Origin: Ginglymostoma cirratum
Taxonomy: Eukaryota
Direction of reading: 5' to 3'
Assembly: GCA_024137785.1 (NCBI GenBank)
Contig: JAHRHZ010000018.1
Location: forward strand, 35,442,166 to 35,506,165
Length of the DNA: 64,000 nt
Part shown: one piece after another, positions 1-64,000 of the stretch
Layout of the letters: every line of letters begins with the position of its first letter
Position numbering within the stretch: position 1 is the first letter of the stretch
Position numbers and translations under genes: made by a program
The notes under the pieces: generated by a model
Seen by the model: only the letters and a program-made list of their open reading frames with translations
Told to the model about the DNA's origin: nothing
Databases searched by the model: none

Positions 1-2154
1 TGCTTGTGAAAAGCATAAAAGATGGTACCAGATGCTGCTGATGTCAAGATGGGCCTTGCTGGACTTTTCGTCTGATTTTGCTGTACTCCTTGGTGTAGCC
101 CACTTTGCTTAGACCCACAGAAGATCCACCGTTTGTCTTGGGCACAGTCCTCTCTCATACTCTTCGCACAATGCCACCTTTTTGCACTCAAGCCTGGCAA
201 TTACCTTCACTGTTCTACCGGAGTAAGAGCTGCCATCTTCTCTCCAAAACTTCACACTTACTCCATCCCTACTACTGTACCCAGTTCCCACCAAGTCTTA
301 TTCTCTGCTGCTCTCATTATTACCTACAACATGCCTGGTGGATAGAAGAGGCCCCACCTTCAGTTGACTTTTTCCACCAAGACCTCAAAATTGGGGTCTG
401 AGCAAAAAATGGAGCAGGGCCTTGTGTCTTTTCCTGTATCTGGCATTGCCCACGGAGTGTACGTCCCCCTTATGAGGTGCAGCTTGCCTTTGAATTGCAT
501 CAGGTATGTAGAGAACCGGCGCCCCCATCAGGTCAGTTGCCTGTCAATAGTGTGAGTTTTGTTGGCAGCGTGCCTGTCGTTATTGATGAGATCCAGTTGT
601 TTGAGATCTTCCTTGTAGGCAGGTGATTAGCCAGTGTTGTGACAGCAATGTCCATTCTGCCTCCAAAAGCCCACTCCAAGCAACTTCAGGGTTTCATGTT
701 GCCATGTTTATCTGTATTAACATATCATTAGGAAACCAATTCATCCAACCTCATGTTTTGAAAGAAATCTAAAAGTATTTTCAAGCTAGCATTTTATTTA
801 GCTCTATATCTGGCATTTTTTTTTAACACTGCTGCTCTAGATGATTTTATTTATTTTAGGTTTAAATATGCTCTGTTGATAAACAGGGGGGAAATTTTGA
901 CTAACCTCTAAACTGTAGTTTTCATGTGCTAGAATAAAGCTGAATGGCACCAAAATGTAAAGACAATAATGTTGAAAGGATAATATATCTTGTGACATCA
1001 ACATTTAAGTCACTGCCCTATACCAAGCTCATTTTTGTATAACTAATACACCAACCCTCTGCTTTAGAAATGCAAGGAGAGGGCAGGCTAGGCTTTTCTA
1101 ATCATGTTGAATGCTAGGTCATAGATCTGTCTCCCTGAGAGAGAAGCAAAAATATTTGTGCATATTTTATGTACAATTCTAATTTAATCTTAAAAATAGA
1201 TGGTCATACATGAACCCTATGTATGCAAATTCTGTTATGGTTTCCAGCTAGTTCTGCCTGATCACAATATGTACTATTGAAAGTCACCAATTTTACTTGT
1301 CTAGTCCCAGAATGCTATAAAACTGGCTGCTTGTCACTGAACTGCAGGTTCTGTCTCTGACTACAAGTCATTTGCATGTAAAAGTCATATTATCTGCCTC
1401 GGAATTTGGCTTATAATCTTTTTTATAAGGGAACATTTACTGAATTACTTTATTTTCCCCCATTTAAAATATTTCATAAATTTTTCTGGACTTTGGCAAC
1501 GTTAGTTTTACTTCAGCAAACCAAGAATGGACTGTGTTGTGATCTGTGGTATTTATAGATGTGAGCTGAAATAACCTCTGCTCATATCAGACAGTGTTGC
1601 AGCTTCTTACATTGTGCACAGTTACCAAATTAAGAATTTCGCATTCTGAAAGCTGAAAGACCACCTCAGTAATAAAAATTTGCAAGTGTTGTATGTTGGC
1701 TGAGAATCATGTTGTATTATAAAGGAGCAGTTTACACAGTTCGCACTGGGAGAGTTTTTAAAAAATGAAGTTTTACTGAAATCCAAAGACTATTTCAGTG
1801 CATTTATTCCTTCTAGAAAGCTTTGCATCAGTCTGTACTAAAAATGTTTATACAATATATATTTTGATATTTCCCCTGCGATAAACCGATGTCATTGTCT
1901 TGGGCAAGAGCAAAACAAAAACACAGCAGTGTAATAAGTGTAGTTGGCATTACTCCCCAGTTTGTGTTTTGCAGCTACACAAGATTCAAACTTAGATGCA
2001 TAGAGATACAAATTGCTTACTAATCTACGTACAGCTAATTTATATTGGATAGACTTTAATGAGATGCACCCAATCTTTTTACTTGTGCCATGATTAGAAT
2101 CAAGCCCCAGGTCTTGATAAATATTCCATCAGAGTATTCAAATTACCCTTAAGG

Positions 2155-2350
2155 GCATTAATATAGGATAATAGATGGCTGGCAGTGAATTACAAGGCAG
2201 TAATTCAATCGAGTGGCTCTGATGATGTCATAAATTGAAGGTACTAAGTGGCTTCTGAACATTTGCAGACTCCCCCTCCCACAGTCCCCTCTTTCCCCCC
2301 CCCCCACCCAGTTTAATTACCATCTTAATCCTGCTGTCAGTCATTACTTT
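2155..2350. repeat. MER135-like ancient hairpin element, degenerate copy interrupted by a C-rich tract
   Basis: GGCAGTGAATTACAAGGCAGTAATTCAATC...GATGATGTCATAAA is clearly related to the left arm of the hairpin at 6837-6960. The right arm is decayed and interrupted by a C-rich tract at 2271-2310. The family name is from memory of the MER135 consensus. Confidence 0.55.
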
Positions 2351-3113
2351 CTTTAATGTACAATATGTAAAAGAATGCTTGGTGCAACCTTCAACAGTTT
2401 AGGATGCCATGGTGGGTATAGTAGCTTGGTAAAGGACTCAGGCTTGGGTTTGATCATGCTAGTCCACTGAGTTGGTGATTTCAATAAATTTGTATCAGGA
2501 GTGGGCGTCAATCCGAGGTAGTTTCTGTCCCATTTCCACTGAGTTCATTCCGGGGAATTCAGCTGTACCTAGATGAGTAGAGGCCTTGGAGGGAGGATGA
2601 TGTCTGTTCCAGTATAAAGCTCAATTTTCTAGAAAGGCAAGAAGGGAATGCCTCAAATAAATTAATTTGGCCTCATCTTTTTTTGAATTTGGATGCACAA
2701 TGTAACTTTTCATCAACTTGTATGGGTCTAATGGAGTTGTTTGAATATCATGTTATAATGGAGGTTGAGATATGGCGTGTGAGGGTGCTGTTTTTGGAGT
2801 AGGAAGACTTCTGAACTGGAGCTTCAGTCAAATCTATTAATTATTAAACTGGCACCACTTTTTCTTTGGTTGATATTGCATAAAGCAGATTTCAACTAAT
2901 TTTGACATCTCATTTTGAAATGACTTCCTTCTTTATCCTTCTGCTCCTGCACCATGTATTATTTCCTGATCAAATGGTTAGATAGCTGGGGCTGTAGTGG
3001 GTTTGTAACCAGCCACAACTGGTGTTTAGATTGATTTCCCCTTGTTAGTTTTTCTTCCTCTGAAGAATCAACAGAGTCTTATGTTGAGAGATTTGGTGAA
3101 GGCGAAGGGTCAT

Positions 3114-3871
3114 AGCATGAAATTTTATGGCCTCACTCATGGCCTGTTAGGCGGTCAGAGGGTATGCAGTTGGATGGAATGGTCATGTGCTTTAACCCCA
3201 TCACCAGTGGACTTAAATCAGGAGCAGGAATGTCCCCTTGTTGGACTTCTCTCCTTGTTGCCAACTGAGGCCGCATATGGACAATGAATGACTATTTAAG
3301 ACCCTCATCAGTCTGATGCAGGTATAAACTCAGTGGTGGGTAAACCTGCCAACACGCAGCATGCTGACAGGTAAAACTCTGGAATGTACTTGTTTCCCAG
3401 ACTAGGGTAGGCCAGACTTGTGTTGAAAGGTACTCTGTGCTTGGTAAAGGGACATGACATCTCAAAGCGGGAAGTCCACTGAGAACCACACCCTCTGTTC
3501 TTACTGCAGATACTTACACACCCCTCTCCCCATGCTCCCCACTCTGCAAAACTCACTTCGCCATTATTTAGTTGTGGCATGGGTGACATTTCAACCCTAG
3601 ATCTTCAGTCAGTGTTGTTCCTGCAGCAGCCATGACCTCCCAGTGGCACTACTGTTCAAAGGAGCTGCTCATCTCTGAATGGTCAGAAGCTCTCAATATG
3701 CAACAATTCCACCCTAGGGTCTTTTGATCCCTGGAAAGACCCCCATTGGCTACTTTAAGTGTCTGAGTAACATTTAATACCAATGCACCATCCCAGAAGA
3801 TGCAACAAAAGATCTCCCTTCAGTTCTCCAACTAGCAGGGAGATCCTCGCTAGTTCTATAAAATCCAGCCC
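3114..3871. mobile_element. Degenerate non-autonomous DNA transposon (Harbinger-type MITE-like)
   Basis: Ends GCATGAAATTTTAT ... TAAAATCCAGCCC resemble the imperfect terminal inverted repeats seen at 27820-28435 and 32986-33655. Interior is GC-richer than its flanks. Confidence 0.4.
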
Positions 3872-4084
3872 ATTTGTTGAACACTATCAAATTGTAAGAG
3901 AGAGGGTAAATGAAGGAACTGTGGGATTTATATAACCTCAAACTGCCAGCGAAAGAGTTGAAATCAGTGTGATTATTTGAATGGAGGACAGCTTATTTAG
4001 AGTCTAGCACTTTTCTGTTCAAGATTGGTGAGCACCTGTTAACTATTTGTTCAGGCAAAAAAGAAATCCAATTTAAAACGTGAT

Positions 4085-4495
4085 CTTTTCTCCCCCTTTT
4101 TTCCCTCATTGAAGACGCTGGGGTGCAGTTCCACAAGTGTCGACAGCCCTCCCTATCTTCGCCCAAGAGCCCATTCTACATGTGGAAGCTTAAACCGTGA
4201 GTATCAGCAGGTTATCTCACTCTGAATGGTAATAGAACCACCCAGCTGTTGATATCTGCAGATACACTTTCCAGCAGCCAGTCAACTATTGTGCTGGAAC
4301 CCTGGCAATTTTACTTCCCTCTGTTCTCTTCCTCTTCCTTGGTCTAGAGACACTAAGGTTGATTGCAGTATCCTGTCACTGCTTCTGAGATCATTGAGTT
4401 CAGCATGGATCAGATACTGAGCTTGGGCTGTTGCAGTCCTGCATCGCTCAATGTATGCCCAGTGATGCATTAACCTTACTAACCAAGCCGGGAAG
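4085..4495 (-). mobile_element. Degenerate tRNA-derived SINE of a common shark family
   Basis: Minus strand has a decayed tRNA-like head followed by GATCCATGCTGAACTCAATGATCTCAG...CCAGGGTTCCAGC...GCTGGAAAGTGT...GTGGAACTGCACCCCAGC. A related fragment lies at about 32800-32980. Confidence 0.55.
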
Positions 4496-5924
4496 CTAAA
4501 TTATTTGGATTTTTTTTAAACTGTATTTTCATATTTGCCATGTCCTATTTCTCTCAAATCTCAGGTTTGTTGATGACATTATGAAAATTTTTTTTGCCTT
4601 TTTAGTAGGTGACATGATCCTCCCATAAACTCAAACCTTTCTGACCTGAAAACCAATATACCAGTAATCCTAAATCCCGAGTGAACAGTAACTACAGCTC
4701 CGTGGAATTATATAAGCATAGCTGAGATTAGAAAGAAATCCACTGATAGATGTTGTGTCTAAGGAATGCATTCAGGAGAGGTATAACGTGGTTTTACATT
4801 CACACTGCCCACCTGTTGAGTGACTGAACCTTTGGGAGTAGGGACTGGACAGAGACAAACCAACAAAACAAATGGGGGTAAAGAGTGAGAATTCATCAGT
4901 TTGAGTGCCAGTGCTTGACACTTGGCAACAGGTCGTGTGTCGGCTTTCTCAGTGGGGGTCACGCGCACAATAAGATGGGGAACATCAATGCAAAGCTTAG
5001 AAGAGAAAGTCACGTCGAAAGGGCATGGCAGTATTTGTAACAGTTATTGGAGCCAGAAAGAATATTTCTAGTGCACTGCGAAGTACTCCTCTGGTTTGAT
5101 GAGGATCCAACTCAAAGATTTGTAACCAATCTGGAGAAGGAAAAAAAAATGAAATTAGAATGAGTCCGCTTTTGCTTTGCTTTTGATAAAAAAAATTGGT
5201 GAGTAATAAATTCATCAAACTAAAAATGCAGAAGCTAATGGACTGCTCAAGTTTCAATGCATGGAAAATAGAAAGCAGGCTCCTGTTACTGCAAAGATAC
5301 ACAGATGCTGTCTGCTTTAATCGCTTGGTCATGGTTGGCAGACAGTTAGTCATCACAGGCTATGACAGGGTGAAAGCAGGGTGCCAGTGTCCCTTTCAAG
5401 TGAAAATTTGATGCAGAAAACATTCTCTTTCTCCCTGCCTAGAAGTTAACAGCAACATTTTACTTCAAATCATTAGTCTCGCATAACTCAATCAATATGG
5501 ATTTACTCAAAAATCAATTTCCTACCGCAAATATGATTGTTAAATAATTCACAAGTAACAAGCCCTCTGGCACCTGGAGGTTGAAGGGGGTAAGTAGTGA
5601 ACAAGATTTAAAGCAGATTTCAATTAAATGGAGAGAAAAAAGATATTAACATTCAGTCAGGCTTTGAAACTTTTCTTCACTTGGTCAGGAAAATCTTTCT
5701 TTAGGAAAGGGAGGGGGCAAATGGAGGAAAGCATAGATCAGTGCAGGTGCAATGAAGCGAATTTAAATGTTCAGCATATGTAAGTGCAATCTGAAAATCA
5801 TTGTCTTGCAAAGAACACTTGAAATTGGTCCCTAATGGCCCCTGCTTTTGTCATATGGTCTTGATTATAACGATAAAATTGCATTGCCATGCCTTTAGTG
5901 AGAACGAGGTGGATGAATTATTGT

Positions 5925-6053
5925 NNNNNNNNNNNNNNNNNNNNNNNNNNNNNNNNNNNNNNNNNNNNNNNNNNNNNNNNNNNNNNNNNNNNNNNNNNNN
6001 NNNNNNNNNNNNNNNNNNNNNNNNNNNNNNNNNNNNNNNNNNNNNNNNNNNNN
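5925..6053. other. Assembly gap (129 N)
   Basis: Run of N. Confidence 1.
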
Positions 6054-6809
6054 CCAGTCTCACTGGACATATACTGTGTCTTTGCAGCAGTTTTCGAAGA
6101 GGCTACCTCTCCTGCTGAAAGGTACCTGCTGTAGCAGCATTATTTTACTGGGAAAACCAGCAGGATGCTTGAAGGTGTTTGAAAAGTTGGTCCAGATATG
6201 ATGGCTGAATCTCTGTTTGCATCAAGCTCAATAATAAATTCTAGCTAATTCATTTTTTATTCTCTCTTGGGGTCTGCTTGCAGACTTGACTTAACAGAGG
6301 AAGCATCATGTTACTTCCTTTAAATAATTGATGTCTCTCAGCCTAAGCCAGCTCAGAAGAAAATCTGAAAATAGTGACTGATTAAGTAAATATGTAGCTT
6401 CTGCGTTCCTGATATGTGGGTGGGATTGCTGTCATTGGATCTTTGTGCAAAGCTTTCCATTTTAGAGGATGTACATTTGACAGATTGTCGTTGCTACCAA
6501 AACTGCCATTAAAGAGACTGTTGTCCTTTTAGTTTGGCCGGTGTAGGCAGGTTTCTGCTAATATTATAAAAATAACAGTTCTCCATAACTACTTCCACTA
6601 CATACCAACTGTAGAATTTGCTGAAAAATATGATTTTTCAACAAAATGCGCAGTAATGGCTTTACGATCATTAATGTTTCAATGTGATCGTCATCACAAA
6701 TCAATGATCCTGAGTGCTCTGCCCATTGGCATATCCACACTGAAAGCCAGAATCAGCAGAAAAACAAACCCAAAATGGAATAAAACTAACCCATACAATC
6801 TGCTGTATG

Positions 6810-6980
6810 TATTATTAAAAATAACAGATACCTAGTAGTGATTACAAGGCAGTAATCTAATCTCAGAGTTTAGATGACAGTTATAAACCACTCAAGGTTT
6901 GTTCTTGTGGCTTATGACATCACCTGAAGCCCTCTATTAAATTACTGCTTTGTAATCATTCTTTGGTAATCATTACTGTC
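6810..6980. repeat. MER135-like palindromic (hairpin) element
   Basis: Imperfect inverted repeat with arms of about 58 bp: AGTGATTACAAGGCAGTAATCTAAT...GATGACAGTTATAAACCAC pairs with GTGGCTTATGACATCA...ATTAAATTACTGCTTTGTAATCATT. The hairpin is seen directly; the family name is from recall. Confidence 0.7.
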
Positions 6981-8006
6981 CAAAACACATGGCATTTCTT
7001 AGTTTCTAGTAATCCGCTCTGAAAACAAGCTTATAATTTTTCAATGACTGATGTGGTGCCCTTTTAACATCGAGTCAAATATTCTTATCAAGTTTATTAT
7101 CCTTTACCTGTGGAATTGTTTTGAACAGTGCATTACATAGTGTAAAGAATAATCTGAGTTGCTAGCGAGTTAAAACAAGAGTTTAATCACTCGTCTGTTG
7201 ATATAAATTGTGTGACTTCTGTTGTCTTGGTTCACAGTCCAAGGGACGTTATGATTGTTAGTTCAAGCCCTTGTTGCTAGCAGCCCTAGTATCTTAGCTG
7301 TGACGGACCACTGTCTGGTTGGAAAATATACAATTAAAATAAAACCACATGATATTTTACTTGACAGTAAGAAAATGATTGTTACCACTTAACATTTTGG
7401 AATCTGTGTAAAAGTACTGAGCATTCAAATTAATTACGAAAGCTTAGTTATTGCCTGATGCAGCCCTTCTTTTTTGGAGGGTATGGGGCAATGGCGGGGG
7501 TGAAGGTGCAGTGGATGAGGTGTGCTCAAGATGACTACAATCAAGTTGCTTAACAACGAGAGATTTTGCAGCAAAACCCAAGTCAGTCCTCACCTTTCAT
7601 AGCCTTTTGAGTTCACAAAGTGTATTTTCCAGCAAAACTCATATTCCCTTCTGTCGGTACCAAACCTGGGAGATGGAGGACAGACTATATTTGCTGCAGC
7701 ACTGTCTCGATTTAAACCAATTACTCAGAACATACTAGTGGTGAAATTTTGCGTGTTGGTCATTACACCTTCTTGAGTGGTGTTTGTGCAATCTTAGATT
7801 TATAAATCATATTTTTCTAGAAACTGTCTTATTTTGAGGCATCCTTTCATGAAACATTTGCTGCGCAGTTAATTTTAATATTTGTCCATTCGAAGAACAG
7901 AAGTAACATTTTGTTCGTCAATGCGCATTTTGTTCTTTATGTATATGGCTTTGCGCTCATAGCTGTGTAGTTTGGGTGTCTATGCAGCTGACTTTTGTTC
8001 TTTTAG

Positions 8007-8053
8007 CTGGGTGTCTGCCAAGCATGGAAACAGCACACAGTTGAATATCCAAG
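8007..8053 (+). other. Candidate 47-nt plus-strand internal exon (possible host gene, unidentified)
   Basis: CTGAC branch point, TTTTGTTCTTTTAG acceptor and AAG|GTCAGT donor. Two frames are open (LGVCQAWKQHTVEYP or WVSAKHGNSTQLNIQ). No product recognised. Confidence 0.35.
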
Positions 8054-8285
8054 GTCAGTGAGACAAACTGTATATTCTGAATCAAACGAAAATATAAACT
8101 CTTGAGCCTTCTTGTATAACAGAAGATGTTAAGAAGCTTTATATGTTTTCACCAAAGTTGCTTTGAACTCTGATTCATTGATTGACTCAATCAAGGAAGC
8201 AATAAATTTGCGATAAATATGAAGCATTGCAATTCTCTGACGAAGTGCTGAATCGTACACAAGTCTGAATGCCTATGACCCAACG

Positions 8286-9503
8286 TAATTCTTTGAGAAG
8301 GTGACTAAACAGGTGGATGAGGGTAAAGCGGTTGATGTGGTGTATATGGACTTCAGTAAAGCATTTGATAAGGTTCCCCATGGTAGACTATTGCAGAAAA
8401 TACGGAGGCATGGGATTGAGGGTGATTTAGCAGTTTGGATCAGAAATTGGCTAGCTGGAAGAAGACAGAGGGTGGTGTTTGATGGGAAATGTTCATCCTG
8501 GAGTTCAGTTACTAGTGGTGTACCACAATGATCTGTTTTGGGGCCACTGCTGTTTGTCATTTTTATAAATGACCTGGATGAGGGCATAGAAGGATGGGGT
8601 AGTAAATTTGCGGATGACACTAAAGTCGGTGGAGTTGTGGAAACTGGGGAAGAATGTTGCAGGTTACAGAGGGACATAGATAAGCTGCAGAGCTGGGCTG
8701 AGAGGTGGCAAATGGAGTTAAATGCGGAAAAGTGTGAGGTGATTCACTTTGGAAGGAGTAACAGGAATACAGAGGACTGGGCTAATGGTAAGATTCTCGG
8801 TAGTGTGGACGAGCAGAGAGATCTTGGTGTCCACGTGCATAGATTCCTGAAAGTTGCCACCCAGGTTGATAGGGTTGCTAAGAAGGCGTACGGTGTGCTA
8901 GATTTTATTGGTAGAGGGATTGAGTTTCAGAGCCATGAGGTCATGTTGCAGCTGTACAAAACTCTGGTGCGGCCGCACTTGGAGTATTGCGTACAGTTCT
9001 GGTCGCCGCATTATAGGAAGGATGTGGAAGCATTGGAAAGGGTGCAGAGGAGATTTACCAGGATGTTGCCTGGTATGGAGGGAAGGTCGTATGAGTAAAG
9101 GCTGAGGGACATGAGGCTGTTTTCGTTAGAGAGAAGAAGGTTAGGAAGTGACTTAATAGAGACATACAAGATAATCAGAGGTTTAGGTAGGGTGGACAGT
9201 GAGAGCCTTTTTCCTCAGATGGTGACCGCTAGCATGAGGGGACATAGCTTTAAATTGAGGGGTGATAGATATAGGACAGATGTCAGAGGTAGATTCTTTA
9301 CTCAGAGAGTAGTAAGGGTGTGGAATGCCCTGCCTGCAACAGTAGTAGACTCGCCAACTTTAAGGGCATTTAAATGGTTGTTGGATAAACATATGGATGA
9401 TAATGGAATAGTGTAGGTTAGATGGGCTTCAGATTGGTTTCACAAGTCGGCGCAACATTGAGGGCCGAAGGGCCTGTACTGTGCTGTTATGTTCTATGTT
9501 CTA
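8286..9503 (+). mobile_element. 5'-truncated CR1-clade LINE (HER1-like): disrupted RT/ORF2 C-terminus plus 3' UTR
   Basis: ORFs 8301-8531, 8538-9098 and 9111-9416 are one reading frame broken by two stops. Motifs include VDVVYMDFSKAFDKVPH, SGVPQ*SVLGPLLF, KFADDTK, RPHLEYCVQFWSP and FFTQRVV. The 3' end is GGGCCGAAGGGCCTGTACTGTGCTG with a GTTCTAT repeat tail. Confidence 0.96.
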
Positions 9504-10764
9504 ATTGTGCAAAATAATGATTACTAATTGTTAATAGGGATACTTTTATTGTCAGGTCAGCCAATGTATTAGTGGAAAATTAAACAATCTAAACTTTTTG
9601 TTGCAGACTGCACCTTATGTAAAAAAATGCAATATGGAGCAAAAATGAGCATGATGACTAACTTTTTGAAGCAAATAGTAACACTGAAAGAAACTTAAGT
9701 GCATGGACTCAATAGTCGGAGAATCGGGATAAAAGATCTCCCTTATTTACCTGTAATCCAGGTTGTTGCCTGACAATGTGGTCTTGCATTGCTGTTCCAT
9801 GGTGCAATTGTCAGGGCCGGGAGAGTGCAGATCAGGGAGGACAATACTACATGTCATTCTTGTGCATCTCAATAAAACTATTTCTGCGATAAGGCCAGGG
9901 ACTTGAGAAACTCGTGGCCACATTGCTGTGTGTGTGCTCGCACATGTGTGTGAGAGAGAACACAGTGATGACACCTGCTCATGGCAAGAGTCTGCCCATG
10001 AAGTCTTTTAATATGGAAAAGCTTATGTGCTGCAGCTCCCATGCAGTCCTAGCTGACCAGTAGACTCTCCCACTCTTAACGGCCTGCCTTCAGCATATCA
10101 GATAGATTTGGAGATTGATAATCAACCTTTTTTGTCATGTTAGGAGACATCTTCTGTTGCCATCAATTTCTGTAGTAGTACCTGAATCCGAACCTTCTGG
10201 TCCACAGTAGAAGCATTGTAGTCACACTGCAAGGCGTTCTCCAGATAAATTGTGTCCTCTTGCAATTATGCAGTGTTTTAACTATTTAAAAATTTTCACC
10301 AAAGGTGACATTCAGCAGTTTGACTGTAAGATGTACACAAATCGCTAATAGATACAAGACAGAGCACATTATCAATTTTGTGTCATTAATTGCTAAACTG
10401 TACAAAATGGTAGTTATATGATGCTTTACAATATTTTTATTTTACAAATTTTATCATAAAGCTTACTTGTGAATACTGGAATGTTCGGACTCCATACTTA
10501 TCATTTGGGATTGATGAATATCTGGAGGCTGTGATGTATTATAATTTACTCATACCTGTTCACTGAATCTGGTAAGTGAGGAATGTCATAGTTTGGATTT
10601 TGTAGTCAGTGGAGAAAGAATGGTGCTTTCCAGTAAATTCCAAGAAACATCTAGCAAACCCACTTTCCAGATTTTGGTGTCAATTTTATTCTGATGCTAA
10701 CTGCAGGGGATTTCTGGATTTAGGGAACAATGACGTCATTGAGTAGCCTGAGGTTCTAATCAAA

Positions 10765-10942
10765 TGAAAATCTTGGAACTCCATCCCTAATAGCGCTGTT
10801 GGTGCACCTTCACCATACTGAACTCTGGACTGCAATGGTTCAATAATGTGGCTCACCACCATCTTCTCCAGGGCAATTAGGAATAGATTATAGTTGCTGG
10901 TCCAGCCTCCAATGCCTGTATCTTGTCAAGGAATTTAAAAAG
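10765..10942 (+). mobile_element. 3' end fragment of a second CR1-type LINE family (shared LINE/SINE tail)
   Basis: TGGAACTCCATCCCTAATAGC...GCTCACCACCATCTTCTCCAGGGCAATTAGG. The same tail occurs at about 12420-12535, 16175-16291 and 43020-43400. Confidence 0.65.
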
Positions 10943-13069
10943 AAGAATAATCTTCACACAGACATCAAGCCGAGAAGTAAAAGTACTGTTCATTGTTCAA
11001 TTTTTAGCCAGTCTAGAGTGAACGAAATAACTATTGGGACAGATGCAATAGATTGAGGCACAAGCTAATATCATAAAATTTTTAAAAGATATAAATATTT
11101 ATTTTCATCACTTTAAGAATCTGTGGATTTTTTTATTATGAAATGAACAACTCTCCAGACTTCTAAAATTAGATTTTCAAGCTGAAAGTTTGTTCAGTAA
11201 TTATGATTTCGAACAACATTAAAAGCTCGATTACACCTCATTTCACAAGGTGCAGCACTTTTAATTCTTGTTTACAGTGAGAAAAATACATTAAAAGTTG
11301 GAAGTCACATCACATCACTAATTTCTGTGACATTTGCATCTGCAAAGACTGTAATGGAGTACCCTGTGGAGGAGCAGGGTATCCCTGACAGCAACTTATG
11401 AATTTCTGCATTTAACAACGTGTGCATAACAGAAGCTGCTGTCTGTTTTACAGAGTATTGACATTGATGACAGTTTTTCCATCATTATAACCACAAATCT
11501 GATCCCAAATCTTCCTTATATGGTAGAACCAAGAATAAATATCGACCTTGGCTTACAGCCATTAACAATGGAGAAAAAAAAAATTAAAATACACAACAAT
11601 TTTCTACATGAAGCATGCATTGTATTAAGAATTAAATACTTAATTTTGCGATTAGAAAATGCATAACATGAACTTTCATTTCAAAAAAACTGACCATACA
11701 TCTTAACATTCAGAATAACTTTACAAAAATATTTGGGTCAGAAATTTCAATACCCACACTTCATACAATCAGTCAAGTTTGTGGCAGCAACGTTTAAAAA
11801 TGATTTTATAATTAAGAATAGAGGATTAATGTCGACTGAAATTTATGTAAATATGAAAAACTGTTCTTTAAACCACTGTGTATAAACCTTTTGCATGACA
11901 TTTCAAGCTATACGTTTTTGACACTTATCATTAAAACTGTAAATGCATGTTGGGAAACTTGAAATTTTAGGACTTGGATTTTGTGTTAAATTCCATTTGG
12001 CCCATAATTCCATTTTAAAAAAAAGTGCCAAAATGCCTTCAAATGCAAATCTGTGAGCCTTAGCTCAGTTGTAAGGAATGCATTCAAGATTGTGTCATGG
12101 GTTAGCATACCAATTGTTTGAAAGGTCTGACAAAAGAGAATCTGTCTGGAATCATAAGCCGCTGGTCATCTCTGACGAGTTTGCTGGATTAATTTGAGGT
12201 GGTTAGCATTGTGTACCTGAATTTCAATTGCTTGGGCTATTCGATTTGGAATGAGGCAACAAGAGTTTTGTAATGTGTTCGGGTTGGGAGAGAGATGAGA
12301 AAGTAGTAGTTTAGCAAGAAGGTTGGACAACTTTGGATTGGCTTTTGAAGGGAGATTATGAGTAAGTAGTTTAAATCTTCAAGGACATCCTCTGTAACTG
12401 CATTGTGAATGTCACACTAAATGGACTGATACAGTTCAAGAAGATGCCTAGCTACCACCTTCTCCAGGACAATAGGGATATGAAATAAATGCTGGCCTTG
12501 CCACTGATACCCACATTCCATGGATTGATATAAAACAACACGTAAGTTGGATAAGCATCTTGAACAGAAACACATTAGATAAAACTGTTGGGATAATTGG
12601 AAAAAAAGATAGGGAATGTATATTCCTTTCCACTTCAACGTCTTCTATGTTGCTATGATTCATAAAGTGGCTGAATGTTCGATGACAAAAGTCAATGGTA
12701 CTTATGAAAGGCCTCAGTGTACTGGTTGCTACTAGTTGCTAGTAGAAGTTGACGACGGTTGTTCTGTCGTTACAATTTTTAGAGTTTTATAGGAATCTCA
12801 GACAGAATATTCTACAAGAAGTCTTTATTTTTCAGCTAACACTGAATTGAGTACAGTGGTTGTTGACACTACCAACATGCACTAATTCAAAAGGCAAAGT
12901 CAGTAGGCAGAGACCTGGCTTGTAGAATTCAACATAACTAATTTTAAGTCAAAAATCGTTATTAATCAAGTGGTGATTTACTTGAAGTAACAACATAGAA
13001 AACATATCTTGGATTTTGCACATACGAAGAAAACAAGTAAGAAGTTAGCATACCTGTCAAAAATGTGAC

Positions 13070-13610
13070 TTAAAAGTGCAAAAAGATAATGTTGAAATTA
13101 CTTGAGGCTTTGGTGAAGCTGCATCTATGTAGTGTTTGGTTGTGATCTGGGTATGCAGAAAATGATGAATTATTGACGGAGTTCAGAGGAGGGTTAAAAG
13201 GTTAATTCCTGGTTACAAAGGGCTGAGTTCAGAGGAAAGAACGTCAACTCCAAAATCTCCTCACAGGAAGAGAGAGGTATTTGAGAGAGCTTTGTTGAAA
13301 GGGAAATATGCTCATAGAGAATTTGGATCCAGCAGAATTTTTTTCGGTCAGGTATAGACTTTTAAGAAGTCCTGTCATGTGAAGGTTGCTAACAGCGAAT
13401 CAGAAATGTAGACACTTTTTAAAATGTAAGGGAGTGATAGAAGTACAGCAGACTGTGAATAAACATGTTTGAACAAGAAGATTTGAAGTCCAGTGAACAA
13501 TATACCTCTGGATAGCTAACTCCGGAAATATAGAAAGGAACGCTTTGGGTGTTTGGTGTGATCAGTTGGATGGACCAGGGATCTCTCCTGCTCAAAAATA
13601 TTGCTTTGTC
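13070..13610 (+). mobile_element. Old, highly decayed CR1/L3 LINE 3' fragment
   Basis: Residual similarity to the CR1 ORF2 C-terminus (TTGGTGAAGCTGCATCT...GGAGTTCAGAGGAGG...TTCCTGG...AAAGGGCTGAGTTCAGAGGAAAG) and a CR1-like 3' end. Confidence 0.5.
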
Positions 13611-14674
13611 GTGCCATGTTGTCATTTTTGCATTCTGCAAATGTTTATAGCAACTAACAAATTAATTAGTATGAACAAGAAGTGCTGCAAACAGACAGCA
13701 GATCGGTTAACATTTTTGAAAGAGAGAAGACAGATGGTTCAGGTGCCGACCTTTCATTGGAACCGCGTGTAATAATATTTTTGTGTAACCTAAATGTAAC
13801 ATAAATAACTTACATAATATCCATTTAGTTGAAGTGGGTTTAATTGCAGTTAAACTAGTGTATAAAGTGCAGAGTGATCTTCCAATACAACTTGTGCTTT
13901 GAGTGCTATGTGCAGACAGCCTGTAGTCATGTAATAACATCTGGGTACTTGGCTCATTTGCATATTGAGTTTTTAATAGGAAATCACCCTAAAGCTGGTT
14001 ATGTAACATCAGGGTCTGAGGAACTGTTTATATCTGGAAAGTAAATTTCCTGTCATCTCCACAGGTGCTGATAAACTTATTATATGTTTTTAACATTTTG
14101 TTTCAGATTTCCACTATCTGCCACATTTTGCTTTTTGAAGTAAGGTTCTCTTGTTTGTAGCTTGTATATTATGCACAGGACATATAATGTTCTCTATTTG
14201 TTAATCCCTTAGATTAATTGGACTTGTCATAAATTTCTTTACCAAAGGACTCCTGTCATACTTTTGGAGGGGGTGTTGGGTAGTAATTGCTATTTCCTAA
14301 ATGAATATGTAGCAACAAATCTCATCTTAATAGTACACATTGACAGAGCAGTAGATTACCTTCTAAGCTTGGAATTTGTTTGGGGCCATCAATAAAAATG
14401 ACTAATTTGATTATTGACCAGTTCTGCTCTTGCATTTTTCTAGTGATTATTATACAAGTAATAATTGAATTTAGAGAAGGGAAAGATTAGGCTGCAATTT
14501 TCCCCTTCCTCAAGCAATGAACAATTTACAATGAATAATTTACAGATAGATAGGAAGACTACAATTTATGCACATTTCAAATGGAAAAATAAATATAATA
14601 GTTCAAATCCAACAAATTTGAGATCGATACTACTTTTAGCCTTTGAGCAACATTTCAAAGGAGGTTATGTATTT

Positions 14675-15070
14675 AGAATCATAGAAATTCTAGCACAGCA
14701 GGAGGTCATTTGGCCCATCATTTCTGTGTTGGTGTTAGGGCCTCAACTCTATTTATCTACTTGAATCCTATTTCCTCCCCCTTCCCAAATCCTTTTATAT
14801 TTCTTTTAAAATACTTATCCAGTTACATTAAAATGTTGCAACACTCACTGTCTTAATTGCAGCTTGTGGTAAGAACTTCCATCCTAACAATATTCTTGTG
14901 GACAAAATCTCTAATAACTTCTTCCTACATTCTCCGAATGATAATCTTCTGTCTGTGACCCTTTGTTACCAATTCACTGGCCAGTGGAAACAATCCAACA
15001 TTGTTTACCTTCTCAAAACCTTTTTGTAATGTTGAAAATCACTATTGCATTTCCCTTTAATCTTTTATAC
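14675..15070 (-). mobile_element. CR1 LINE 3' fragment
   Basis: AGAATCATAGAAATTCTAGCACAGCAGGAGGTCATTTGGCCCATC is the reverse complement of a typical CR1 3' end. Confidence 0.6.
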
Positions 15071-15899
15071 TGAATTATTTCTCTCCTTGCTTATCTTACC
15101 ATGAGTCTGATGCCGCGAATGATTGGGAAATAATACTGGTTTTCAGCTGAATCTTGAAGTGTTTACTTTTTGCTGTTTATAGTTTAATGGGCACAATAGT
15201 GTTGTCCTGCATGAATGAATATCAGTGTTGTGTGCTAGGTCTCCACGACAGATGATACCTCTTATCTCCTGTGATTTAGAATTTAAAAGCCAGTGAAGCT
15301 CAACAATTTTATATTCTGATTTAAATGGGCTGAAAATGGTACTGTATTTAAATTTCAAAACTAAAACAAATGTAAATGATGCAGTGCTGTTTATGCATAT
15401 CAGGTGAAACCACAAGTCTGCTTTTCAACTCTATTCATTTGATATGAGGTTTCAAAACTAAAACTTAGTAGATGAACAGGATTAGATATTTTTAAATGAA
15501 GTTAGCAGCATTGGATTGCAATAATTGGATTGAAAAGACCTCTACCCTAGATTACAATATGCAAATTAATCTGATAGATTCTTATAAGATAATAATCTTC
15601 ATCATATTGACAATGTATGCCTCCTTTATCCATTAGTTTTGATATTATATGTTAAAATGACTAATGATTGCAATCATTTGTAATTATTGAAAATGGTGAA
15701 ACCTCATTTATTGGCTTAATTAGAATAACATGCACAAAGCTCCCACTTCAAAGTAGTTTACAAATAACAAACTATCTTGCAGGAATAAATTTGGCTCTTG
15801 TTGGTAAAGTATATTTCAGAATGAATATTGGATTCAGAAATGTGTGATCTACTCTTGAGAGCTGCATGGCTGAGAGAACTTAGTGTTGAAGAAAGGAAG

Positions 15900-16460
15900 A
15901 GCTTAAAATTTGACATCTTCAGGGTTTTCCAAAGAACTTCAGAACCAATGAATTGCATTTGAAGTGTTTTCTTCCTGGAAAAATGGAGCTGCCAATTTGT
16001 GCATGGTCATGTTTCATGCAAACAAGAATGAAGTAAGTGACCTGTTAGCCTATTTTGTGGCTGTTGATTGAGAGATAAGTATTTGTAAAGATCCATCCTG
16101 CTCTTCTTCAAACAGTGTCTCGAGATCACTTCAAGGAATAGAATTGTCTCCCTCATGGCACTGTGGGTCAAGCAGGTGGAAGGCAGCGGTTCAAGAGGGC
16201 AGTTCAGCACCACCTTCTCAGGGGCAGCTAGGGATGGGCAATAAATGCTGGCCAGCTAGTGATGCCCACATCCCACAAATGAATAAAAAAAGTCTTCTCA
16301 ATTCAGTTGGACATGCAGCTGTGTCTTCAAATTAACATTTTCCTCAGAGATAATGGTTTTGACAGCTAGGACAGCAGTCCCCCTGTCCTAGACTACCTTT
16401 TAAGCCTGTGTTGCATGAAGTCTCTGGAGGGAGGCTTGATCCTATAGGTCAGACTTTCAA
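15900..16460 (-). mobile_element. Degenerate Deu-domain SINE (SacSINE1-like) interrupted by a CR1-type 3' fragment (about 16175-16291)
   Basis: Reverse complement matches the body of the element at 55227-55680 (GCTGCCAATTTGTGCA, CCTGCTCTTCTTCAAACAGTG). Confidence 0.55.
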
Positions 16461-16837
16461 AGTGGGATCAGGAACCTGAAACCCAGACAAATTCCAGATT
16501 CCAAACTCCTGCTTCATGCAATGCTATTTTTGAACGTAAATGCCCTAATTGGACAGGAGATGGGCCTATCTGTCTGGCGCAAGTGACAAGGGTAGCAGTT
16601 ACCTTTCAAACAGTTTCTCCTTTGCAGAAGACAGTAGGTAGGTGCCAAGACATCCAGTGGAATAAATGCAAAAGACTGAGGGTTACTTGGCCAAACTGAG
16701 TGAATTCACATAATATGCACAATATCTGAGCCAGGCACAATAGTTTTCAACACTAAGATTTTTTAATTTTGCTTGTTCTGACCAACAAAATAAGCACTTG
16801 AAAATAATTTATCTGTATTGTTTGTATCAGTGGCAAA

Positions 16838-17150
16838 GTAGCTGGGAAAAGAGACATGTTGTTGAAGCTTGTAATTGAATTCCTTTGAACAGATTTACGT
16901 GACTACCAGTTCGGAAAAGGGAGCTGATTGGTTGGCCAGTGTACTCTGATTGAGGTATTGCCATGGTGATGCACCAGGGAACAGGCTTGTCGCAAGCGTT
17001 TGTTTAACTTCAGCTCAGGCATTAGAAATTGTTGTTTCCTTTTGAATGTTGGTATTCTTGTGATTTTTGTCCTGATGAATGGTAGAAGAAAAGCCTCAAC
17101 AGCAAGTCTCTTTTTACAGCAAAACTCTTACTACACATGACTATTTATCT
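16838..17150 (+). mobile_element. Penelope-like terminal fragment, family B, with inverted ends and a decayed hammerhead motif (17068-17101)
   Basis: Left end GCTGGGAAAAGAGACATGTTGTTGAAGCTT is the reverse complement of right end AAGCCTCAACAGCAAGTCTCTTTTTACAGC. Contains TGTC-CTGATGA-...-GAAA-AGCC-TC-AACA. Confidence 0.6.
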
Positions 17151-18734
17151 ATGTTATTTGGCAGCCCTTGTTTCCCTTCAAATATGGGTTGTTTGGAACA
17201 CAGAAAACACATATGAGGCATGCATTTCGCTGAGTGCTTTACATCCCAGAGCAACCCCCATCCATCCCATCTCTCTTACTGGAACTGGAAGGTTTGGTTG
17301 AGGTTTAAGGTTTTTTTTTATGTTCTTTCTTCCCACCTGACCAAATCATTTTTCTCATGTTTGAGAATCAAAAGCCACATCCTACCCCTGTGCTAATGTT
17401 GCAAATGGATTGAGTGTGGAGAAATTGGAAATGTAGTTTTCTTCACCAGCAGCTGAAACCCAAAGGCTGATGTATGTGTTCCTCAAATACATTGAAGCCA
17501 TTTTCATTGGCTATATTTCCTATGACGTACACAGCTTAAATTGCTGCTTCGCCGTCGCAGTCTTTCCTTTTAAGGACATCACCAGGCAACAAATGTGAGA
17601 TTTTCAATATATTGTGACCCTTTGTAAATAGATTTAATATTTTTCACTTGTATTGGCTTAATTGATACATTTATTTTACTTTGAAACAGTAAATAAGTAA
17701 TCATGAAGTCAAGGCAGTAGAGAGTGATTTGATTAACAGTTAGTGACAGTTAATAAATCAGCAATAATCATTTGAGCATTATGGTGTCTTTGTATGTTGC
17801 AGCAGTTATCACTTCATCTTCAGTTACATTGTATGTAAAGTATTTTTTAAATTTTAACCTTCCCGTTGACATAGAAAATTAAGTTTATGTGTTAAATAAC
17901 TATTATCCAATGAGGAAAAATTATTCCTTTAATTGCTGTCTGTTTACCCTTCATTTAGCTATTGTAAATGTTTGTCAAGCATTCTCTTTCTTTTGTCAAA
18001 ACATTTGATAGTTCATTTAACTACTCAGTTTGCTGCAAAATCTGTCTTCTCTTTAGAAGTCATGGGCAAATGATGTTTGTGTGAATTTGTAGTTCTCCAA
18101 TATTGACTGACTTCTATTATATTGTTCTTATCTAATTGCTAGAATGAAAATGTTTTCAAAGGGCTTTTTAACTGTTTAATTTGCCGAATGGATTTAACAG
18201 AGAATAGAATCAGTGATAGCACCAGTGATAGGTGGAGGCATCAGAGAGATGCACTGTCCCACCATTGAATTTAAAGGACAGAATAGAGATAGCGTGCTTT
18301 AGGAGCAAAGAAATGGACGAAAACAAAAGTTAATGGGAGAAATAATATTGTAATTAATTTTACCCAATTAAGTAAAAATGAACGTTAACTAGATGCTCAT
18401 TGTAGATCTTGGTAAATTAATATTAAAATATAGGTATTCAGAAACTAGTGTTATGCATAGTTCTCAGGTAGAAATCAGAGTGAAAGTATCTCCTGGGGAG
18501 CTTGGTTTAACATCCAACGCTAAACTGTTCAAATAAACTAGACTACAGTTTAGATCTGATCATGTAGCACTGGATATAAATGATGTAACACTTCGTATTT
18601 TGTATTAATACTAATCTCGTTTCTTTAAATGCCTTTTGTGCTGCGTTTAATGTATCGCTTTGCCATCTGGTTTTCACTACAGGGGCAAGCCTTGGATTTT
18701 CCTTAAAATAATAACATTAAACTGGGTAGATAAA

Positions 18735-19025
18735 TAGAAACAATTTCCTCTGCTGGGGTATTCCAAAACACGTGGTATGATCTTAAAATTAAAGTTAAGC
18801 ATTTTATGGTGAAATCTGAAAGCCATTTTTCATGCGAAGTGTGGTGAGTAGCTGGATCACTTCCCAAAAGGCTGTGAATGCTGTGTCAGTTGAAAGAGCC
18901 AAAATAGATTTGTGTTGGGTGTGAATGTGAAAGGACATGAAATAAAGGCAGGTGAATGGAGTTAAGGTCGAAATGAAATAGGGTCTTGTTTTTGAAAGGC
19001 CTGCTCCTGTTCTAATCTTCCTATT
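18735..19025 (+). mobile_element. Decayed CR1 LINE 3' fragment
   Basis: CAATTTCCTCTGCTGGGG...CTTAAAATTAAAG...AAGGCTGTGAATGCTG...AAGGCCTGCTCCTGTTCT resembles the CR1 ORF2 end and 3' UTR. Confidence 0.55.
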
Positions 19026-19388
19026 TTCAGAGATTAAGGAAAGATACTGCACATACTATACATGTAAAATCAGAGCTGGAAATGCTCAGCAGATCAGGAA
19101 ACAGCTTTGTGGAGAGAAGGGCATTTAATGTTGCCAATTGATGTCCTTTCATTACAACTAGAAATATTTAGCGATTGAATGGGTTTCCAGCAGTTGAAAA
19201 GGCAGAGCAAGAGAGATTGCAGGCTTTGGGGGATGGCAGCGAGGACAAAAGGAACAGTGTAGGATTGGATAGAGGACAGAATGATCAGATGACAAACAGG
19301 AGGATGGCACAAAGCCAAAGGGCTTGTTAGTGGGGCAAATAAAGAACTAAAAAGTGTACAGAGGAGACATACAGAAGAAAAAGCAGAA

Positions 19389-19909
19389 TCACAACAACAC
19401 TAGGAACTGCAGATGCTGGAGAATCTGAGATAAAACGTTGTGGAGCTGGATGANNNNNNNNNNNNNNNNNNNNNNNNNNNNNNNNNNNNNNNNNNNNNNN
19501 NNNNNNNNNNNNNNNNNNNNNNNNNNNNNNNNNNNNNNNNNNNNNNNNNNNNNNNNNNNNNNNNNNNNNNNNNNNNNNNNNNNNNNNNNNNNNNNNNNNN
19601 NNNNNNNNNNNNNNNNNNNNNNNNNNNNNNNNNNNNNNNNNNNNNNNNNNNNNNNNNNNNNNNNNNNNNNNNNNNNNNNNNNNNNNNNNNNNNNNNNNNN
19701 NNNNNNNNNNNNNNNNNNNNNNNNNNNNNNNNNNNNNNNNNNNNNNNNNNNNNNNNNNNNNNNNNNNNNNNNNNNNNNNNNNNNNNNNNNNNNNNNNNNN
19801 NNNNNNNNNNNNNNNNNNNNNNNNNNNNNNNNNNNNNNNNNNNNNNNNNNNNNGCTTGGCCTGCTGTGCTCATCCAGCTCCACAACGTTTTATCTCACTA
19901 CAACAGTAG
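19389..19909. mobile_element. Young Penelope-like insertion (family A) with inverted termini spanning a 400-N gap (19454-19853)
   Basis: GAGATAAAACGTTGTGGAGCTGGATGA left of the gap is the exact reverse complement of TCATCCAGCTCCACAACGTTTTATCTC right of it. Flanked by a 13/15 direct repeat TCACAACAACACTAG / TCACTACAACAGTAG. Confidence 0.75.
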
Positions 19910-20470
19910 CTATTCAAAAACAACAAAAAGGCTATGTAAGTTTCGATCTGAAAATGTTGAAATCGAGAAGGCTGTAAGGTTCCTAACCCGCTAAAAGATG
20001 TTGATGCCTCTGTGGGCCAGATTGGCTGATTGACCAAACAACATGTTTTATTGTTCATAATAGGCAGAGTACTGACCATGCACACTAGTGTGCACTTGTA
20101 AAACCTAGAACAAAACATCTACTGCTGGATGTAATTTCTCAATTGGGTAGCCCTTGTTGAACAAGCTGAGCGTGATGATAACTGTACTAATAACCAATGT
20201 AAAATAATTAGTCAGACTTGCAATGTAACTCACATAGGCTTGTTAAAAGCAACATACATTCGTATGCAGGGATCCGATCTCAGCAAGCTAAGGTTATTGT
20301 TCAAGTATTGTGTCCCTTTGAATGAATTACTGGGGAACTTGGTGAGCTGATAATTTCCTGTACTCCATCGCAGTGCCGTGGTCAATCAGCGTTAACTTGC
20401 CAGCTAATCAGCACCCTCGAGTCTAGTGGTTTGAGTTGTTATGATTATTTGAAGTTTGGCATTCTTGCCT

Positions 20471-20506
20471 TTGTCCTGATCAGTGCAAGACGAAAAGCTT
20501 CGGCAA
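20471..20506 (+). ncRNA. Minimal type I hammerhead ribozyme motif (family B) with a G8-to-C core mutation
   Basis: TTGTC-CTGATCA-GT(GCAAG)AC-GAAA-AGCT-TC-GGCAA: stem I TTGTC/GGCAA, short stem II, palindromic AGCT in helix III, UUC cleavage triplet. Confidence 0.65.
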
Positions 20507-23500
20507 CATGTCTCTCTTTTCAGCAACATTCAAGTTCTGTACTGCCAAGCGAACGATGAGCTTCATTGGAAGAGTGTAGGAGGCCAAGGAAAGATAAGTC
20601 AGAGTGGGAGTGAGGCGCAGAATTAAATGGCTGGAAACCCGGGGTCATGCTTTTGGACTGAATGGTCGAACCCATGGTAAGTCAGATTCTAGTGAGGCAG
20701 CGAAAGAATGTGCTTAATGAATTAAAAAGTATTTTCTTTATCCATGATTTTCTTTTCACATACAACAAAATGCATAGTTATTGAAAGTGCTAAATAATTG
20801 TAAATAAATTAATGATGTAAGATGTAGAATTACTTTCCATGTCAAATTACTGCATGATTTTAAAAAAGAATATTCTCTTGTTACATTTTCTTTTCAAATC
20901 ATATAAATGAAGCATTGTCAGGATTTGCTTGGCGTGGGGTATGTCCTGAATTCAGGATCATGTGCAGGTTCTGTGTCTGCACTGGTGGGCAATGGGACCA
21001 TAGCTGCAACCTTTTTGGTGGCACTTTTAAATTTCCAATAAGGGCGATGAGCAAGCTCTTCAAGCTTCCATCCCAATCACAGAGCCTCTGAGAGAGAGAG
21101 AGATGGCTGTTGCCTAGGCTGCAGGGAGAACAAGAAAGTACCTCCATTTTGAGGAGCCCTCATTGTGGAGGTAAAATCTCTGTTCCATTGGTGGGGAAGT
21201 TTAGTCATTCACTTGGACTGATCTGAACAGGGAAGAAAGGACCAATTCCTGTTGCTGTCCATTTTTTTGTCAATCAGCTTTTTTCTGGAATCAACCAAAG
21301 CTATAATGATAATATTGATACAGATATATTGATTTGCTGTGCATTTTATGGAAAATAAAAGTGCCAACCTTTGCAGAAACAAGCTAGAAAACATCTGGAG
21401 TTAGTGCTTTGAAATCATGTGGTAAATTATGTTTTACTGTCCTTTTCTTGGCCTATCTATCAAAGTACAGTTGCATTTTTAAAACAGCCCCTGAAATGTA
21501 GTGCCAAAGTATAAAGGTATTGGGCTACGGAGTGATGTTGCTACTTCCTCTTTTGATAAACTCTCAATTTTTCTTGCTCCATTTTGGATCAGGCACTAAA
21601 GCTTTTCCCATATGAGGAGAATATGTTTTTTTTTGCCACCATATGAACCTGGAACACTCTTTTATTCACCTTTTTCTGTCACAGCACAGAAGTTGTAATG
21701 GGAAAGATTTAATTGCCTGTCTTCTTGGTAGGTAGTTGATATATGATGTGGCGCAGAAAGAGAAAGGAGAATATTTGAGGGAAAGGATCCAAGAAGAAAG
21801 GGAAGGCGGGAACGCAGTCATTTTTTTTTTCAAAGCAAGGGCTTAGAAAAATGATGTATTCGTCTTCGAATTTTGTTAACCATTTACAATCTATGAATGT
21901 TGTTTAGGCCACATGGGATGGTTGTCCACAGCTTGCTTGCGATTGCTGCCAAGCTAGCATCCTTTAAGAAGTTATTAATTATCGAGTACAATGTACAGTG
22001 GGTGTGTTGAGATTAATCACTGATGCTGGAGTGACTTGCTGAAATGCATTTTAGTTTCATCTTTCGTCAGCTTGTAATGGGTTTTCCTATGCACCAGCAG
22101 GTGAACAGGTGCATAGCTGCTGCTTTTTCAATTTTACTTTTAGATGGCACCAAACCATTCAGCAAAGAACAGGAACCTCCCTGTCTGTCAGGTGCCACTA
22201 AAATGATTTTCGATGAAGTGTCAGGCTACTGAATGCTGGATGCAAAAATTGGTTTGCATTATCTTAATATAGTCTGGAGCTTGCCCTGAGGTTGTTCAAT
22301 GTTCTGCCTTTACTGTTGCTGCTCGCCTGAAATTTTCCATGGCTCCGAGCCAAATCAAGGTGGAATTCTCCTCCATGTCTCTGAATGGGAGGCTTTTAAT
22401 TATTTGCCAGGATGGATTGACTTTGTACTGTTTTGCACACTGCTATTTTTCTGCAACAGAGGGAGAAACTATGCTGACAGAAAACAGCAGAGGAGGCAGC
22501 TATTTCAGTACAAAACAAAAAGTAAGCTTCTTTCACATTAAATTTGAGAGGATAAAATTATAAATAATTTCCGTTCTTGTCCTTTGACTTTGTTTCTCAC
22601 TCCTCCATCCGGCCACCAAGCAGCGGTCAGTACTCAGGATGAAAGATTTTGAAGGTGATCCATTGCCAGCCTTCTATCAATGTCATACATGGGATGAATG
22701 AGAGTGACCTGGCTTCTTTCTGACTACTTGAATAATAATTTTCTCTTTCTCTACTGAGAAGACAGCAAGAGGAGGTTGAATTTGACTTCTGGCTGCCTAA
22801 CAAACAGAGTGAGTTGGCTAATTGCCTACCCATGGTGATGAGACAGCCAAGATTCTAAGGCCCTGGCTACATTTGTATCTGGCTGCCAAGCTGTAGGGGT
22901 GCCAAATGGGTAACTCGCTGAAAAAAGGCAGGATAACATTGGGCCATCCCTGCCAATCACGAGTTAAATGTGAAGGATGGTTACAAGTATAGGGGGAGGT
23001 GTAGTGTACAAGGTCGACAGTGGCCCGATTAGTTTTGAGAAACTCAGAGCAGTGCTCCTGCTTCACAAAAATTGTCTTAAGCTCAGCTCTCATTTGACTT
23101 TTTAATGACCCCAACTCAGGTGGATCCAATGAGAGCGTGCGCAGTGTTCCTTTATATGGTAATCCATGTCTTCAGACTTAAGTTTACACATTGAAGACTG
23201 TATGCAATCTAAGACAGGCATGTGATTTGGGTGCTGAATACTTGATCCCTTTCAAAATGGCCCAGGCCACAGCTTTGTTAATGAGCCGCAAAGTCCTCAA
23301 TCCCATTTTGTAGCCATTACTACCCTCTTAATGCTAGGTTCAAGTCAAAATTGCCCAGAAAGAAAGTGAAAATGACATGTTTCTATGCATTGCGTGGTCT
23401 CTGGAAATTCAGTGTATCTGCCAAATGGAAACTAGTGGTTGTTGTTTTGCCAGTTTGAAGTGATGATGGAGGTTCAAAGCTTTTTCCAGTTTAGAGAAGC

Positions 23501-24687
23501 AGTTGAATTTGGTGGTATTGTATGTGGGAGCACTGGTATGTAGCACCATCAAGTGGAACCGTGCAGAGTCAGTTTCACACTCCTGACTTGTAAGTTTTCC
23601 ATTACCCTACATGGAAAAAGGAACCCTGGAAGAAGTGAGCTCACTGGCCTGCTGACTTGTGCCACTTCATAGCTTATTAAGGAGGCCATTTGTAGGGGAA
23701 TGCAAGAATGTGATCCACCTGTCCCGTTTGCCATTGGAGACATGTCGTTCAAAAGGATTTGCCAGGGGAATTCAAGAGGAAAGATTTAGTAGTATCCATC
23801 ATTAAATACATACAAATGAAACAGATGTTTGGAAAGTAATGCTGAGGTGAATAGCAATACAGAATGCTTCTCGTGATGAAAGAGTCAAATTCATAAGAGA
23901 ATATTTTCCAAAATTTAGAAAATAGTAAACTTTTTTTTTCAGAGTTTTTTTGTGACTTTACTCCGTTACCATAGCTATATAATCTTGCAGAAATAAAACT
24001 GGGGTTTGATGAACTGGATAAAAAGTAAAAGTTGAGAAACAATGTACAAATAAAAAGAAAATGTGAAACAATTGGAAAGATTTATGTGAAAGTTTAATAT
24101 CTTATTTGTGGCAGAGGGATGAAGTTTAATAATTCTGATTGAACCTGACAAGAAAATACTTATTTCAGACAGATGAGCGCTGAGAACCATATCTGGCATA
24201 CTGGCTCAGTGAGTTATAGAGCTGTTGAACAGAGGGGGTTACTATAGCTGTTGAACAGAGGGAACTGGATTAACCTGCACAGTTATATTGGCAAAATCAC
24301 TCATATAATCTGTATTAATGAGTGCGTTGATGATAGTGTAACGGGAATCTATGACATTGCTAGTTTACATTATCACTAAGTATTTTTAAGATTTAAAGTT
24401 AGGTGGCATTATATGGTGAACTTTCGGATTATTTGCAAAAATTCAGATATCAATACAAGACAATGTATCTAGTATATATTTTCGGGATTATAAACAAGTT
24501 AGCACCTTTAAGTTATTTTGGAGCCAGATTCCTACATGATTCAAGTTGCGTTTAACATCAGTGTTTTCATAATTTTCAGTGAGTAGGTAGTCTAGAGCAT
24601 TTGTGGTATTTTTTCACAATCAAAAATGGATTAAAACCTGATGACCTTTTGTTGATAATGCAGGACAATATTACACATTTAATAATA

Positions 24688-24740
24688 TCACCCTGCACCA
24701 AGACCAGAAATCCTTGATATTGGATGCTCTTCATAAAATA
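24688..24740 (-). CDS. Terminal coding exon of the minus-strand gene: (L)FYEEHPISRISGLGAG*
   Basis: Acceptor ttcacttttcaacag|TA. The phase 1 start matches the upstream exon. Open to TGA, with ATTAAA at 24683-24678 just downstream. Confidence 0.65.
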
Positions 24741-25921
24741 CTGTTGAAAAGTGAACTGCAAAAGTGTATACACAACGAAATGAAATAGCATATGCTTTGA
24801 AAACAACAGATACCAAGAGTGAGTTCAAAGCTGTAATTAAATCTTGGAAGTTCAGAATTCCGTTGTGAATGAATCAAGGGATCTCCTACTGTGCTCTGTG
24901 TCACCAGAACCCCTCAATTCAATTGTATCCTTGCAACTTTTTTTCTGGGTTTCCATTGGTCTTTATCTCAGATGATTTCACAACTTTAATGATCATGTAG
25001 CATATGATGTATCCCAAGAAAAAGTTTTTTTTTGGTTCACATTCTGATAATGCACAAAAATAGAGAAGCATAGTAAGAATTTGGATTTTTGTATATGTCA
25101 ATTATGTCTGTGAATATGATGGTGATAAAATTTGCATGTAAGTGACATCTTTATCCAAGTATTCCACATGTTACACCTCACACCCTGAGCAGTAATATTA
25201 AGTGAAGTACAGTACATTATGCTGTGCAACTATGTTTAATGTAACATAAACATTTAGACACTAGTCGACAAATGGAAATCTGCCTCTGCATCTGCTGGCA
25301 AGCTGCTTACTGTAGTCAGCAGCTGAGCATGTTTAGCTCTTGCTGTTGCAAGCAGGGTTCATCCTAAATAATAGTGCAGATTTTTTTCTCCTTTAGGGAC
25401 ATGGAAAGCTTGAATCCAGCAGAGTGTGGCTTTTATTGCACAAATGTTAGAGGAAAAGTCTTAAATCATTGCTTCGATGTGTTAGCATCATCACAGTGCG
25501 CTCATTTAACTTGCACTGTGAAAATTTCGACAGAGCGTGTGCCCAGAAGAAAAGGAGGGGAATGGGGTAAAAGGGAGAATGTCGGGTGCTGATATTAAAA
25601 CAGTGAACTATTTCACAGTCACCTTTGTTTGTAACTACATTATTTTCATATTTTTGTTAGTCATTATGATTAGCAAAGCCCTTCCTTGTTTCCAGCATTG
25701 CTCAACAGGGGAGCTGTAAGTAGTAGAGTCTTAAATGGAATGGAAAGTTATGTTGATGGAATGTTTTAGCTATCCTTAGTGCAAAATTTATTTTAAAAAA
25801 AAACAGTAGAATGTGGGCCATAAGCCAGTCGAGTGTAAATGTTAACTTCATAGTCATTATAAGTCTGCATAGCACTAGATTTTCAACACTTTTCCTCTTT
25901 TTCTCCCTTCTTACTTTTTCA

Positions 25922-26250
25922 GCTTGCCTCAGTTTGTAGCACCTGTCTCTGTGTCAAAAAGGCCGTTGGTTTAATTCCTACAGAACAACGGTGTTCTCCA
26001 TTGTCGACGATGTCGTTCTTCACATGAGTCAGTAAAGTGAATCTTATCTGTCTCCACTGATGGTACTGGTGTGTTAAAGAGATCCCATGGCAGTATTTTC
26101 AGGGGAGCAGGTTGTTTTCCTGGTGTTCAGGCCAGTGTTCACCTCTCAAAAATACACGGACAAGTCATGCATGTAATTTACGATTTGCAGGGCCTTGCTG
26201 TGTATGCATTGGTTGCTTCACTTACCTGCAACAACAAAAGATCCCATTTT
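25922..26250 (+). mobile_element. Degenerate Deu-domain SINE
   Basis: tRNA-like head CTCAGTTTGTAGCAC and Deu core GATCCCATGGCAGTATTTTC...GAGCAGG...CCTGGTGTTCAGGCCA. Confidence 0.6.
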
Positions 26251-26529
26251 GTGTGAAGCCTTTCATGACTTCAGGGTGTCCCAAAGTGCTTTAAAACTAT
26301 TGGAGTACTTTTATTGGATAGAAAATTACAAAAGTGATGGCACTACAAAAAAACTGTTTATTTGATATCAGATTCTTCAGGCGTTCTTGGAAATGATCAA
26401 GCATTAAATAAACACTTTTTTTATGTTATAAGATATCAATCTACTTTTCCTTTTTCTTATAAATAGGACAAATCCAGTACTTTATGAATTGGGTGCAGGG
26501 TAACAGCACGCTATCCCATGGAGACTTAC

Positions 26530-26702
26530 AATTGGCCTGCTGGTACAAACCTGGTCGAGAGACCTCTGCCAGAACAGTGAGGCCTAAGGCCCACACAACA
26601 TCAACTCTGTCCTCAAACACAACAGGCCCGTGAAACATTGACTGGATATTCTCAAGTGAATTGCTGATGAGCTGTATTTGAATTGGGACTTCTGTGTTGC
26701 CA
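26530..26702 (-). CDS. Internal exon of the minus-strand gene: (S)GNTEVPIQIQLISNSLENIQSMFHGPVVFEDRVDVVWALGLTVLAEVSRPGLYQQAN
   Basis: Acceptor aatccag|T, donor AATT|gtaagt. 173 nt, phase 2 to phase 1, open. Encodes a hydrophobic C-terminal helix after a VD motif. Confidence 0.8.
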
Positions 26703-26922
26703 CTGGATTTAATGTGATTCAGAGAAGGGAAATCGGCATTCAGGAAAGTGGAATGATCTGGTAGAGGGTGACCAGGAAAGGAAGATTGAAGACGGGCTGA
26801 TTTTGAAAAAAGGAGTGATCGAGGAAGGTGATAAAGTTGGCAATCAGGTGGGTAGGGGGAGAGGTGTGAAAGATCTGATAGAAATGGAAGCACTGGCCTA
26901 GATTTTGTTGTGAGCTGTTCAC

Positions 26923-27018
26923 CTGATGTACTTTTGATAAGAATTAGGCTTGTCAGTGAGACTTGGGTCATTAACTATCTGCTGCAACTGGGCACCATTT
27001 ACAGGATACCCGTTACGC
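26923..27018 (-). CDS. Internal exon of the minus-strand gene: (K)RNGYPVNGAQLQQIVNDPSLTDKPNSYQKYI
   Basis: Acceptor ctgatactttgcttgcttacag|G, donor CAG|gtgaac. 96 nt, phase 2 to phase 2, in frame with the next exon across a 220-nt intron. Confidence 0.8.
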
Positions 27019-27819
27019 CTGTAAGCAAGCAAAGTATCAGGAAGGTGCTTCAACATATTAGATTGAAGAATCCTTACTGAGCCATACAGATGGCAAAGTG
27101 TGAAGTAACAAAGAAGAAATGTAAATTACATTTAGTTAATTGTGCAGAAAACAACAAGGTATGGGCGTACGTACGGTATTAAGGGAGAGATGCAAGTGTA
27201 AAAAACAGAAATTGCCTGGAAAAGAATTACCTTAATTTCTCTAAAATAATCTGTAACACTAACTATCTTCGGAGGGAATAAGACTGTACACTTGTAAATT
27301 AAATATTTCAGGGCAGAGATGTTATTCTGTAGTAATTATCACTAAGCCTGTTTTAAAAAGTCAGTTACTCCATCTTGTAGAATCCTATACCTTTTCATCT
27401 GACTTCAGAGTGAGTACATTTATCTTAGGATCATGCATCAAGAGTAATCTCTTAACAGCTTTGATCAACAAAGACTGCATTAATACACTCTGTTGAGGCA
27501 CAAGGTATTATTGACAACAGCTTCTGGATTTCCATCTTCTACTATCAGATGTGCAAACATCCAAGTTTGCTGGCATTGATAGTGAACATTTATATGTTTT
27601 TCATATGATTGGTTGTGAGTTGACTGGGCCAATATGGGCTTAGCCTGAAGCAACCTGATCCCATTTGCCAGTTGACAAATGTGGTAACCTCACAAATAAG
27701 TCTGCTGACCCAGATGTCAATGTGAGGAGAATTAAAAGAGGCTAGGTTGAAAATAAAAACAGAAGTACTTGAAATACTTAGCAGGTCAGGCAGCACTGCT
27801 GCAGAAAAATAAAATTAAT

Positions 27820-28435
27820 AGGTGGAATCTTCTGCTCCCCATGGTGGCTAGCTTGGAGGTGAGAAGGTGGTAGGATGGTGGTGAACCTAACCCTCACCAT
27901 CTTCCTGCCTCTAGCAAAATTAAATTCTGGGTGGGAATACTCAAAGTTGTCCTCCCTGCCCTGCTGCCATGTAATGCCCTTTGAGGTCAATTAATTATGT
28001 CTTGACTGCCTTAGCCTGTCACCAATGAGATTATCCAGTTGCAATCTGGCCTGTTACTATGCAGAATGCATGACATCTGCCACAGTGCAGGCACGTTGGT
28101 GGACGTTTTTTTCCCCAATCAAAGAGATTGGACATTGGCCTGGATGTTCTCCACTGGGAGCCAACCCTCAGACCTTGCTTCTGACTCCACCACCCTATTA
28201 CTTAGCTTTTGTCCTTGGTCCTCAGACTTTGAGAGCACTCATAGCAGCACCTTCAGGCCTCTGACTGTCCGGCAGCTCTTGCTGCATGGGACCTCTGTCT
28301 CTTAAATGCTGATTTGGGGTGTAGGCCCACTGATGGCCTCAACACTGCCTGATTGATGTGTGGCTCAATGGGCCTTCCTTGGAAAAGGTAGCATGGATTT
28401 CTCCACACAGAAGGCATCTTGAAAGATTCTGTCCT
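27820..28435. mobile_element. Non-autonomous DNA transposon (Harbinger-type MITE-like)
   Basis: Imperfect terminal inverted repeats AGGTGGAATCTT ... AAGATTCTGTCCT. Confidence 0.5.
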
Positions 28436-28679
28436 ACCTCTCAAGTCAATGCAAAAATTTTTAAAATGCGTGCACAGAATAAAATGGCATTTTCAAGAAG
28501 GATATGTTAAAAGATAATATAAAATGTTAAATAACTATTCAGACATGGCTTTTCTTAAAAAAAACAGGGTCACTTATTCATGTTATGCTTGTTATAAATT
28601 TTAAGTAAGTAAAGAGATATATGAAAATCTACTTCTGTAAAATATAGTGGTACCTACTTTTGTGAATACAAAAATACAT

Positions 28680-28820
28680 TGAATACAATTAATATAGACT
28701 TGGACATAAATAGGTTGGAATGGGTGGATAAATGGCAGATGGAAATTTTTGCAGAGAAGTGTAAAGTGATACATTTTAGTGAGAAGAATGAGGCTAGGCA
28801 ACAAAAAATAAAGAGCACAA
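28680..28820 (+). mobile_element. CR1 RT fragment
   Basis: Translates as DINRLEWVDKWQMEIFAEKCKVIHF, homologous to DIDKLQSWAERWQMELNAEKCEVIHF in the LINE at 8.7 kb. Confidence 0.8.
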
Positions 28821-28829
28821 TTGTAAACA

Positions 28830-29990
28830 TTAGCTTTACACATTTTCGCTCAACCTGGATGCTGACAGCATCCTTGCCTTGCCTTTCCTAGACCTGCCAT
28901 TTTGGGATATGTCCCATCAGCTGGAGCTACCAGATTCTCAGTACTTCTGTTTTGCCTTGCCATTGAGTGCAGACACAAGGTCTGGAAGCTTGTCATTGTT
29001 ATCAGAAGTCCTCACTCAAGACACCTTTCAGTCAGGGAGTCCTGACACACTATGACAAGGATAGCCTACAATACCAGCCCAGCAGCTCAGACACTGTCCG
29101 TCAACTGCACAAGTGATCGGAGTCCGCTTTCTCTCCTTGCAGCAAATGAGGAGCCAGGTGTCAGGCAGTTCACCACCCATCTTGGCTTTTCTCTGCCTTA
29201 TTGTGTTTGTTTTCTTCTGCAGTGAGTGGTGTTAAGGCTGCTGATGTAGTTGTCACAGTTGTTAGTGCTGCCGGTGCAGGTCTGGGAAAGATGGTGAAGT
29301 TTTCTGAGAGAGTGAGAGGCAGTGCATAGGGAACATAGGCTAAGGGGAGATGTGGGTTTTGGGTGGGTGAAAGTGGGTGCAGAAAATGTTGCATGTAATA
29401 GAGAGAGGAGTAGAGTATGAACTGGGGTGGAAAATGAGTGCAGTAGCAGAGATTGAGTGACAGTGTGAGGCTCCAGAGAGAAGATGGTGGCAGTTAAACT
29501 GACCGAGCGCAGGAAGTCATTAGGCATTTTCCTTCACTGTCAGGCATTCCTCCAGATGGTTGAGACTGCAATCACCAAATAGCAACCTTGGACAAAGCTG
29601 CCAGGGTCTGATAGTATGGCTGATCCTGGGGGAAGAGGACATTCCGCTCTGTGTATCACCCTGTCCGTCAGGACCCGCAGGTACCCTTCCTCCTCAAGTG
29701 TGGTGCCAGTTTCCTCTTATTTCCCATGTCTGAGGAAAATATCATGAGCCATAGAGAACAGCTTCAGACTGACAGTGTGTGACTAGGTGCACAATGGACT
29801 TTTAAAAATGGCATGGGCACCAAGGATGCCAGTCAGTTCCAGGATATTGTGTCAATGCCAGGATACCCTGGCACTGGGGAATTTTTCTGGGATGGTGGCA
29901 TCCAGCTAGCATTGGACGAGAGGGGTGCCTTAGGGGCATAGGTAATTAATGAAGCACGTTCAGGATGATAGCTAAGGTTTTGGGAGAGGA
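28830..29990 (-). mobile_element. Harbinger transposon relic with a pseudogenised Myb/SANT-like ORF (about 29490-29730)
   Basis: With frameshifts and stops the minus strand reads MGNKRKLAPH..LRVLTDRVI..RNVLFPQD..QTLAALSKVA..AVSTIWRNA*Q*RKMPNDFLRS, the pattern of the Harbinger/NAIF1-type Myb/SANT domain. Confidence 0.65.
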
Positions 29991-30603
29991 ACTGATGCTT
30001 TGTCAAAATATGACACAATTTAGTCCTAAGTTTCAGAGGAAGCTGGCAGGATGTCAAACTTTTTTCCAGAGAAGCAGCAGCTGTTTTCCCCTCATGTACC
30101 CAGACTGTGTAGCCTCTGCCATCCTTTGCCCAAGCTGCACCTTTAATGGTGGAAGTACCCATTTGTATACATTGTGTTTAAGTTACTTCCCCTTAATTAC
30201 ACAAACTTTATCAGGGTCAATAACAGGAACTACCATCTTCAATCAAAGACTCAGACTTTTCGATTTATTCCTGCTACCACCTACTGTGCGTCTCAAAGAC
30301 ATGAGGAGGGGATAATGCAAGGAACACGAGTGAACCATGAAAAGTATTCTGATCTCAGCCTTGTGAGCAGGGCAAAATCAATGGCTCCAATTGGTTAATC
30401 AATCACCAGCCAATGTCATCTGAACTTTCCACTGAAGTAATAAAGTAGAGCTTATTTTTCCTCCAAACTTGAACATAAGATGTAAGAAGTTTTGTTGCTG
30501 GAGCTTGTATTTTACCAGGCTGTTGTTTTGTGGATTAATTTACAATTGTCCAAAACATCTCTTTGTCTTTTATATTTTAATGATATAAAACCACATGGTT
30601 TGA

Positions 30604-30954
30604 TTTATTTTTGTTCATTGACAGGATGAGGGTGTCACTGGCTAGGCAACATTTTTTGCCCATCCCTAATTGCCCAGAGGGCAGTTAATAGTCAACCACA
30701 TTCCCGTGGGTCTGGCATCACATCTAGGCCAGACCAGATAAGGATGGCAGTTTCTTTCCCTAAAGGACAGTAGTGAACCAGATGGGTTTTTCCAACAATC
30801 GATTCATGGTCATCATTAGACTCTTAATTCCATATATTTTATTGATTTCAAATTCTACCATCTGCTGTGGTGGGATTTGAGCCCAGGTCCCCAGAACATT
30901 ATCTGGGTCTGTAGATTAACAGTCTAGCAATAATATCACTAGGCCATTGCCTCC
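30604..30954 (-). mobile_element. Full-length tRNA-derived SINE with a CR1-type tail
   Basis: Minus strand starts GGAGGCAATGGCCTAGTGATATTAT (A-box region) and has GGGCTCAAATCCC (B box). The tail GGGCAATTAGGGATGGGC...GCCAGTGACACC is shared with the CR1 3' fragments. Same family as 52708-53025. Confidence 0.85.
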
Positions 30955-32985
30955 CCAGATCTTCACTATGTTTCAATGACAGTCTTACCAACATTAGGTG
31001 ACAGACATTGGTAGGTTTCAGGGTTGGCTCGGCAACACTCTCTTGACAACTTTAAATACAGGAGACCTGTTGAAAATACACTTGTAAGATTTGTGGGCCA
31101 GGATTGTAGGAGATTAAGGAGAAGACAACACAACACAAAGGGAAAAATGGGATTTATATTTTTAATCCATACAGCTATCAGTGTTTTTTTAACAATGAGA
31201 ATTACTGTGAATATATTTTAAAGTATACGACATGTAGGAGAAGATAGTTTAAGGCAGTCATTGTTTATTTAAAAACAGTAAGAGGACCCTGGAGCTGTGA
31301 GGTATATACTGAGGTCTGTTAGGAACCAAATTGTATGGGTGATTACTGTAAATCTTTTTATTTTGATTTGCCCATAATTTAGTGTAATTTAGGGCCATGA
31401 AATTTCTTATTGCAAATGCTTTCACATTTAACGGCTCTAAGCAACCATGAAAATGTAAGACTTGCAAAAATTGCCAGGATTGGCCTTCAGAGTCCCAAAG
31501 TGGCATTTCTATAATAAGCAAATAAACACAACAAAATAAGCATGTTTTACTTCAGTGAATTCAAGGGATATTTCCAAAGAAATAAATATTGGTTTTGACT
31601 TTCTTGCACATGAGTTTTTTTTTATTTATTTTAACCTCGGCCACGATAATTACATTTCAGTAGTGGAAAATATTCCATTGCACTCTGCACAGGGAAAAAT
31701 AAACTATTAACCAATCCGATACACATTCACTGAGAGCAATTTTTAGTTTGAAAATCCTGTTTAAACATTTTGCTTAGGTTTATTTAGTATAGCTTTTACA
31801 GTATACGGCACTTCTGCAGTTTAAGATCTAAACACCTGGAACTTAATTTTCAGCACACTCAAAATTAATCTAGTCTTTTCAGTTTATGCAATAGTAGCTT
31901 GAATAGAGGAATTAATGTATATTACACTTCAACTGTATCTTGAGAAAACGGGGCTTCTTTGCATTGTGTACAATTATTTTTCATTTACCAGGGATCTCTA
32001 ATAACTACTGCAAGAAATTGGGTGTTTTGAGTATATGTTCGTGGCAGGCATGTAGCTGCTTGTGGTCTGGTAGGCCTGTCCATGCACTGGATTGAATTTG
32101 ATATTAAATTTCTGTGGAAGTGTTAGAGGCTTCAAAATGCTGTGCTGCAATACACCATTCTGAAATAAATGTGACTTGCTTTCCTTCGTTGGAAGTCTTG
32201 AAACAAATCTAGTGCTAGAATTGCTATCAGTGAGTAAGCTGCATTATATTTATTTTTAATGTGAAAAGTGCTCAAACCATCTAAAAATAAACAGATGCAT
32301 AGCAGTTCATTAGACTGCCTGCTTCGACTGATTTTCCCATTGATTAGTCTCAGTACTAATGCCTGCTCATTCCTCACTTCATAACTAATTAACGTCAGTG
32401 CCTTTCTGACTGGTTGACTAGTTTCAAGATCTCGGAGCATGTGTGAATTTATATGGACAGATATGGCAAATATAGTCTGACTACATTACATTAAAGAATT
32501 CCACTTAGCCACTAGAGAATTTTAACCCTAAAATTCATAGAATATCACAACAAAAATTACTTCGGGATTCTTTAAAAAGTTAACAATGTACATTTGTGGT
32601 ATTTACCATATTTGTGTTTTTTGAGTTGAGTAATGTATTTTTGAGAACTATCACTCATTCTGCATATGTGGAGTCCAGAAAAAAATAGTTTATTGGTCCA
32701 TAAGAAAACTAATAATGTGGGTAAGGAAAACATACCAAATCCTTGCTTTTAAATTCTAATTCAAAGGAGCAAGTATTTTGTCCCCTGTTTGATTTTTATT
32801 TCCTCCCGTTGCCAATTTTCTCTTATCCTGGACTCTGCTTGGTAGTGTTTACTCTGTTTGGGCTTGATTGCGAGTTCTAGTAGCTTGTGTAATTACTGGC
32901 CATTTTTTAAGTACGTATCTAGATTGTAAATGTGAACATGCGACGGAGTGCAGTGATGATGAGCCCTGATTCTGCACGCTGCTAA

Positions 32986-33655
32986 GGCAGAATCTTATTC
33001 AAGCATCTGCTCTGCTGGTTGGAAAGTGAGTGAGAGACTCAGGCTTCTTTACAGGACGTCCCATCAAGTCAATTGCCAACCGGAAGTGCCAAGGCAACCT
33101 GTAGGTCTTCCCCACAATTGGAAACTGGCTCAGCAGCATCACAGGGGGAGGCTGTGACTGCTGCTGGGAACACAACCACCAAAATCCCAGACTGACCCAC
33201 AACAAGTGGGAGTGGGTGGGAGGGGAGGGGGTCAGATTTTTGCAAGATCAGAATTTTTGGGGGAAAGGAGAGCAGAGAGGTCAAAGGTCGAGGGGGCGGC
33301 TTTTAGTGGAACCCAGTTTCCTGAAATGCTGAGAGTACTCTTGATGGAGAGGGCACTCCAACCCTGCACACTGGAGGTGACAAGCTAGCCATGGTCTCAG
33401 CCACTATACATGCAACATTGTGACAGGCCCATCTTCAGCTGAGTTAATCCCAAAACCGTGGGATTCAACCTTTAAGTAATCGATAATTGGCAGTTAAGGG
33501 CCTCCAATAGTGGCAGGGTTCAAAGGCTTGCTGCCCTGAATCTAATTTCAGCAGAGGCGGGCAGGTAGCAGGATACAGGTACACCACTGTCAGTCTAATT
33601 AAATACCTTCCTACCGCTAGGCCTTGGCACCAATGGGAGCAGAAGATTCTATTCC
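32986..33655. mobile_element. Non-autonomous DNA transposon (Harbinger-type MITE-like)
   Basis: Imperfect terminal inverted repeats GGCAGAATCTT ... AAGATTCTATTCC. GC-richer interior similar to 27820-28435. Confidence 0.5.
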
Positions 33656-33767
33656 TGATGTCCACATGCCAGCGTGGGTTAATGAATAGCATAAATGCTG
33701 AAGCAATGGGATATAGCTTTTGCATCACTTGCTAAGTGTTACTGATCTCATCATCTGAGAAACTGAC

Positions 33768-33903
33768 TTTATAATTTTAATTGGCCTTGTTTTCTTGTGG
33801 AAACATAAGTTGTTTGACCGAGCAATAAATGCTCCTGTTACAGTACAAATTTTAGGTGAATTCGATGCTTGTGGTGTTGGACGTTTTGTTTGAAATTCCT
33901 CAT
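33768..33903 (-). CDS. Internal exon of the minus-strand gene: (Y)EEFQTKRPTPQASNSPKICTVTGAFIARSNNLCFHKKTRPIKII
   Basis: Acceptor tttgtatttccag|AT, donor AAA|gtcagt. 136 nt, phase 1 to phase 2, which is exactly what is needed to join the 40963 and 27018 junctions. The donor position is less certain than the acceptor. Confidence 0.7.
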
Positions 33904-36249
33904 CTGGAAATACAAACTTCAAATTTCGCATGCTTCCCTTGCCACAGCAGAGCTTCCATGTTGTTAAAAATGGGAGCCTTAGTGGTGAAATAGATAATTC
34001 TAGTGTAACTTCTGGAGCCAGCACATATTCATGATATGTATTTTAAATGCCTCTAATGGCATGAATCTGATCAATGTGATTGGGAGTGCATGGCTGTGCA
34101 CTCCCATGTGAAATGAGACACACATTTCCCCTTAACATGAAGTTTGTCTAGTTGCACCTAAGTACAGAAGGGAAAATAGATTACAACTAAAGAAACATGG
34201 CCAATGTGTGTGAGGCAACATAGTGCAATGTATTTTATTCACTCAATCATCCTATCAATAATGCTGGGGACTGATGAGAGATTTGTCATATTAGTTCAAT
34301 GGTATCATTTTACCCATAGCTAATATTTATATACTTCATGCCGATATTACCATAATGCAAGTTCAGAATTTTAAGTAAATGTTAATGTTCAACTACTGAG
34401 TCATTATTTGGGAGTGCAACTGAAAGAAAGTATTTTAAGTTCTTAAAATCATTATTACAATTTAATGACACTCTGTTTGAAAACATAGAAAGAATGTATG
34501 TCCTGATTTTTGTATTAGTACCCACTGTATAAGTGTTTTATAGAATCTCAGAAGGAGATCGTTCAGCCCATTATGTGTGTCCAGTTCTTTGAAAGAGATA
34601 CCAATTAGCCTCACCTTCCTTTTTTTTATGATAGCTCTCTAAATCTTTCCTTTCTCAATATATATCTCGCCATCTTTTGAAAATTTAGTGGCAAACTAAA
34701 ATTTAGAAGCTTAATTATTAATTAACGAGTCAACTAATTATTGTCCCAAATGTTTCGGTATTCGATTATACCCATTGGCTTATGAGTAAATGAGGTCCAG
34801 TGACTCCAATCCAATCTGAACGAATGGAGATACATGATGAGTTCAGAAACTGCAGCATTATTCTTCCAAGCAGAACAACTGAGAATATACGAGCACTAAA
34901 CGTTTAAAAAAAAGTTCCCCTTTATACAGATTAAAACGACCAAGTTGATAATGGTGAAAACATGGTTGTGTTTGGGTATTATAGCCATTTTCATCCCTAA
35001 GGTGCTCATTATCAGCTTGAGTGATATGGTCATAGTGCACTCTAGCATGATGATGATGCTACATTTCAGTGATCAACCATGAAACTTGCGCCAGGAATAC
35101 GGTTAGGAATAGTTCCAGGCCAATTAAATAAACAAATCGTAAAGTGAATAGTTGAAAGGCTTAATATAGATGAACGTTGCCATGTTTTAATCTGTAATTT
35201 GTTTGTTCTTTTCCCCTTTGCAACTGTATGGTTCTTCATCTTCATTAGGTAATTAAAGACTAAGATGTAATTTTTTTTTCCATTGAGGAGCTAGTAGCCA
35301 AAATATTACTTCGTTTGGTGAAGGTAGTAAGCTAAATATATATTTTAAGATTTTAGAAGGACTAGTATCTTATTTTGAGCTCTGCAGTATTGCTTTCCTT
35401 GTTGAATTCTATTCTTTACCACATTACCTCACCACATTAGCACTTGCATCTCCCTCAGATGGCATTCTGTTTCCATTCCATTCACAGTGGCCAAGGATCG
35501 TATCACATAGGCACTTAGAAATACAATGCGCACTACCCCTGAGAACACAATTGCTTTCACAGTCAAAAGTATTGATCAGCTCTATTTCTGGTTTTCCATT
35601 CAGTCAGAGCTTTTGCTAGGAGTTGTTTCTTTTTCATTGGGGAGGGAAGATTTAAATAAAAATTGGATGACCCTTCTTACTCCCACCTCCCCATCTGCAA
35701 TTGCTTTAATGCTATTCTCAACAGATTGAGTTGCCATTGTTGATGTGTTTTGTAATCTGTCAATGCTGACATTATCAGGTACAATATTTATCTATATCAT
35801 TGAAAATTAGATTTTTTTTAGAATTTGTTAAACATTTTTATTTTGTTACTATAGAGTATTACAATTTTTTTTATTATTTTAGTTTTAGTTGAAAAACATA
35901 ATTTGTGTGCTGCTTTAGTGAGAGAAAGAAACAGCATTGAGCGCATAAGAGGTGATGACAGTGTGCAATATTAAATGGAATGGTATGCAGGTTGGCTATT
36001 ATAATAAGAAAATTCAGGTCAAAATGTATATTATATGATGGGTACTGGGTACAGTTCAATTTCAATTGTTGACCATGAGAGGTTTACAGAGGTCAAGCGC
36101 AAAGAATTCTTTCCACCATCTGCTTTCACTATCCAAATTGACATTGTTTTTGCTGCTTTCTTCTAGAAAGTAGATGTTGCTTTTTGTTTTTCTCATGGGG
36201 AAATTATCTTATTAGATAAATGAGCATGTTGTGACTTGAGAAGCTGGAA

Positions 36250-36972
36250 ACCATCTTAGGTCAGTGGAGATAAAGATGGCGGGTAAGTGGGACTTGGTGT
36301 GGGATACAATACTGGCAGTAGAGGTTTCAATGAATTGAAGTTTTCAAAGGATGTGTAATGGAAGGCAAGGGATGGACACATTAAAATAGTTGAAGCTGGA
36401 GCTAACAAATATTTAGATGAGGGTGTCAGGTAACAAATGAGTTGAGGTTGCGACAAGCATTCCACTGCTTGGCGAGGGTTGGAATCCTGATCGGAGAAAT
36501 TGAAACCTGATTTCAGGAAAGATGGGAAAAGACATGCGGAAGGACTTTGGAGTGGAAAGGGAGTTTGAATATCAATAGCTTATAAAGGTAGAAAGTATCA
36601 AACTGTATTTTGAGGCAAGGAGTGATGTTGGCAGTCTTGAAATATAAGACGGCAGTGCCTGAGGAGGTGGAACCATTTACAATATCTGACATCAGCATCA
36701 GAAACAGAAATTAATTGTGAATGGGGTCAAGTGCAAAAGAGATAGAACTCTCGTAGACATGATGAGGCCAAAGAGAACCTGGGAAGGATGGGAGGGAAAC
36801 CAGAGGAATATAAAGGCTCAATTCTTATAGAGAAGTTTCTCAAGCCTAATGTTTTGGTTGCTTGCCCTACTGATGTGGCTCAGTGTCAAACTTTGTTCTC
36901 GAACTTTTCAATGAAGGGATTTGCTATGTTTTATTATGTTAAAGATGCTACATAAGTACAAATTGTTGTTTG
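36250..36972. mobile_element. L2-clade LINE fragments (RT region on the minus strand, L2-type 3' tail at about 36870-36972 on the plus strand)
   Basis: ORF 36513-36698 (SDIVNGSTSSG...FKTANITPCLK...KLPFHSKVL) matches the L2 RT N-terminal pattern IVNxSLSSG..FKxAxITPLLK..NLPFLSKVLE. Tail ATGTTAAAGATGCTACATAAGTACAAATTGTTG. Confidence 0.7.
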
Positions 36973-39900
36973 CATTGTGTTACAAAATGTGGAGAAACCT
37001 ACAGATCTAGCTTGAACACAGCAATTGTCATATCCAGTTCTAAGATTATAATTTGTACAGTATAAAGTCTGAAATGGTGATGGCCATGTTCTTCATGGAT
37101 TTGGCTATTCTGAGCTCATTCTGTTTGATTCAAAATGGGCTTCAAAGGTACACAGTGCAAAAACATGTTACGTTTCTGTTACTTTAGATTAGGAACACAC
37201 TCTGAAACTGGCTGTGCAGCTCACAACAAAGGTGTGATCATTATATTTGGAGCTGTACTGTACAATGTGACAGCTCAAGCTGGTGTAAGACAGTTTCCTG
37301 GAGGAGATCAAACTCTACATTCCTTTTCACATTGTGAGTTTGTTAATCTTATAACTTTACTACCACTTTCACATTACCAAATAACTAAGTCACAGTATAA
37401 ACATACCTTTAAACTGACTGTCTTCTGCAGCTGAACTGGAACAGATGTTCGAAGAACTCTTAATTGATGAGATTTGGTTAATGTTCAGCCAGAGACCCTG
37501 TGCATCATTACTGGAGGTGTTACTTTTCCATTGATGACACAAGTCCAATCCATGTCTTATGAATGTAGAATTTATAATAGGCATTCATTTTTTTCACTAA
37601 TTGTTACGAAGCATTTTATTAATAGCAGCTTTAGCCATTAAATTACATTTCAATAACAGGTTTTTCACTATTCTTGAGTTCAGCAGGTATAAGCACTTAT
37701 ATAAATGTATCTGTTTAGATAATGGTCATCTTTCATATAACTACTTGGTGACAAAGATTATCTTGAATCTCACATAAAGCTTTATAATGAATTGATTGTC
37801 ACCTCCCTGAGCTGTTGACTTCTGCCGACGATGTTAAAGCAAGGTTTTAGATAAATGCCATGCATATTCTAACAGGGAAATGGGGAAGCATCAGAGTAAC
37901 AATCATGAACTACATTTTGTATGTTGTGCAAATTGTTTCAACGCCAGTAATCGCTTGTAGTTGCTGTTTGTGGAACACTATCATTTACTATGGTGACAAG
38001 GATCAGCTTGGGGACATATGACCTTACCTTGGATTTGATTTTCTATATTTCCAGATTAGCACCTTGTCTTAGTTTTTTGGTGATGATTACATTCAGATTG
38101 GGATCCCATCAGTTGAATAACTGTGGTTGTGAGCTGCGGTTTCGCATATTGATTTATCCTGTGCTCACACTAGGATTCGTAACTGTTACTTTTCTGATAC
38201 TAATGCACATTGTAATGGAGTGATAGTTTGTGTTGATTTTCCAAAATGACTGATAACCAGAAATGACAAATAATAGCTCGAATGTTTTGCAACAACTTTG
38301 ATCTTTGCAATCTCTTTCACAGTGGGGTTTGGTGAAGTTGTGGTGGTGGAGCAGGTTGAAATTCCAAACCATTATTTCTACATATAATGGAATGTAAGAG
38401 CAATGGGTTAAAGAATGTGAAGTAACCCTAATACCAAATCAGAAGTTAAAAATCTGATCCATACTCATGGATGAAGGTTTTGATAGAGGCCGATCCCTTC
38501 TCTCAAGTAATATGGGAGGAGACACTTTGATATTAGCCCATTAATTCTTTTATTTTTCATGACTTTGCAGAAATGTTTGCGCTTCTTTAAATTTTTGTTT
38601 GCATTAATATTAATTGGATCGCCTTCCTGTTTCAATTGCATTTGACAGGGCAGAAATTATGATCAAAATTGCACGAATTTTCTGATTTTGAATCTTTTCC
38701 TCCAGTTTCCTTTAAACTTATTGGTGAATCATAAAATAGAGCAACCAAGCCATGTTTAAGTGTGTAATTTTCTTTATTTGCATTTGATATATTTTGTATG
38801 GGCAGTTCAAAATGGGTTTATCACAAAAAAAAACAGGCCACAACACTCAATGCCAATGTTTTGTCAGCCATACTAAACACTATTCTATGTAGTTCAGTAG
38901 TGTGGGAACTGGGAGTCCCTCAAGTAAACAATGTAGGCATTTTGTGACATCAGTTAGCATACAATGCTGACTTAACTCAAGCAGTGCCATTTTCAAATCA
39001 AACATTCTAGCTAATGTTCTCTTTTAACCTTACATGGCTGAGCATGTGTTCAGTAGCAGGAATGACTCCCCTGTTTAAAGGGACCATCAGTTTACCAGCT
39101 GATTAATTTTTGCTGTTTGATGCTCAGTGAGTACAAGTGCATTGAAATTTATACTCTACCTAAGTTTACAGGGAGTGTTGTGGCATCTATTGGAGGCCTT
39201 GGTCTGATTTCAAGAGTTCTGCTCAGGCCACCAGTTATGTGAATGCAGCATTTTCTATTCCTGTTGGGTTACATCATAAGGAGAATGAGCAGAAGTGAAT
39301 CAGAAAAGGAAATGCTGGGGAAAGTAACAAGAAGGAAAGGGAGAAATGCTATCAACAGGAGGCTATATCCATGCAGAGCCTTTAGGGTGCAATTTGCAAC
39401 TTCAGTGAGGAGCGGCATGTTCAATGCCTCTGTTTCAGAAGGAAGCACTCACTGAAATCTCCCACCTGTTACAAGGAAACCCACAACTTCAGAGCAGGGT
39501 GAAGGTGACATTGCTGGTGGCGGTGAAGATGACAGCATTTTTCTGCATTACATTTTTCCCATTGGGCTCCTTGCAAACTGCAGCAAATGACATCTCCATC
39601 ATCCCACAGTGCATCATGCATTGTGGTAGAAGAGAGGCCACTAATGCTGAACATGGGGGCAGGTCAGAGTATGTCACATCCTTTCCTTGAGATTAGATAG
39701 TGACTCATTTATAAGGAAATGATATGTGAAAGCATATTCATGGACTTTGACCATTTTTTTGTGAGATCATCAAACTTTTCTGTAGCCCTCCATCCAGCTG
39801 TCTACTCCCAATGCCTTCAAAGATTTCTCCGTGATTAGAGCATCCCTGTCCTTCAGTGTTTACTCAGAGAACTTTGCATGTTCTTCCTGCCTGGACACAT

Positions 39901-40962
39901 TCTCTCAGCAAAAAGGCACATGTTTAAGAAGGATGATCTAGTTTTGAGTGCTCCTAGCCTTTAGCAACATTGCACCCTCTATTTAGGTGTGTATCCACTT
40001 AGCAGCATAGTTAATACAGTGTACCTACTAGAGTCAAGCAATGTACAGAGTGCAGAGTTTCTGTTTGTATACATCGGAAATCACTGAGCTGAATTAATTG
40101 TGTGTCACAATTTCCATGCCCACTTACCAAACCTGGGTCTTCACACCAATTGTGAGGGGGGTGGGGGGAGATGTGGAGGATAGAGTTAGGCCCCATCACC
40201 CTGAATACTGAACTTAAATGGCCACAGGTGCTGAGGTGGGCTGTTTAAAAGGCTGATCTCAGATCCCCGGGACTTTTTCGCAGTGAATGTATTAAATATT
40301 ATGCTCTATAACTTCACCCCACACTTCCCACCCAGTCCACATATCCCACTGACGTAGCACATACTAATCCATGTCCCTGTTCACTTCCGTTGACCTCTTA
40401 AGTCGTCCATGCCATCACTTATATCTGTAAGGATTGCTCACATTCTTCACAACATTCACCTTAAGACCCTAGGAACCATTTTGAGATTAAACAAAATAAA
40501 GTTCTGAATACATCATAGAGTTACGATATAAAAAGTCCCATTTATCAAAGCCAATTCAAAGCATATAAACTCCCTCAATTATTTAATCCCTTTCAAAATC
40601 ACATGTAATTGTACTCATAACTCTACGTCAAAGACTTGTCATCCTTAAATAACCTCTTTGAGATGTCATTCAAACTAGAATTTAGGATTCCCTTTGAGAT
40701 AATGAGGTTTATGGAAAGCAGCTAAACAATAATAATTACATAGTGATAACCATTGGGAAAGTGTCAACAAGCATAGTTACTAGCAGAGACTTTTCAAGCT
40801 TTTTTCATTTTTCCAGAGCTGTGGATTTAACTACCTTCACAGCTTTGACTTTGTAGAACTCTGACTGTTGCATGCAGATTGTTGTTATAATGTAAGAGCT
40901 GGAAATTTCAATAAAAAGTCTTGACAGTTCTACAGACTTACCTGCTCTTCAAGAGCACTTAC

Positions 40963-41111
40963 AAATGCTCCCATAGTATTGAGTTCCAATGGTCCTGGTG
41001 ATTCTGATTTCCCAACTCCGTGATGCAAACCTGAGCCTCTTTTCCCTACCAGTGAAAATGAGTTCTGTCGGAGATGAGGACCAGATTTCCATGTTTGGGC
41101 CCCACTCACCA
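40963..41111 (-). CDS. Internal exon of the minus-strand gene: (N)GEWGPNMEIWSSSPTELIFTGREKRLRFASRSWEIRITRTIGTQYYGSI
   Basis: Acceptor gtatttttcctgccaaaag|T, donor ATTT|gtaagt. 149 nt, phase 2 to phase 1, open. This frame is not listed in the ORF track. Confidence 0.75.
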
Positions 41112-41378
41112 CTTTTGGCAGGAAAAATACAGTCTTTTAGTCAATGCCTGTGAACAGTCTGATTTTAAAACAAAACAAGTTGTTACCATTTACTCATACC
41201 ATTGCTGTACTCAAATCTGATTCTTAATATTTAAAAGCTTAAAATATACATATATTTGCATCTTTGATCATAAAGTTATTTATTTCTTCTTTTACATAAT
41301 GCGCAAAATGTTTTTACTTGCCTCTGTTTCCTATGCGTCATTTCTTTGTATTTCTGTTTTCTAGTCTTTTCCACTTAC

Positions 41379-41480
41379 TTGAGTTCTCTGAATGCTATTC
41401 CTCTCTCATCTCCTCCATGTCTTTCATTTGGAGTACGGAGATGTTCCAAAGTTCTCATGTGTAAATGAATCTTTCGGAAA
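41379..41480 (-). CDS. Internal exon of the minus-strand gene: FRKIHLHMRTLEHLRTPNERHGGDERGIAFREL
   Basis: Acceptor tttgctgctttttccag|T, donor CAA|gtaagt. 102 nt, only one open frame (phase 2 to phase 2), in frame with the next exon. Confidence 0.8.
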
Positions 41481-42069
41481 CTGGAAAAAGCAGCAAACCA
41501 TTGGCAACAGTGAATTGGGTAAAGTGTTTGTGATTGGGCCATTATCAAAGATAGTAGCACCAAAGGAAGATATAAAAGAGAGGGGTTATGAGTATCAAAC
41601 AGTAGAACTCACAAAAGAAGCTGGATTTGTAGGAGCGAATAGGTTAATAAGTTAGGTTAAGAATTAAATAGAAGGAGATATCTTCTGTGTTACTTAGGTT
41701 ATTCCCTTTTCTTTTCATGGCACTTGTAACAAAACTTATGGTTACGCAGTGCAGAGCAATTCTGGTTTCCACAGCAGTGTTTCAGACCTAGAAATGTGAA
41801 GCACAAAAATTTCAAAATGAATATTTTCTTAAATTTTGAGACCAGCATTCAGCAAGATCAATCATTGCAGTTTTAATAATAAAACTAAGAAATTTACTCA
41901 TAGATACTTCAAAACAAAACTGGGAAATATTTGGAATGAAATTAATTCAATGACACAGCAACAACACAAAACAAAACCAAAAGTATGTGTCTCCTGAGTT
42001 TAAAGATCTGCGTCTAGTTTTAAATCCATCATCTGCTACTGACAAAAATTGGAAATAAGAGCTTGTGTT

Positions 42070-42180
42070 TGCACAATACCACAATGTCTATACTTCAAAA
42101 GTACATCATTGGTTATGAAGTGCTTTGGGATGTCCTGAGGTCATGAATGATGCTACATAAGCGCAAGTTCTTTCTTTTAA
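42070..42180 (+). mobile_element. 3' tail of a Deu-domain SINE
   Basis: ACTTCAAAAGTACATCATTGGTTATGAAGTGCTTTGGGATGTCCTGAGGTCATGAATGATGCTACATAAGCGCAAGTTCTTTC. Confidence 0.65.
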
Positions 42181-44783
42181 TGTGTTTCTCCCTGGGGTAG
42201 GAATATTTGATTTGTTTTGATTTTTCTCCCTTTCCTTTCTGGCCTCCTGGGCTACCTAACTTCTAAAGCTGAGATGGCATGTACATAACCTGCTCTTTAG
42301 TTGATGAGATTTTCTCTGAATCTCTAGATTCTCTCTTCGTTTTCCTGATTTCTTAATTCTTCCCTATCATGGTGTGAACTGATTTAGAGCCCCTTTCTGT
42401 ACACTGTTGGTTCAATATAAGGCAGGAGCACAGCCTTTCTAGCGGCCTGAATAAATTAATTCACCAAACTTAATCCATAACTAAAGTTATACTCTTGCAT
42501 ATTTCTTTCTGGAATGGGCTGGTTTTGCTTTTCAGCTATTTAGCTTTGTGATTTGCTTGGGACTTTTTTTTCTCACTGCCTGGTTGGTTATTGGGGAAAA
42601 TGGTCTTCTTCCTTTTGTGGAACTTGCCCAATCTTCATTTTGTCATCAGCTAAAAATATGCAAACCCTTTGCACCGAGTTTTTAAGACTAGTCCCAAAGT
42701 AATTTATTTGCACAGAAATGACAAACTAAAACCCAAAGGAGCAGAGGATAGTGAGCAGCTATATGTGAACTATTCATTCTTGGACCTAGGGCAATGTTGG
42801 ATGGCAGGGCGCGAGCATTACTTCATTCATAATGTAAGTTATCCAAATACTTCAAGATTGAGAAACCCCAGTAAGGGAGGTCTCACTTTCATCAATCTCA
42901 ATTATGGTTGTACAGTGGTGAAATAGGTAAACATGTAAGTTTGTGGCATGACAAAGTAGCACTGAGAGACAAAATACTAATGCCTAATGCCACTGAGTTA
43001 CAGGTGAGTGCTCAACTCTGTCAGCTGGTTTCCCAATTTTAGCAGCATAGGCAGTATAGTTGTTGTGTCGGAGATGTACAGGGGCAGAAAGAAAATTGGA
43101 AGAGACTTCAACAGCACTTCCTTCTCCTGTGACCTCTGTTCCTGCAAAGGACAATAACAGAAGTATTGTGAAAACACTGCCACCTTCAAACTCCTTTCTA
43201 AATCACACATTTCCTGATTTGGATATATCTTGTTGTTCATTGTCTTTATGGTAATGACTTGGAATTCCCTGTCTCTATCCTACTAGTAGAATGATTGCTA
43301 GGAAGTCTGCAGTTGTTCAAGGAGATTGTTCAGTATCATCCAGCCAAAGATAGACAATAAACACAACATTGTCTTTTCCCTTAGAATGAAGGAAATGTCA
43401 AGTCTTTTGATTCCCCAGTGCTTTCTGGTGGCTAGTTACAAAGACCAGAGGCTGCAATGAGAAGCTGGCCAATCATTCTCTCGGCAGCAGGTTTGCTGAG
43501 ACCAGGGACATGGAAGATACAGTTGAATTTACCAGAAGAAAAGTGCATTAAAAATTAAAAGAAATGCAACTGTACTATCAAATTCAAACATTCATCAGTG
43601 TAAGAAAAACGTATGCTAACTGTACAAGTTCAATGTCTCAGAGCCTTGAAAGCCCACAGTGATCATTTAGATGTTTTTATTTTAATTACATTCAAAAGTA
43701 TTAATCATTTCATCCTGTCATTCCAGTTTCCATTTTTTTCTGTGTGTTACACTGTGCTAAATGGTGATGGATTTCATTATTCTTTCTGTGGTGCTGTAAT
43801 TAACTGAAATCCGCACAAACTAATTTTGTGCACAAACATATCCTGAAGATTGCTTTGGCTTGTATCAAAAATAATATAGTTAGGCCTGTGCAGAACAAAT
43901 TTAATTTGATAGCAGGTGGTTTGATAAATCACGAGTCAAGTACTTTTCCTTTTTTAACTGGGCTTGGATTATTGGGGTGAAGGGAAAAGTCTTCAAAAGC
44001 TCTTCTTCAGCATATTTGTTGTTTAAGATCCAAAACTGAACTCAATGCAAATCAGATTTTGTCTATGGAGATGTTAAATTGTATGTTTTTTATTGTAAAG
44101 GTTACTTTTGTATTAAAGTAAAGGCCATGACTGCATAACGAGGAGAGAAATTAGAATACCACTAGTCCATATTTCAGAAAATGAAATTGAGATTCCCTAG
44201 AGGTTTATAAGGAGTTGCTTTAGGGAAGAGGAAGCATTTAATGCAGCAGTGAAAGGAACCAAAATAAAGAGCTCACTGGTTCTTGTGTAGGCTGAAAGTA
44301 GCACATGAGAAGCAGCATCTAGCATCCACGCATTCAGCATCGGCATTAGGTTTCATTTCCTGTTAGAGATAGAAATGTATAGCAGATAAAATCATCATTT
44401 TGTGAACATTAGAGGATTGTTTCTAAGCTTTTTATCAGAGCTGTCAAAATGTATTCACAGAATTGGCCATGCACTTAATCTTCAATAATTCTGCATAGTT
44501 TCTCAAAATAGTTTTAAGTTCAAAAATCTATCCTGTTGTATTCCAACATATTGCTGGACATTTTGTCAACACTGGTTATTCTGATATACTGTACAATTTA
44601 TAAGATATTCTGGTCATTGTGAATTCTGGATCGGTACAAAGGAAATGGTTGTTGCAGTTCTTCCCTATTACCATAAATAATTTTCTTTTTGCTCAAATTA
44701 ATGCTGCATGTCAAGCAATTCTTTATGAAGACAATATGATGCAGCCTGCCAATATGTCTGTGTCACTCCTTGTTTACTTTTAC

Positions 44784-44806
44784 CTGGGGATACATTGGAA
44801 AAGCAT
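44784..44806 (-). CDS. Alternative candidate start exon for the minus-strand gene: MLFQCIP(S)
   Basis: ACCATG context and donor CCAG|gtaaaa in phase 2, compatible with the exon at 41480. It competes with the 57.8-kb candidate. Confidence 0.25.
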
Positions 44807-47800
44807 GGTTTCTTTTATCCCTGCAATTTCCGCCCACCCATCATCAGAAACCAGCAACAAAATATCTCCAAAGAGTTCCCTTGTAAACAATTAGGTTATA
44901 CTCAAGATTACCTGCATTAGTTTAATAAATCAAACAAAAATCTTAGCCATGCGGATATCTGAGAGTTCATGACTATGTTAACTTGTATGAAGCTAAAAGA
45001 AATTGCAAAATGATTGGGTTTCATTCTCTGAGCTGTTTCAATAATTGCCCTTTCTAATTTACAACCTCCGAATTTAACACAATGCCAACACTAGTAATGA
45101 AGATTAAATGAAGTCTTACCAAAAGCATCAAAATGAAGATAGATTGAGTCAACAAAACATTTGCTATAGATTAATGTTTATAATATAGTTGTGGGTCTAT
45201 TTTAAAGCTCTTCTGCACAAATTTATTTCTGTCTGTTTCTGGGTTGCTGGAAGTAGAATGGGTAAGGCAGTTGGAATTATAGTAATTACTGTGGAGTTTA
45301 AGAAGATGCTGAAAATAGGTTTTTCAAGTTTGCTTAATCATGACATGTTCTAAATGTTATAATTTTTTAAAAAATCAAAACAGGTTATCAAGATAGCATT
45401 GAATGTTCTGCTTGTGTTATGTGTGCACAATGCAATGCACAGTAAATTTTTTATGGAAAATGCTATTGTTACCCAGCACTCTTAAGGGATGTTATTCAGT
45501 AGATGCCTTAGCCAGGTGAGAGAGGGGATTCAGTATCTGATGATCTGTAAAATAATATGAAGCAGACAAAATGTCATTTGTACCAAAAAAAAGTTAACCT
45601 TCAGTTTCTCATCAATAAATTCCAACAAAACATTAGGAACAAAAGGCACAGCTAGACAATGTGGTACCTTTGTAAAGCAAGATTTAAGTCTTAGGAATTA
45701 TGCTAAACAAAAAACTGGAAGACCTTTACACTTCTATTATCCTGTGCAAGCCACATAAATTTAAAGTTTTTTCTGTAAAGCATGAAATTTGCAGGTATCT
45801 ACTTTTAATCCAGCTATCTTTTATTTCCAATGCTATTTGTTGGTAGGAACAGAAGAAAGTGATGGGCAATGTAATGTATTGCTCTCAGCTTGCAAATACT
45901 TTGTGTAATTTAACTCCTTGCGTCCTATCCATCTTCACATAATAGACTCGTCTATTTGTTGATCTGATTGCATCACTAAAAGCAAACTGGTCAGCATGTG
46001 CTCTCTTAACAGGACACAAAAAGGGATCGCTGGTCCATTACTGCTGTGTAAACATTAAGCATACATTTCGTTTTGGGGTAGGGGAAACCTGCATTGCTAC
46101 AGCTGTCAGGGCTGAGTTTTAGTATGCAACCTGTTGCAACACTGACTCCCCTGTGGCATGCTTGCAGTTCGTTTTCCAAACATGCGGCATTGTTTTTAAA
46201 TATGGAAATATATGGCCATCATTATTGGTGCATTTCTTCAAACGTGTCCAGCATTTGAACCTCAGGCTATAAAAATGTTGATCGGAAAGTGGCAGCAGTC
46301 GGTTGATGAATGCAGAAGAGAGAAGCATAAATCAGTGCAGGGCACTGTTCTTTTTTCTCCACCCCCACACCGCCCCCCCCCCCCCGTGTCCACCGAGAAT
46401 TGTTGTCTATTGGTTCAGAAAATGGAGAAATGAATCTAGCAATACCCAGTGCTGGTTAGCAGATTGTCATTTTTGGGTTTGATGTTCTTTGGTATAATTG
46501 TCTTTCATGTGAACAATGGCAGGAGATCTCTGGTGAGCCATGGAAGCATGATAAAAGAGGCTGATCTTGCATAGCAATGTCTTTTATTATTAGTGTATAA
46601 AATTAGCAAGCTGGATGTTGTTAGAATTAGCTTTACTGATGTTAATTGTAATGCAGTATGAATTCTGTTAGCAGATTGTGCAGTAATTCTTCGTAAGGCG
46701 ATAGCTGCAACGATAGGTACTATTAATAACCTTTTTACTTATATTGTATCGTTTTAGTAGGCTTTAATAAGGCAGTCACCGTCAACGGGAATTTATTAGA
46801 AAAGTACAGTAATTGATGTATTGCAGCAAGTATGAGCAGAGGCTGAAGTTGATTAATGTATGAGTTGGCTTTTTTAAGGCAGTTTAAAAAGGCTTCTTAA
46901 CTGGGTCTTCGGAGACCAACACAAACCCACTGTAAACTACTTCATTCCAGTCGGAAAATGACTTGACAGCTGCTCCAGTCTCTGGTGGTTTTGCTTTTCT
47001 GATCAGAGAAAATTGAAGTAATATAGTACTCATCAATAATTGCAGTGCTTAAAAATCTTATAAAGGGATTTTGACTGTTTTCCCCCCTGGAGATAAGTTT
47101 TCAAAGGTTAAATTAGTTTTACTTGCATTTGCTTCATATATTCAACCCAGAGTAAGGATCAGTTGTGCTTTAAATGGACTGCTGGTTGTGAGTTGCATGA
47201 AATTAACATCTTTGTGACTATCTACAGTGTTTAACTGCAAAGTGGTCTCTTCTGGGCAGCAAGCCTTTGTGGCTGCCATACCATAAAGAGACTATACATT
47301 AAAAGCACAACAGGGAAACAGGGAGGGAGTCATAGCGATGGTATTCTCTGTTAAAACTATACAGTGCCCCCAGCAATTCCATCATTTTGAGATGAACAAA
47401 GACCTGAGCAAGATACCTTTGTGAATACTTTGTATATTTATATATTTCATGAAGAAGATTAAATAGCATATTCAAATATCTAAATGTTAAGCAGTATAAC
47501 AGAAATATTCTGTTTGCACTTTAGTCTGACGTTTTATATATTTTCAAGCAAAACTATCAATACAGAACATTAAAGTCATTTTTACCACAGAGCTAAGTTG
47601 TGGCTTACTATTTTAGTTTAAAAGAAAAATGTGGACATTTACACAAGTGTGTAGTGGCTTTGCTATAAATTGTAGCATAATCGTCTCCTGTCGCTTTAGT
47701 TTCTGGCCAAGAAGTGTTATGTACAGTAAACAACAGCTATCACGCATTGTGTGAACAAAAATGGTATGGAAGGCAAAAGTGCCAGACAATGTTTAACAGC

Positions 47801-49363
47801 TGCCCTCTTGATGCTTGTTCCAAAATGCTTCCCACCAGAATATGCATTTGGTTTGCCTGGTAAATTACCCTGAATTTATTTTTGACTGCATTTTCTTCAC
47901 TTGTGTTCAAAGCATTGTTCTGTATCTCTCAAGCATTTTCTCACATACAAGCCTTCACAGAAACTTGGCATTGTTTCCCTTAGTTTTGCTTTTGAAAAGC
48001 CTACTGGTACACATATACGTCCTATCAATAATAAGCAGTTTAACAACATTTCATGTTTATTTGACAGTTATACTGTGATTCCTAAAGTTGTTGGATAAAG
48101 TCATTTGATGTTCTGCAGGCACCTAAAACACGCAAGTTAAGCAGGTATTTACTGATTGTGAAAATATTGGTAAAACAAAAAGCATTTTATTGCACATTGG
48201 CATTATACTTCTCAACTGCCCCACATTTTCTGAGACATCACACAAGGACTCTCTGTCGTGACTGACTGATTCAGTTCATATTAACCAAGAGTTCATCTTA
48301 CTAAAGCAGAGTTGTCTCAATAATTCTTTAAAATAAGCCTTGACAAAAAAAACTGTTCATAATGGCTGCAGCCAGTAGCAGGTATCCCTCACTATGGGTA
48401 ATTTTTGGATATTATTATGGCTTTTATCCATATTGACGAATAAAGAAATTCACTGCCAAGCTTTAAAGTGTGGAAAATATAAGGTATGCATTTTTAATGT
48501 TGGCAATACTTGATTTTGTGGGTTAATTTTCTCAGTTTGCCTTGTACCTCAATTTATGGAAGAATGATTCTTGTTTACTTTCAGTTTTGGTGCAAATCTC
48601 TGGGATTGCGTTTATGTTAAATCATGCTGTCAATTAACTTTTAGTTACAACGTACAAACTGCCATTTTACCGTGCTGACATCCTATGTTTGCTATTTCTA
48701 AAGATAAGATACATGGCCTCTTTTCCATCTCCAGTCTTTCAACCTACCCAAAACCCTCACTGATATTAGTACAGACGAGGTCGTTTTACTGAGTATGTGT
48801 AAATATCATGTATTTTAGGTTCTTTCCAAAGTCTTCATTTTTTTTGCTGCAGACAGTCCTGGGACAGTAGTTCCTTTCTGCTTAGGCAAGCAGCCCTTAG
48901 GAGGTTTTGGTGAATGAAGTGCTTGATCTTAATATGAAGAAAAGTGCACAACTGGTTTCTGCTGACATGCCTCCTTAACATGTACCAAAAGCTACACATG
49001 AGTAAGATTGGAATCATACTGCAAGCTGTCTTCGTCTTGCGGCTATCCATCTTTTCCAGGAAAAATGGATACCAAGGCCTGGAGTTTCATCCAGAAGGGG
49101 GCATCCTGAGTCAGGTCGTTTCCTAACTTGCGATTCTCCCCCAACTATGTAGTGCCCTCTAATGTTATTTTTGTTGTGAGATGGCAAGGTTGTGCTGGAG
49201 ACAGGGACACCATCTCTTGAGGGAGAAATAAGGTAGCAATGTGAGAATTTGCTGAGGCTGACAAGTTTGAGAGCGTGTTTGTGTTCTCTGAAACATCTTA
49301 GTTTCATAGATGACTGATTGCTCTGACTTCTCATACAGCCCCACCAAAATCCCTTCCTATTCA

Positions 49364-49694
49364 GAGAATCCCTACAGTGTGAAGGAGCCGATTTCAGCCC
49401 ATGGGGTCAGCACTGACCTTTCAAAGATCCAGACCCACCCCCTACCCTAAATCCGTAATCCCAAATCTACCATGCTCGTCTCCCGAGCCTACACACCCCT
49501 GAACATGACAGACAATTTTAGCATAGCAAATCCCACTTAAACTGCATATCTTTTGGACTGTGGGGTAAAGAGCACCTAGTGGAAACCCAAAGAGTCACGG
49601 GGAGAACATACAAACTCCTGACAGGCAGTCACAAAGGCTGGAATCGAACCCGGGTCTCTGGTGCTGTGCTAATCCTTGAGCCACCATGCTGCCC
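49364..49694 (-). mobile_element. HE1-type (V-domain) SINE
   Basis: Minus strand GGGCAGCATGGTGGCTCA...GACCCGGGTTCGATTCCAG (A/B boxes), then GAGTTTGTATGTTCTCCCCGTG...GGGTTTCC...CAGTCCAAAAGAT, and an HER1-like tail ending CACTGTAGGGATTCT. Confidence 0.88.
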
Positions 49695-50256
49695 TGAGGT
49701 TCAAACTTATTTGTTTGACAAATTAAACGTGTGCCTCTGAAACAGTCCAGCAGATGTCCATCTGTTCATCCTGTTTCAAAGATTTTGCTGTATTCGTCTC
49801 TAGACTTTGTAGGCATGTTGTGCAGTGGTACCCTATTGTGAATGCATGGCTGAGCTCCAAAACCCACTAATCAGATACCAGGAAAGGGGTTGGGAATCCT
49901 AGAATCTCTTCCTATTTGCCATTTTTAAATCTAACCACTTCCATTTTGATACAGATGAGGACATGAGAATCCCATTCCAAGTCTCCAGATTTGCATGAAT
50001 TTGCAACTTGGGCCGTTGTTTACAAATAGTGCACCTGATATCATTTTAAGTCAGACACATTTTAGTAGTCTGGGCATCAAAGTGAATTAGGTGGATATCT
50101 GATGTAAAAATGGGTCAATTTCAAGGCTTTACTGTCATTTTCAAGTTCCTTAATGTTGAATTTGTCTATTATAAAACCTGCCTGTAAATGCTTGATGATG
50201 ACAATCAAGAGAGACACCTATACCAGTGCAGATTAAAGATTTGCAATTGAACTTAG

Positions 50257-51145
50257 CTAAGTACATGATTACAGCAGGTCAAGCAGCATCATAGGAGCAG
50301 GAAAACTTGACGTTTCAGGCCTAGACTCTTCCAGATGACATTCTGAGGACCAGGGTTCAAATCCAACCACAGCAGATGTTGGGATTTGAATGGAATAAAT
50401 ATCTGGAATTCTGAGTCTAAATGATGACCATGAACCCATTGTTGATAGTCAGTAAAACCCATCTGGTTCACTAATGCTCTTCAGGGAAGAAATTGGCCAT
50501 CCTTATCAACACGTGAGTCCAGACCCACAGCAATGTGGTTGACTCTTAACTTCCCTTTGGGCACTTGGGGATGGCCTAGCTCGCCCTCATCCTCTAAATG
50601 AATTATTAAAAGGTACTGGAACACATGGTACTGGCAAAGTAGACAATGCCTGTAAGAAGTGTGTACTGTAACTGAATGCTTGCATTTCCTCTCCACCAAG
50701 AGGTGAACTGCCAATAACCAGTTGGATTAGCACTGATATTAGTTACATTACAGAGATTAGACAGAAACCAGATCAATTAAAAATTCCCCAGTCGGGGAAC
50801 TGAAGGAAGACAATGGATCCACATTTTTACCTGTTCAAGTCCAATGAATTTGATAAAACATGTAAATTCTATCTTCACACTGGTGTATTGATGAGGTTCA
50901 CAGCTCTTTAGAAGTTTGAATGTGCTAAACTGCATTAAAGTGTGTGCTATTAAAATACAGCCTCAAGTAGCATATTATTGTCAATGTGCCTTTACTTCAG
51001 ATTTCTGATGAAGGGTCTAGGCCCAAAATGTCAAGTTTTCCTGCTCCTATGATGCTGCTTGACCTGCTGTGTTCATCCAGCCCCATGCTTGTTATCTCGG
51101 ATTCTCCAGCATCTGCAGTATCTTTTATCTCTAAGTACATGATTA
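50257..51145. mobile_element. Penelope-like (family A) composite insertion: inverted termini enclosing a captured 665-bp local sequence, flanked by a 15-bp TSD
   Basis: CTAAGTACATGATTA at 50257-50271 and 51131-51145. The left arm (50271-50331) is the reverse complement of part of the right arm (50996-51132). The interior 50331-50995 duplicates 52745-53394. Confidence 0.85.
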
Positions 51146-52744
51146 GTTGTTTTAAAATGCTAGTGGGCTTTTTATACCTATTTCTGGTTGTATTGGCAAG
51201 TTGATTTTTGGAACTGAGAGAAAAGTTCTATCCTGGCCCTTTTGCCTGCATATCCGATAGCAACAAGAGAACCACTGTGACTGGGGGGCCATGAGGAGGC
51301 AAACCAGCAGTTATTAGTGGAAGGGTCTCCAGCTGCAAAGAGAAGAGAGAGAAGGAGAAGAGGTCAAAGGAGCCCTTATCCCAAATGAGTTCATAAGACC
51401 AAAGCATCTTCCCTTCGATTCACTACAGAGAGGAGGTTTGAACAAGTGATGTTGCACCAATTGGGCTCCAGCACTAGGTCACACACTTCATTACCTGGGG
51501 CTCATATGATGACTGTCGGCCTGAGTTTATAAACCTTGGGGAGATGACAGGTGGTGGCAGGTGATAGAAACACTTTGTCAAAATGAGTAGTGCACCTCCT
51601 CCCTTGTGGAGTCAGTGAAGCAGGAGGACAGGATTCTGAGCTTCTCCACAATCACAGACTTGGTGCAGGTCTTTAATGCGTAGCCCAGTCCGTGGCAAGA
51701 GGCTGGAGAATATGTGAACAAGAAGGATGTCCATTCATTGGCTGTGCAGCGCATAATGTTGGCCTAGCTTGGGTGCGCTTCCTTGGCAGTTGCTGTGGTG
51801 CATCTATCCTGCATCAGCTCCCCACTGGTTCTCACTGCAGCTGGTCTCTTGAATGATCAACAGACTACTTGTGTAAAAGAATAATATGCGGTGAATCCAT
51901 GGTTCATGACAGCTTTTGGGAACCCACACACAGACTACAGAGGTGTGATCATGGCTCTATCACTAGAGGCACGCTTGTATCATAGGTCAGCACAAATCAA
52001 TATCCTGAAACCCTGGATGTTCAGCATGAAAGCAGCCTGCATATAGTTTTGAGAGAGTCTCCTAAATTGCTGAAGAATGTTGTACACTACATATGTACAC
52101 TGTACATATACACTGTAGACTACTAATCTTGAAAAGAGCCAAAAAACTGGAATGAAGGAATAGAGGCAGAGCTAAAAGTGGCATCATGATGTGATGAGGA
52201 AGAGTAAAGGCACTAATCCTGTCAGCACCAGAGCTATATACCAGCAGATTATTCAGAAAAGCAATCATCCCACCCCCCTGCCCCTATCCATACCAACAGC
52301 CTCTCCTACCATCAGACCCAGTCCTTCCATTCTCCAGATGAATGATCTCAACTTAACCATCACCATTGGTACTTTACACACTTCACATAACCTAGTCAAT
52401 AAACAATGAAACTTTACAAAACAGGAAATTCAATGAAAATTTGTAATGCCAAATTGGCAGAATATACATACAAAATCTAAGTGTCACCCTGAGTGCTAGC
52501 CTGTAGTACTGTTTTTGCTCATCTTGTACATAGCAAAGTGTTAGCCTACAATCTACAGGATGAGAGATGCAAGGCTGCTGTATTCCCAATGAGGATGTCC
52601 ATTGACTTATTGTAATTTTCCACGAAGAATTTCATACTGCTGGCTGAAAATCTTTGCAGCACCCTTTTGAAGTACATTATTCATGTTCAAGTTCAAGTGG
52701 GAAACAACAGCCTTATGTTATTATTGGGCTGTTAGTCCAGAGAC

Positions 52745-53394
52745 CCAGATGACATTCTGAGGACCAGCGTTCAAATCCGACCACAGGAGATGTTGGGATT
52801 TGAATGGAATAAAAATCTGGAATTCTGAGTCTAAATGATGACCATGAACCCATTGTTGATAGTCAGTAAAACCCATCTGGTTCACTAATGCTCTTCAGGG
52901 AAGAAATTGGCCATCCTTATCAACACGTGAGTCCAGACCCACAGCAATGTGGTTGACTCTTAACTTCCCTTTGGGCACTTGGGGATGGCCTAGCTCGCCC
53001 TCATCCTCTAAATGAATTATTAAAAGGTACTGGCAAAGTAGACAATGCCTGTAAGAAGTGCGTACTGTAACTGAATGCTTGCATTTCCTCTCCACCAAGA
53101 GGTGAACTGCCAATAACCAGTTGGATTAGCACTGATATTAGTTACATTACAGAGATTAGACAGAAACCAGATCAATTAAAAATTCCCCAATCGGGGAACT
53201 GAAGGAAGACAATGGATCCACATTTTTACCTGTTCAAGTCCAATGAATTTGATAAAACATGTAAATTCTATCTTCACACTGGTGTATTGATGAGGTTCAC
53301 AGCTCTTTAGAAGTTTGAATGTGCTAAACTGCATTAAAGTGTGTGCTATTAAAATACAGCCTCAAGTAGCATATTATTGTCAATGTGCCTTTAC
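52745..53394 (+). repeat. Source copy of the local duplication (SINE body plus about 370 bp of flanking sequence)
   Basis: Near-identical to 50331-50995 (about six substitutions by eye and one 15-bp indel). Here the SINE head continues upstream to about 52708. Confidence 0.95.
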
Positions 53395-54085
53395 ATCAAC
53401 TTTTTCTGTTTGCAGTGGCTCTTTGTGGTGAATTTGTATAATGATACAAAGTATTTTGGATGGTGATGATAAAAATAATCCTTATTCTTTTTAAGAAGGG
53501 GTTGTGCTATACTTGAAGTTTGCACTTGCAGTTGTTCCCCTATCCACCCCTGTACCCGACCCTATCTTCAAAGACCTAAATCTTGGCCAAGCAATCAGAA
53601 GAAGAATGATCGTGTCAGGCCGATGGAAGTGAAGCCAGTAAATGAGTCAACCCCCGCCCCCACCCCCGTCACACTTTTATGTTTTCCAGCAGATGAGGAG
53701 AGCACAGTGCCCAGAAAGTGATTTGCTGCCCATTCTCTTTGGTTTGTAAAGTACCTGAACTGAGGGCCAGTATTTCTAACAAAAACTTTCTTATATTGAG
53801 GAGGGAAAAATGTAATTCTTTATGTCTTCTAAAAGCGAACTTGTACATAAAGTATGAAACATTATTCCTCTATGAAAGCCCTATCTGCTACTTGCAACTA
53901 ATTGTTTTATCGCCACTTAGGAAATAAATGGAAGATTTTCACTGGCAATGCGTTATGCCACAGAGTGGTGGCTGATGGGATTGCATTTGCAATTCCTTCC
54001 CAGTCAAATGTTGGGTTTGGTGGATGCCAGGCACCAACCTACTGGAAGGAAGAAAAAGCCAGTGTGGTCCAGACCGGAACCCTTC

Positions 54086-54116
54086 TGCACCCCCTGGTGG
54101 CCAGTTCAGAACAACA
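54086..54116 (-). promoter_or_regulatory. CTCF binding motif
   Basis: Minus strand TGTTGTTC-TGAAC-TGGCCACCAGGGGGTGCA: near-consensus core (TGGCCACCAGGGGGCGC) with an upstream-module-like TGTTGTTC 5 bp before it. Confidence 0.65.
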
Positions 54117-54434
54117 TCTGCAGTGCTCCGGGATCAGACCGACCAATCCCTGCATTGTAACCAGTGTGCTGAACAGAGAGATCAAACTGAGGAAGTACAT
54201 AACTGAAGAAAGTTGGAGGTATCTTAGCCCCACACAGAAGAAAAAAGCCAAAAAACATTTTTCCATTAGGTTAAATATGTCCTCATTGTTCTTTCACATT
54301 GACTAAGTGAATGATCAAATCTGCAATAATTATGATAATTGTCTTTGCATATCAGTGTAGCAAATACTGACTATGCCTAATTTTAAGGCAGCCCACTGGT
54401 GTAAACATGATGGCCATGGAAAAGTGGCAACAAA

Positions 54435-54561
54435 TGAAGAAGGGTCTAGGCCCGAAACGTCAGCCTTCCTGCTCCTGTGATGCTGCTTGGCTTGCTGTGT
54501 TCATCCAGCTCTACACCTTGTTATCTCAGATTCTCCAGCATCTGCAGTTCCTACTATCTCT
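54435..54561 (+). mobile_element. Short Penelope-like family A terminus starting inside the hammerhead core
   Basis: TGAAGAAGGGTCTAGGCCCGAAACGTCAGC...ATTCTCCAGCATCTGCAGTTCCTACTATCTCT, homologous to 51006-51132. Confidence 0.85.
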
Positions 54562-55226
54562 AAATCACTTACTGTCTCCTTTAAGATGGTTGCTAACATC
54601 TTGGAAGATGCCTTACAATGGATGGCGTGCGTGTCTGCCCGTTAATAGTGCTAAACGTTTTTAATATGTAAATTATGTTCCCTATGTATGTACAGACAGC
54701 AATTTCAAAAAAAGGCTCCAAATCTTTTCTCAGTTAATTTTTTGTGATATTAGGAAGAGACAATCTAGACTGTGCTGGAGTACTTTGGGTTGCTGCCTTC
54801 TTAACCACTCATCCCAAATCTCCCGTGATCAGCTCTCCCTCCATTCATTCTCAGACCTGTGTGCTCCTGGCCTGCTCTATTCCACGGATTGAGTGGTGAG
54901 CTGGAACAGGATGTCTGTTTGCAATGTGCAGTTTTCTGGGGCCATGCAAAACTAGGCCAACGGTCGATGGCATAAAGGTCATAATCTACGTCATTATCTG
55001 TACCCTCTGTGCATGCCACTGCTCACAAGTAAAGAATCGTTGTTGTTTAGGAAACTCCAAAGTCTCTATGTATCCACCGGTGTATGTGTGTACGAGAGAG
55101 GGACAGAGATAGAAAGAGACTGAGAGTGGAATTTTGACATTCGAGGAAGGAAGCAGGAGTCACAAATGTTCTCACGTCTTGTACACGCCCCCAGGGTTCA
55201 CAGTCATGGGAATTTGACCGGGAAAT

Positions 55227-55680
55227 CTGTGGCTCAGTTAGTCGCACTCTTGCTTCTGAGTTGCAAGATACATGTTTCAATTCCCTCTCTGGGGCTGGAG
55301 AGAAAAGACTCGCACTGTCGTGCAGTGCTGAGGAAGTACTGCGCTGCCAGATGTGCCGTCTTTCAGATTAGGTGTTACCGGGACCCCATCTACCTGTTCA
55401 GGTGGATGTAAAGTATTCTCTGGCACTATTTTGAAGATGGACATGGGAGTTACCCTCAGTGTCCTGTCTACTATTTATCCCTTGATCAGGATCACAAAAT
55501 ACAGATTGCCTGGTCATTATCACATTGCAGTTTGCGGGAATTTGCTGCGTGCTAATTGGCTGCAGTGTTTCCTGCATTGCTACAGTGACGACACTTCAAA
55601 TGTAAGTATTTCATTTCCTGCAAAGCACCTTGATGTGTCCAGTGATTGACATAGCTTTTTTCACAATGTCAGCCTTTACT
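55227..55680 (+). mobile_element. Near full-length Deu-domain SINE (SacSINE1-like)
   Basis: tRNA-like head GTGGCTCAGTTAGTCGCACTCTTGCTTCTGAG, Deu core GGTGGATGTAAAG...TGGCACTATTTTGAAG...CTGGTCATTATCACATTGC...AATTGGCTGC, and an L2-like tail. Confidence 0.8.
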
Positions 55681-56411
55681 TTTAATCTTTTTACAGAGTC
55701 CACCAGGATGGCAGGGAAGGTGTGAAGGCCTGCCTGCAATACTGGCTTCATGGCATGAGGTCCAGGCAGTTAAACCCTCCCCTGTTGCCTTGGCAAACTG
55801 GAGGTTGAGTGTAAAATTCCACCTTACCTCCTTTAAAGTGCCCTTAATAAGTCCCTTAAAGAAGCTAATTGGCAGCTCGCCTCATGGAACAGAGACTAGT
55901 GTTACCTGCCCTGAACCTCCCTTAGATTAAAATGGCCATGCCAGGAACAAAAGTCTGGATTCTGCCACACCATTTGCTGGCAGTATTTTGGGGGTTCTGC
56001 CTCCTCTGTCTCTGTCCCGGGCAAAGCTAGAAAATTCAATCTTAAGTGCCTATGTGTATCTCATGCTCTGAAATGATAACCTTTGGTATTGCACAAAGAT
56101 GAAATGTCATCTTCACATCACTCTTTTTTTTAATGAGAGTATAAATGATGCCACGTAGTGATGTTAAGGATATCATTTTATTTTGTGGGCGCAGGTGGAA
56201 GTAGTAACTAAGCTTTTATTTTCATGATAAATTTGGTCACTGATTAAAATACTGACATTATTTCTATACTTTTTTTAAGGCTGTGGCTATTGATTGTTTT
56301 GACATTAGTAATTGATGTGATGAGAAAGTTTTTGGATGCGTGAAATATGACACAATATTTGGTGAGAACCGGAATGCAGTGTCGTGTCTTGCGCATTTTT
56401 ACAGCCGAACT

Positions 56412-56745
56412 CTTTTTTTCAGCTTAGCAAGCATGGGGCTGGATGAACACAGCCGGTCAAGCAGCATCATAGGAGCAGAGAAACTTGACGTTTCGGGCCT
56501 AAACCCTTCATCAGAAATGGGGGAGGGGAAGAGGGTTCTGAAATAAATAGGGAGAGAGGGGGAGGCGGATAGAGGATGGATAGAGGAGAGGATAGGTGGA
56601 GAGGAGGCAGACAAGTCGAAGAGGCGGGGATGGAGCCGGTAAAGGTGAGTGTAGGTAGGGGGGTAGGGAGGAGATAGGTCAGTCCAGGGAGGACAGACAG
56701 GTCAAGGGGGCGGGATGATGTTATCTCTGATACTTTTTTTCAGCT
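56412..56745 (-). mobile_element. Penelope-like family A terminal fragment with a 13-bp TSD
   Basis: CTTTTTTTCAGCT at 56412-56424 and 56733-56745. The interior has the family A terminus and the GA-rich subterminal region, ending in a short TTATCTCT that matches the opposite-orientation end. Confidence 0.85.
56483..56518 (-). ncRNA. Intact minimal type I hammerhead ribozyme motif (family A)
   Basis: Minus strand AUUU-CUGAUGA-A-GGG(UUUAGG)CCC-GAAA-C-GUC-AAGU: complete core, 3-bp stem II, stem I AUUU/AAGU, loopless palindromic ACGU helix III, GUC cleavage triplet. Confidence 0.75.
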
Positions 56746-57753
56746 GACGTTTTAAACTAGTTCAAATGCTGCCAAATTAACTAAACTCGTTTTGCCGTTA
56801 GTTTTGTCACTTCAATAATGTCAGCTAACTTCCATAGTAAAGAATGTAAACCAGTCAGATCGGAGTTCCAGTTATATTTGAGATAATAGTGCACACTCTT
56901 GAATATTTTTCCAGCTAACACCTAATTTACTACGTCGAGCTTTATTGGTTGATGATACTGAAAATGAATGGCTGTATCTAGATTTAATTTTGAGATTGCT
57001 GATGTGGAATCAAGAAAATCTTTCCAGCATCATGTAACAAAAAAAAAGCTCCAAACCAAGAGATTTATTTTTCAATCCTGTGCGGCTATGATTATTAAAC
57101 TGGCCAAAATGATCTACATGTAGAACGTCCGGATGGACAGTCTTGCCCTCATGTTTGTTTGCTTTTCTGTGTTCTGTACGGAGGAGTGCCTCCTTCAGAT
57201 GACCTGGCTGAGATGGGAGGGCTCAGCAGATGAAGGATTACAGGAGAGAACCAGTTCTGTACCAGTTTAATGCAAGGTTGCTCTGTGCCATTTCTACATT
57301 CTTGCTCACAGTTTGTTTTATTCTACGGAATTTGATTGTATTGTTTTGGCGTTAGCGTTTCCTTTTAAATAGGATACGATTACTATTTAAGTAAAGGTAA
57401 CTTGCAAAGGGTTACAAATTATTCAACAAAATTACTACAGTATATCTTCAAACTCAATTGCCATTTTTTTGGGAGGCGGGGGCTGGTTTTAATTCGGCAA
57501 GATTATTTTTAATATTCTAAAAATAGGGCTGGGATGGTTATCAGTACAGTTACACCATTTTTTAAAAGGGATAATTGAAGTGCTCATCTGGTTCAGGTGA
57601 TATGCCTCTTGCTTGTAGAAATTGGGGTTCTATGCCACAGTTAGGGTGCTGATCACAATTATCAGGGGCATGTGGAGAGCGGGTATTAAGGATCCTTAAA
57701 GGTACCTCCACTAGCTACTCCAAAAAAACTATCCCAAGACATTTCTCAGTTAC

Positions 57754-57782
57754 GGCTCTGTAGACTCCTCTGAGATCGACAT
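57754..57782 (-). CDS. Candidate first coding exon of the minus-strand gene: MSISEESTE(P)
   Basis: GCTATG start about 45 nt downstream of a TATA box. The donor CC|gtaact is weak but is phase 2, matching the exon at 41480. Confidence 0.45.
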
Positions 57783-57799
57783 AGCGCTGCTGGTCTCTA

Positions 57800-57980
57800 C
57801 CTGTCGGGTCAGGACAAATCCGCCTTATATACTGCCCTCCCTCAGTCAAATTTCCCTTTAGCCTGATTCACTTATCTTTCTCAACATCAGAATACCTCGT
57901 TTGACTGTGACTCCACTTCTGACCTACCGCAAATTTATTCAACGGTACGTGAACAAAAGTGATGGCACAGCGATAAATGC
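57800..57980 (-). promoter_or_regulatory. Candidate promoter: TATA box (TATATAAGG, about 57831-57823), upstream GATA site (AGATAAG, 57877-57871), local CpG enrichment
   Basis: Motifs read directly. CpG dinucleotides are visibly denser here than in the flanks, and no repeat is recognised. Confidence 0.45.
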
Positions 57981-60900
57981 AATAGACACAGGCTAGACCC
58001 TCTCCCCTCAAAATATGCAGATTACAAAAAAAAGTGAAGTAGTGCAAATTTGTTTGAACAAAGAGGCCCTAATTTGAGAGGGTGCTGGGAATGATGCACA
58101 AAGCCCAAAGAAGCAGAGTGCACCTAAAGTCGAGTGAACGAGAGGCGTAGTCAATTTTCCTGGTGGAATCTCCTTTAAATATATTTTTCACGTCCCGCTC
58201 TGCATCTATCTATATTCACTACCTGTCCAGGAGACTGTGACTCTGAACTGAAGTGGACCTCCACCTAATTTTAGTGTGAGCCTTATTGATAGCTTGAATT
58301 GCCACCATAACAATTATGTTGGCTGGAAATGCTTGGGTTGAAGCCCTTAGTTAGGTGTTTCAAATTTTAAAGACTCCCAACATTATTTTGTAGTGAGGTA
58401 GGAGGTGAAGGTGAGGGGAAAGATAAAATCCTGGCTTGAGTCCCACAGTATTATCTTCAGTGTTAGCTTGCTGTTGAGACTCCTTTGGAGTTTCTTTAAC
58501 TTACCTATCTTCCACATGGTTTATAACAGTCTGTGCAATTCTTTTTTAAGCCAAACCATGTAAAACAAGTTTCAACTCATGTTCTGTTATTCTCCAAACC
58601 AGCTGCTAAGAAGGCATAAAACCCATAAGGCGTTTGTAGTTGAATTGATTGAATTTAGACTTTTGCTGATTGACCTCCTCCTGGTCAGACATAGCATCTA
58701 TATTTTGTAGCTGCTGCATCAGAAAATTTGGATCATTTTCTTTGAATGAGCCTGTTTTATAGCACCAAGAAAGTAGGCCGTTCCATTCTCCCCAGTTTCA
58801 GTCAGGGAGGAAAATAATTCTCTGACTTGTAAAGGTATAAGCGAAGTGAAACTATCTCAAAAACTTTCATTATTGATTCTTTCATGTTTTTTAGTCTTTT
58901 GATTTTCCAATACAATTGGAATTTTTCTTTTATCACATATTTTCCTTTATCCATCGGTGAACGTTTTTGATATTTAAATTAAAAAGTAACATTCCAGTGA
59001 TAACAATAGCTAGTGAATAACTAAGTGCATTCTTTTGATCTGTTCTCAATGTATATTTTTAAACAGTTTATTTTAGATAAGAGCATAGGAAAAATTATTT
59101 ATATATTTGATAACCATTTTAATTGCGCTAAGGCTGTGAATGCTATCAGTACCCTATCAGAACTTGAAATAATTCTTCAATATTTAGTGATAATATTTTT
59201 GAGCATGTTTTGACGTAATGTGCGTGTTTTTCTGTTAAGTGCACATGACCAGTTAGATTTGATAAGACCAAAGACTCTGGAGTTAGTTATCTGTGTTTTG
59301 TTCACAAAGTTAAACAAAAAATGACCAGTGAGCAATGTACCACAATAGAGATGGAAGTACAGTGCTACATAAATGTATTTTCAATGAAAACTACATCTAT
59401 TTAAATCAGCTAAAGCAAAATATTTTCTTTGTTTCTAATACTTTTAATTCAGTGACTTGTTAGATAGTTCATTTTCAAGACTGTTAATTTTTCTGCACAG
59501 TATCAAAACATGCAAATAATTTATACCCTGTTCTGATTACTGGGGCCATGTTTGGTGTGGAAGATGCTGAATTGACAAAAGAAATCATAAAGTTCTTTAA
59601 TTGTGCGCTGAGGTTATTTTACTATATCTCCCTGTTTTGTAAATTAGTATGTTTTTAACTGAATTATTCTTTACCTTTCATTACTTGTGGTTGGAAATCT
59701 ACCCAGGCAGTATACAACATGGGCTATGGTGAGACATTTTGGGGAATAGTGTGAGATGGTGAATGAACCCTTTCTTGACATAGAGTTTTTGACGTGTTGT
59801 ATTTTCCAACCAAGTCCCAGATGTTGAGAGGAGATTATTGCTAGTGAATGTGAGAGGCCTATTAGTGGGGATTATTGCTCACTCTCACCCTCATTACTGC
59901 CTAATCTCACCTCATTACTATGCATTCACCCATTTTCCCACCCACTGGATATAAGTAAGATGCTAAGAATACCCAGCGTAAACGTCAGAACGGATACCTG
60001 GAGATTACCGTTCACTGCATGCTCCTCTGGACCTGAATATTGGATACCCAGAACAGATGTCCCAGAGAATGCTGCAGTGGCTATGTGTACTCTATATCGA
60101 TGGACACATGCCAGCCCCTCCACATCATCAAGGCACATTTCCAACCGATTTACAGTATTCTTCTGCACTTTAATGATGTACATTGTACTGCACTGGCACT
60201 GCTCATTGGGATGCTGCTGCAGAATGGACTGCACCCAGCTCGGCGGCTGGACCAGACTGTATCTCAGGGCTTTTTGCTTGCTTTCTTAACATTCATCCAC
60301 TGCATGCCTGCCTGGATGCTCACAGCATCCTGCGTTGACCTGTTTTGTCTTGCCTTGTATTTTAGCACTTTGCCTTTCAGCCACACCAAAAAGGCTCACA
60401 GTACTGCTGTCTCGCCTTGCATGGGGTGGAATTCAGGTTCCATGTGGTGGTAAAGGGGTCAGGTAGATGGGTTGGATGAGGTCTTGAGGAAGCACAAAGA
60501 CTGTGGGGTTGATGGGGAGGGCTACCAGGATGGGGATGTTTAATTTGGGATTTCACTATGACAGAGAGTCAAAGCCTGAGACTTAATGTTCAAGGAGCAT
60601 CCGCTGTTGCTCTCCAACATGTTCTAAATAACAACCACCTATTGGTGATGAAAGAACAGCCACCACGTCTGGGATGGGCAGCATAAGTGCTTCATTCTGT
60701 GAGGGAGGAGGCTTTGAATTTCAAGTGACGTGAGGCTCTTCCAAGTGTAACACTGTGACACATTCACCCACACACTGAAGCTGAAACACACCCGCGACTT
60801 GTACATGCTTTGTGCTCTTTGGGCATTAACCTGCTGTGTGCGTTCCAAATCCTTGAGCCAAGCACTCCTGATCAGATCATGCAAGATAATTAAATTTCGC

Positions 60901-61322
60901 TAATGCCTGCATTGCGTTAGCAATGGTTATCTACTTCTAAAGATGAGAACTAATTACCAAAGGAGTAATCCATCTGTTGCCTGCACATTGTGTAGAGGCT
61001 GCTCACTTCACACCTTTGGCGATCGATTATTAGGTAGTGCAAAGTATGGGGGAGCTCCAAGTCTTCAGTGTTGTAGTTGCAACTAGACAGAGCAGCTAAT
61101 GCTGAAATGTGAACAGATATTTACAAAAGTGGAATCTTATTTATATGCATGTCTGCCCCCATCTCCCCCTCCCCACCCCACCAAGCCAAGGCAGTGTAGC
61201 ACAATATTGGACAGTGGTTGCCAGGACATGGATGTTTCTGCATCAGCACAAGACTGGTACCGGTCTTTGCCTGCAAAGGCTAAGATTCTTCTTGTAGGTG
61301 GTGATGAGATGAATATCTGGTG

Positions 61323-61379
61323 CTGCACTACCCATCCTATCTGCACTACCCATCCTATCTGCACTACCCATCCTATCTG
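61323..61379 (+). repeat. Perfect tandem repeat, 18-bp unit CTGCACTACCCATCCTAT x3
   Basis: Read directly. Confidence 0.95.
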
Positions 61380-61639
61380 GGCTGTTTTCATCAGTAGTAA
61401 GAGGAAGGGAGGGATTGAGTGAGATGGAAGTAGTTGGTGCAGCTGTTAATGCAGGTGTAAAGGTGGGGTAAATGTCGTGAGCTGTCACAAGTGAGTGAGT
61501 AGACAGTCCAAAGGATTAGTTGTGTGGGAGCTTGGCTGGGGAAGAACATGTGACAGAAGACGTTGCGGGCTATAGTGAAAAATGTAGAACATGAGCCTAG
61601 GTAGGAATTGGGTGCAGTAGCAGAGAATGGGTTGGTGCA

Positions 61640-62045
61640 AGGTGGCAGAGTGAATGGTACTTACCCTGGTGGAGTGGAGAGGGTCATTGACTTTCTTCCT
61701 GCATTGCTAGGCATTTTTCACATTGTAGAGACCACACCGACACAGGTAGCAACCTTGGACCAATGTCTAGTGTCATGGTGTCCTCTGCAGCACCCTGTCC
61801 ATCAAGTCATCCAGGTCGCTATCTGCAAAATGGGGTGCCAGTCTCTCCTTGGCTGCCATGCAGGGTGAACATCTGCAACCGCACTGGGCCGCTCCAGTGA
61901 CCACGTGTGCAACAGCCTGTTATCACTGGCGTTGGTATCAGGGATACTGATGTCTTCAGGAATATCCTTGCTGTAGTAAGTACTTCTGGCTGTGGTGAGG
62001 TGGGAGAATAAGGACACCACAGGGACGTGGTAGGTGCTTAAATGA
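61640..62045 (-). mobile_element. Harbinger transposon relic with a pseudogenised Myb/SANT-like ORF
   Basis: Minus strand reads ERLAPHFADSDLDDLMDRVLQR..WSKVATCVGVVST..QCRKKVNDPLHSTR followed by a gtaagt donor. Homologous to 29490-29730; the relic probably extends left towards 59.9 kb. Confidence 0.7.
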
Positions 62046-63089
62046 AACATGGTTGGGACAGTTATGCAAAAAAAACTTTTCGTAGCTTGAGAGAGAAACC
62101 AAAAATTACACTTAGCCAAAATATGGTAAGATTCAGTATTTCTCCCTTTCTCAATACCATGTTCAGAGCTCTATCTTCCATCTGTTGCTGTTTATGCATT
62201 GTGATCATTTTTAATTACTGCTGCTGGACATTGAGTCTTCAAGAGATGAGATTTTTGTTCCAGATGTTACTATAATTTGAGACTATAGTAGCTTGTTGCT
62301 TAATATTTTATACAGTATTTGAAATGTGAGTTGATGGAAGTAAGTAATCATCAGATAATAAAGCTTTTAGTAAACACAGTCAATAGTTGTAATAACAATA
62401 TATAAGTTTTGTTGATGGTAGCATGCATATAAAGGGGAATTGATATTCCAAGGAATTGTGAGCAATTAGGTGAATGAACAATAAACATTGATTGTATGTA
62501 GGTCTGTGGGTTAGTTGAGATTGGCCTATTTAAGATCGTCTACCTGGACAGCAGTGGAGAGAAGACTGTTAGAAGGAATTGACTGGAGCCGTACCTATGA
62601 ATGTTTTAAGGAAAACTCCTCCAATGACACCAGGAACAAAAACAATTGCTGTAGATGCAGCTCAGAGTTTTGCATGACTAAAAATAATGCCCACAATCAA
62701 TATCCTGAAGATAGCTTTCTTTACCTCAGACGAAGAAGCAAAGTATTCTCCCTAAGGCAGTGTTGTTGTTTTGAATTCTGACATTTAAATGCAGAGTTAA
62801 CCAGTAATTGCTGAACCAAGTTGCAACAGCAAGCACTTTGTTTTTTTTCAGGTACTGTGTCCAAGGTGGGTGATGGCAACCATGGATTTGCATTGATTAA
62901 GTTCATGATTATAGTTGGCAGAGTACTGCACTGATTCACCATTGCCTTTGTCAGGATGACTGACCAGGAAACTCTCTCTCTTACTAGCTGCTTTCATCAT
63001 ATTGGAAGGATGTAGGCTGATAATCAAGCTGATTGACCACGTGATGAACACATGAATTAAGAAGAGTAGGCTCCACCATGCCTGCCCTA

Positions 63090-63270
63090 CCAATTAATAA
63101 GGGCTCAACTGATGTAATTGTGGCCTTAAATTCACATTCTGACTGAGCCCCCACTACCTTACAGCTCCTTGTTACTCACTTTCATGGCCAACATGTCCTG
63201 AAGTGGGACTTGAACCCCAGCTACTGGCCCAGATGTAAGAATGCTACCACCACCCCATGAGTCCTCCTCC
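63090..63270 (-). mobile_element. Degenerate tRNA-derived SINE head
   Basis: Minus strand GGTGGTAGCATTCTTACATCTGGGCCAGTAGCTGGGGTTCAAGTCCCACTTCAGG contains a B box. Confidence 0.6.
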
Positions 63271-64000
63271 GAGTAAGCATTAGGCTATTGAAAATATATG
63301 ACTTGGCCATTGGTAACCCAATTCAATTGATCCATATCTTTCAGAGCTCACAGCAATATAAATAACACAATGATTATACATAAGGGACAGGACTTTCAAA
63401 TGTTGGTGGGGCCTTGATTCAATATGGACACAATTTCAAAATCACAGCCTTGGAGTTCCAAGTGCCTCTTGGACAGTTTTAAATTTTCCAAAGTCTAGTG
63501 GGGGTAATTAATTGGGAGTCCACTTACTTTGAATTAATGGTCTACTAAGCTCCTTTAAGAGCTCATTCGCTGCAGGATTTTTAAAGGGCAAATGATCAAG
63601 TCCTAAAGACCTGGTGTGAGTTAGTGCCAGGTTGTTACATTTATTACAAGATTATCAGAAAATTTCTTTGTATTTGTGGACAACTGACACTGGATCTTTA
63701 CATTGAGTGCATGACCATTTTCCTCTTTATCAAAGCTGCTGGCTTGCCTGCTGTTTCAGGCAATGCAGCAGCAGTCCCCATCATTGGTTGGTGCACTTGC
63801 CACCAAAGCTGGGCCATCAATTCTGCTCTTGGTGCCACTAATTGAGCACTGGGATCATCTCCCTTCCAATTAGGGTATTTACATTTCAAAATAACATTGT
63901 GTGAAAAATTTAATTGATGCCCCTGAATTGTTACCTGGAATTTATTAGGGCATCGAGTTCTGAATTCCACTTCACAAATTTCATTTGTGAATTTGAAGAT

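Follow-up and report, generated by a model that had tools for sequence, protein, structure and literature searches.

Members of PF04525 (formerly DUF567), the LURP-one-related or LOR proteins, fold as a 12-stranded barrel around a C-terminal helix, and their listed occurrence comprises plants, fungi, eubacteria and archaea (PMC2639001). The candidate protein considered here is like them in its size, its C-terminal hydrophobic segment and the strand-rich prediction of a single exon, but the tail that follows its helix is longer (26 residues versus a median of 8 in 24 LOR proteins) and none of its profile scores is significant. It resembles the PLSCR proteins (PF03803), to the eye, in some spaced residues of its N-terminal half, where the best local alignment also lands, although not significantly. 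It does not have the long unfolded N-terminus of PLSCR and, since it contains just 2 Cys in 245 residues and these are not adjacent, the Cys-rich palmitoylation motif is absent as well. As for Tubby/TULP (PF01167), the shared superfamily layout was proposed in the original prediction, while exon-wise comparison gave no Tub match at the locus. Another class altogether is that of lineage-restricted orphan genes lying antisense within or beside large developmental-regulator loci, which the candidate resembles in being single-copy, in having no detectable relative and in its position on the strand opposite ESRRG. Since seven spaced stretches of DNA join into one open frame, the candidate is probably a real, unannotated and lineage-restricted gene.

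The window, i.e., the whole stretch of 64,000 nucleotides of Ginglymostoma cirratum DNA that was analysed, carries six minus-strand segments (Table 1), each directly preceded by AG, and the donors of the internal exons read, in order, GTAAGT, GTAAGT, GTCAGT, GTGAAC and GTAAGT. Sequence inspection confirmed all that had been claimed of the six exons, namely their coordinates, GT-AG ends, phases and open frame: joined with matching phases, they read through in a single frame without a stop as far as the TGA of 24690-24688, whereas both other frames of the join contain stops. With the candidate first exon the seven exons yield 245 amino acids, and the repeat mask overlaps none of them. AATAAA/ATTAAA hexamers are located 4, 557 and 589 nt beyond the stop codon. 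The locus occurs once, in antisense orientation, in the interval from a G-patch gene to ESRRG, and the genome around it is that of a shark and resembles a bamboo shark's. A paralogue search of the genome's contigs with three exons returned at useful E-values the self-match only, exon 26702-26530 is present in a single copy, and an Rfam search of the window gave no match.

Table 1. Features of the candidate gene, positions being those of the window
Feature	Position	Strand	Remarks
TATA-like element TATATAA	57826..57834 (approximate)	-	~50 nt upstream of candidate ATG
Candidate first coding exon, uncertain	57754..57782	-	9 codons + 2 nt; ATG...CC then GTAACT; phase 2, fits next exon
Exon, 102 nt, strong splice sites	41379..41480	-	acceptor 99.1th, donor 99.6th percentile
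Exon, 149 nt	40963..41111	-	267 nt after preceding exon; predicted four-strand meander
Middle exon, 136 nt, weakest link of chain	33768..33903	-	ninth by splice score in its interval; coding score below null mean
Exon, 96 nt, strong splice sites	26923..27018	-	acceptor 99.7th, donor 98.4th percentile
Exon, 173 nt	26530..26702	-	220 nt after preceding exon; carries sole hydrophobic segment, residues 203-219
Last coding exon with TGA stop	24688..24740	-	acceptor 94.7th percentile

The splice sites of exons 41480-41379 and 27018-26923 belong to the top 2 % of the window, and the remaining sites of the chain are found between the 52nd and the 96th percentile, with the donor of the first exon at the 70th. 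GTAAGT occurs at three of the five internal donors and six times in all across the 17 kb. Exon 33903-33768 is the ninth by splice score among the phase-compatible candidates of its interval, and a competing, stronger donor at position 40942, 21 nt past exon 41111-40963, would add an in-frame TGA if used. Upstream, a TATA-like element accompanies only 2 of the 107 possible ATG-started phase-2 first exons. The CpG observed/expected ratio at 57.5-58.25 kb is 0.47-0.61 in 500-nt bins (93rd to 98th percentile of 2098 bins), and near the candidate first exon it resembles the value at the first coding exon of ESRRG.

Read mapping extended over the six exons, the candidate first exon lying outside it. 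No splice junction was seen at any intron of the chain among 15 of 39 joints (4 of 15 runs, of unspecified tissues, one of them without reads). In the one confirmed RNA run with mapped reads, depth was zero over the exons at 41.5-41.0 kb and 33.9 kb, and the RNA covering the last three exons was unspliced; reads of a high-copy repeat (30.6-30.95 kb) dominated the mapping. Two sequencing runs of a second organism contain 31 % of the query words. Among the runs listed as matching the query none is recorded as RNA, which says nothing for or against expression.

Exons 26702-26530 and 41111-40963, searched against longer proteins, have no relative among 5.8 billion proteins, a collection that covers at least 19 chondrichthyan species according to a control search; in a check of search sensitivity for these two exons, simulated 80 %-identical orthologues shared three words in 200/200 and 199/200 cases. 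A search of representative proteins with exon 26702-26530 returned six matches, which were rejected: all are multi-stretch, and both of the two inspected are internal repeats. Pfam recognised no family in five single exons, a phage-protein match at E 0.16 being rejected, and NCBIfam gave no match to single exons. Among PDB sequences one of two exons found no match and the leptin match of the other (E 0.5) was rejected as chance. The plasmid search produced a single match at E 6, and those of metagenome and prokaryote contigs produced none. The atlas search (best score 0.79) gave no usable match and speaks neither for absence nor for novelty, and in the literature listings no paper describes such a gene. 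In line with the original prediction, the protein and family searches gave neither a named vertebrate gene nor any protein relative.

All structure models are of single exons rather than of the whole spliced peptide. That of exon 41111-40963, a single-sequence model of 49 residues, is a four-strand meander of low confidence (pLDDT 57), with which fold searches found no match; that of exon 26702-26530 (57 residues, pTM 0.29) consists of two helices and not of strands plus a helix, the hydrophobic segment being modelled as a helix with the exon in isolation. This segment is the sole hydrophobic 17-mer of the peptide (mean 1.28, family sets 1.49-1.72). Because the N-terminus is without a hydrophobic stretch and the only hydrophobic window is mild, we rejected a transmembrane or secreted protein.

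The original prediction placed the protein among the LURP-one/Tubby-C/scramblase proteins. By analogy, a real gene might encode a very divergent barrel of this type, with ~12 strands round the C-terminal helix and a role in binding to membrane surfaces, which we hold to be unlikely. Size and layout are compatible, given a hydrophobic segment that leaves a tail of 26 residues and the strand meander in the N-terminal half. However, the membership did not survive the profile tests, in every one of which the peptide stayed within its shuffles. With HMMER, the query score was reached by 74/2000 shuffles for our own LOR profile (24 prokaryotic members, without plant or fungal ones), by 250/2000 for a bacterial scramblase profile, by 261/2000 for a profile of 110 animal PLSCRs, and by 350/2000 and 755/2000 for mixed profiles. 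The best of 22 pairwise PLSCR tests had a z of 3.1 with one matrix, a value not repeated with the other. The best local alignments of hhalign pair residues 73-103 with the scramblase profile and residues 113-126 with the LOR profile. They do fall on the stretches named in the original prediction as LURP-type motifs, yet their probabilities of 0.5 % and 0.35 % are reached by 12/60 and 7/60 shuffles, respectively. A reduced-alphabet profile that detected the PLSCR-LOR kinship in 4/4 positive controls (0/100 shuffles each) was matched by 232/300 shuffles of the query. A by-eye match to animal PLSCR motifs likewise failed against profiles and in HMM-HMM comparison. Moreover, the strand-pattern count of 11 is like that of shuffles (mean 11.6), a hydrophobic window of equal strength appears within the last 60 residues of 401/5000 shuffles, and internal two-fold symmetry is not apparent, the half-against-half score (a single-sequence test without positive control) being reached by 101/1000. 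At E 10, PF04525 has no match on the genome's contigs, and PF03803 and PF01167 have none at the locus; the PF03803 matches lie on other contigs, as do the 24 of PF01167, on five contigs (single-exon comparison for the peptide). Neither the PLSCR nor the TUB/TULP loci of the genome include the present one, in keeping with the earlier impression of unlikeness to these families. Overall, Tubby-C/LOR membership of the candidate protein appears improbable, and so does the notion of a first vertebrate member that would form a third branch of Tubby/scramblase/LOR barrels, too divergent for profile detection and missed by annotation.

Splice-like sites in non-coding DNA upstream of ESRRG could have assembled fortuitously, an explanation that we regard as rather doubtful, albeit with several results in its favour. 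Coding models are not significant against their null (5587/20000 and 2568/20000), exon 33903-33768 scores below the null mean, and the amino-acid score, while above the null, is not significant either (3141/50000 draws). In a ranking of 2187 by donor, the places 1, 2 and 8 go to genuine exons of ESRRG, and those of the chain come lower (26, 34, 184, 348 and 1434); in the combined score exons 41480-41379, 27018-26923 and 33903-33768 rank 26, 34 and 1434. No reads across the chain's introns and no homologue were found, the RNA over the last three exons is unspliced, and the best-chain score of the 18-kb block is ordinary (16/26) in a crude gene model. This model selects exons 41480-41379 and 27018-26923 exactly and, operating without repeat masking and with approximate splice matrices, has little power. 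Against chance stand the promoter-like patch at the first exon and the exon-pair test, which covered 664 kb of the G-patch-ESRRG region on both strands (1.12 Mb after repeat masking) with thresholds chosen post hoc, after the exons had been seen. At strict thresholds a close in-phase open partner was found for 2/21 strong exons, both belonging to the candidate gene, and both such pairs of the 1.12 Mb lie within one 15-kb stretch on one strand. Moderate thresholds gave partners to 4/96 exons, two of the four being from the candidate gene, with a background of just 2/94; looser settings gave partners to 18/96, 27/310 and, at the loosest, 76/310. That the chain exceeds chance is borne out in part only: the exon-pair test speaks for a gene, but not the coding statistics or the whole-chain gene model. 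Real splice sites might also persist without a working protein, either in a relic gene undergoing decay or in a non-coding RNA that is spliced, with a frame still open in the two exon pairs. Splice sites that are strong where the coding signal is not, the stop-adding donor, the weak middle exon and the lack of an annotated protein in related sharks would fit, but a gene dead for long would hardly retain a frame that is open, as here, throughout its 235 codons and across five junctions, and we judge this explanation quite unlikely.

In the account that we tentatively prefer, a seven-exon antisense gene upstream of the ESRRG coding exons encodes a soluble protein of 245 residues with no detectable family. 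We counted in favour of a gene the exon-pair test, the GTAAGT donors, the promoter-like first exon, the few Cys, the amino-acid score, the C-terminal hydrophobic 17-mer and the four-strand exon model, and against it the missing junction and relative, the coding models, the gene-model rank, the post-hoc pair thresholds, the competing donor and the two-helix exon model. The gene would be nested inside a 5' intron of ESRRG, with the TATA/CpG patch at about 57.8 kb driving its transcription in a narrow tissue, and splicing of the seven exons would then give the soluble product. The germ line is our guess for the site of expression, since CpG is retained and broad annotation lacks the gene. The protein may be a cytoplasmic beta-sheet domain in which the C-terminal hydrophobic helix does not span a membrane but is packed in the core. 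Its role would most likely be that of an adaptor or binding module and not of an enzyme.

If real, this is a multi-exon vertebrate gene missing from a collection in which at least 19 cartilaginous fishes are represented by annotated proteins, and it is located in a conserved regulatory neighbourhood, from the G-patch gene to ESRRG. Shark gene sets would then still overlook whole orphan genes, and the birth or loss of genes next to a nuclear receptor could be studied here as a test case. Should the Tubby-type barrel prove true as well, the superfamily, for which no common function is settled, would gain a vertebrate branch.

The original prediction had placed a spliced gene for a LURP-one (LOR)/Tubby-C/scramblase-like protein on the minus strand of the window, and its exon anatomy stands: the six segments are present as claimed, each directly preceded by AG, they join in a single stop-free frame, and with the candidate first exon they do encode 245 aa. 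Both N stretches of the window fall outside this candidate gene. Donor 40942 (minus; CAG/GTAAGT), 21 nt past the proposed donor at 40963, is stronger and its use would lead to an in-frame TGA; together with the inner acceptor 41064 (minus) it delimits an exon ranked 4 of 2187, read in another frame.

Features of the window and its surroundings (window coordinates unless indicated)
Feature	Position	Strand	Remark
TATATAA element	~50 nt upstream of candidate first exon	minus	
Candidate first exon	57782-57754	minus	ends in phase 2, then GTAACT
Internal segment	41480-41379	minus	then GTAAGT
Internal segment	41111-40963	minus	then GTAAGT
Internal segment (middle exon)	33903-33768	minus	then GTCAGT
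Internal segment	27018-26923	minus	then GTGAAC
Internal segment	26702-26530	minus	then GTAAGT
Last segment	24740-24688	minus	TGA at 24690-24688
Direct duplication, ~660 bp	50331-50999 and 52745-53398		96.7% identity; in first intron
High-copy repeat	30620-30950		divergent copies lie at 50.3 kb and 52.7 kb
Isolated 72-nt exon-like segment	7665-7594	minus	very strong acceptor and donor, open frame
Two open frames	8532-9413	plus	
CpG-retaining DNA, ~9 kb	250-9250 of L025, a flanking piece of the contig (contig ~35422400-35431400)		o/e 0.7-1.3, GC only ~40%
G-patch exon	~310 kb left of window	plus	
Nuclear-receptor exon with C4 zinc finger	84 kb right of window	plus	
Short coding exon	contig 35565639		upstream of the C4 exon

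In the 4.36 Gb assembly, the genes flanking the window are, judging by sequence and gene order, probably GPATCH2 (G-patch) and ESRRG (nuclear receptor), with later exons of the latter further right of its C4 exon. The CpG-retaining DNA, 11-20 kb left of the window and the strongest such stretch in 664 kb, probably represents the distal promoter of ESRRG; in that case the candidate gene would lie within an ESRRG 5' intron, in antisense orientation. A search of the genome for further copies of three exons returned only self-matches at useful E-values. Elsewhere in the window, the two plus-strand open frames read like the 3' end of what is presumably a LINE reverse transcriptase; for the isolated 72-nt segment, a Pfam search gave no match and a partner exon was not found.

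Evidence on whether the exon chain exceeds chance is split. Over 664 kb of the G-patch-ESRRG region, scanned on both strands with 15.5% of it masked, only 2 of 21 strong exons had a close, in-phase, open partner under strict settings, and both belong to the candidate gene's pairs (41480-41379 with 41111-40963, and 27018-26923 with 26702-26530). This favours a gene, and since the strict cut-offs were picked with the candidate exons in view, the enrichment is suggestive rather than proof. The moderate setting gave 4 of 96, two from the candidate gene, and looser ones 18/96, 27/310 and 76/310. A TATA element precedes 2 of 107 candidate first exons, the proposed one included, and CpG o/e in the first-exon bins (93rd-98th percentile among 2098) equals the level at the ESRRG first coding exon. 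An accidental chain of exon-like segments, a rather unlikely reading, has the coding statistics on its side: random exon sets equalled or exceeded the five internal exons in 5587 of 20000 (fourth-order model), 2568 of 20000 (codon model) and 3141 of 50000 draws (amino-acid model), all of which counts against a gene. These statistics, trained on 58 GPCR and kinase stretches from the genome (40 for the codon model), are low in power because eight held-out true exons score barely above zero. Among 2187 exons ordered by combined score, genuine ESRRG exons take places 1, 2 and 8, and the top exons using the candidate gene's donors take 26, 34, 184, 348 and 1434; the middle exon comes ninth among phase-compatible choices. 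In a chain-building model with repeats unmasked, the candidate block placed 16/26, and only two of the exons were recovered with exact ends, plus one donor. The values used for splice and composition frequencies throughout are approximations.

Fifteen sequencing runs were found, none of those containing the locus being recorded as RNA; four (X1, X2, X12 and X13, the last without aligned reads) were aligned to 23000-42900, which leaves the first exon outside. X12 (polyA RNA, 24% of reads used) had zero depth over the exons at 41.5-41.0 and 33.9 kb and, the repeat excepted, depth below 3 across 23.7-31.6 kb, introns too. X1 covers the same block, a 2216-nt contig spanning two exons unspliced, and X2 has reads in 27 of 30 bins and crosses exon edges unspliced. 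Splice-junction reads at the proposed introns were sought and none appeared among the 15 joints listed, of 39, most rows deriving from the repeat at 30.6-30.95 kb. As the tissues of the runs are unrecorded, this argues only weakly against a spliced gene. Contig depth over that repeat reaches tens of thousands-fold. The unspliced block (23000-31600) in X12 and X1 stops near a plus-strand AATAAA (31581) with a T-rich run behind it. This suggests a polyadenylated transcript, putatively from the plus strand, that overlaps the last three exons in antisense and is probably non-coding or a long terminal exon.

The superfamily is described as a 12-stranded, internally symmetric barrel around a buried C-terminal helix, scramblases carrying a Cys palmitoylation motif (PMC2639001). 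Profiles were made from 24 prokaryotic LOR proteins, 10 actinobacterial scramblases (of 11; one short match dropped) and 110 of the 120 phospholipid scramblase (PLSCR) matches listed (rows P0014-P0129, 200-370 aa). Shuffles equalled or exceeded the spliced peptide in 74, 250 and 261 of 2000 cases, respectively, and in 350 and 755 of 2000 with mixed profiles; the pooled LOR and bacterial profile reported no match to it. The hhalign probability was below 1% in 8/8 settings, a test in which no more than 2 of 6 genuine LOR controls gave a clear score with the PLSCR profile. With a reduced-alphabet profile, PLSCR-against-LOR controls passed 4/4 and shuffles reached the query in 232, 94, 138 and 267 of 300 cases on four profiles. 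The Pfam LOR model had no match at the locus and 0 elsewhere in the genome. Scramblase and Tub, also without match at the locus, had 12 and 24 elsewhere, in keeping with the earlier view that the protein does not look like PLSCR or TUB/TULP. One scramblase exon elsewhere in the genome shares 99% identity with a sequence from Chiloscyllium plagiosum, which marks the source as a carpet shark of bamboo-shark type. Of two low-confidence single-exon structure models, one has four strands and the other two helices; fold searches with the four-strand model gave no match. With profile tests at shuffle level, the family call is unsupported and assigning the peptide to any of these families is not warranted; a real gene for a divergent Tubby-type barrel is improbable.

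No match to two exons was found among longer proteins in a set of 5.8 billion, so that the databases searched contain no annotated protein closely resembling them, in line with the predicted absence of a named relative; a control search listed proteins from at least 19 chondrichthyan species among the 120 matches shown. Simulated orthologues at 80% identity passed the word filter in 200/200 and 199/200 trials, those at 50% in 52/200 and 38/200. With HMMER, one exon against 1.84 billion representatives gave six multi-stretch matches; the two inspected were repeats and were rejected as relatives. Simulated relatives were detectable in 179/200 trials at 50% and 11/200 at 30% identity, and distant relatives of the candidate exons may possibly exist. 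A weak leptin match (26531-26701, minus; E 0.5 over 36 residues) was taken as chance. A literature search found no published account of such a gene; supplementary gene lists of genome papers could bear on its novelty.

The most likely reading, tentatively held, is a real orphan gene, which would be narrowly expressed; a relic or a spliced non-coding RNA is the least probable reading. The predicted product of such a gene would be soluble and rich in strands, would bury a C-terminal helix and serve as a binding module, and may nevertheless work like LOR, scramblase and Tubby proteins. The gene, with its putative transcript and putative family, makes an attractive candidate, open to testing.

What the first reader, a model, noticed from the sequence alone, without database searches (positions are those of the whole stretch)
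50257..53394. Penelope-like insertion that captured 665 bp of neighbouring DNA between inverted, ribozyme-bearing termini
Seen in sequence: 15-bp TSD (CTAAGTACATGATTA), inverted PLE arm (50271-50331), copy of 52745-53394, forward PLE terminus with a decayed hammerhead (50996-51132), TSD. The downstream copy keeps the SINE head that the captured copy lacks, so it is the donor. The copies differ by about six substitutions and a 15-bp indel bounded by GGTACTGG repeats, which argues against an assembly artefact. Established: Penelope-like elements often have inverted terminal segments. Inference: during integration, synthesis switched template onto local DNA or intronic RNA 2.4 kb away and then back to the element. 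That would make the PLE machinery a source of local templated duplications that could copy exons or enhancers.
Basis: partly seen in the sequence, partly recalled or inferred. Interest (0 to 1): 0.78.

Follow-up and report, generated by a model that had tools for sequence, protein, structure and literature searches.

The report
Retroelement insertion filled with neighbouring DNA
A jumping gene landed as two inward-facing halves, and the join between them holds a 665-base copy of DNA from 2.4 kb away; this is real but looks like a rare repair patch, similar to events known for human LINE-1 elements, not a routine way of duplicating DNA.

Summary
The structure is real. The 15-bp TSD, inverted arm, 665-bp copy (6 substitutions, 15-bp indel) and forward terminus are as described. 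A relative's contig shows the empty site with one TSD copy and the donor's start in place. The family is a Neptune-like Penelope element. Only the forward terminus holds a (decayed) hammerhead core. New point: the copy sits inside the inverted arm, about 6 bp from the palindrome centre; taking it out restores, base for base, a junction type found 199 times in the genome. The donor's right edge resembles that junction. Best reading: one-sided, microhomology-primed repair synthesis from local DNA into a two-ended PLE insertion, after (0.48) or during (0.35) its joining. Generality is not supported: 3 of 41 readable two-armed insertions carry 50 bp or more of foreign filler, one is a nested repeat, and no donor was found for the other two. 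Capture between pLTRs (rotifer) and local templated insertions (L1) are in print. New variant of a known kind; interest 0.4.

The parts
50257..50271 (.). left copy of 15-bp target-site duplication
   Evidence: exact repeat; single copy in relative's contig (X3 record 19)
50272..50331 (-). inverted PLE arm, family positions 10-69, starting at an internal site; target end resembles the element there (5 of last 7 bases)
50331..50995 (+). captured copy of 52745-53394: about 280 bp of dispersed repeat body plus about 385 bp without other matches
   Evidence: 50627-50995 has exactly two copies in the assembly
50612..50626 (+). 15 bases present only in the captured copy, between two GGTACTGG
   Evidence: which copy changed is not resolved
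50996..51003 (.). last bases of the inverted arm and centre of the palindrome (TTCAGA-TT-TCTGA); alternatively 4 donor bases plus a G
   Evidence: same junction intact in L032, L033, L037, L038, L039, L077 and, with A for T, in L005, L071, L072, L076, L079; 199 exact matches of the junction pattern
51001..51132 (+). forward PLE terminus with tail; minimal hammerhead motif 51005-51032, decayed at 51025 and 51029
   Evidence: 97-99% to 39 other places; longer copies lead into an RT + GIY-YIG frame
51131..51145 (.). right copy of target-site duplication
52699..52744 (+). head of the dispersed repeat, kept only at the donor
52745..53394 (+). donor segment
   Evidence: its first 130 bp are in place in the relative
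53394..53408 (+). donor edge resembling the palindrome junction (CATCA, then TTTCTG): probable priming site
   Evidence: 9 of 15,000 positions score as well (test chosen after seeing the data)

Best explanation
Step 1 (shown for the family, inferred for this copy): a Neptune-like PLE cut the target with a 15-base stagger and both target ends primed reverse transcription on element RNA, giving a long forward terminus and a short inverted arm that were joined head to head into a palindrome of about 66-bp arms. Step 2 (inferred): that palindrome, once its centre existed, broke about 6 bp left of the centre. The right end's 3' strand (ending ...TGATG) paired with CATCA at the donor edge 2.4 kb downstream on the same chromosome, was extended 665 bases by repair-type synthesis, released, and joined to the left end through one shared base. 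No element base was lost. Step 3 (shown): both copies then drifted apart. The unit has not moved again and neither end keeps an intact ribozyme core. It is a local templated insertion inside a PLE insertion.
For: Empty site and donor start in a relative. Removing 50332-50995 restores a junction seen intact in 11 listed loci and 199 places genome-wide, control 0. Donor edge mimics the junction: 9 of 15,000 positions; exact CATCA occurs at 0.13% of positions. Arms primed separately: in 29 of 60 two-armed insertions the inverted arm reaches further out than the forward piece, which fold-back copying cannot give; PAc extends both nicked strands in vitro (PMC11167929). Element arms look somewhat older than the duplication: CpG changes 3 of 4 against 2 of 10 (p 0.095), other changes 2 of 67 against 4 of 650 (p 0.10). 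L252 shows that palindrome centres of this family do take in other sequence. Two copies only.
Against: The 5-base microhomology needs one later A-to-T change at 50996. The age difference is not significant. TCAG stands before the forward start in 7 of 89 copies, mostly as a short tail without a continuous arm, and 2 of 60 arms end at the same position 10, so exact restoration could be a coincidence of a few percent during integration. L064's filler sits at an asymmetric join with element bases missing, which fits filling during integration. The enzyme (host polymerase or PLE RT) cannot be read from sequence.
Confidence: 0.48

Rival explanations
1. Same synthesis, but during integration: the right cDNA reached the RNA 5' end, gained a short fold-back tail, invaded the donor DNA through CATCA, copied 665 bases and was joined to the left cDNA, which happened to stop at position 10. 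This is the SDSA-like route proposed for L1 templated insertions.
For: Short tails at the forward start are common: G in 55 of 89, TCAG in 7 of 89. Fillers of 10-49 bp in 6 of 41 and of 50 bp or more in 3 of 41 lie at the arm join. L1 precedent: 22 templated insertions (10.1101/2024.08.27.596794). LINE 5' extra bases copied from flanks (PMC4760211).
Against: Needs the left cDNA to stop exactly where the junction is restored (2 of 60 arms). L1 templates are typically under 250 bp and within 15 bp of the site; here 665 bp at 2.4 kb.
Confidence: 0.35
2. One reading: the PLE reverse transcriptase itself jumped onto a nearby nascent RNA (or DNA), copied 665 bases and jumped back to the element.
For: Template jumps are proposed for A. 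vaga PLEs (PMC3846280) and for L1 chimeras (PMC13174262). Multi-piece joins in L062 and L045 show frequent jumps among element pieces.
Against: Return to the exact next base is hard to explain. No exon or transcript evidence (no RNA run was laid). Arms are primed separately.
Confidence: 0.1
3. pLTR-guided transduction: a host transcript holding a PLE terminus next to the donor was reverse-transcribed as a unit, as for the NRPS gene in Adineta vaga.
For: Known for PLEs, with TSD and empty allele (PMC3846280 section 9). An older family copy lies 1 kb downstream of the donor (54435-54561).
Against: The donor has no terminus at its edge; the 54.4-kb copy is 85% alike and of another subtype, and the 1 kb between is not in the insertion.
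Confidence: 0.04
4. Assembly artefact, or an old duplication that merely lies between two unrelated PLE pieces.
For: Palindromic PLE joins assemble badly: 19 of 60 two-armed insertions hold a run of N. No long read was laid; the left junction is not among the contig pieces shown (table cut).
Against: 7 differences between the copies, with derived-looking changes on both; a contig in run X12 crosses the right junction by 5 bases without difference, and a contig of another sample (X15) carries the copy's allele at 50791; 15-bp TSD single in the relative.
Confidence: 0.03

Closest known systems
Endonuclease-containing Penelope-like elements, Neptune type, with inverted pLTRs and 30-40 bp tail (PMC8557442, PMC11167929)
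   Same: RT plus C-terminal GIY-YIG, CX4CXXC linker, head-to-head termini, TSD, two outer end points about 35 bp apart, minimal hammerhead motif.
   Different: This copy has no coding part; the arms are separated by 665 bp of host DNA from 2.4 kb away.
Host DNA captured between Penelope pLTRs in Adineta vaga (PMC3846280)
   Same: Unrelated sequence between pLTRs, TSD, empty allele.
   Different: There a gene was copied to a new place, between direct pLTRs, read as mobilisation in trans; no nearby donor is reported in the sections I read. Here the donor is local, has no terminus of its own, and the copy splits the inverted arm.
L1 templated insertions, SDSA-like (10.1101/2024.08.27.596794) and LINE 5' extra nucleotides (PMC4760211)
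   Same: Non-element genomic DNA from near the site copied into a TSD-bounded insertion.
   Different: Other element class; those templates are typically under 250 bp and within 15 bp of the site, and they sit in a LINE, not between two inward cDNA arms.
Templated insertions at double-strand breaks (SDSA or polymerase-theta type; general knowledge, recalled; listings seen)
   Same: Microhomology at one end, near-blunt join at the other, both break ends kept, local same-strand donor.
   Different: The break lies in a PLE palindrome; 665 bp is long for polymerase theta alone (recalled).

Membership tests
Penelope-like element (EN+) | single frame with RT and C-terminal GIY-YIG endonuclease | tested here: met
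   In family copy L012, not in this copy: GIY-YIG E 2.7e-05, RVT_1 E 0.033 (below cut-off, partial frame), YIDD motif
Penelope-like element (EN+) | CCHH motif with two cysteines between GIY and YIG | tested here: met
   VVYCIRCTRCGFLYIG and two later histidines in L012; definition from PMC8557442
Neptune/Nematis clades | CX2-5CxxC linker between RT and EN | tested here: met
   CNRRKCYTC in L012
Neptune/Nematis clades | RT phylogeny places it in the clade | not tested
   no tree built
Penelope-like element (EN+) | inverted pLTR, TSD and 30-40 bp tail at one end | tested here: met
   TSD called in 111 of 185 copies, mostly 13-16 bp; outer ends cluster at positions 92-105 and 130-132; 59 of 60 two-armed insertions have one long and one short end
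Minimal type I hammerhead ribozyme | intact CUGAUGA and GAAA core around stem II | tested here: not met
   Forward end: GAAAC changed at 51025 and 51029; inverted arm lacks the start of the core. Intact in most family copies listed. Rfam no hit. Core motif recalled; PLE link from PMC7761336.
Minimal type I hammerhead ribozyme | self-cleavage | not testable with these tools
   needs an assay
Non-autonomous PLE derivative (mobile unit) | several dispersed copies of the same composite | tested here: not met
   only donor and copy in the assembly, 2 of 2 candidates
pLTR-mediated transduction (A. vaga type) | donor flanked by a pLTR of the same subtype | tested here: not met
   no terminus at either donor edge; nearest is 1 kb away and 85% alike
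Local templated insertion | insert is a copy of nearby DNA, absent from the ancestral site | tested here: met
Local templated insertion | microhomology at the priming end | tested here: inconclusive
   1 base as it stands; 5 bases if one later substitution is allowed; edge resemblance 9 of 15,000

The most novel reading that the evidence does not exclude
Two-ended PLE integration leaves a join (or a fragile palindrome) that regularly captures hundreds of bases of host DNA, often from the same chromosomal neighbourhood, so that a family with thousands of young copies has made tens of local duplications able to copy small exons or regulatory DNA. The 59-of-60 one-long, one-short rule would then be the genomic trace of a dimer priming both target ends on one RNA.
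Probability: 0.2. Interest if true: 0.65.

Novelty: new variant of a known kind. Interest (0 to 1): 0.4.

Why it matters
PLE integration beyond the first priming step is unresolved (PMC11167929 says so). This locus, with empty site, donor and both junctions readable, shows that the arm-to-arm join can be filled from local DNA, and the family survey gives a clean in vivo rule (one long and one short end in 59 of 60) that fits two-ended priming and can be tested in vitro. As a source of new duplications the effect looks small: one local case, no exon involved, no second case in the sample.

Tried and rejected
Rfam scan of 48000-56000: no match up to E 5. Single-strand folds of the two termini and of an intact copy: no significant z-scores; not informative for a minimal hammerhead. 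TTCAG as a subtype's internal sequence (L027): rejected, it is the palindrome junction form. Eighteen copies without a called TSD, read at plus or minus 5 kb: no distant arm with TSD and no near-identical local donor for the 200 bases upstream. L143 was the wrong neighbour locus and gave nothing on the intended one. Fillers in L010, L201 and L215: element-derived; L201 and L215 were then used as element references, which masks them by construction. L252 filler: its 76-bp inverted ends match many dispersed copies at 95-97% (40 of 382 candidates scored), so a nested repeat, not capture. One further insertion shows 54 non-element bases beside a run of N; best match in about 13 kb around it 77%, unclassified. 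First landing-pad test was misregistered by one base and gave 428 of 15,000; the corrected one is. The relative's contigs leave 50680-50909 almost uncovered; a hole proves nothing, so the ancestral state of the 15-bp indel and the donor's right part in the relative stay open. Pfam on 121 frames of 75 aa or more: only RT fragments near 8.3-9.1 kb, no host exon. PMC12016303: none of five terms found. Earlier-findings look-ups returned nothing.

Full report
Observation. An identical 15-mer lies at 50257-50271 and 51131-51145; no random pair of flanks from the window shared 15 bases (0 of 2,933). Inside are a 60-bp inverted arm (50272-50331), a copy of 52745-53394 (50331-50995; 6 substitutions and 15 extra bases) and a forward terminus (51001-51132). 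A third copy of the dispersed repeat at 30660-30955 matches the donor from 52699 but the copy only from 50331, so the downstream segment is the donor. A search of the assembly with 50627-50995 finds these two places only.

Independent support. Four runs were laid on 49300-52744. In run X3, from a relative about 96% alike in the flanks, one 2,378-base contig aligns to 49640-50239, has 19 letters, then aligns to 51131-52744 and runs on into the donor's first 130 bases. That is the empty site with one TSD copy and the donor in place. In two runs whose flank contigs are nearly identical to the window, one contig crosses the right junction by 5 bases without difference (X12, possibly the source of the assembly) and one from another sample carries the copy's allele at 50791 (X15). 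The left junction is not among the pieces shown, no long reads were laid, and the relative's cover of 50680-50909 is nearly nil.

Family. The terminus matches 39 other places at 97-99% (40 of 1,194 candidates scored), and one pattern alone has 4,917 matches. Longer copies lead into a frame with an RT motif (YIDD), a CX4CXXC linker and a GIY-YIG domain with the CCHH cysteines, the layout given for Neptune and Nematis elements in PMC8557442 (passages). The minimal hammerhead motif of the family is broken here: two CpG-type changes in the forward end, and the arm lacks the start of the core. The title's 'ribozyme-bearing termini' is therefore half right.

How the family inserts. I classified 185 distinct insertions: 89 from the first 100 matches (10 rows forming 5 close head-to-head pairs were not fetched, 1 second view dropped), 28 and 28 from the first 30 loci (2 second views dropped from each), and 29 and 11 picked by hand from the other 70 rows of each. 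A TSD was called in 111, mostly 13-16 bp; 60 also have an inverted arm. Outer ends of both arms cluster at family positions 92-105 and 130-132. In 29 of 60 the inverted arm reaches further out than the forward piece, in 30 less far, in 1 about equally. Copying a cDNA back on itself cannot give an arm longer than its template, so both target ends were primed on RNA, one at each site. This fits the two internal start sites and two-strand extension shown in vitro for PAc (PMC11167929, parts 1-2 of 4 read) and the note that the tail is often at one end only. The window's insertion follows the rule: long forward end, short arm.

Where the copy sits. The bases after the copy (TTCAGA-TT-TCTGA) are the centre of a head-to-head palindrome. 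Setting the arm's end beside them gives the junction found intact in 11 listed loci and in 199 places genome-wide, control 0. So the copy interrupts the inverted arm about 6 bp from the centre with no element base lost. If the junction was the common symmetric form, the right join has a 5-base microhomology (CATCA) with 53394-53398, at the price of one later substitution at 50996. The donor edge as a whole resembles the junction better than all but 9 of 15,000 positions (chosen after seeing the data; a misregistered first try gave 428). The left join shares one base. This is the pattern of one-sided invasion and synthesis followed by end joining (general knowledge, recalled).

Timing. After joining: exact restoration, and arms slightly more decayed than the duplication (CpG 3 of 4 against 2 of 10, p 0.095; other changes 2 of 67 against 4 of 650, p 0.10). 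During joining: short tails at the forward start are common (G in 55 of 89; TCAG in 7 of 89), 2 of 60 arms end at the same position, and L064's filler lies at an asymmetric join. I give 0.48 and 0.35. A jump of the RT onto RNA and back gets 0.10: no host exon was found in 121 long frames and no RNA run was laid.

Generality. Of 60 two-armed insertions 19 hold a run of N and cannot be read. Of the other 41, 3 have 50 bp or more of non-element filler and 6 have 10-49 bp; in the sets not picked by hand it is 2 of 32. L252's filler is another repeat with inverted ends. L064 (183 bp) has no second copy in the assembly or within 5 kb. L198 (410 bp) has no other match above 85% (40 of 1,166 candidates scored). 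The same search finds the window's donor. Eighteen copies without a called TSD show no local donor within 5 kb. Foreign fillers thus recur at a few percent of readable joins, perhaps tens genome-wide (extrapolation), but a nearby donor was seen only here.

What is known. Unrelated sequence between pLTRs with a TSD and an empty allele is described in Adineta vaga (PMC3846280; passages and sections 9 and 11). Local templated insertions are described for L1: 22 cases, typically under 250 bp and within 15 bp of the site, SDSA-like (10.1101/2024.08.27.596794; passages; its supplementary figure on distances not seen). Flank-templated extra bases are described for zebrafish LINEs (PMC4760211; passages). 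Also seen as passages: PMC11702581, PMC7761336, PMC13174262, 10.64898/2026.07.22.740005. Six searches listed no paper on a PLE insertion with an identified local donor; the library lacks most subscription journals.

Verdict. Real, well resolved and lineage-specific; a PLE version of a templated insertion, longer and from further away than typical L1 cases. It is not a mobile unit and, on this sample, not a common route to local duplication. New variant of a known kind, interest 0.4.

Noticed in passing
G000 family survey, L041-L266: One-long, one-short rule: 59 of 60 two-armed insertions have one end at position 130-132 and the other at least 15 bases shorter; several long arms stop at positions 92-102, where the other end starts, as if two RTs met on one RNA.
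   Followed up: partly
G000, L041-L141: Many copies begin at the same base (ATTTCTGATG) with a G in front in 55 of 89, suggesting a fixed RNA 5' end, perhaps a copied cap (inference); short repeats of TCTG or TCAG are often added there.
   Followed up: partly
L064:1316-1500 and L198:1094-1503: Two more TSD-bounded composites with 183 and 410 bp of foreign filler and no donor found in the assembly; L198's filler includes about five tandem 43-bp units.
   Followed up: partly
L252:1330-1610: A 281-bp element with 76-bp inverted ends, of another young repeat family, sits at the centre of a PLE palindrome with no visible target duplication.
   Followed up: partly
window 54435-54561 (+) and 56425-56720 (-): Two more family copies close by: an older subtype (85%) and a young 5'-truncated copy with internal sequence.
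   Followed up: partly
window 8289-9095: Reverse transcriptase fragments in two frames, another retroelement.
   Followed up: no
window 53404-53417: A pyrimidine run ending in CAG, like a splice acceptor, lies just past the donor edge; no open frame of note follows.
   Followed up: no
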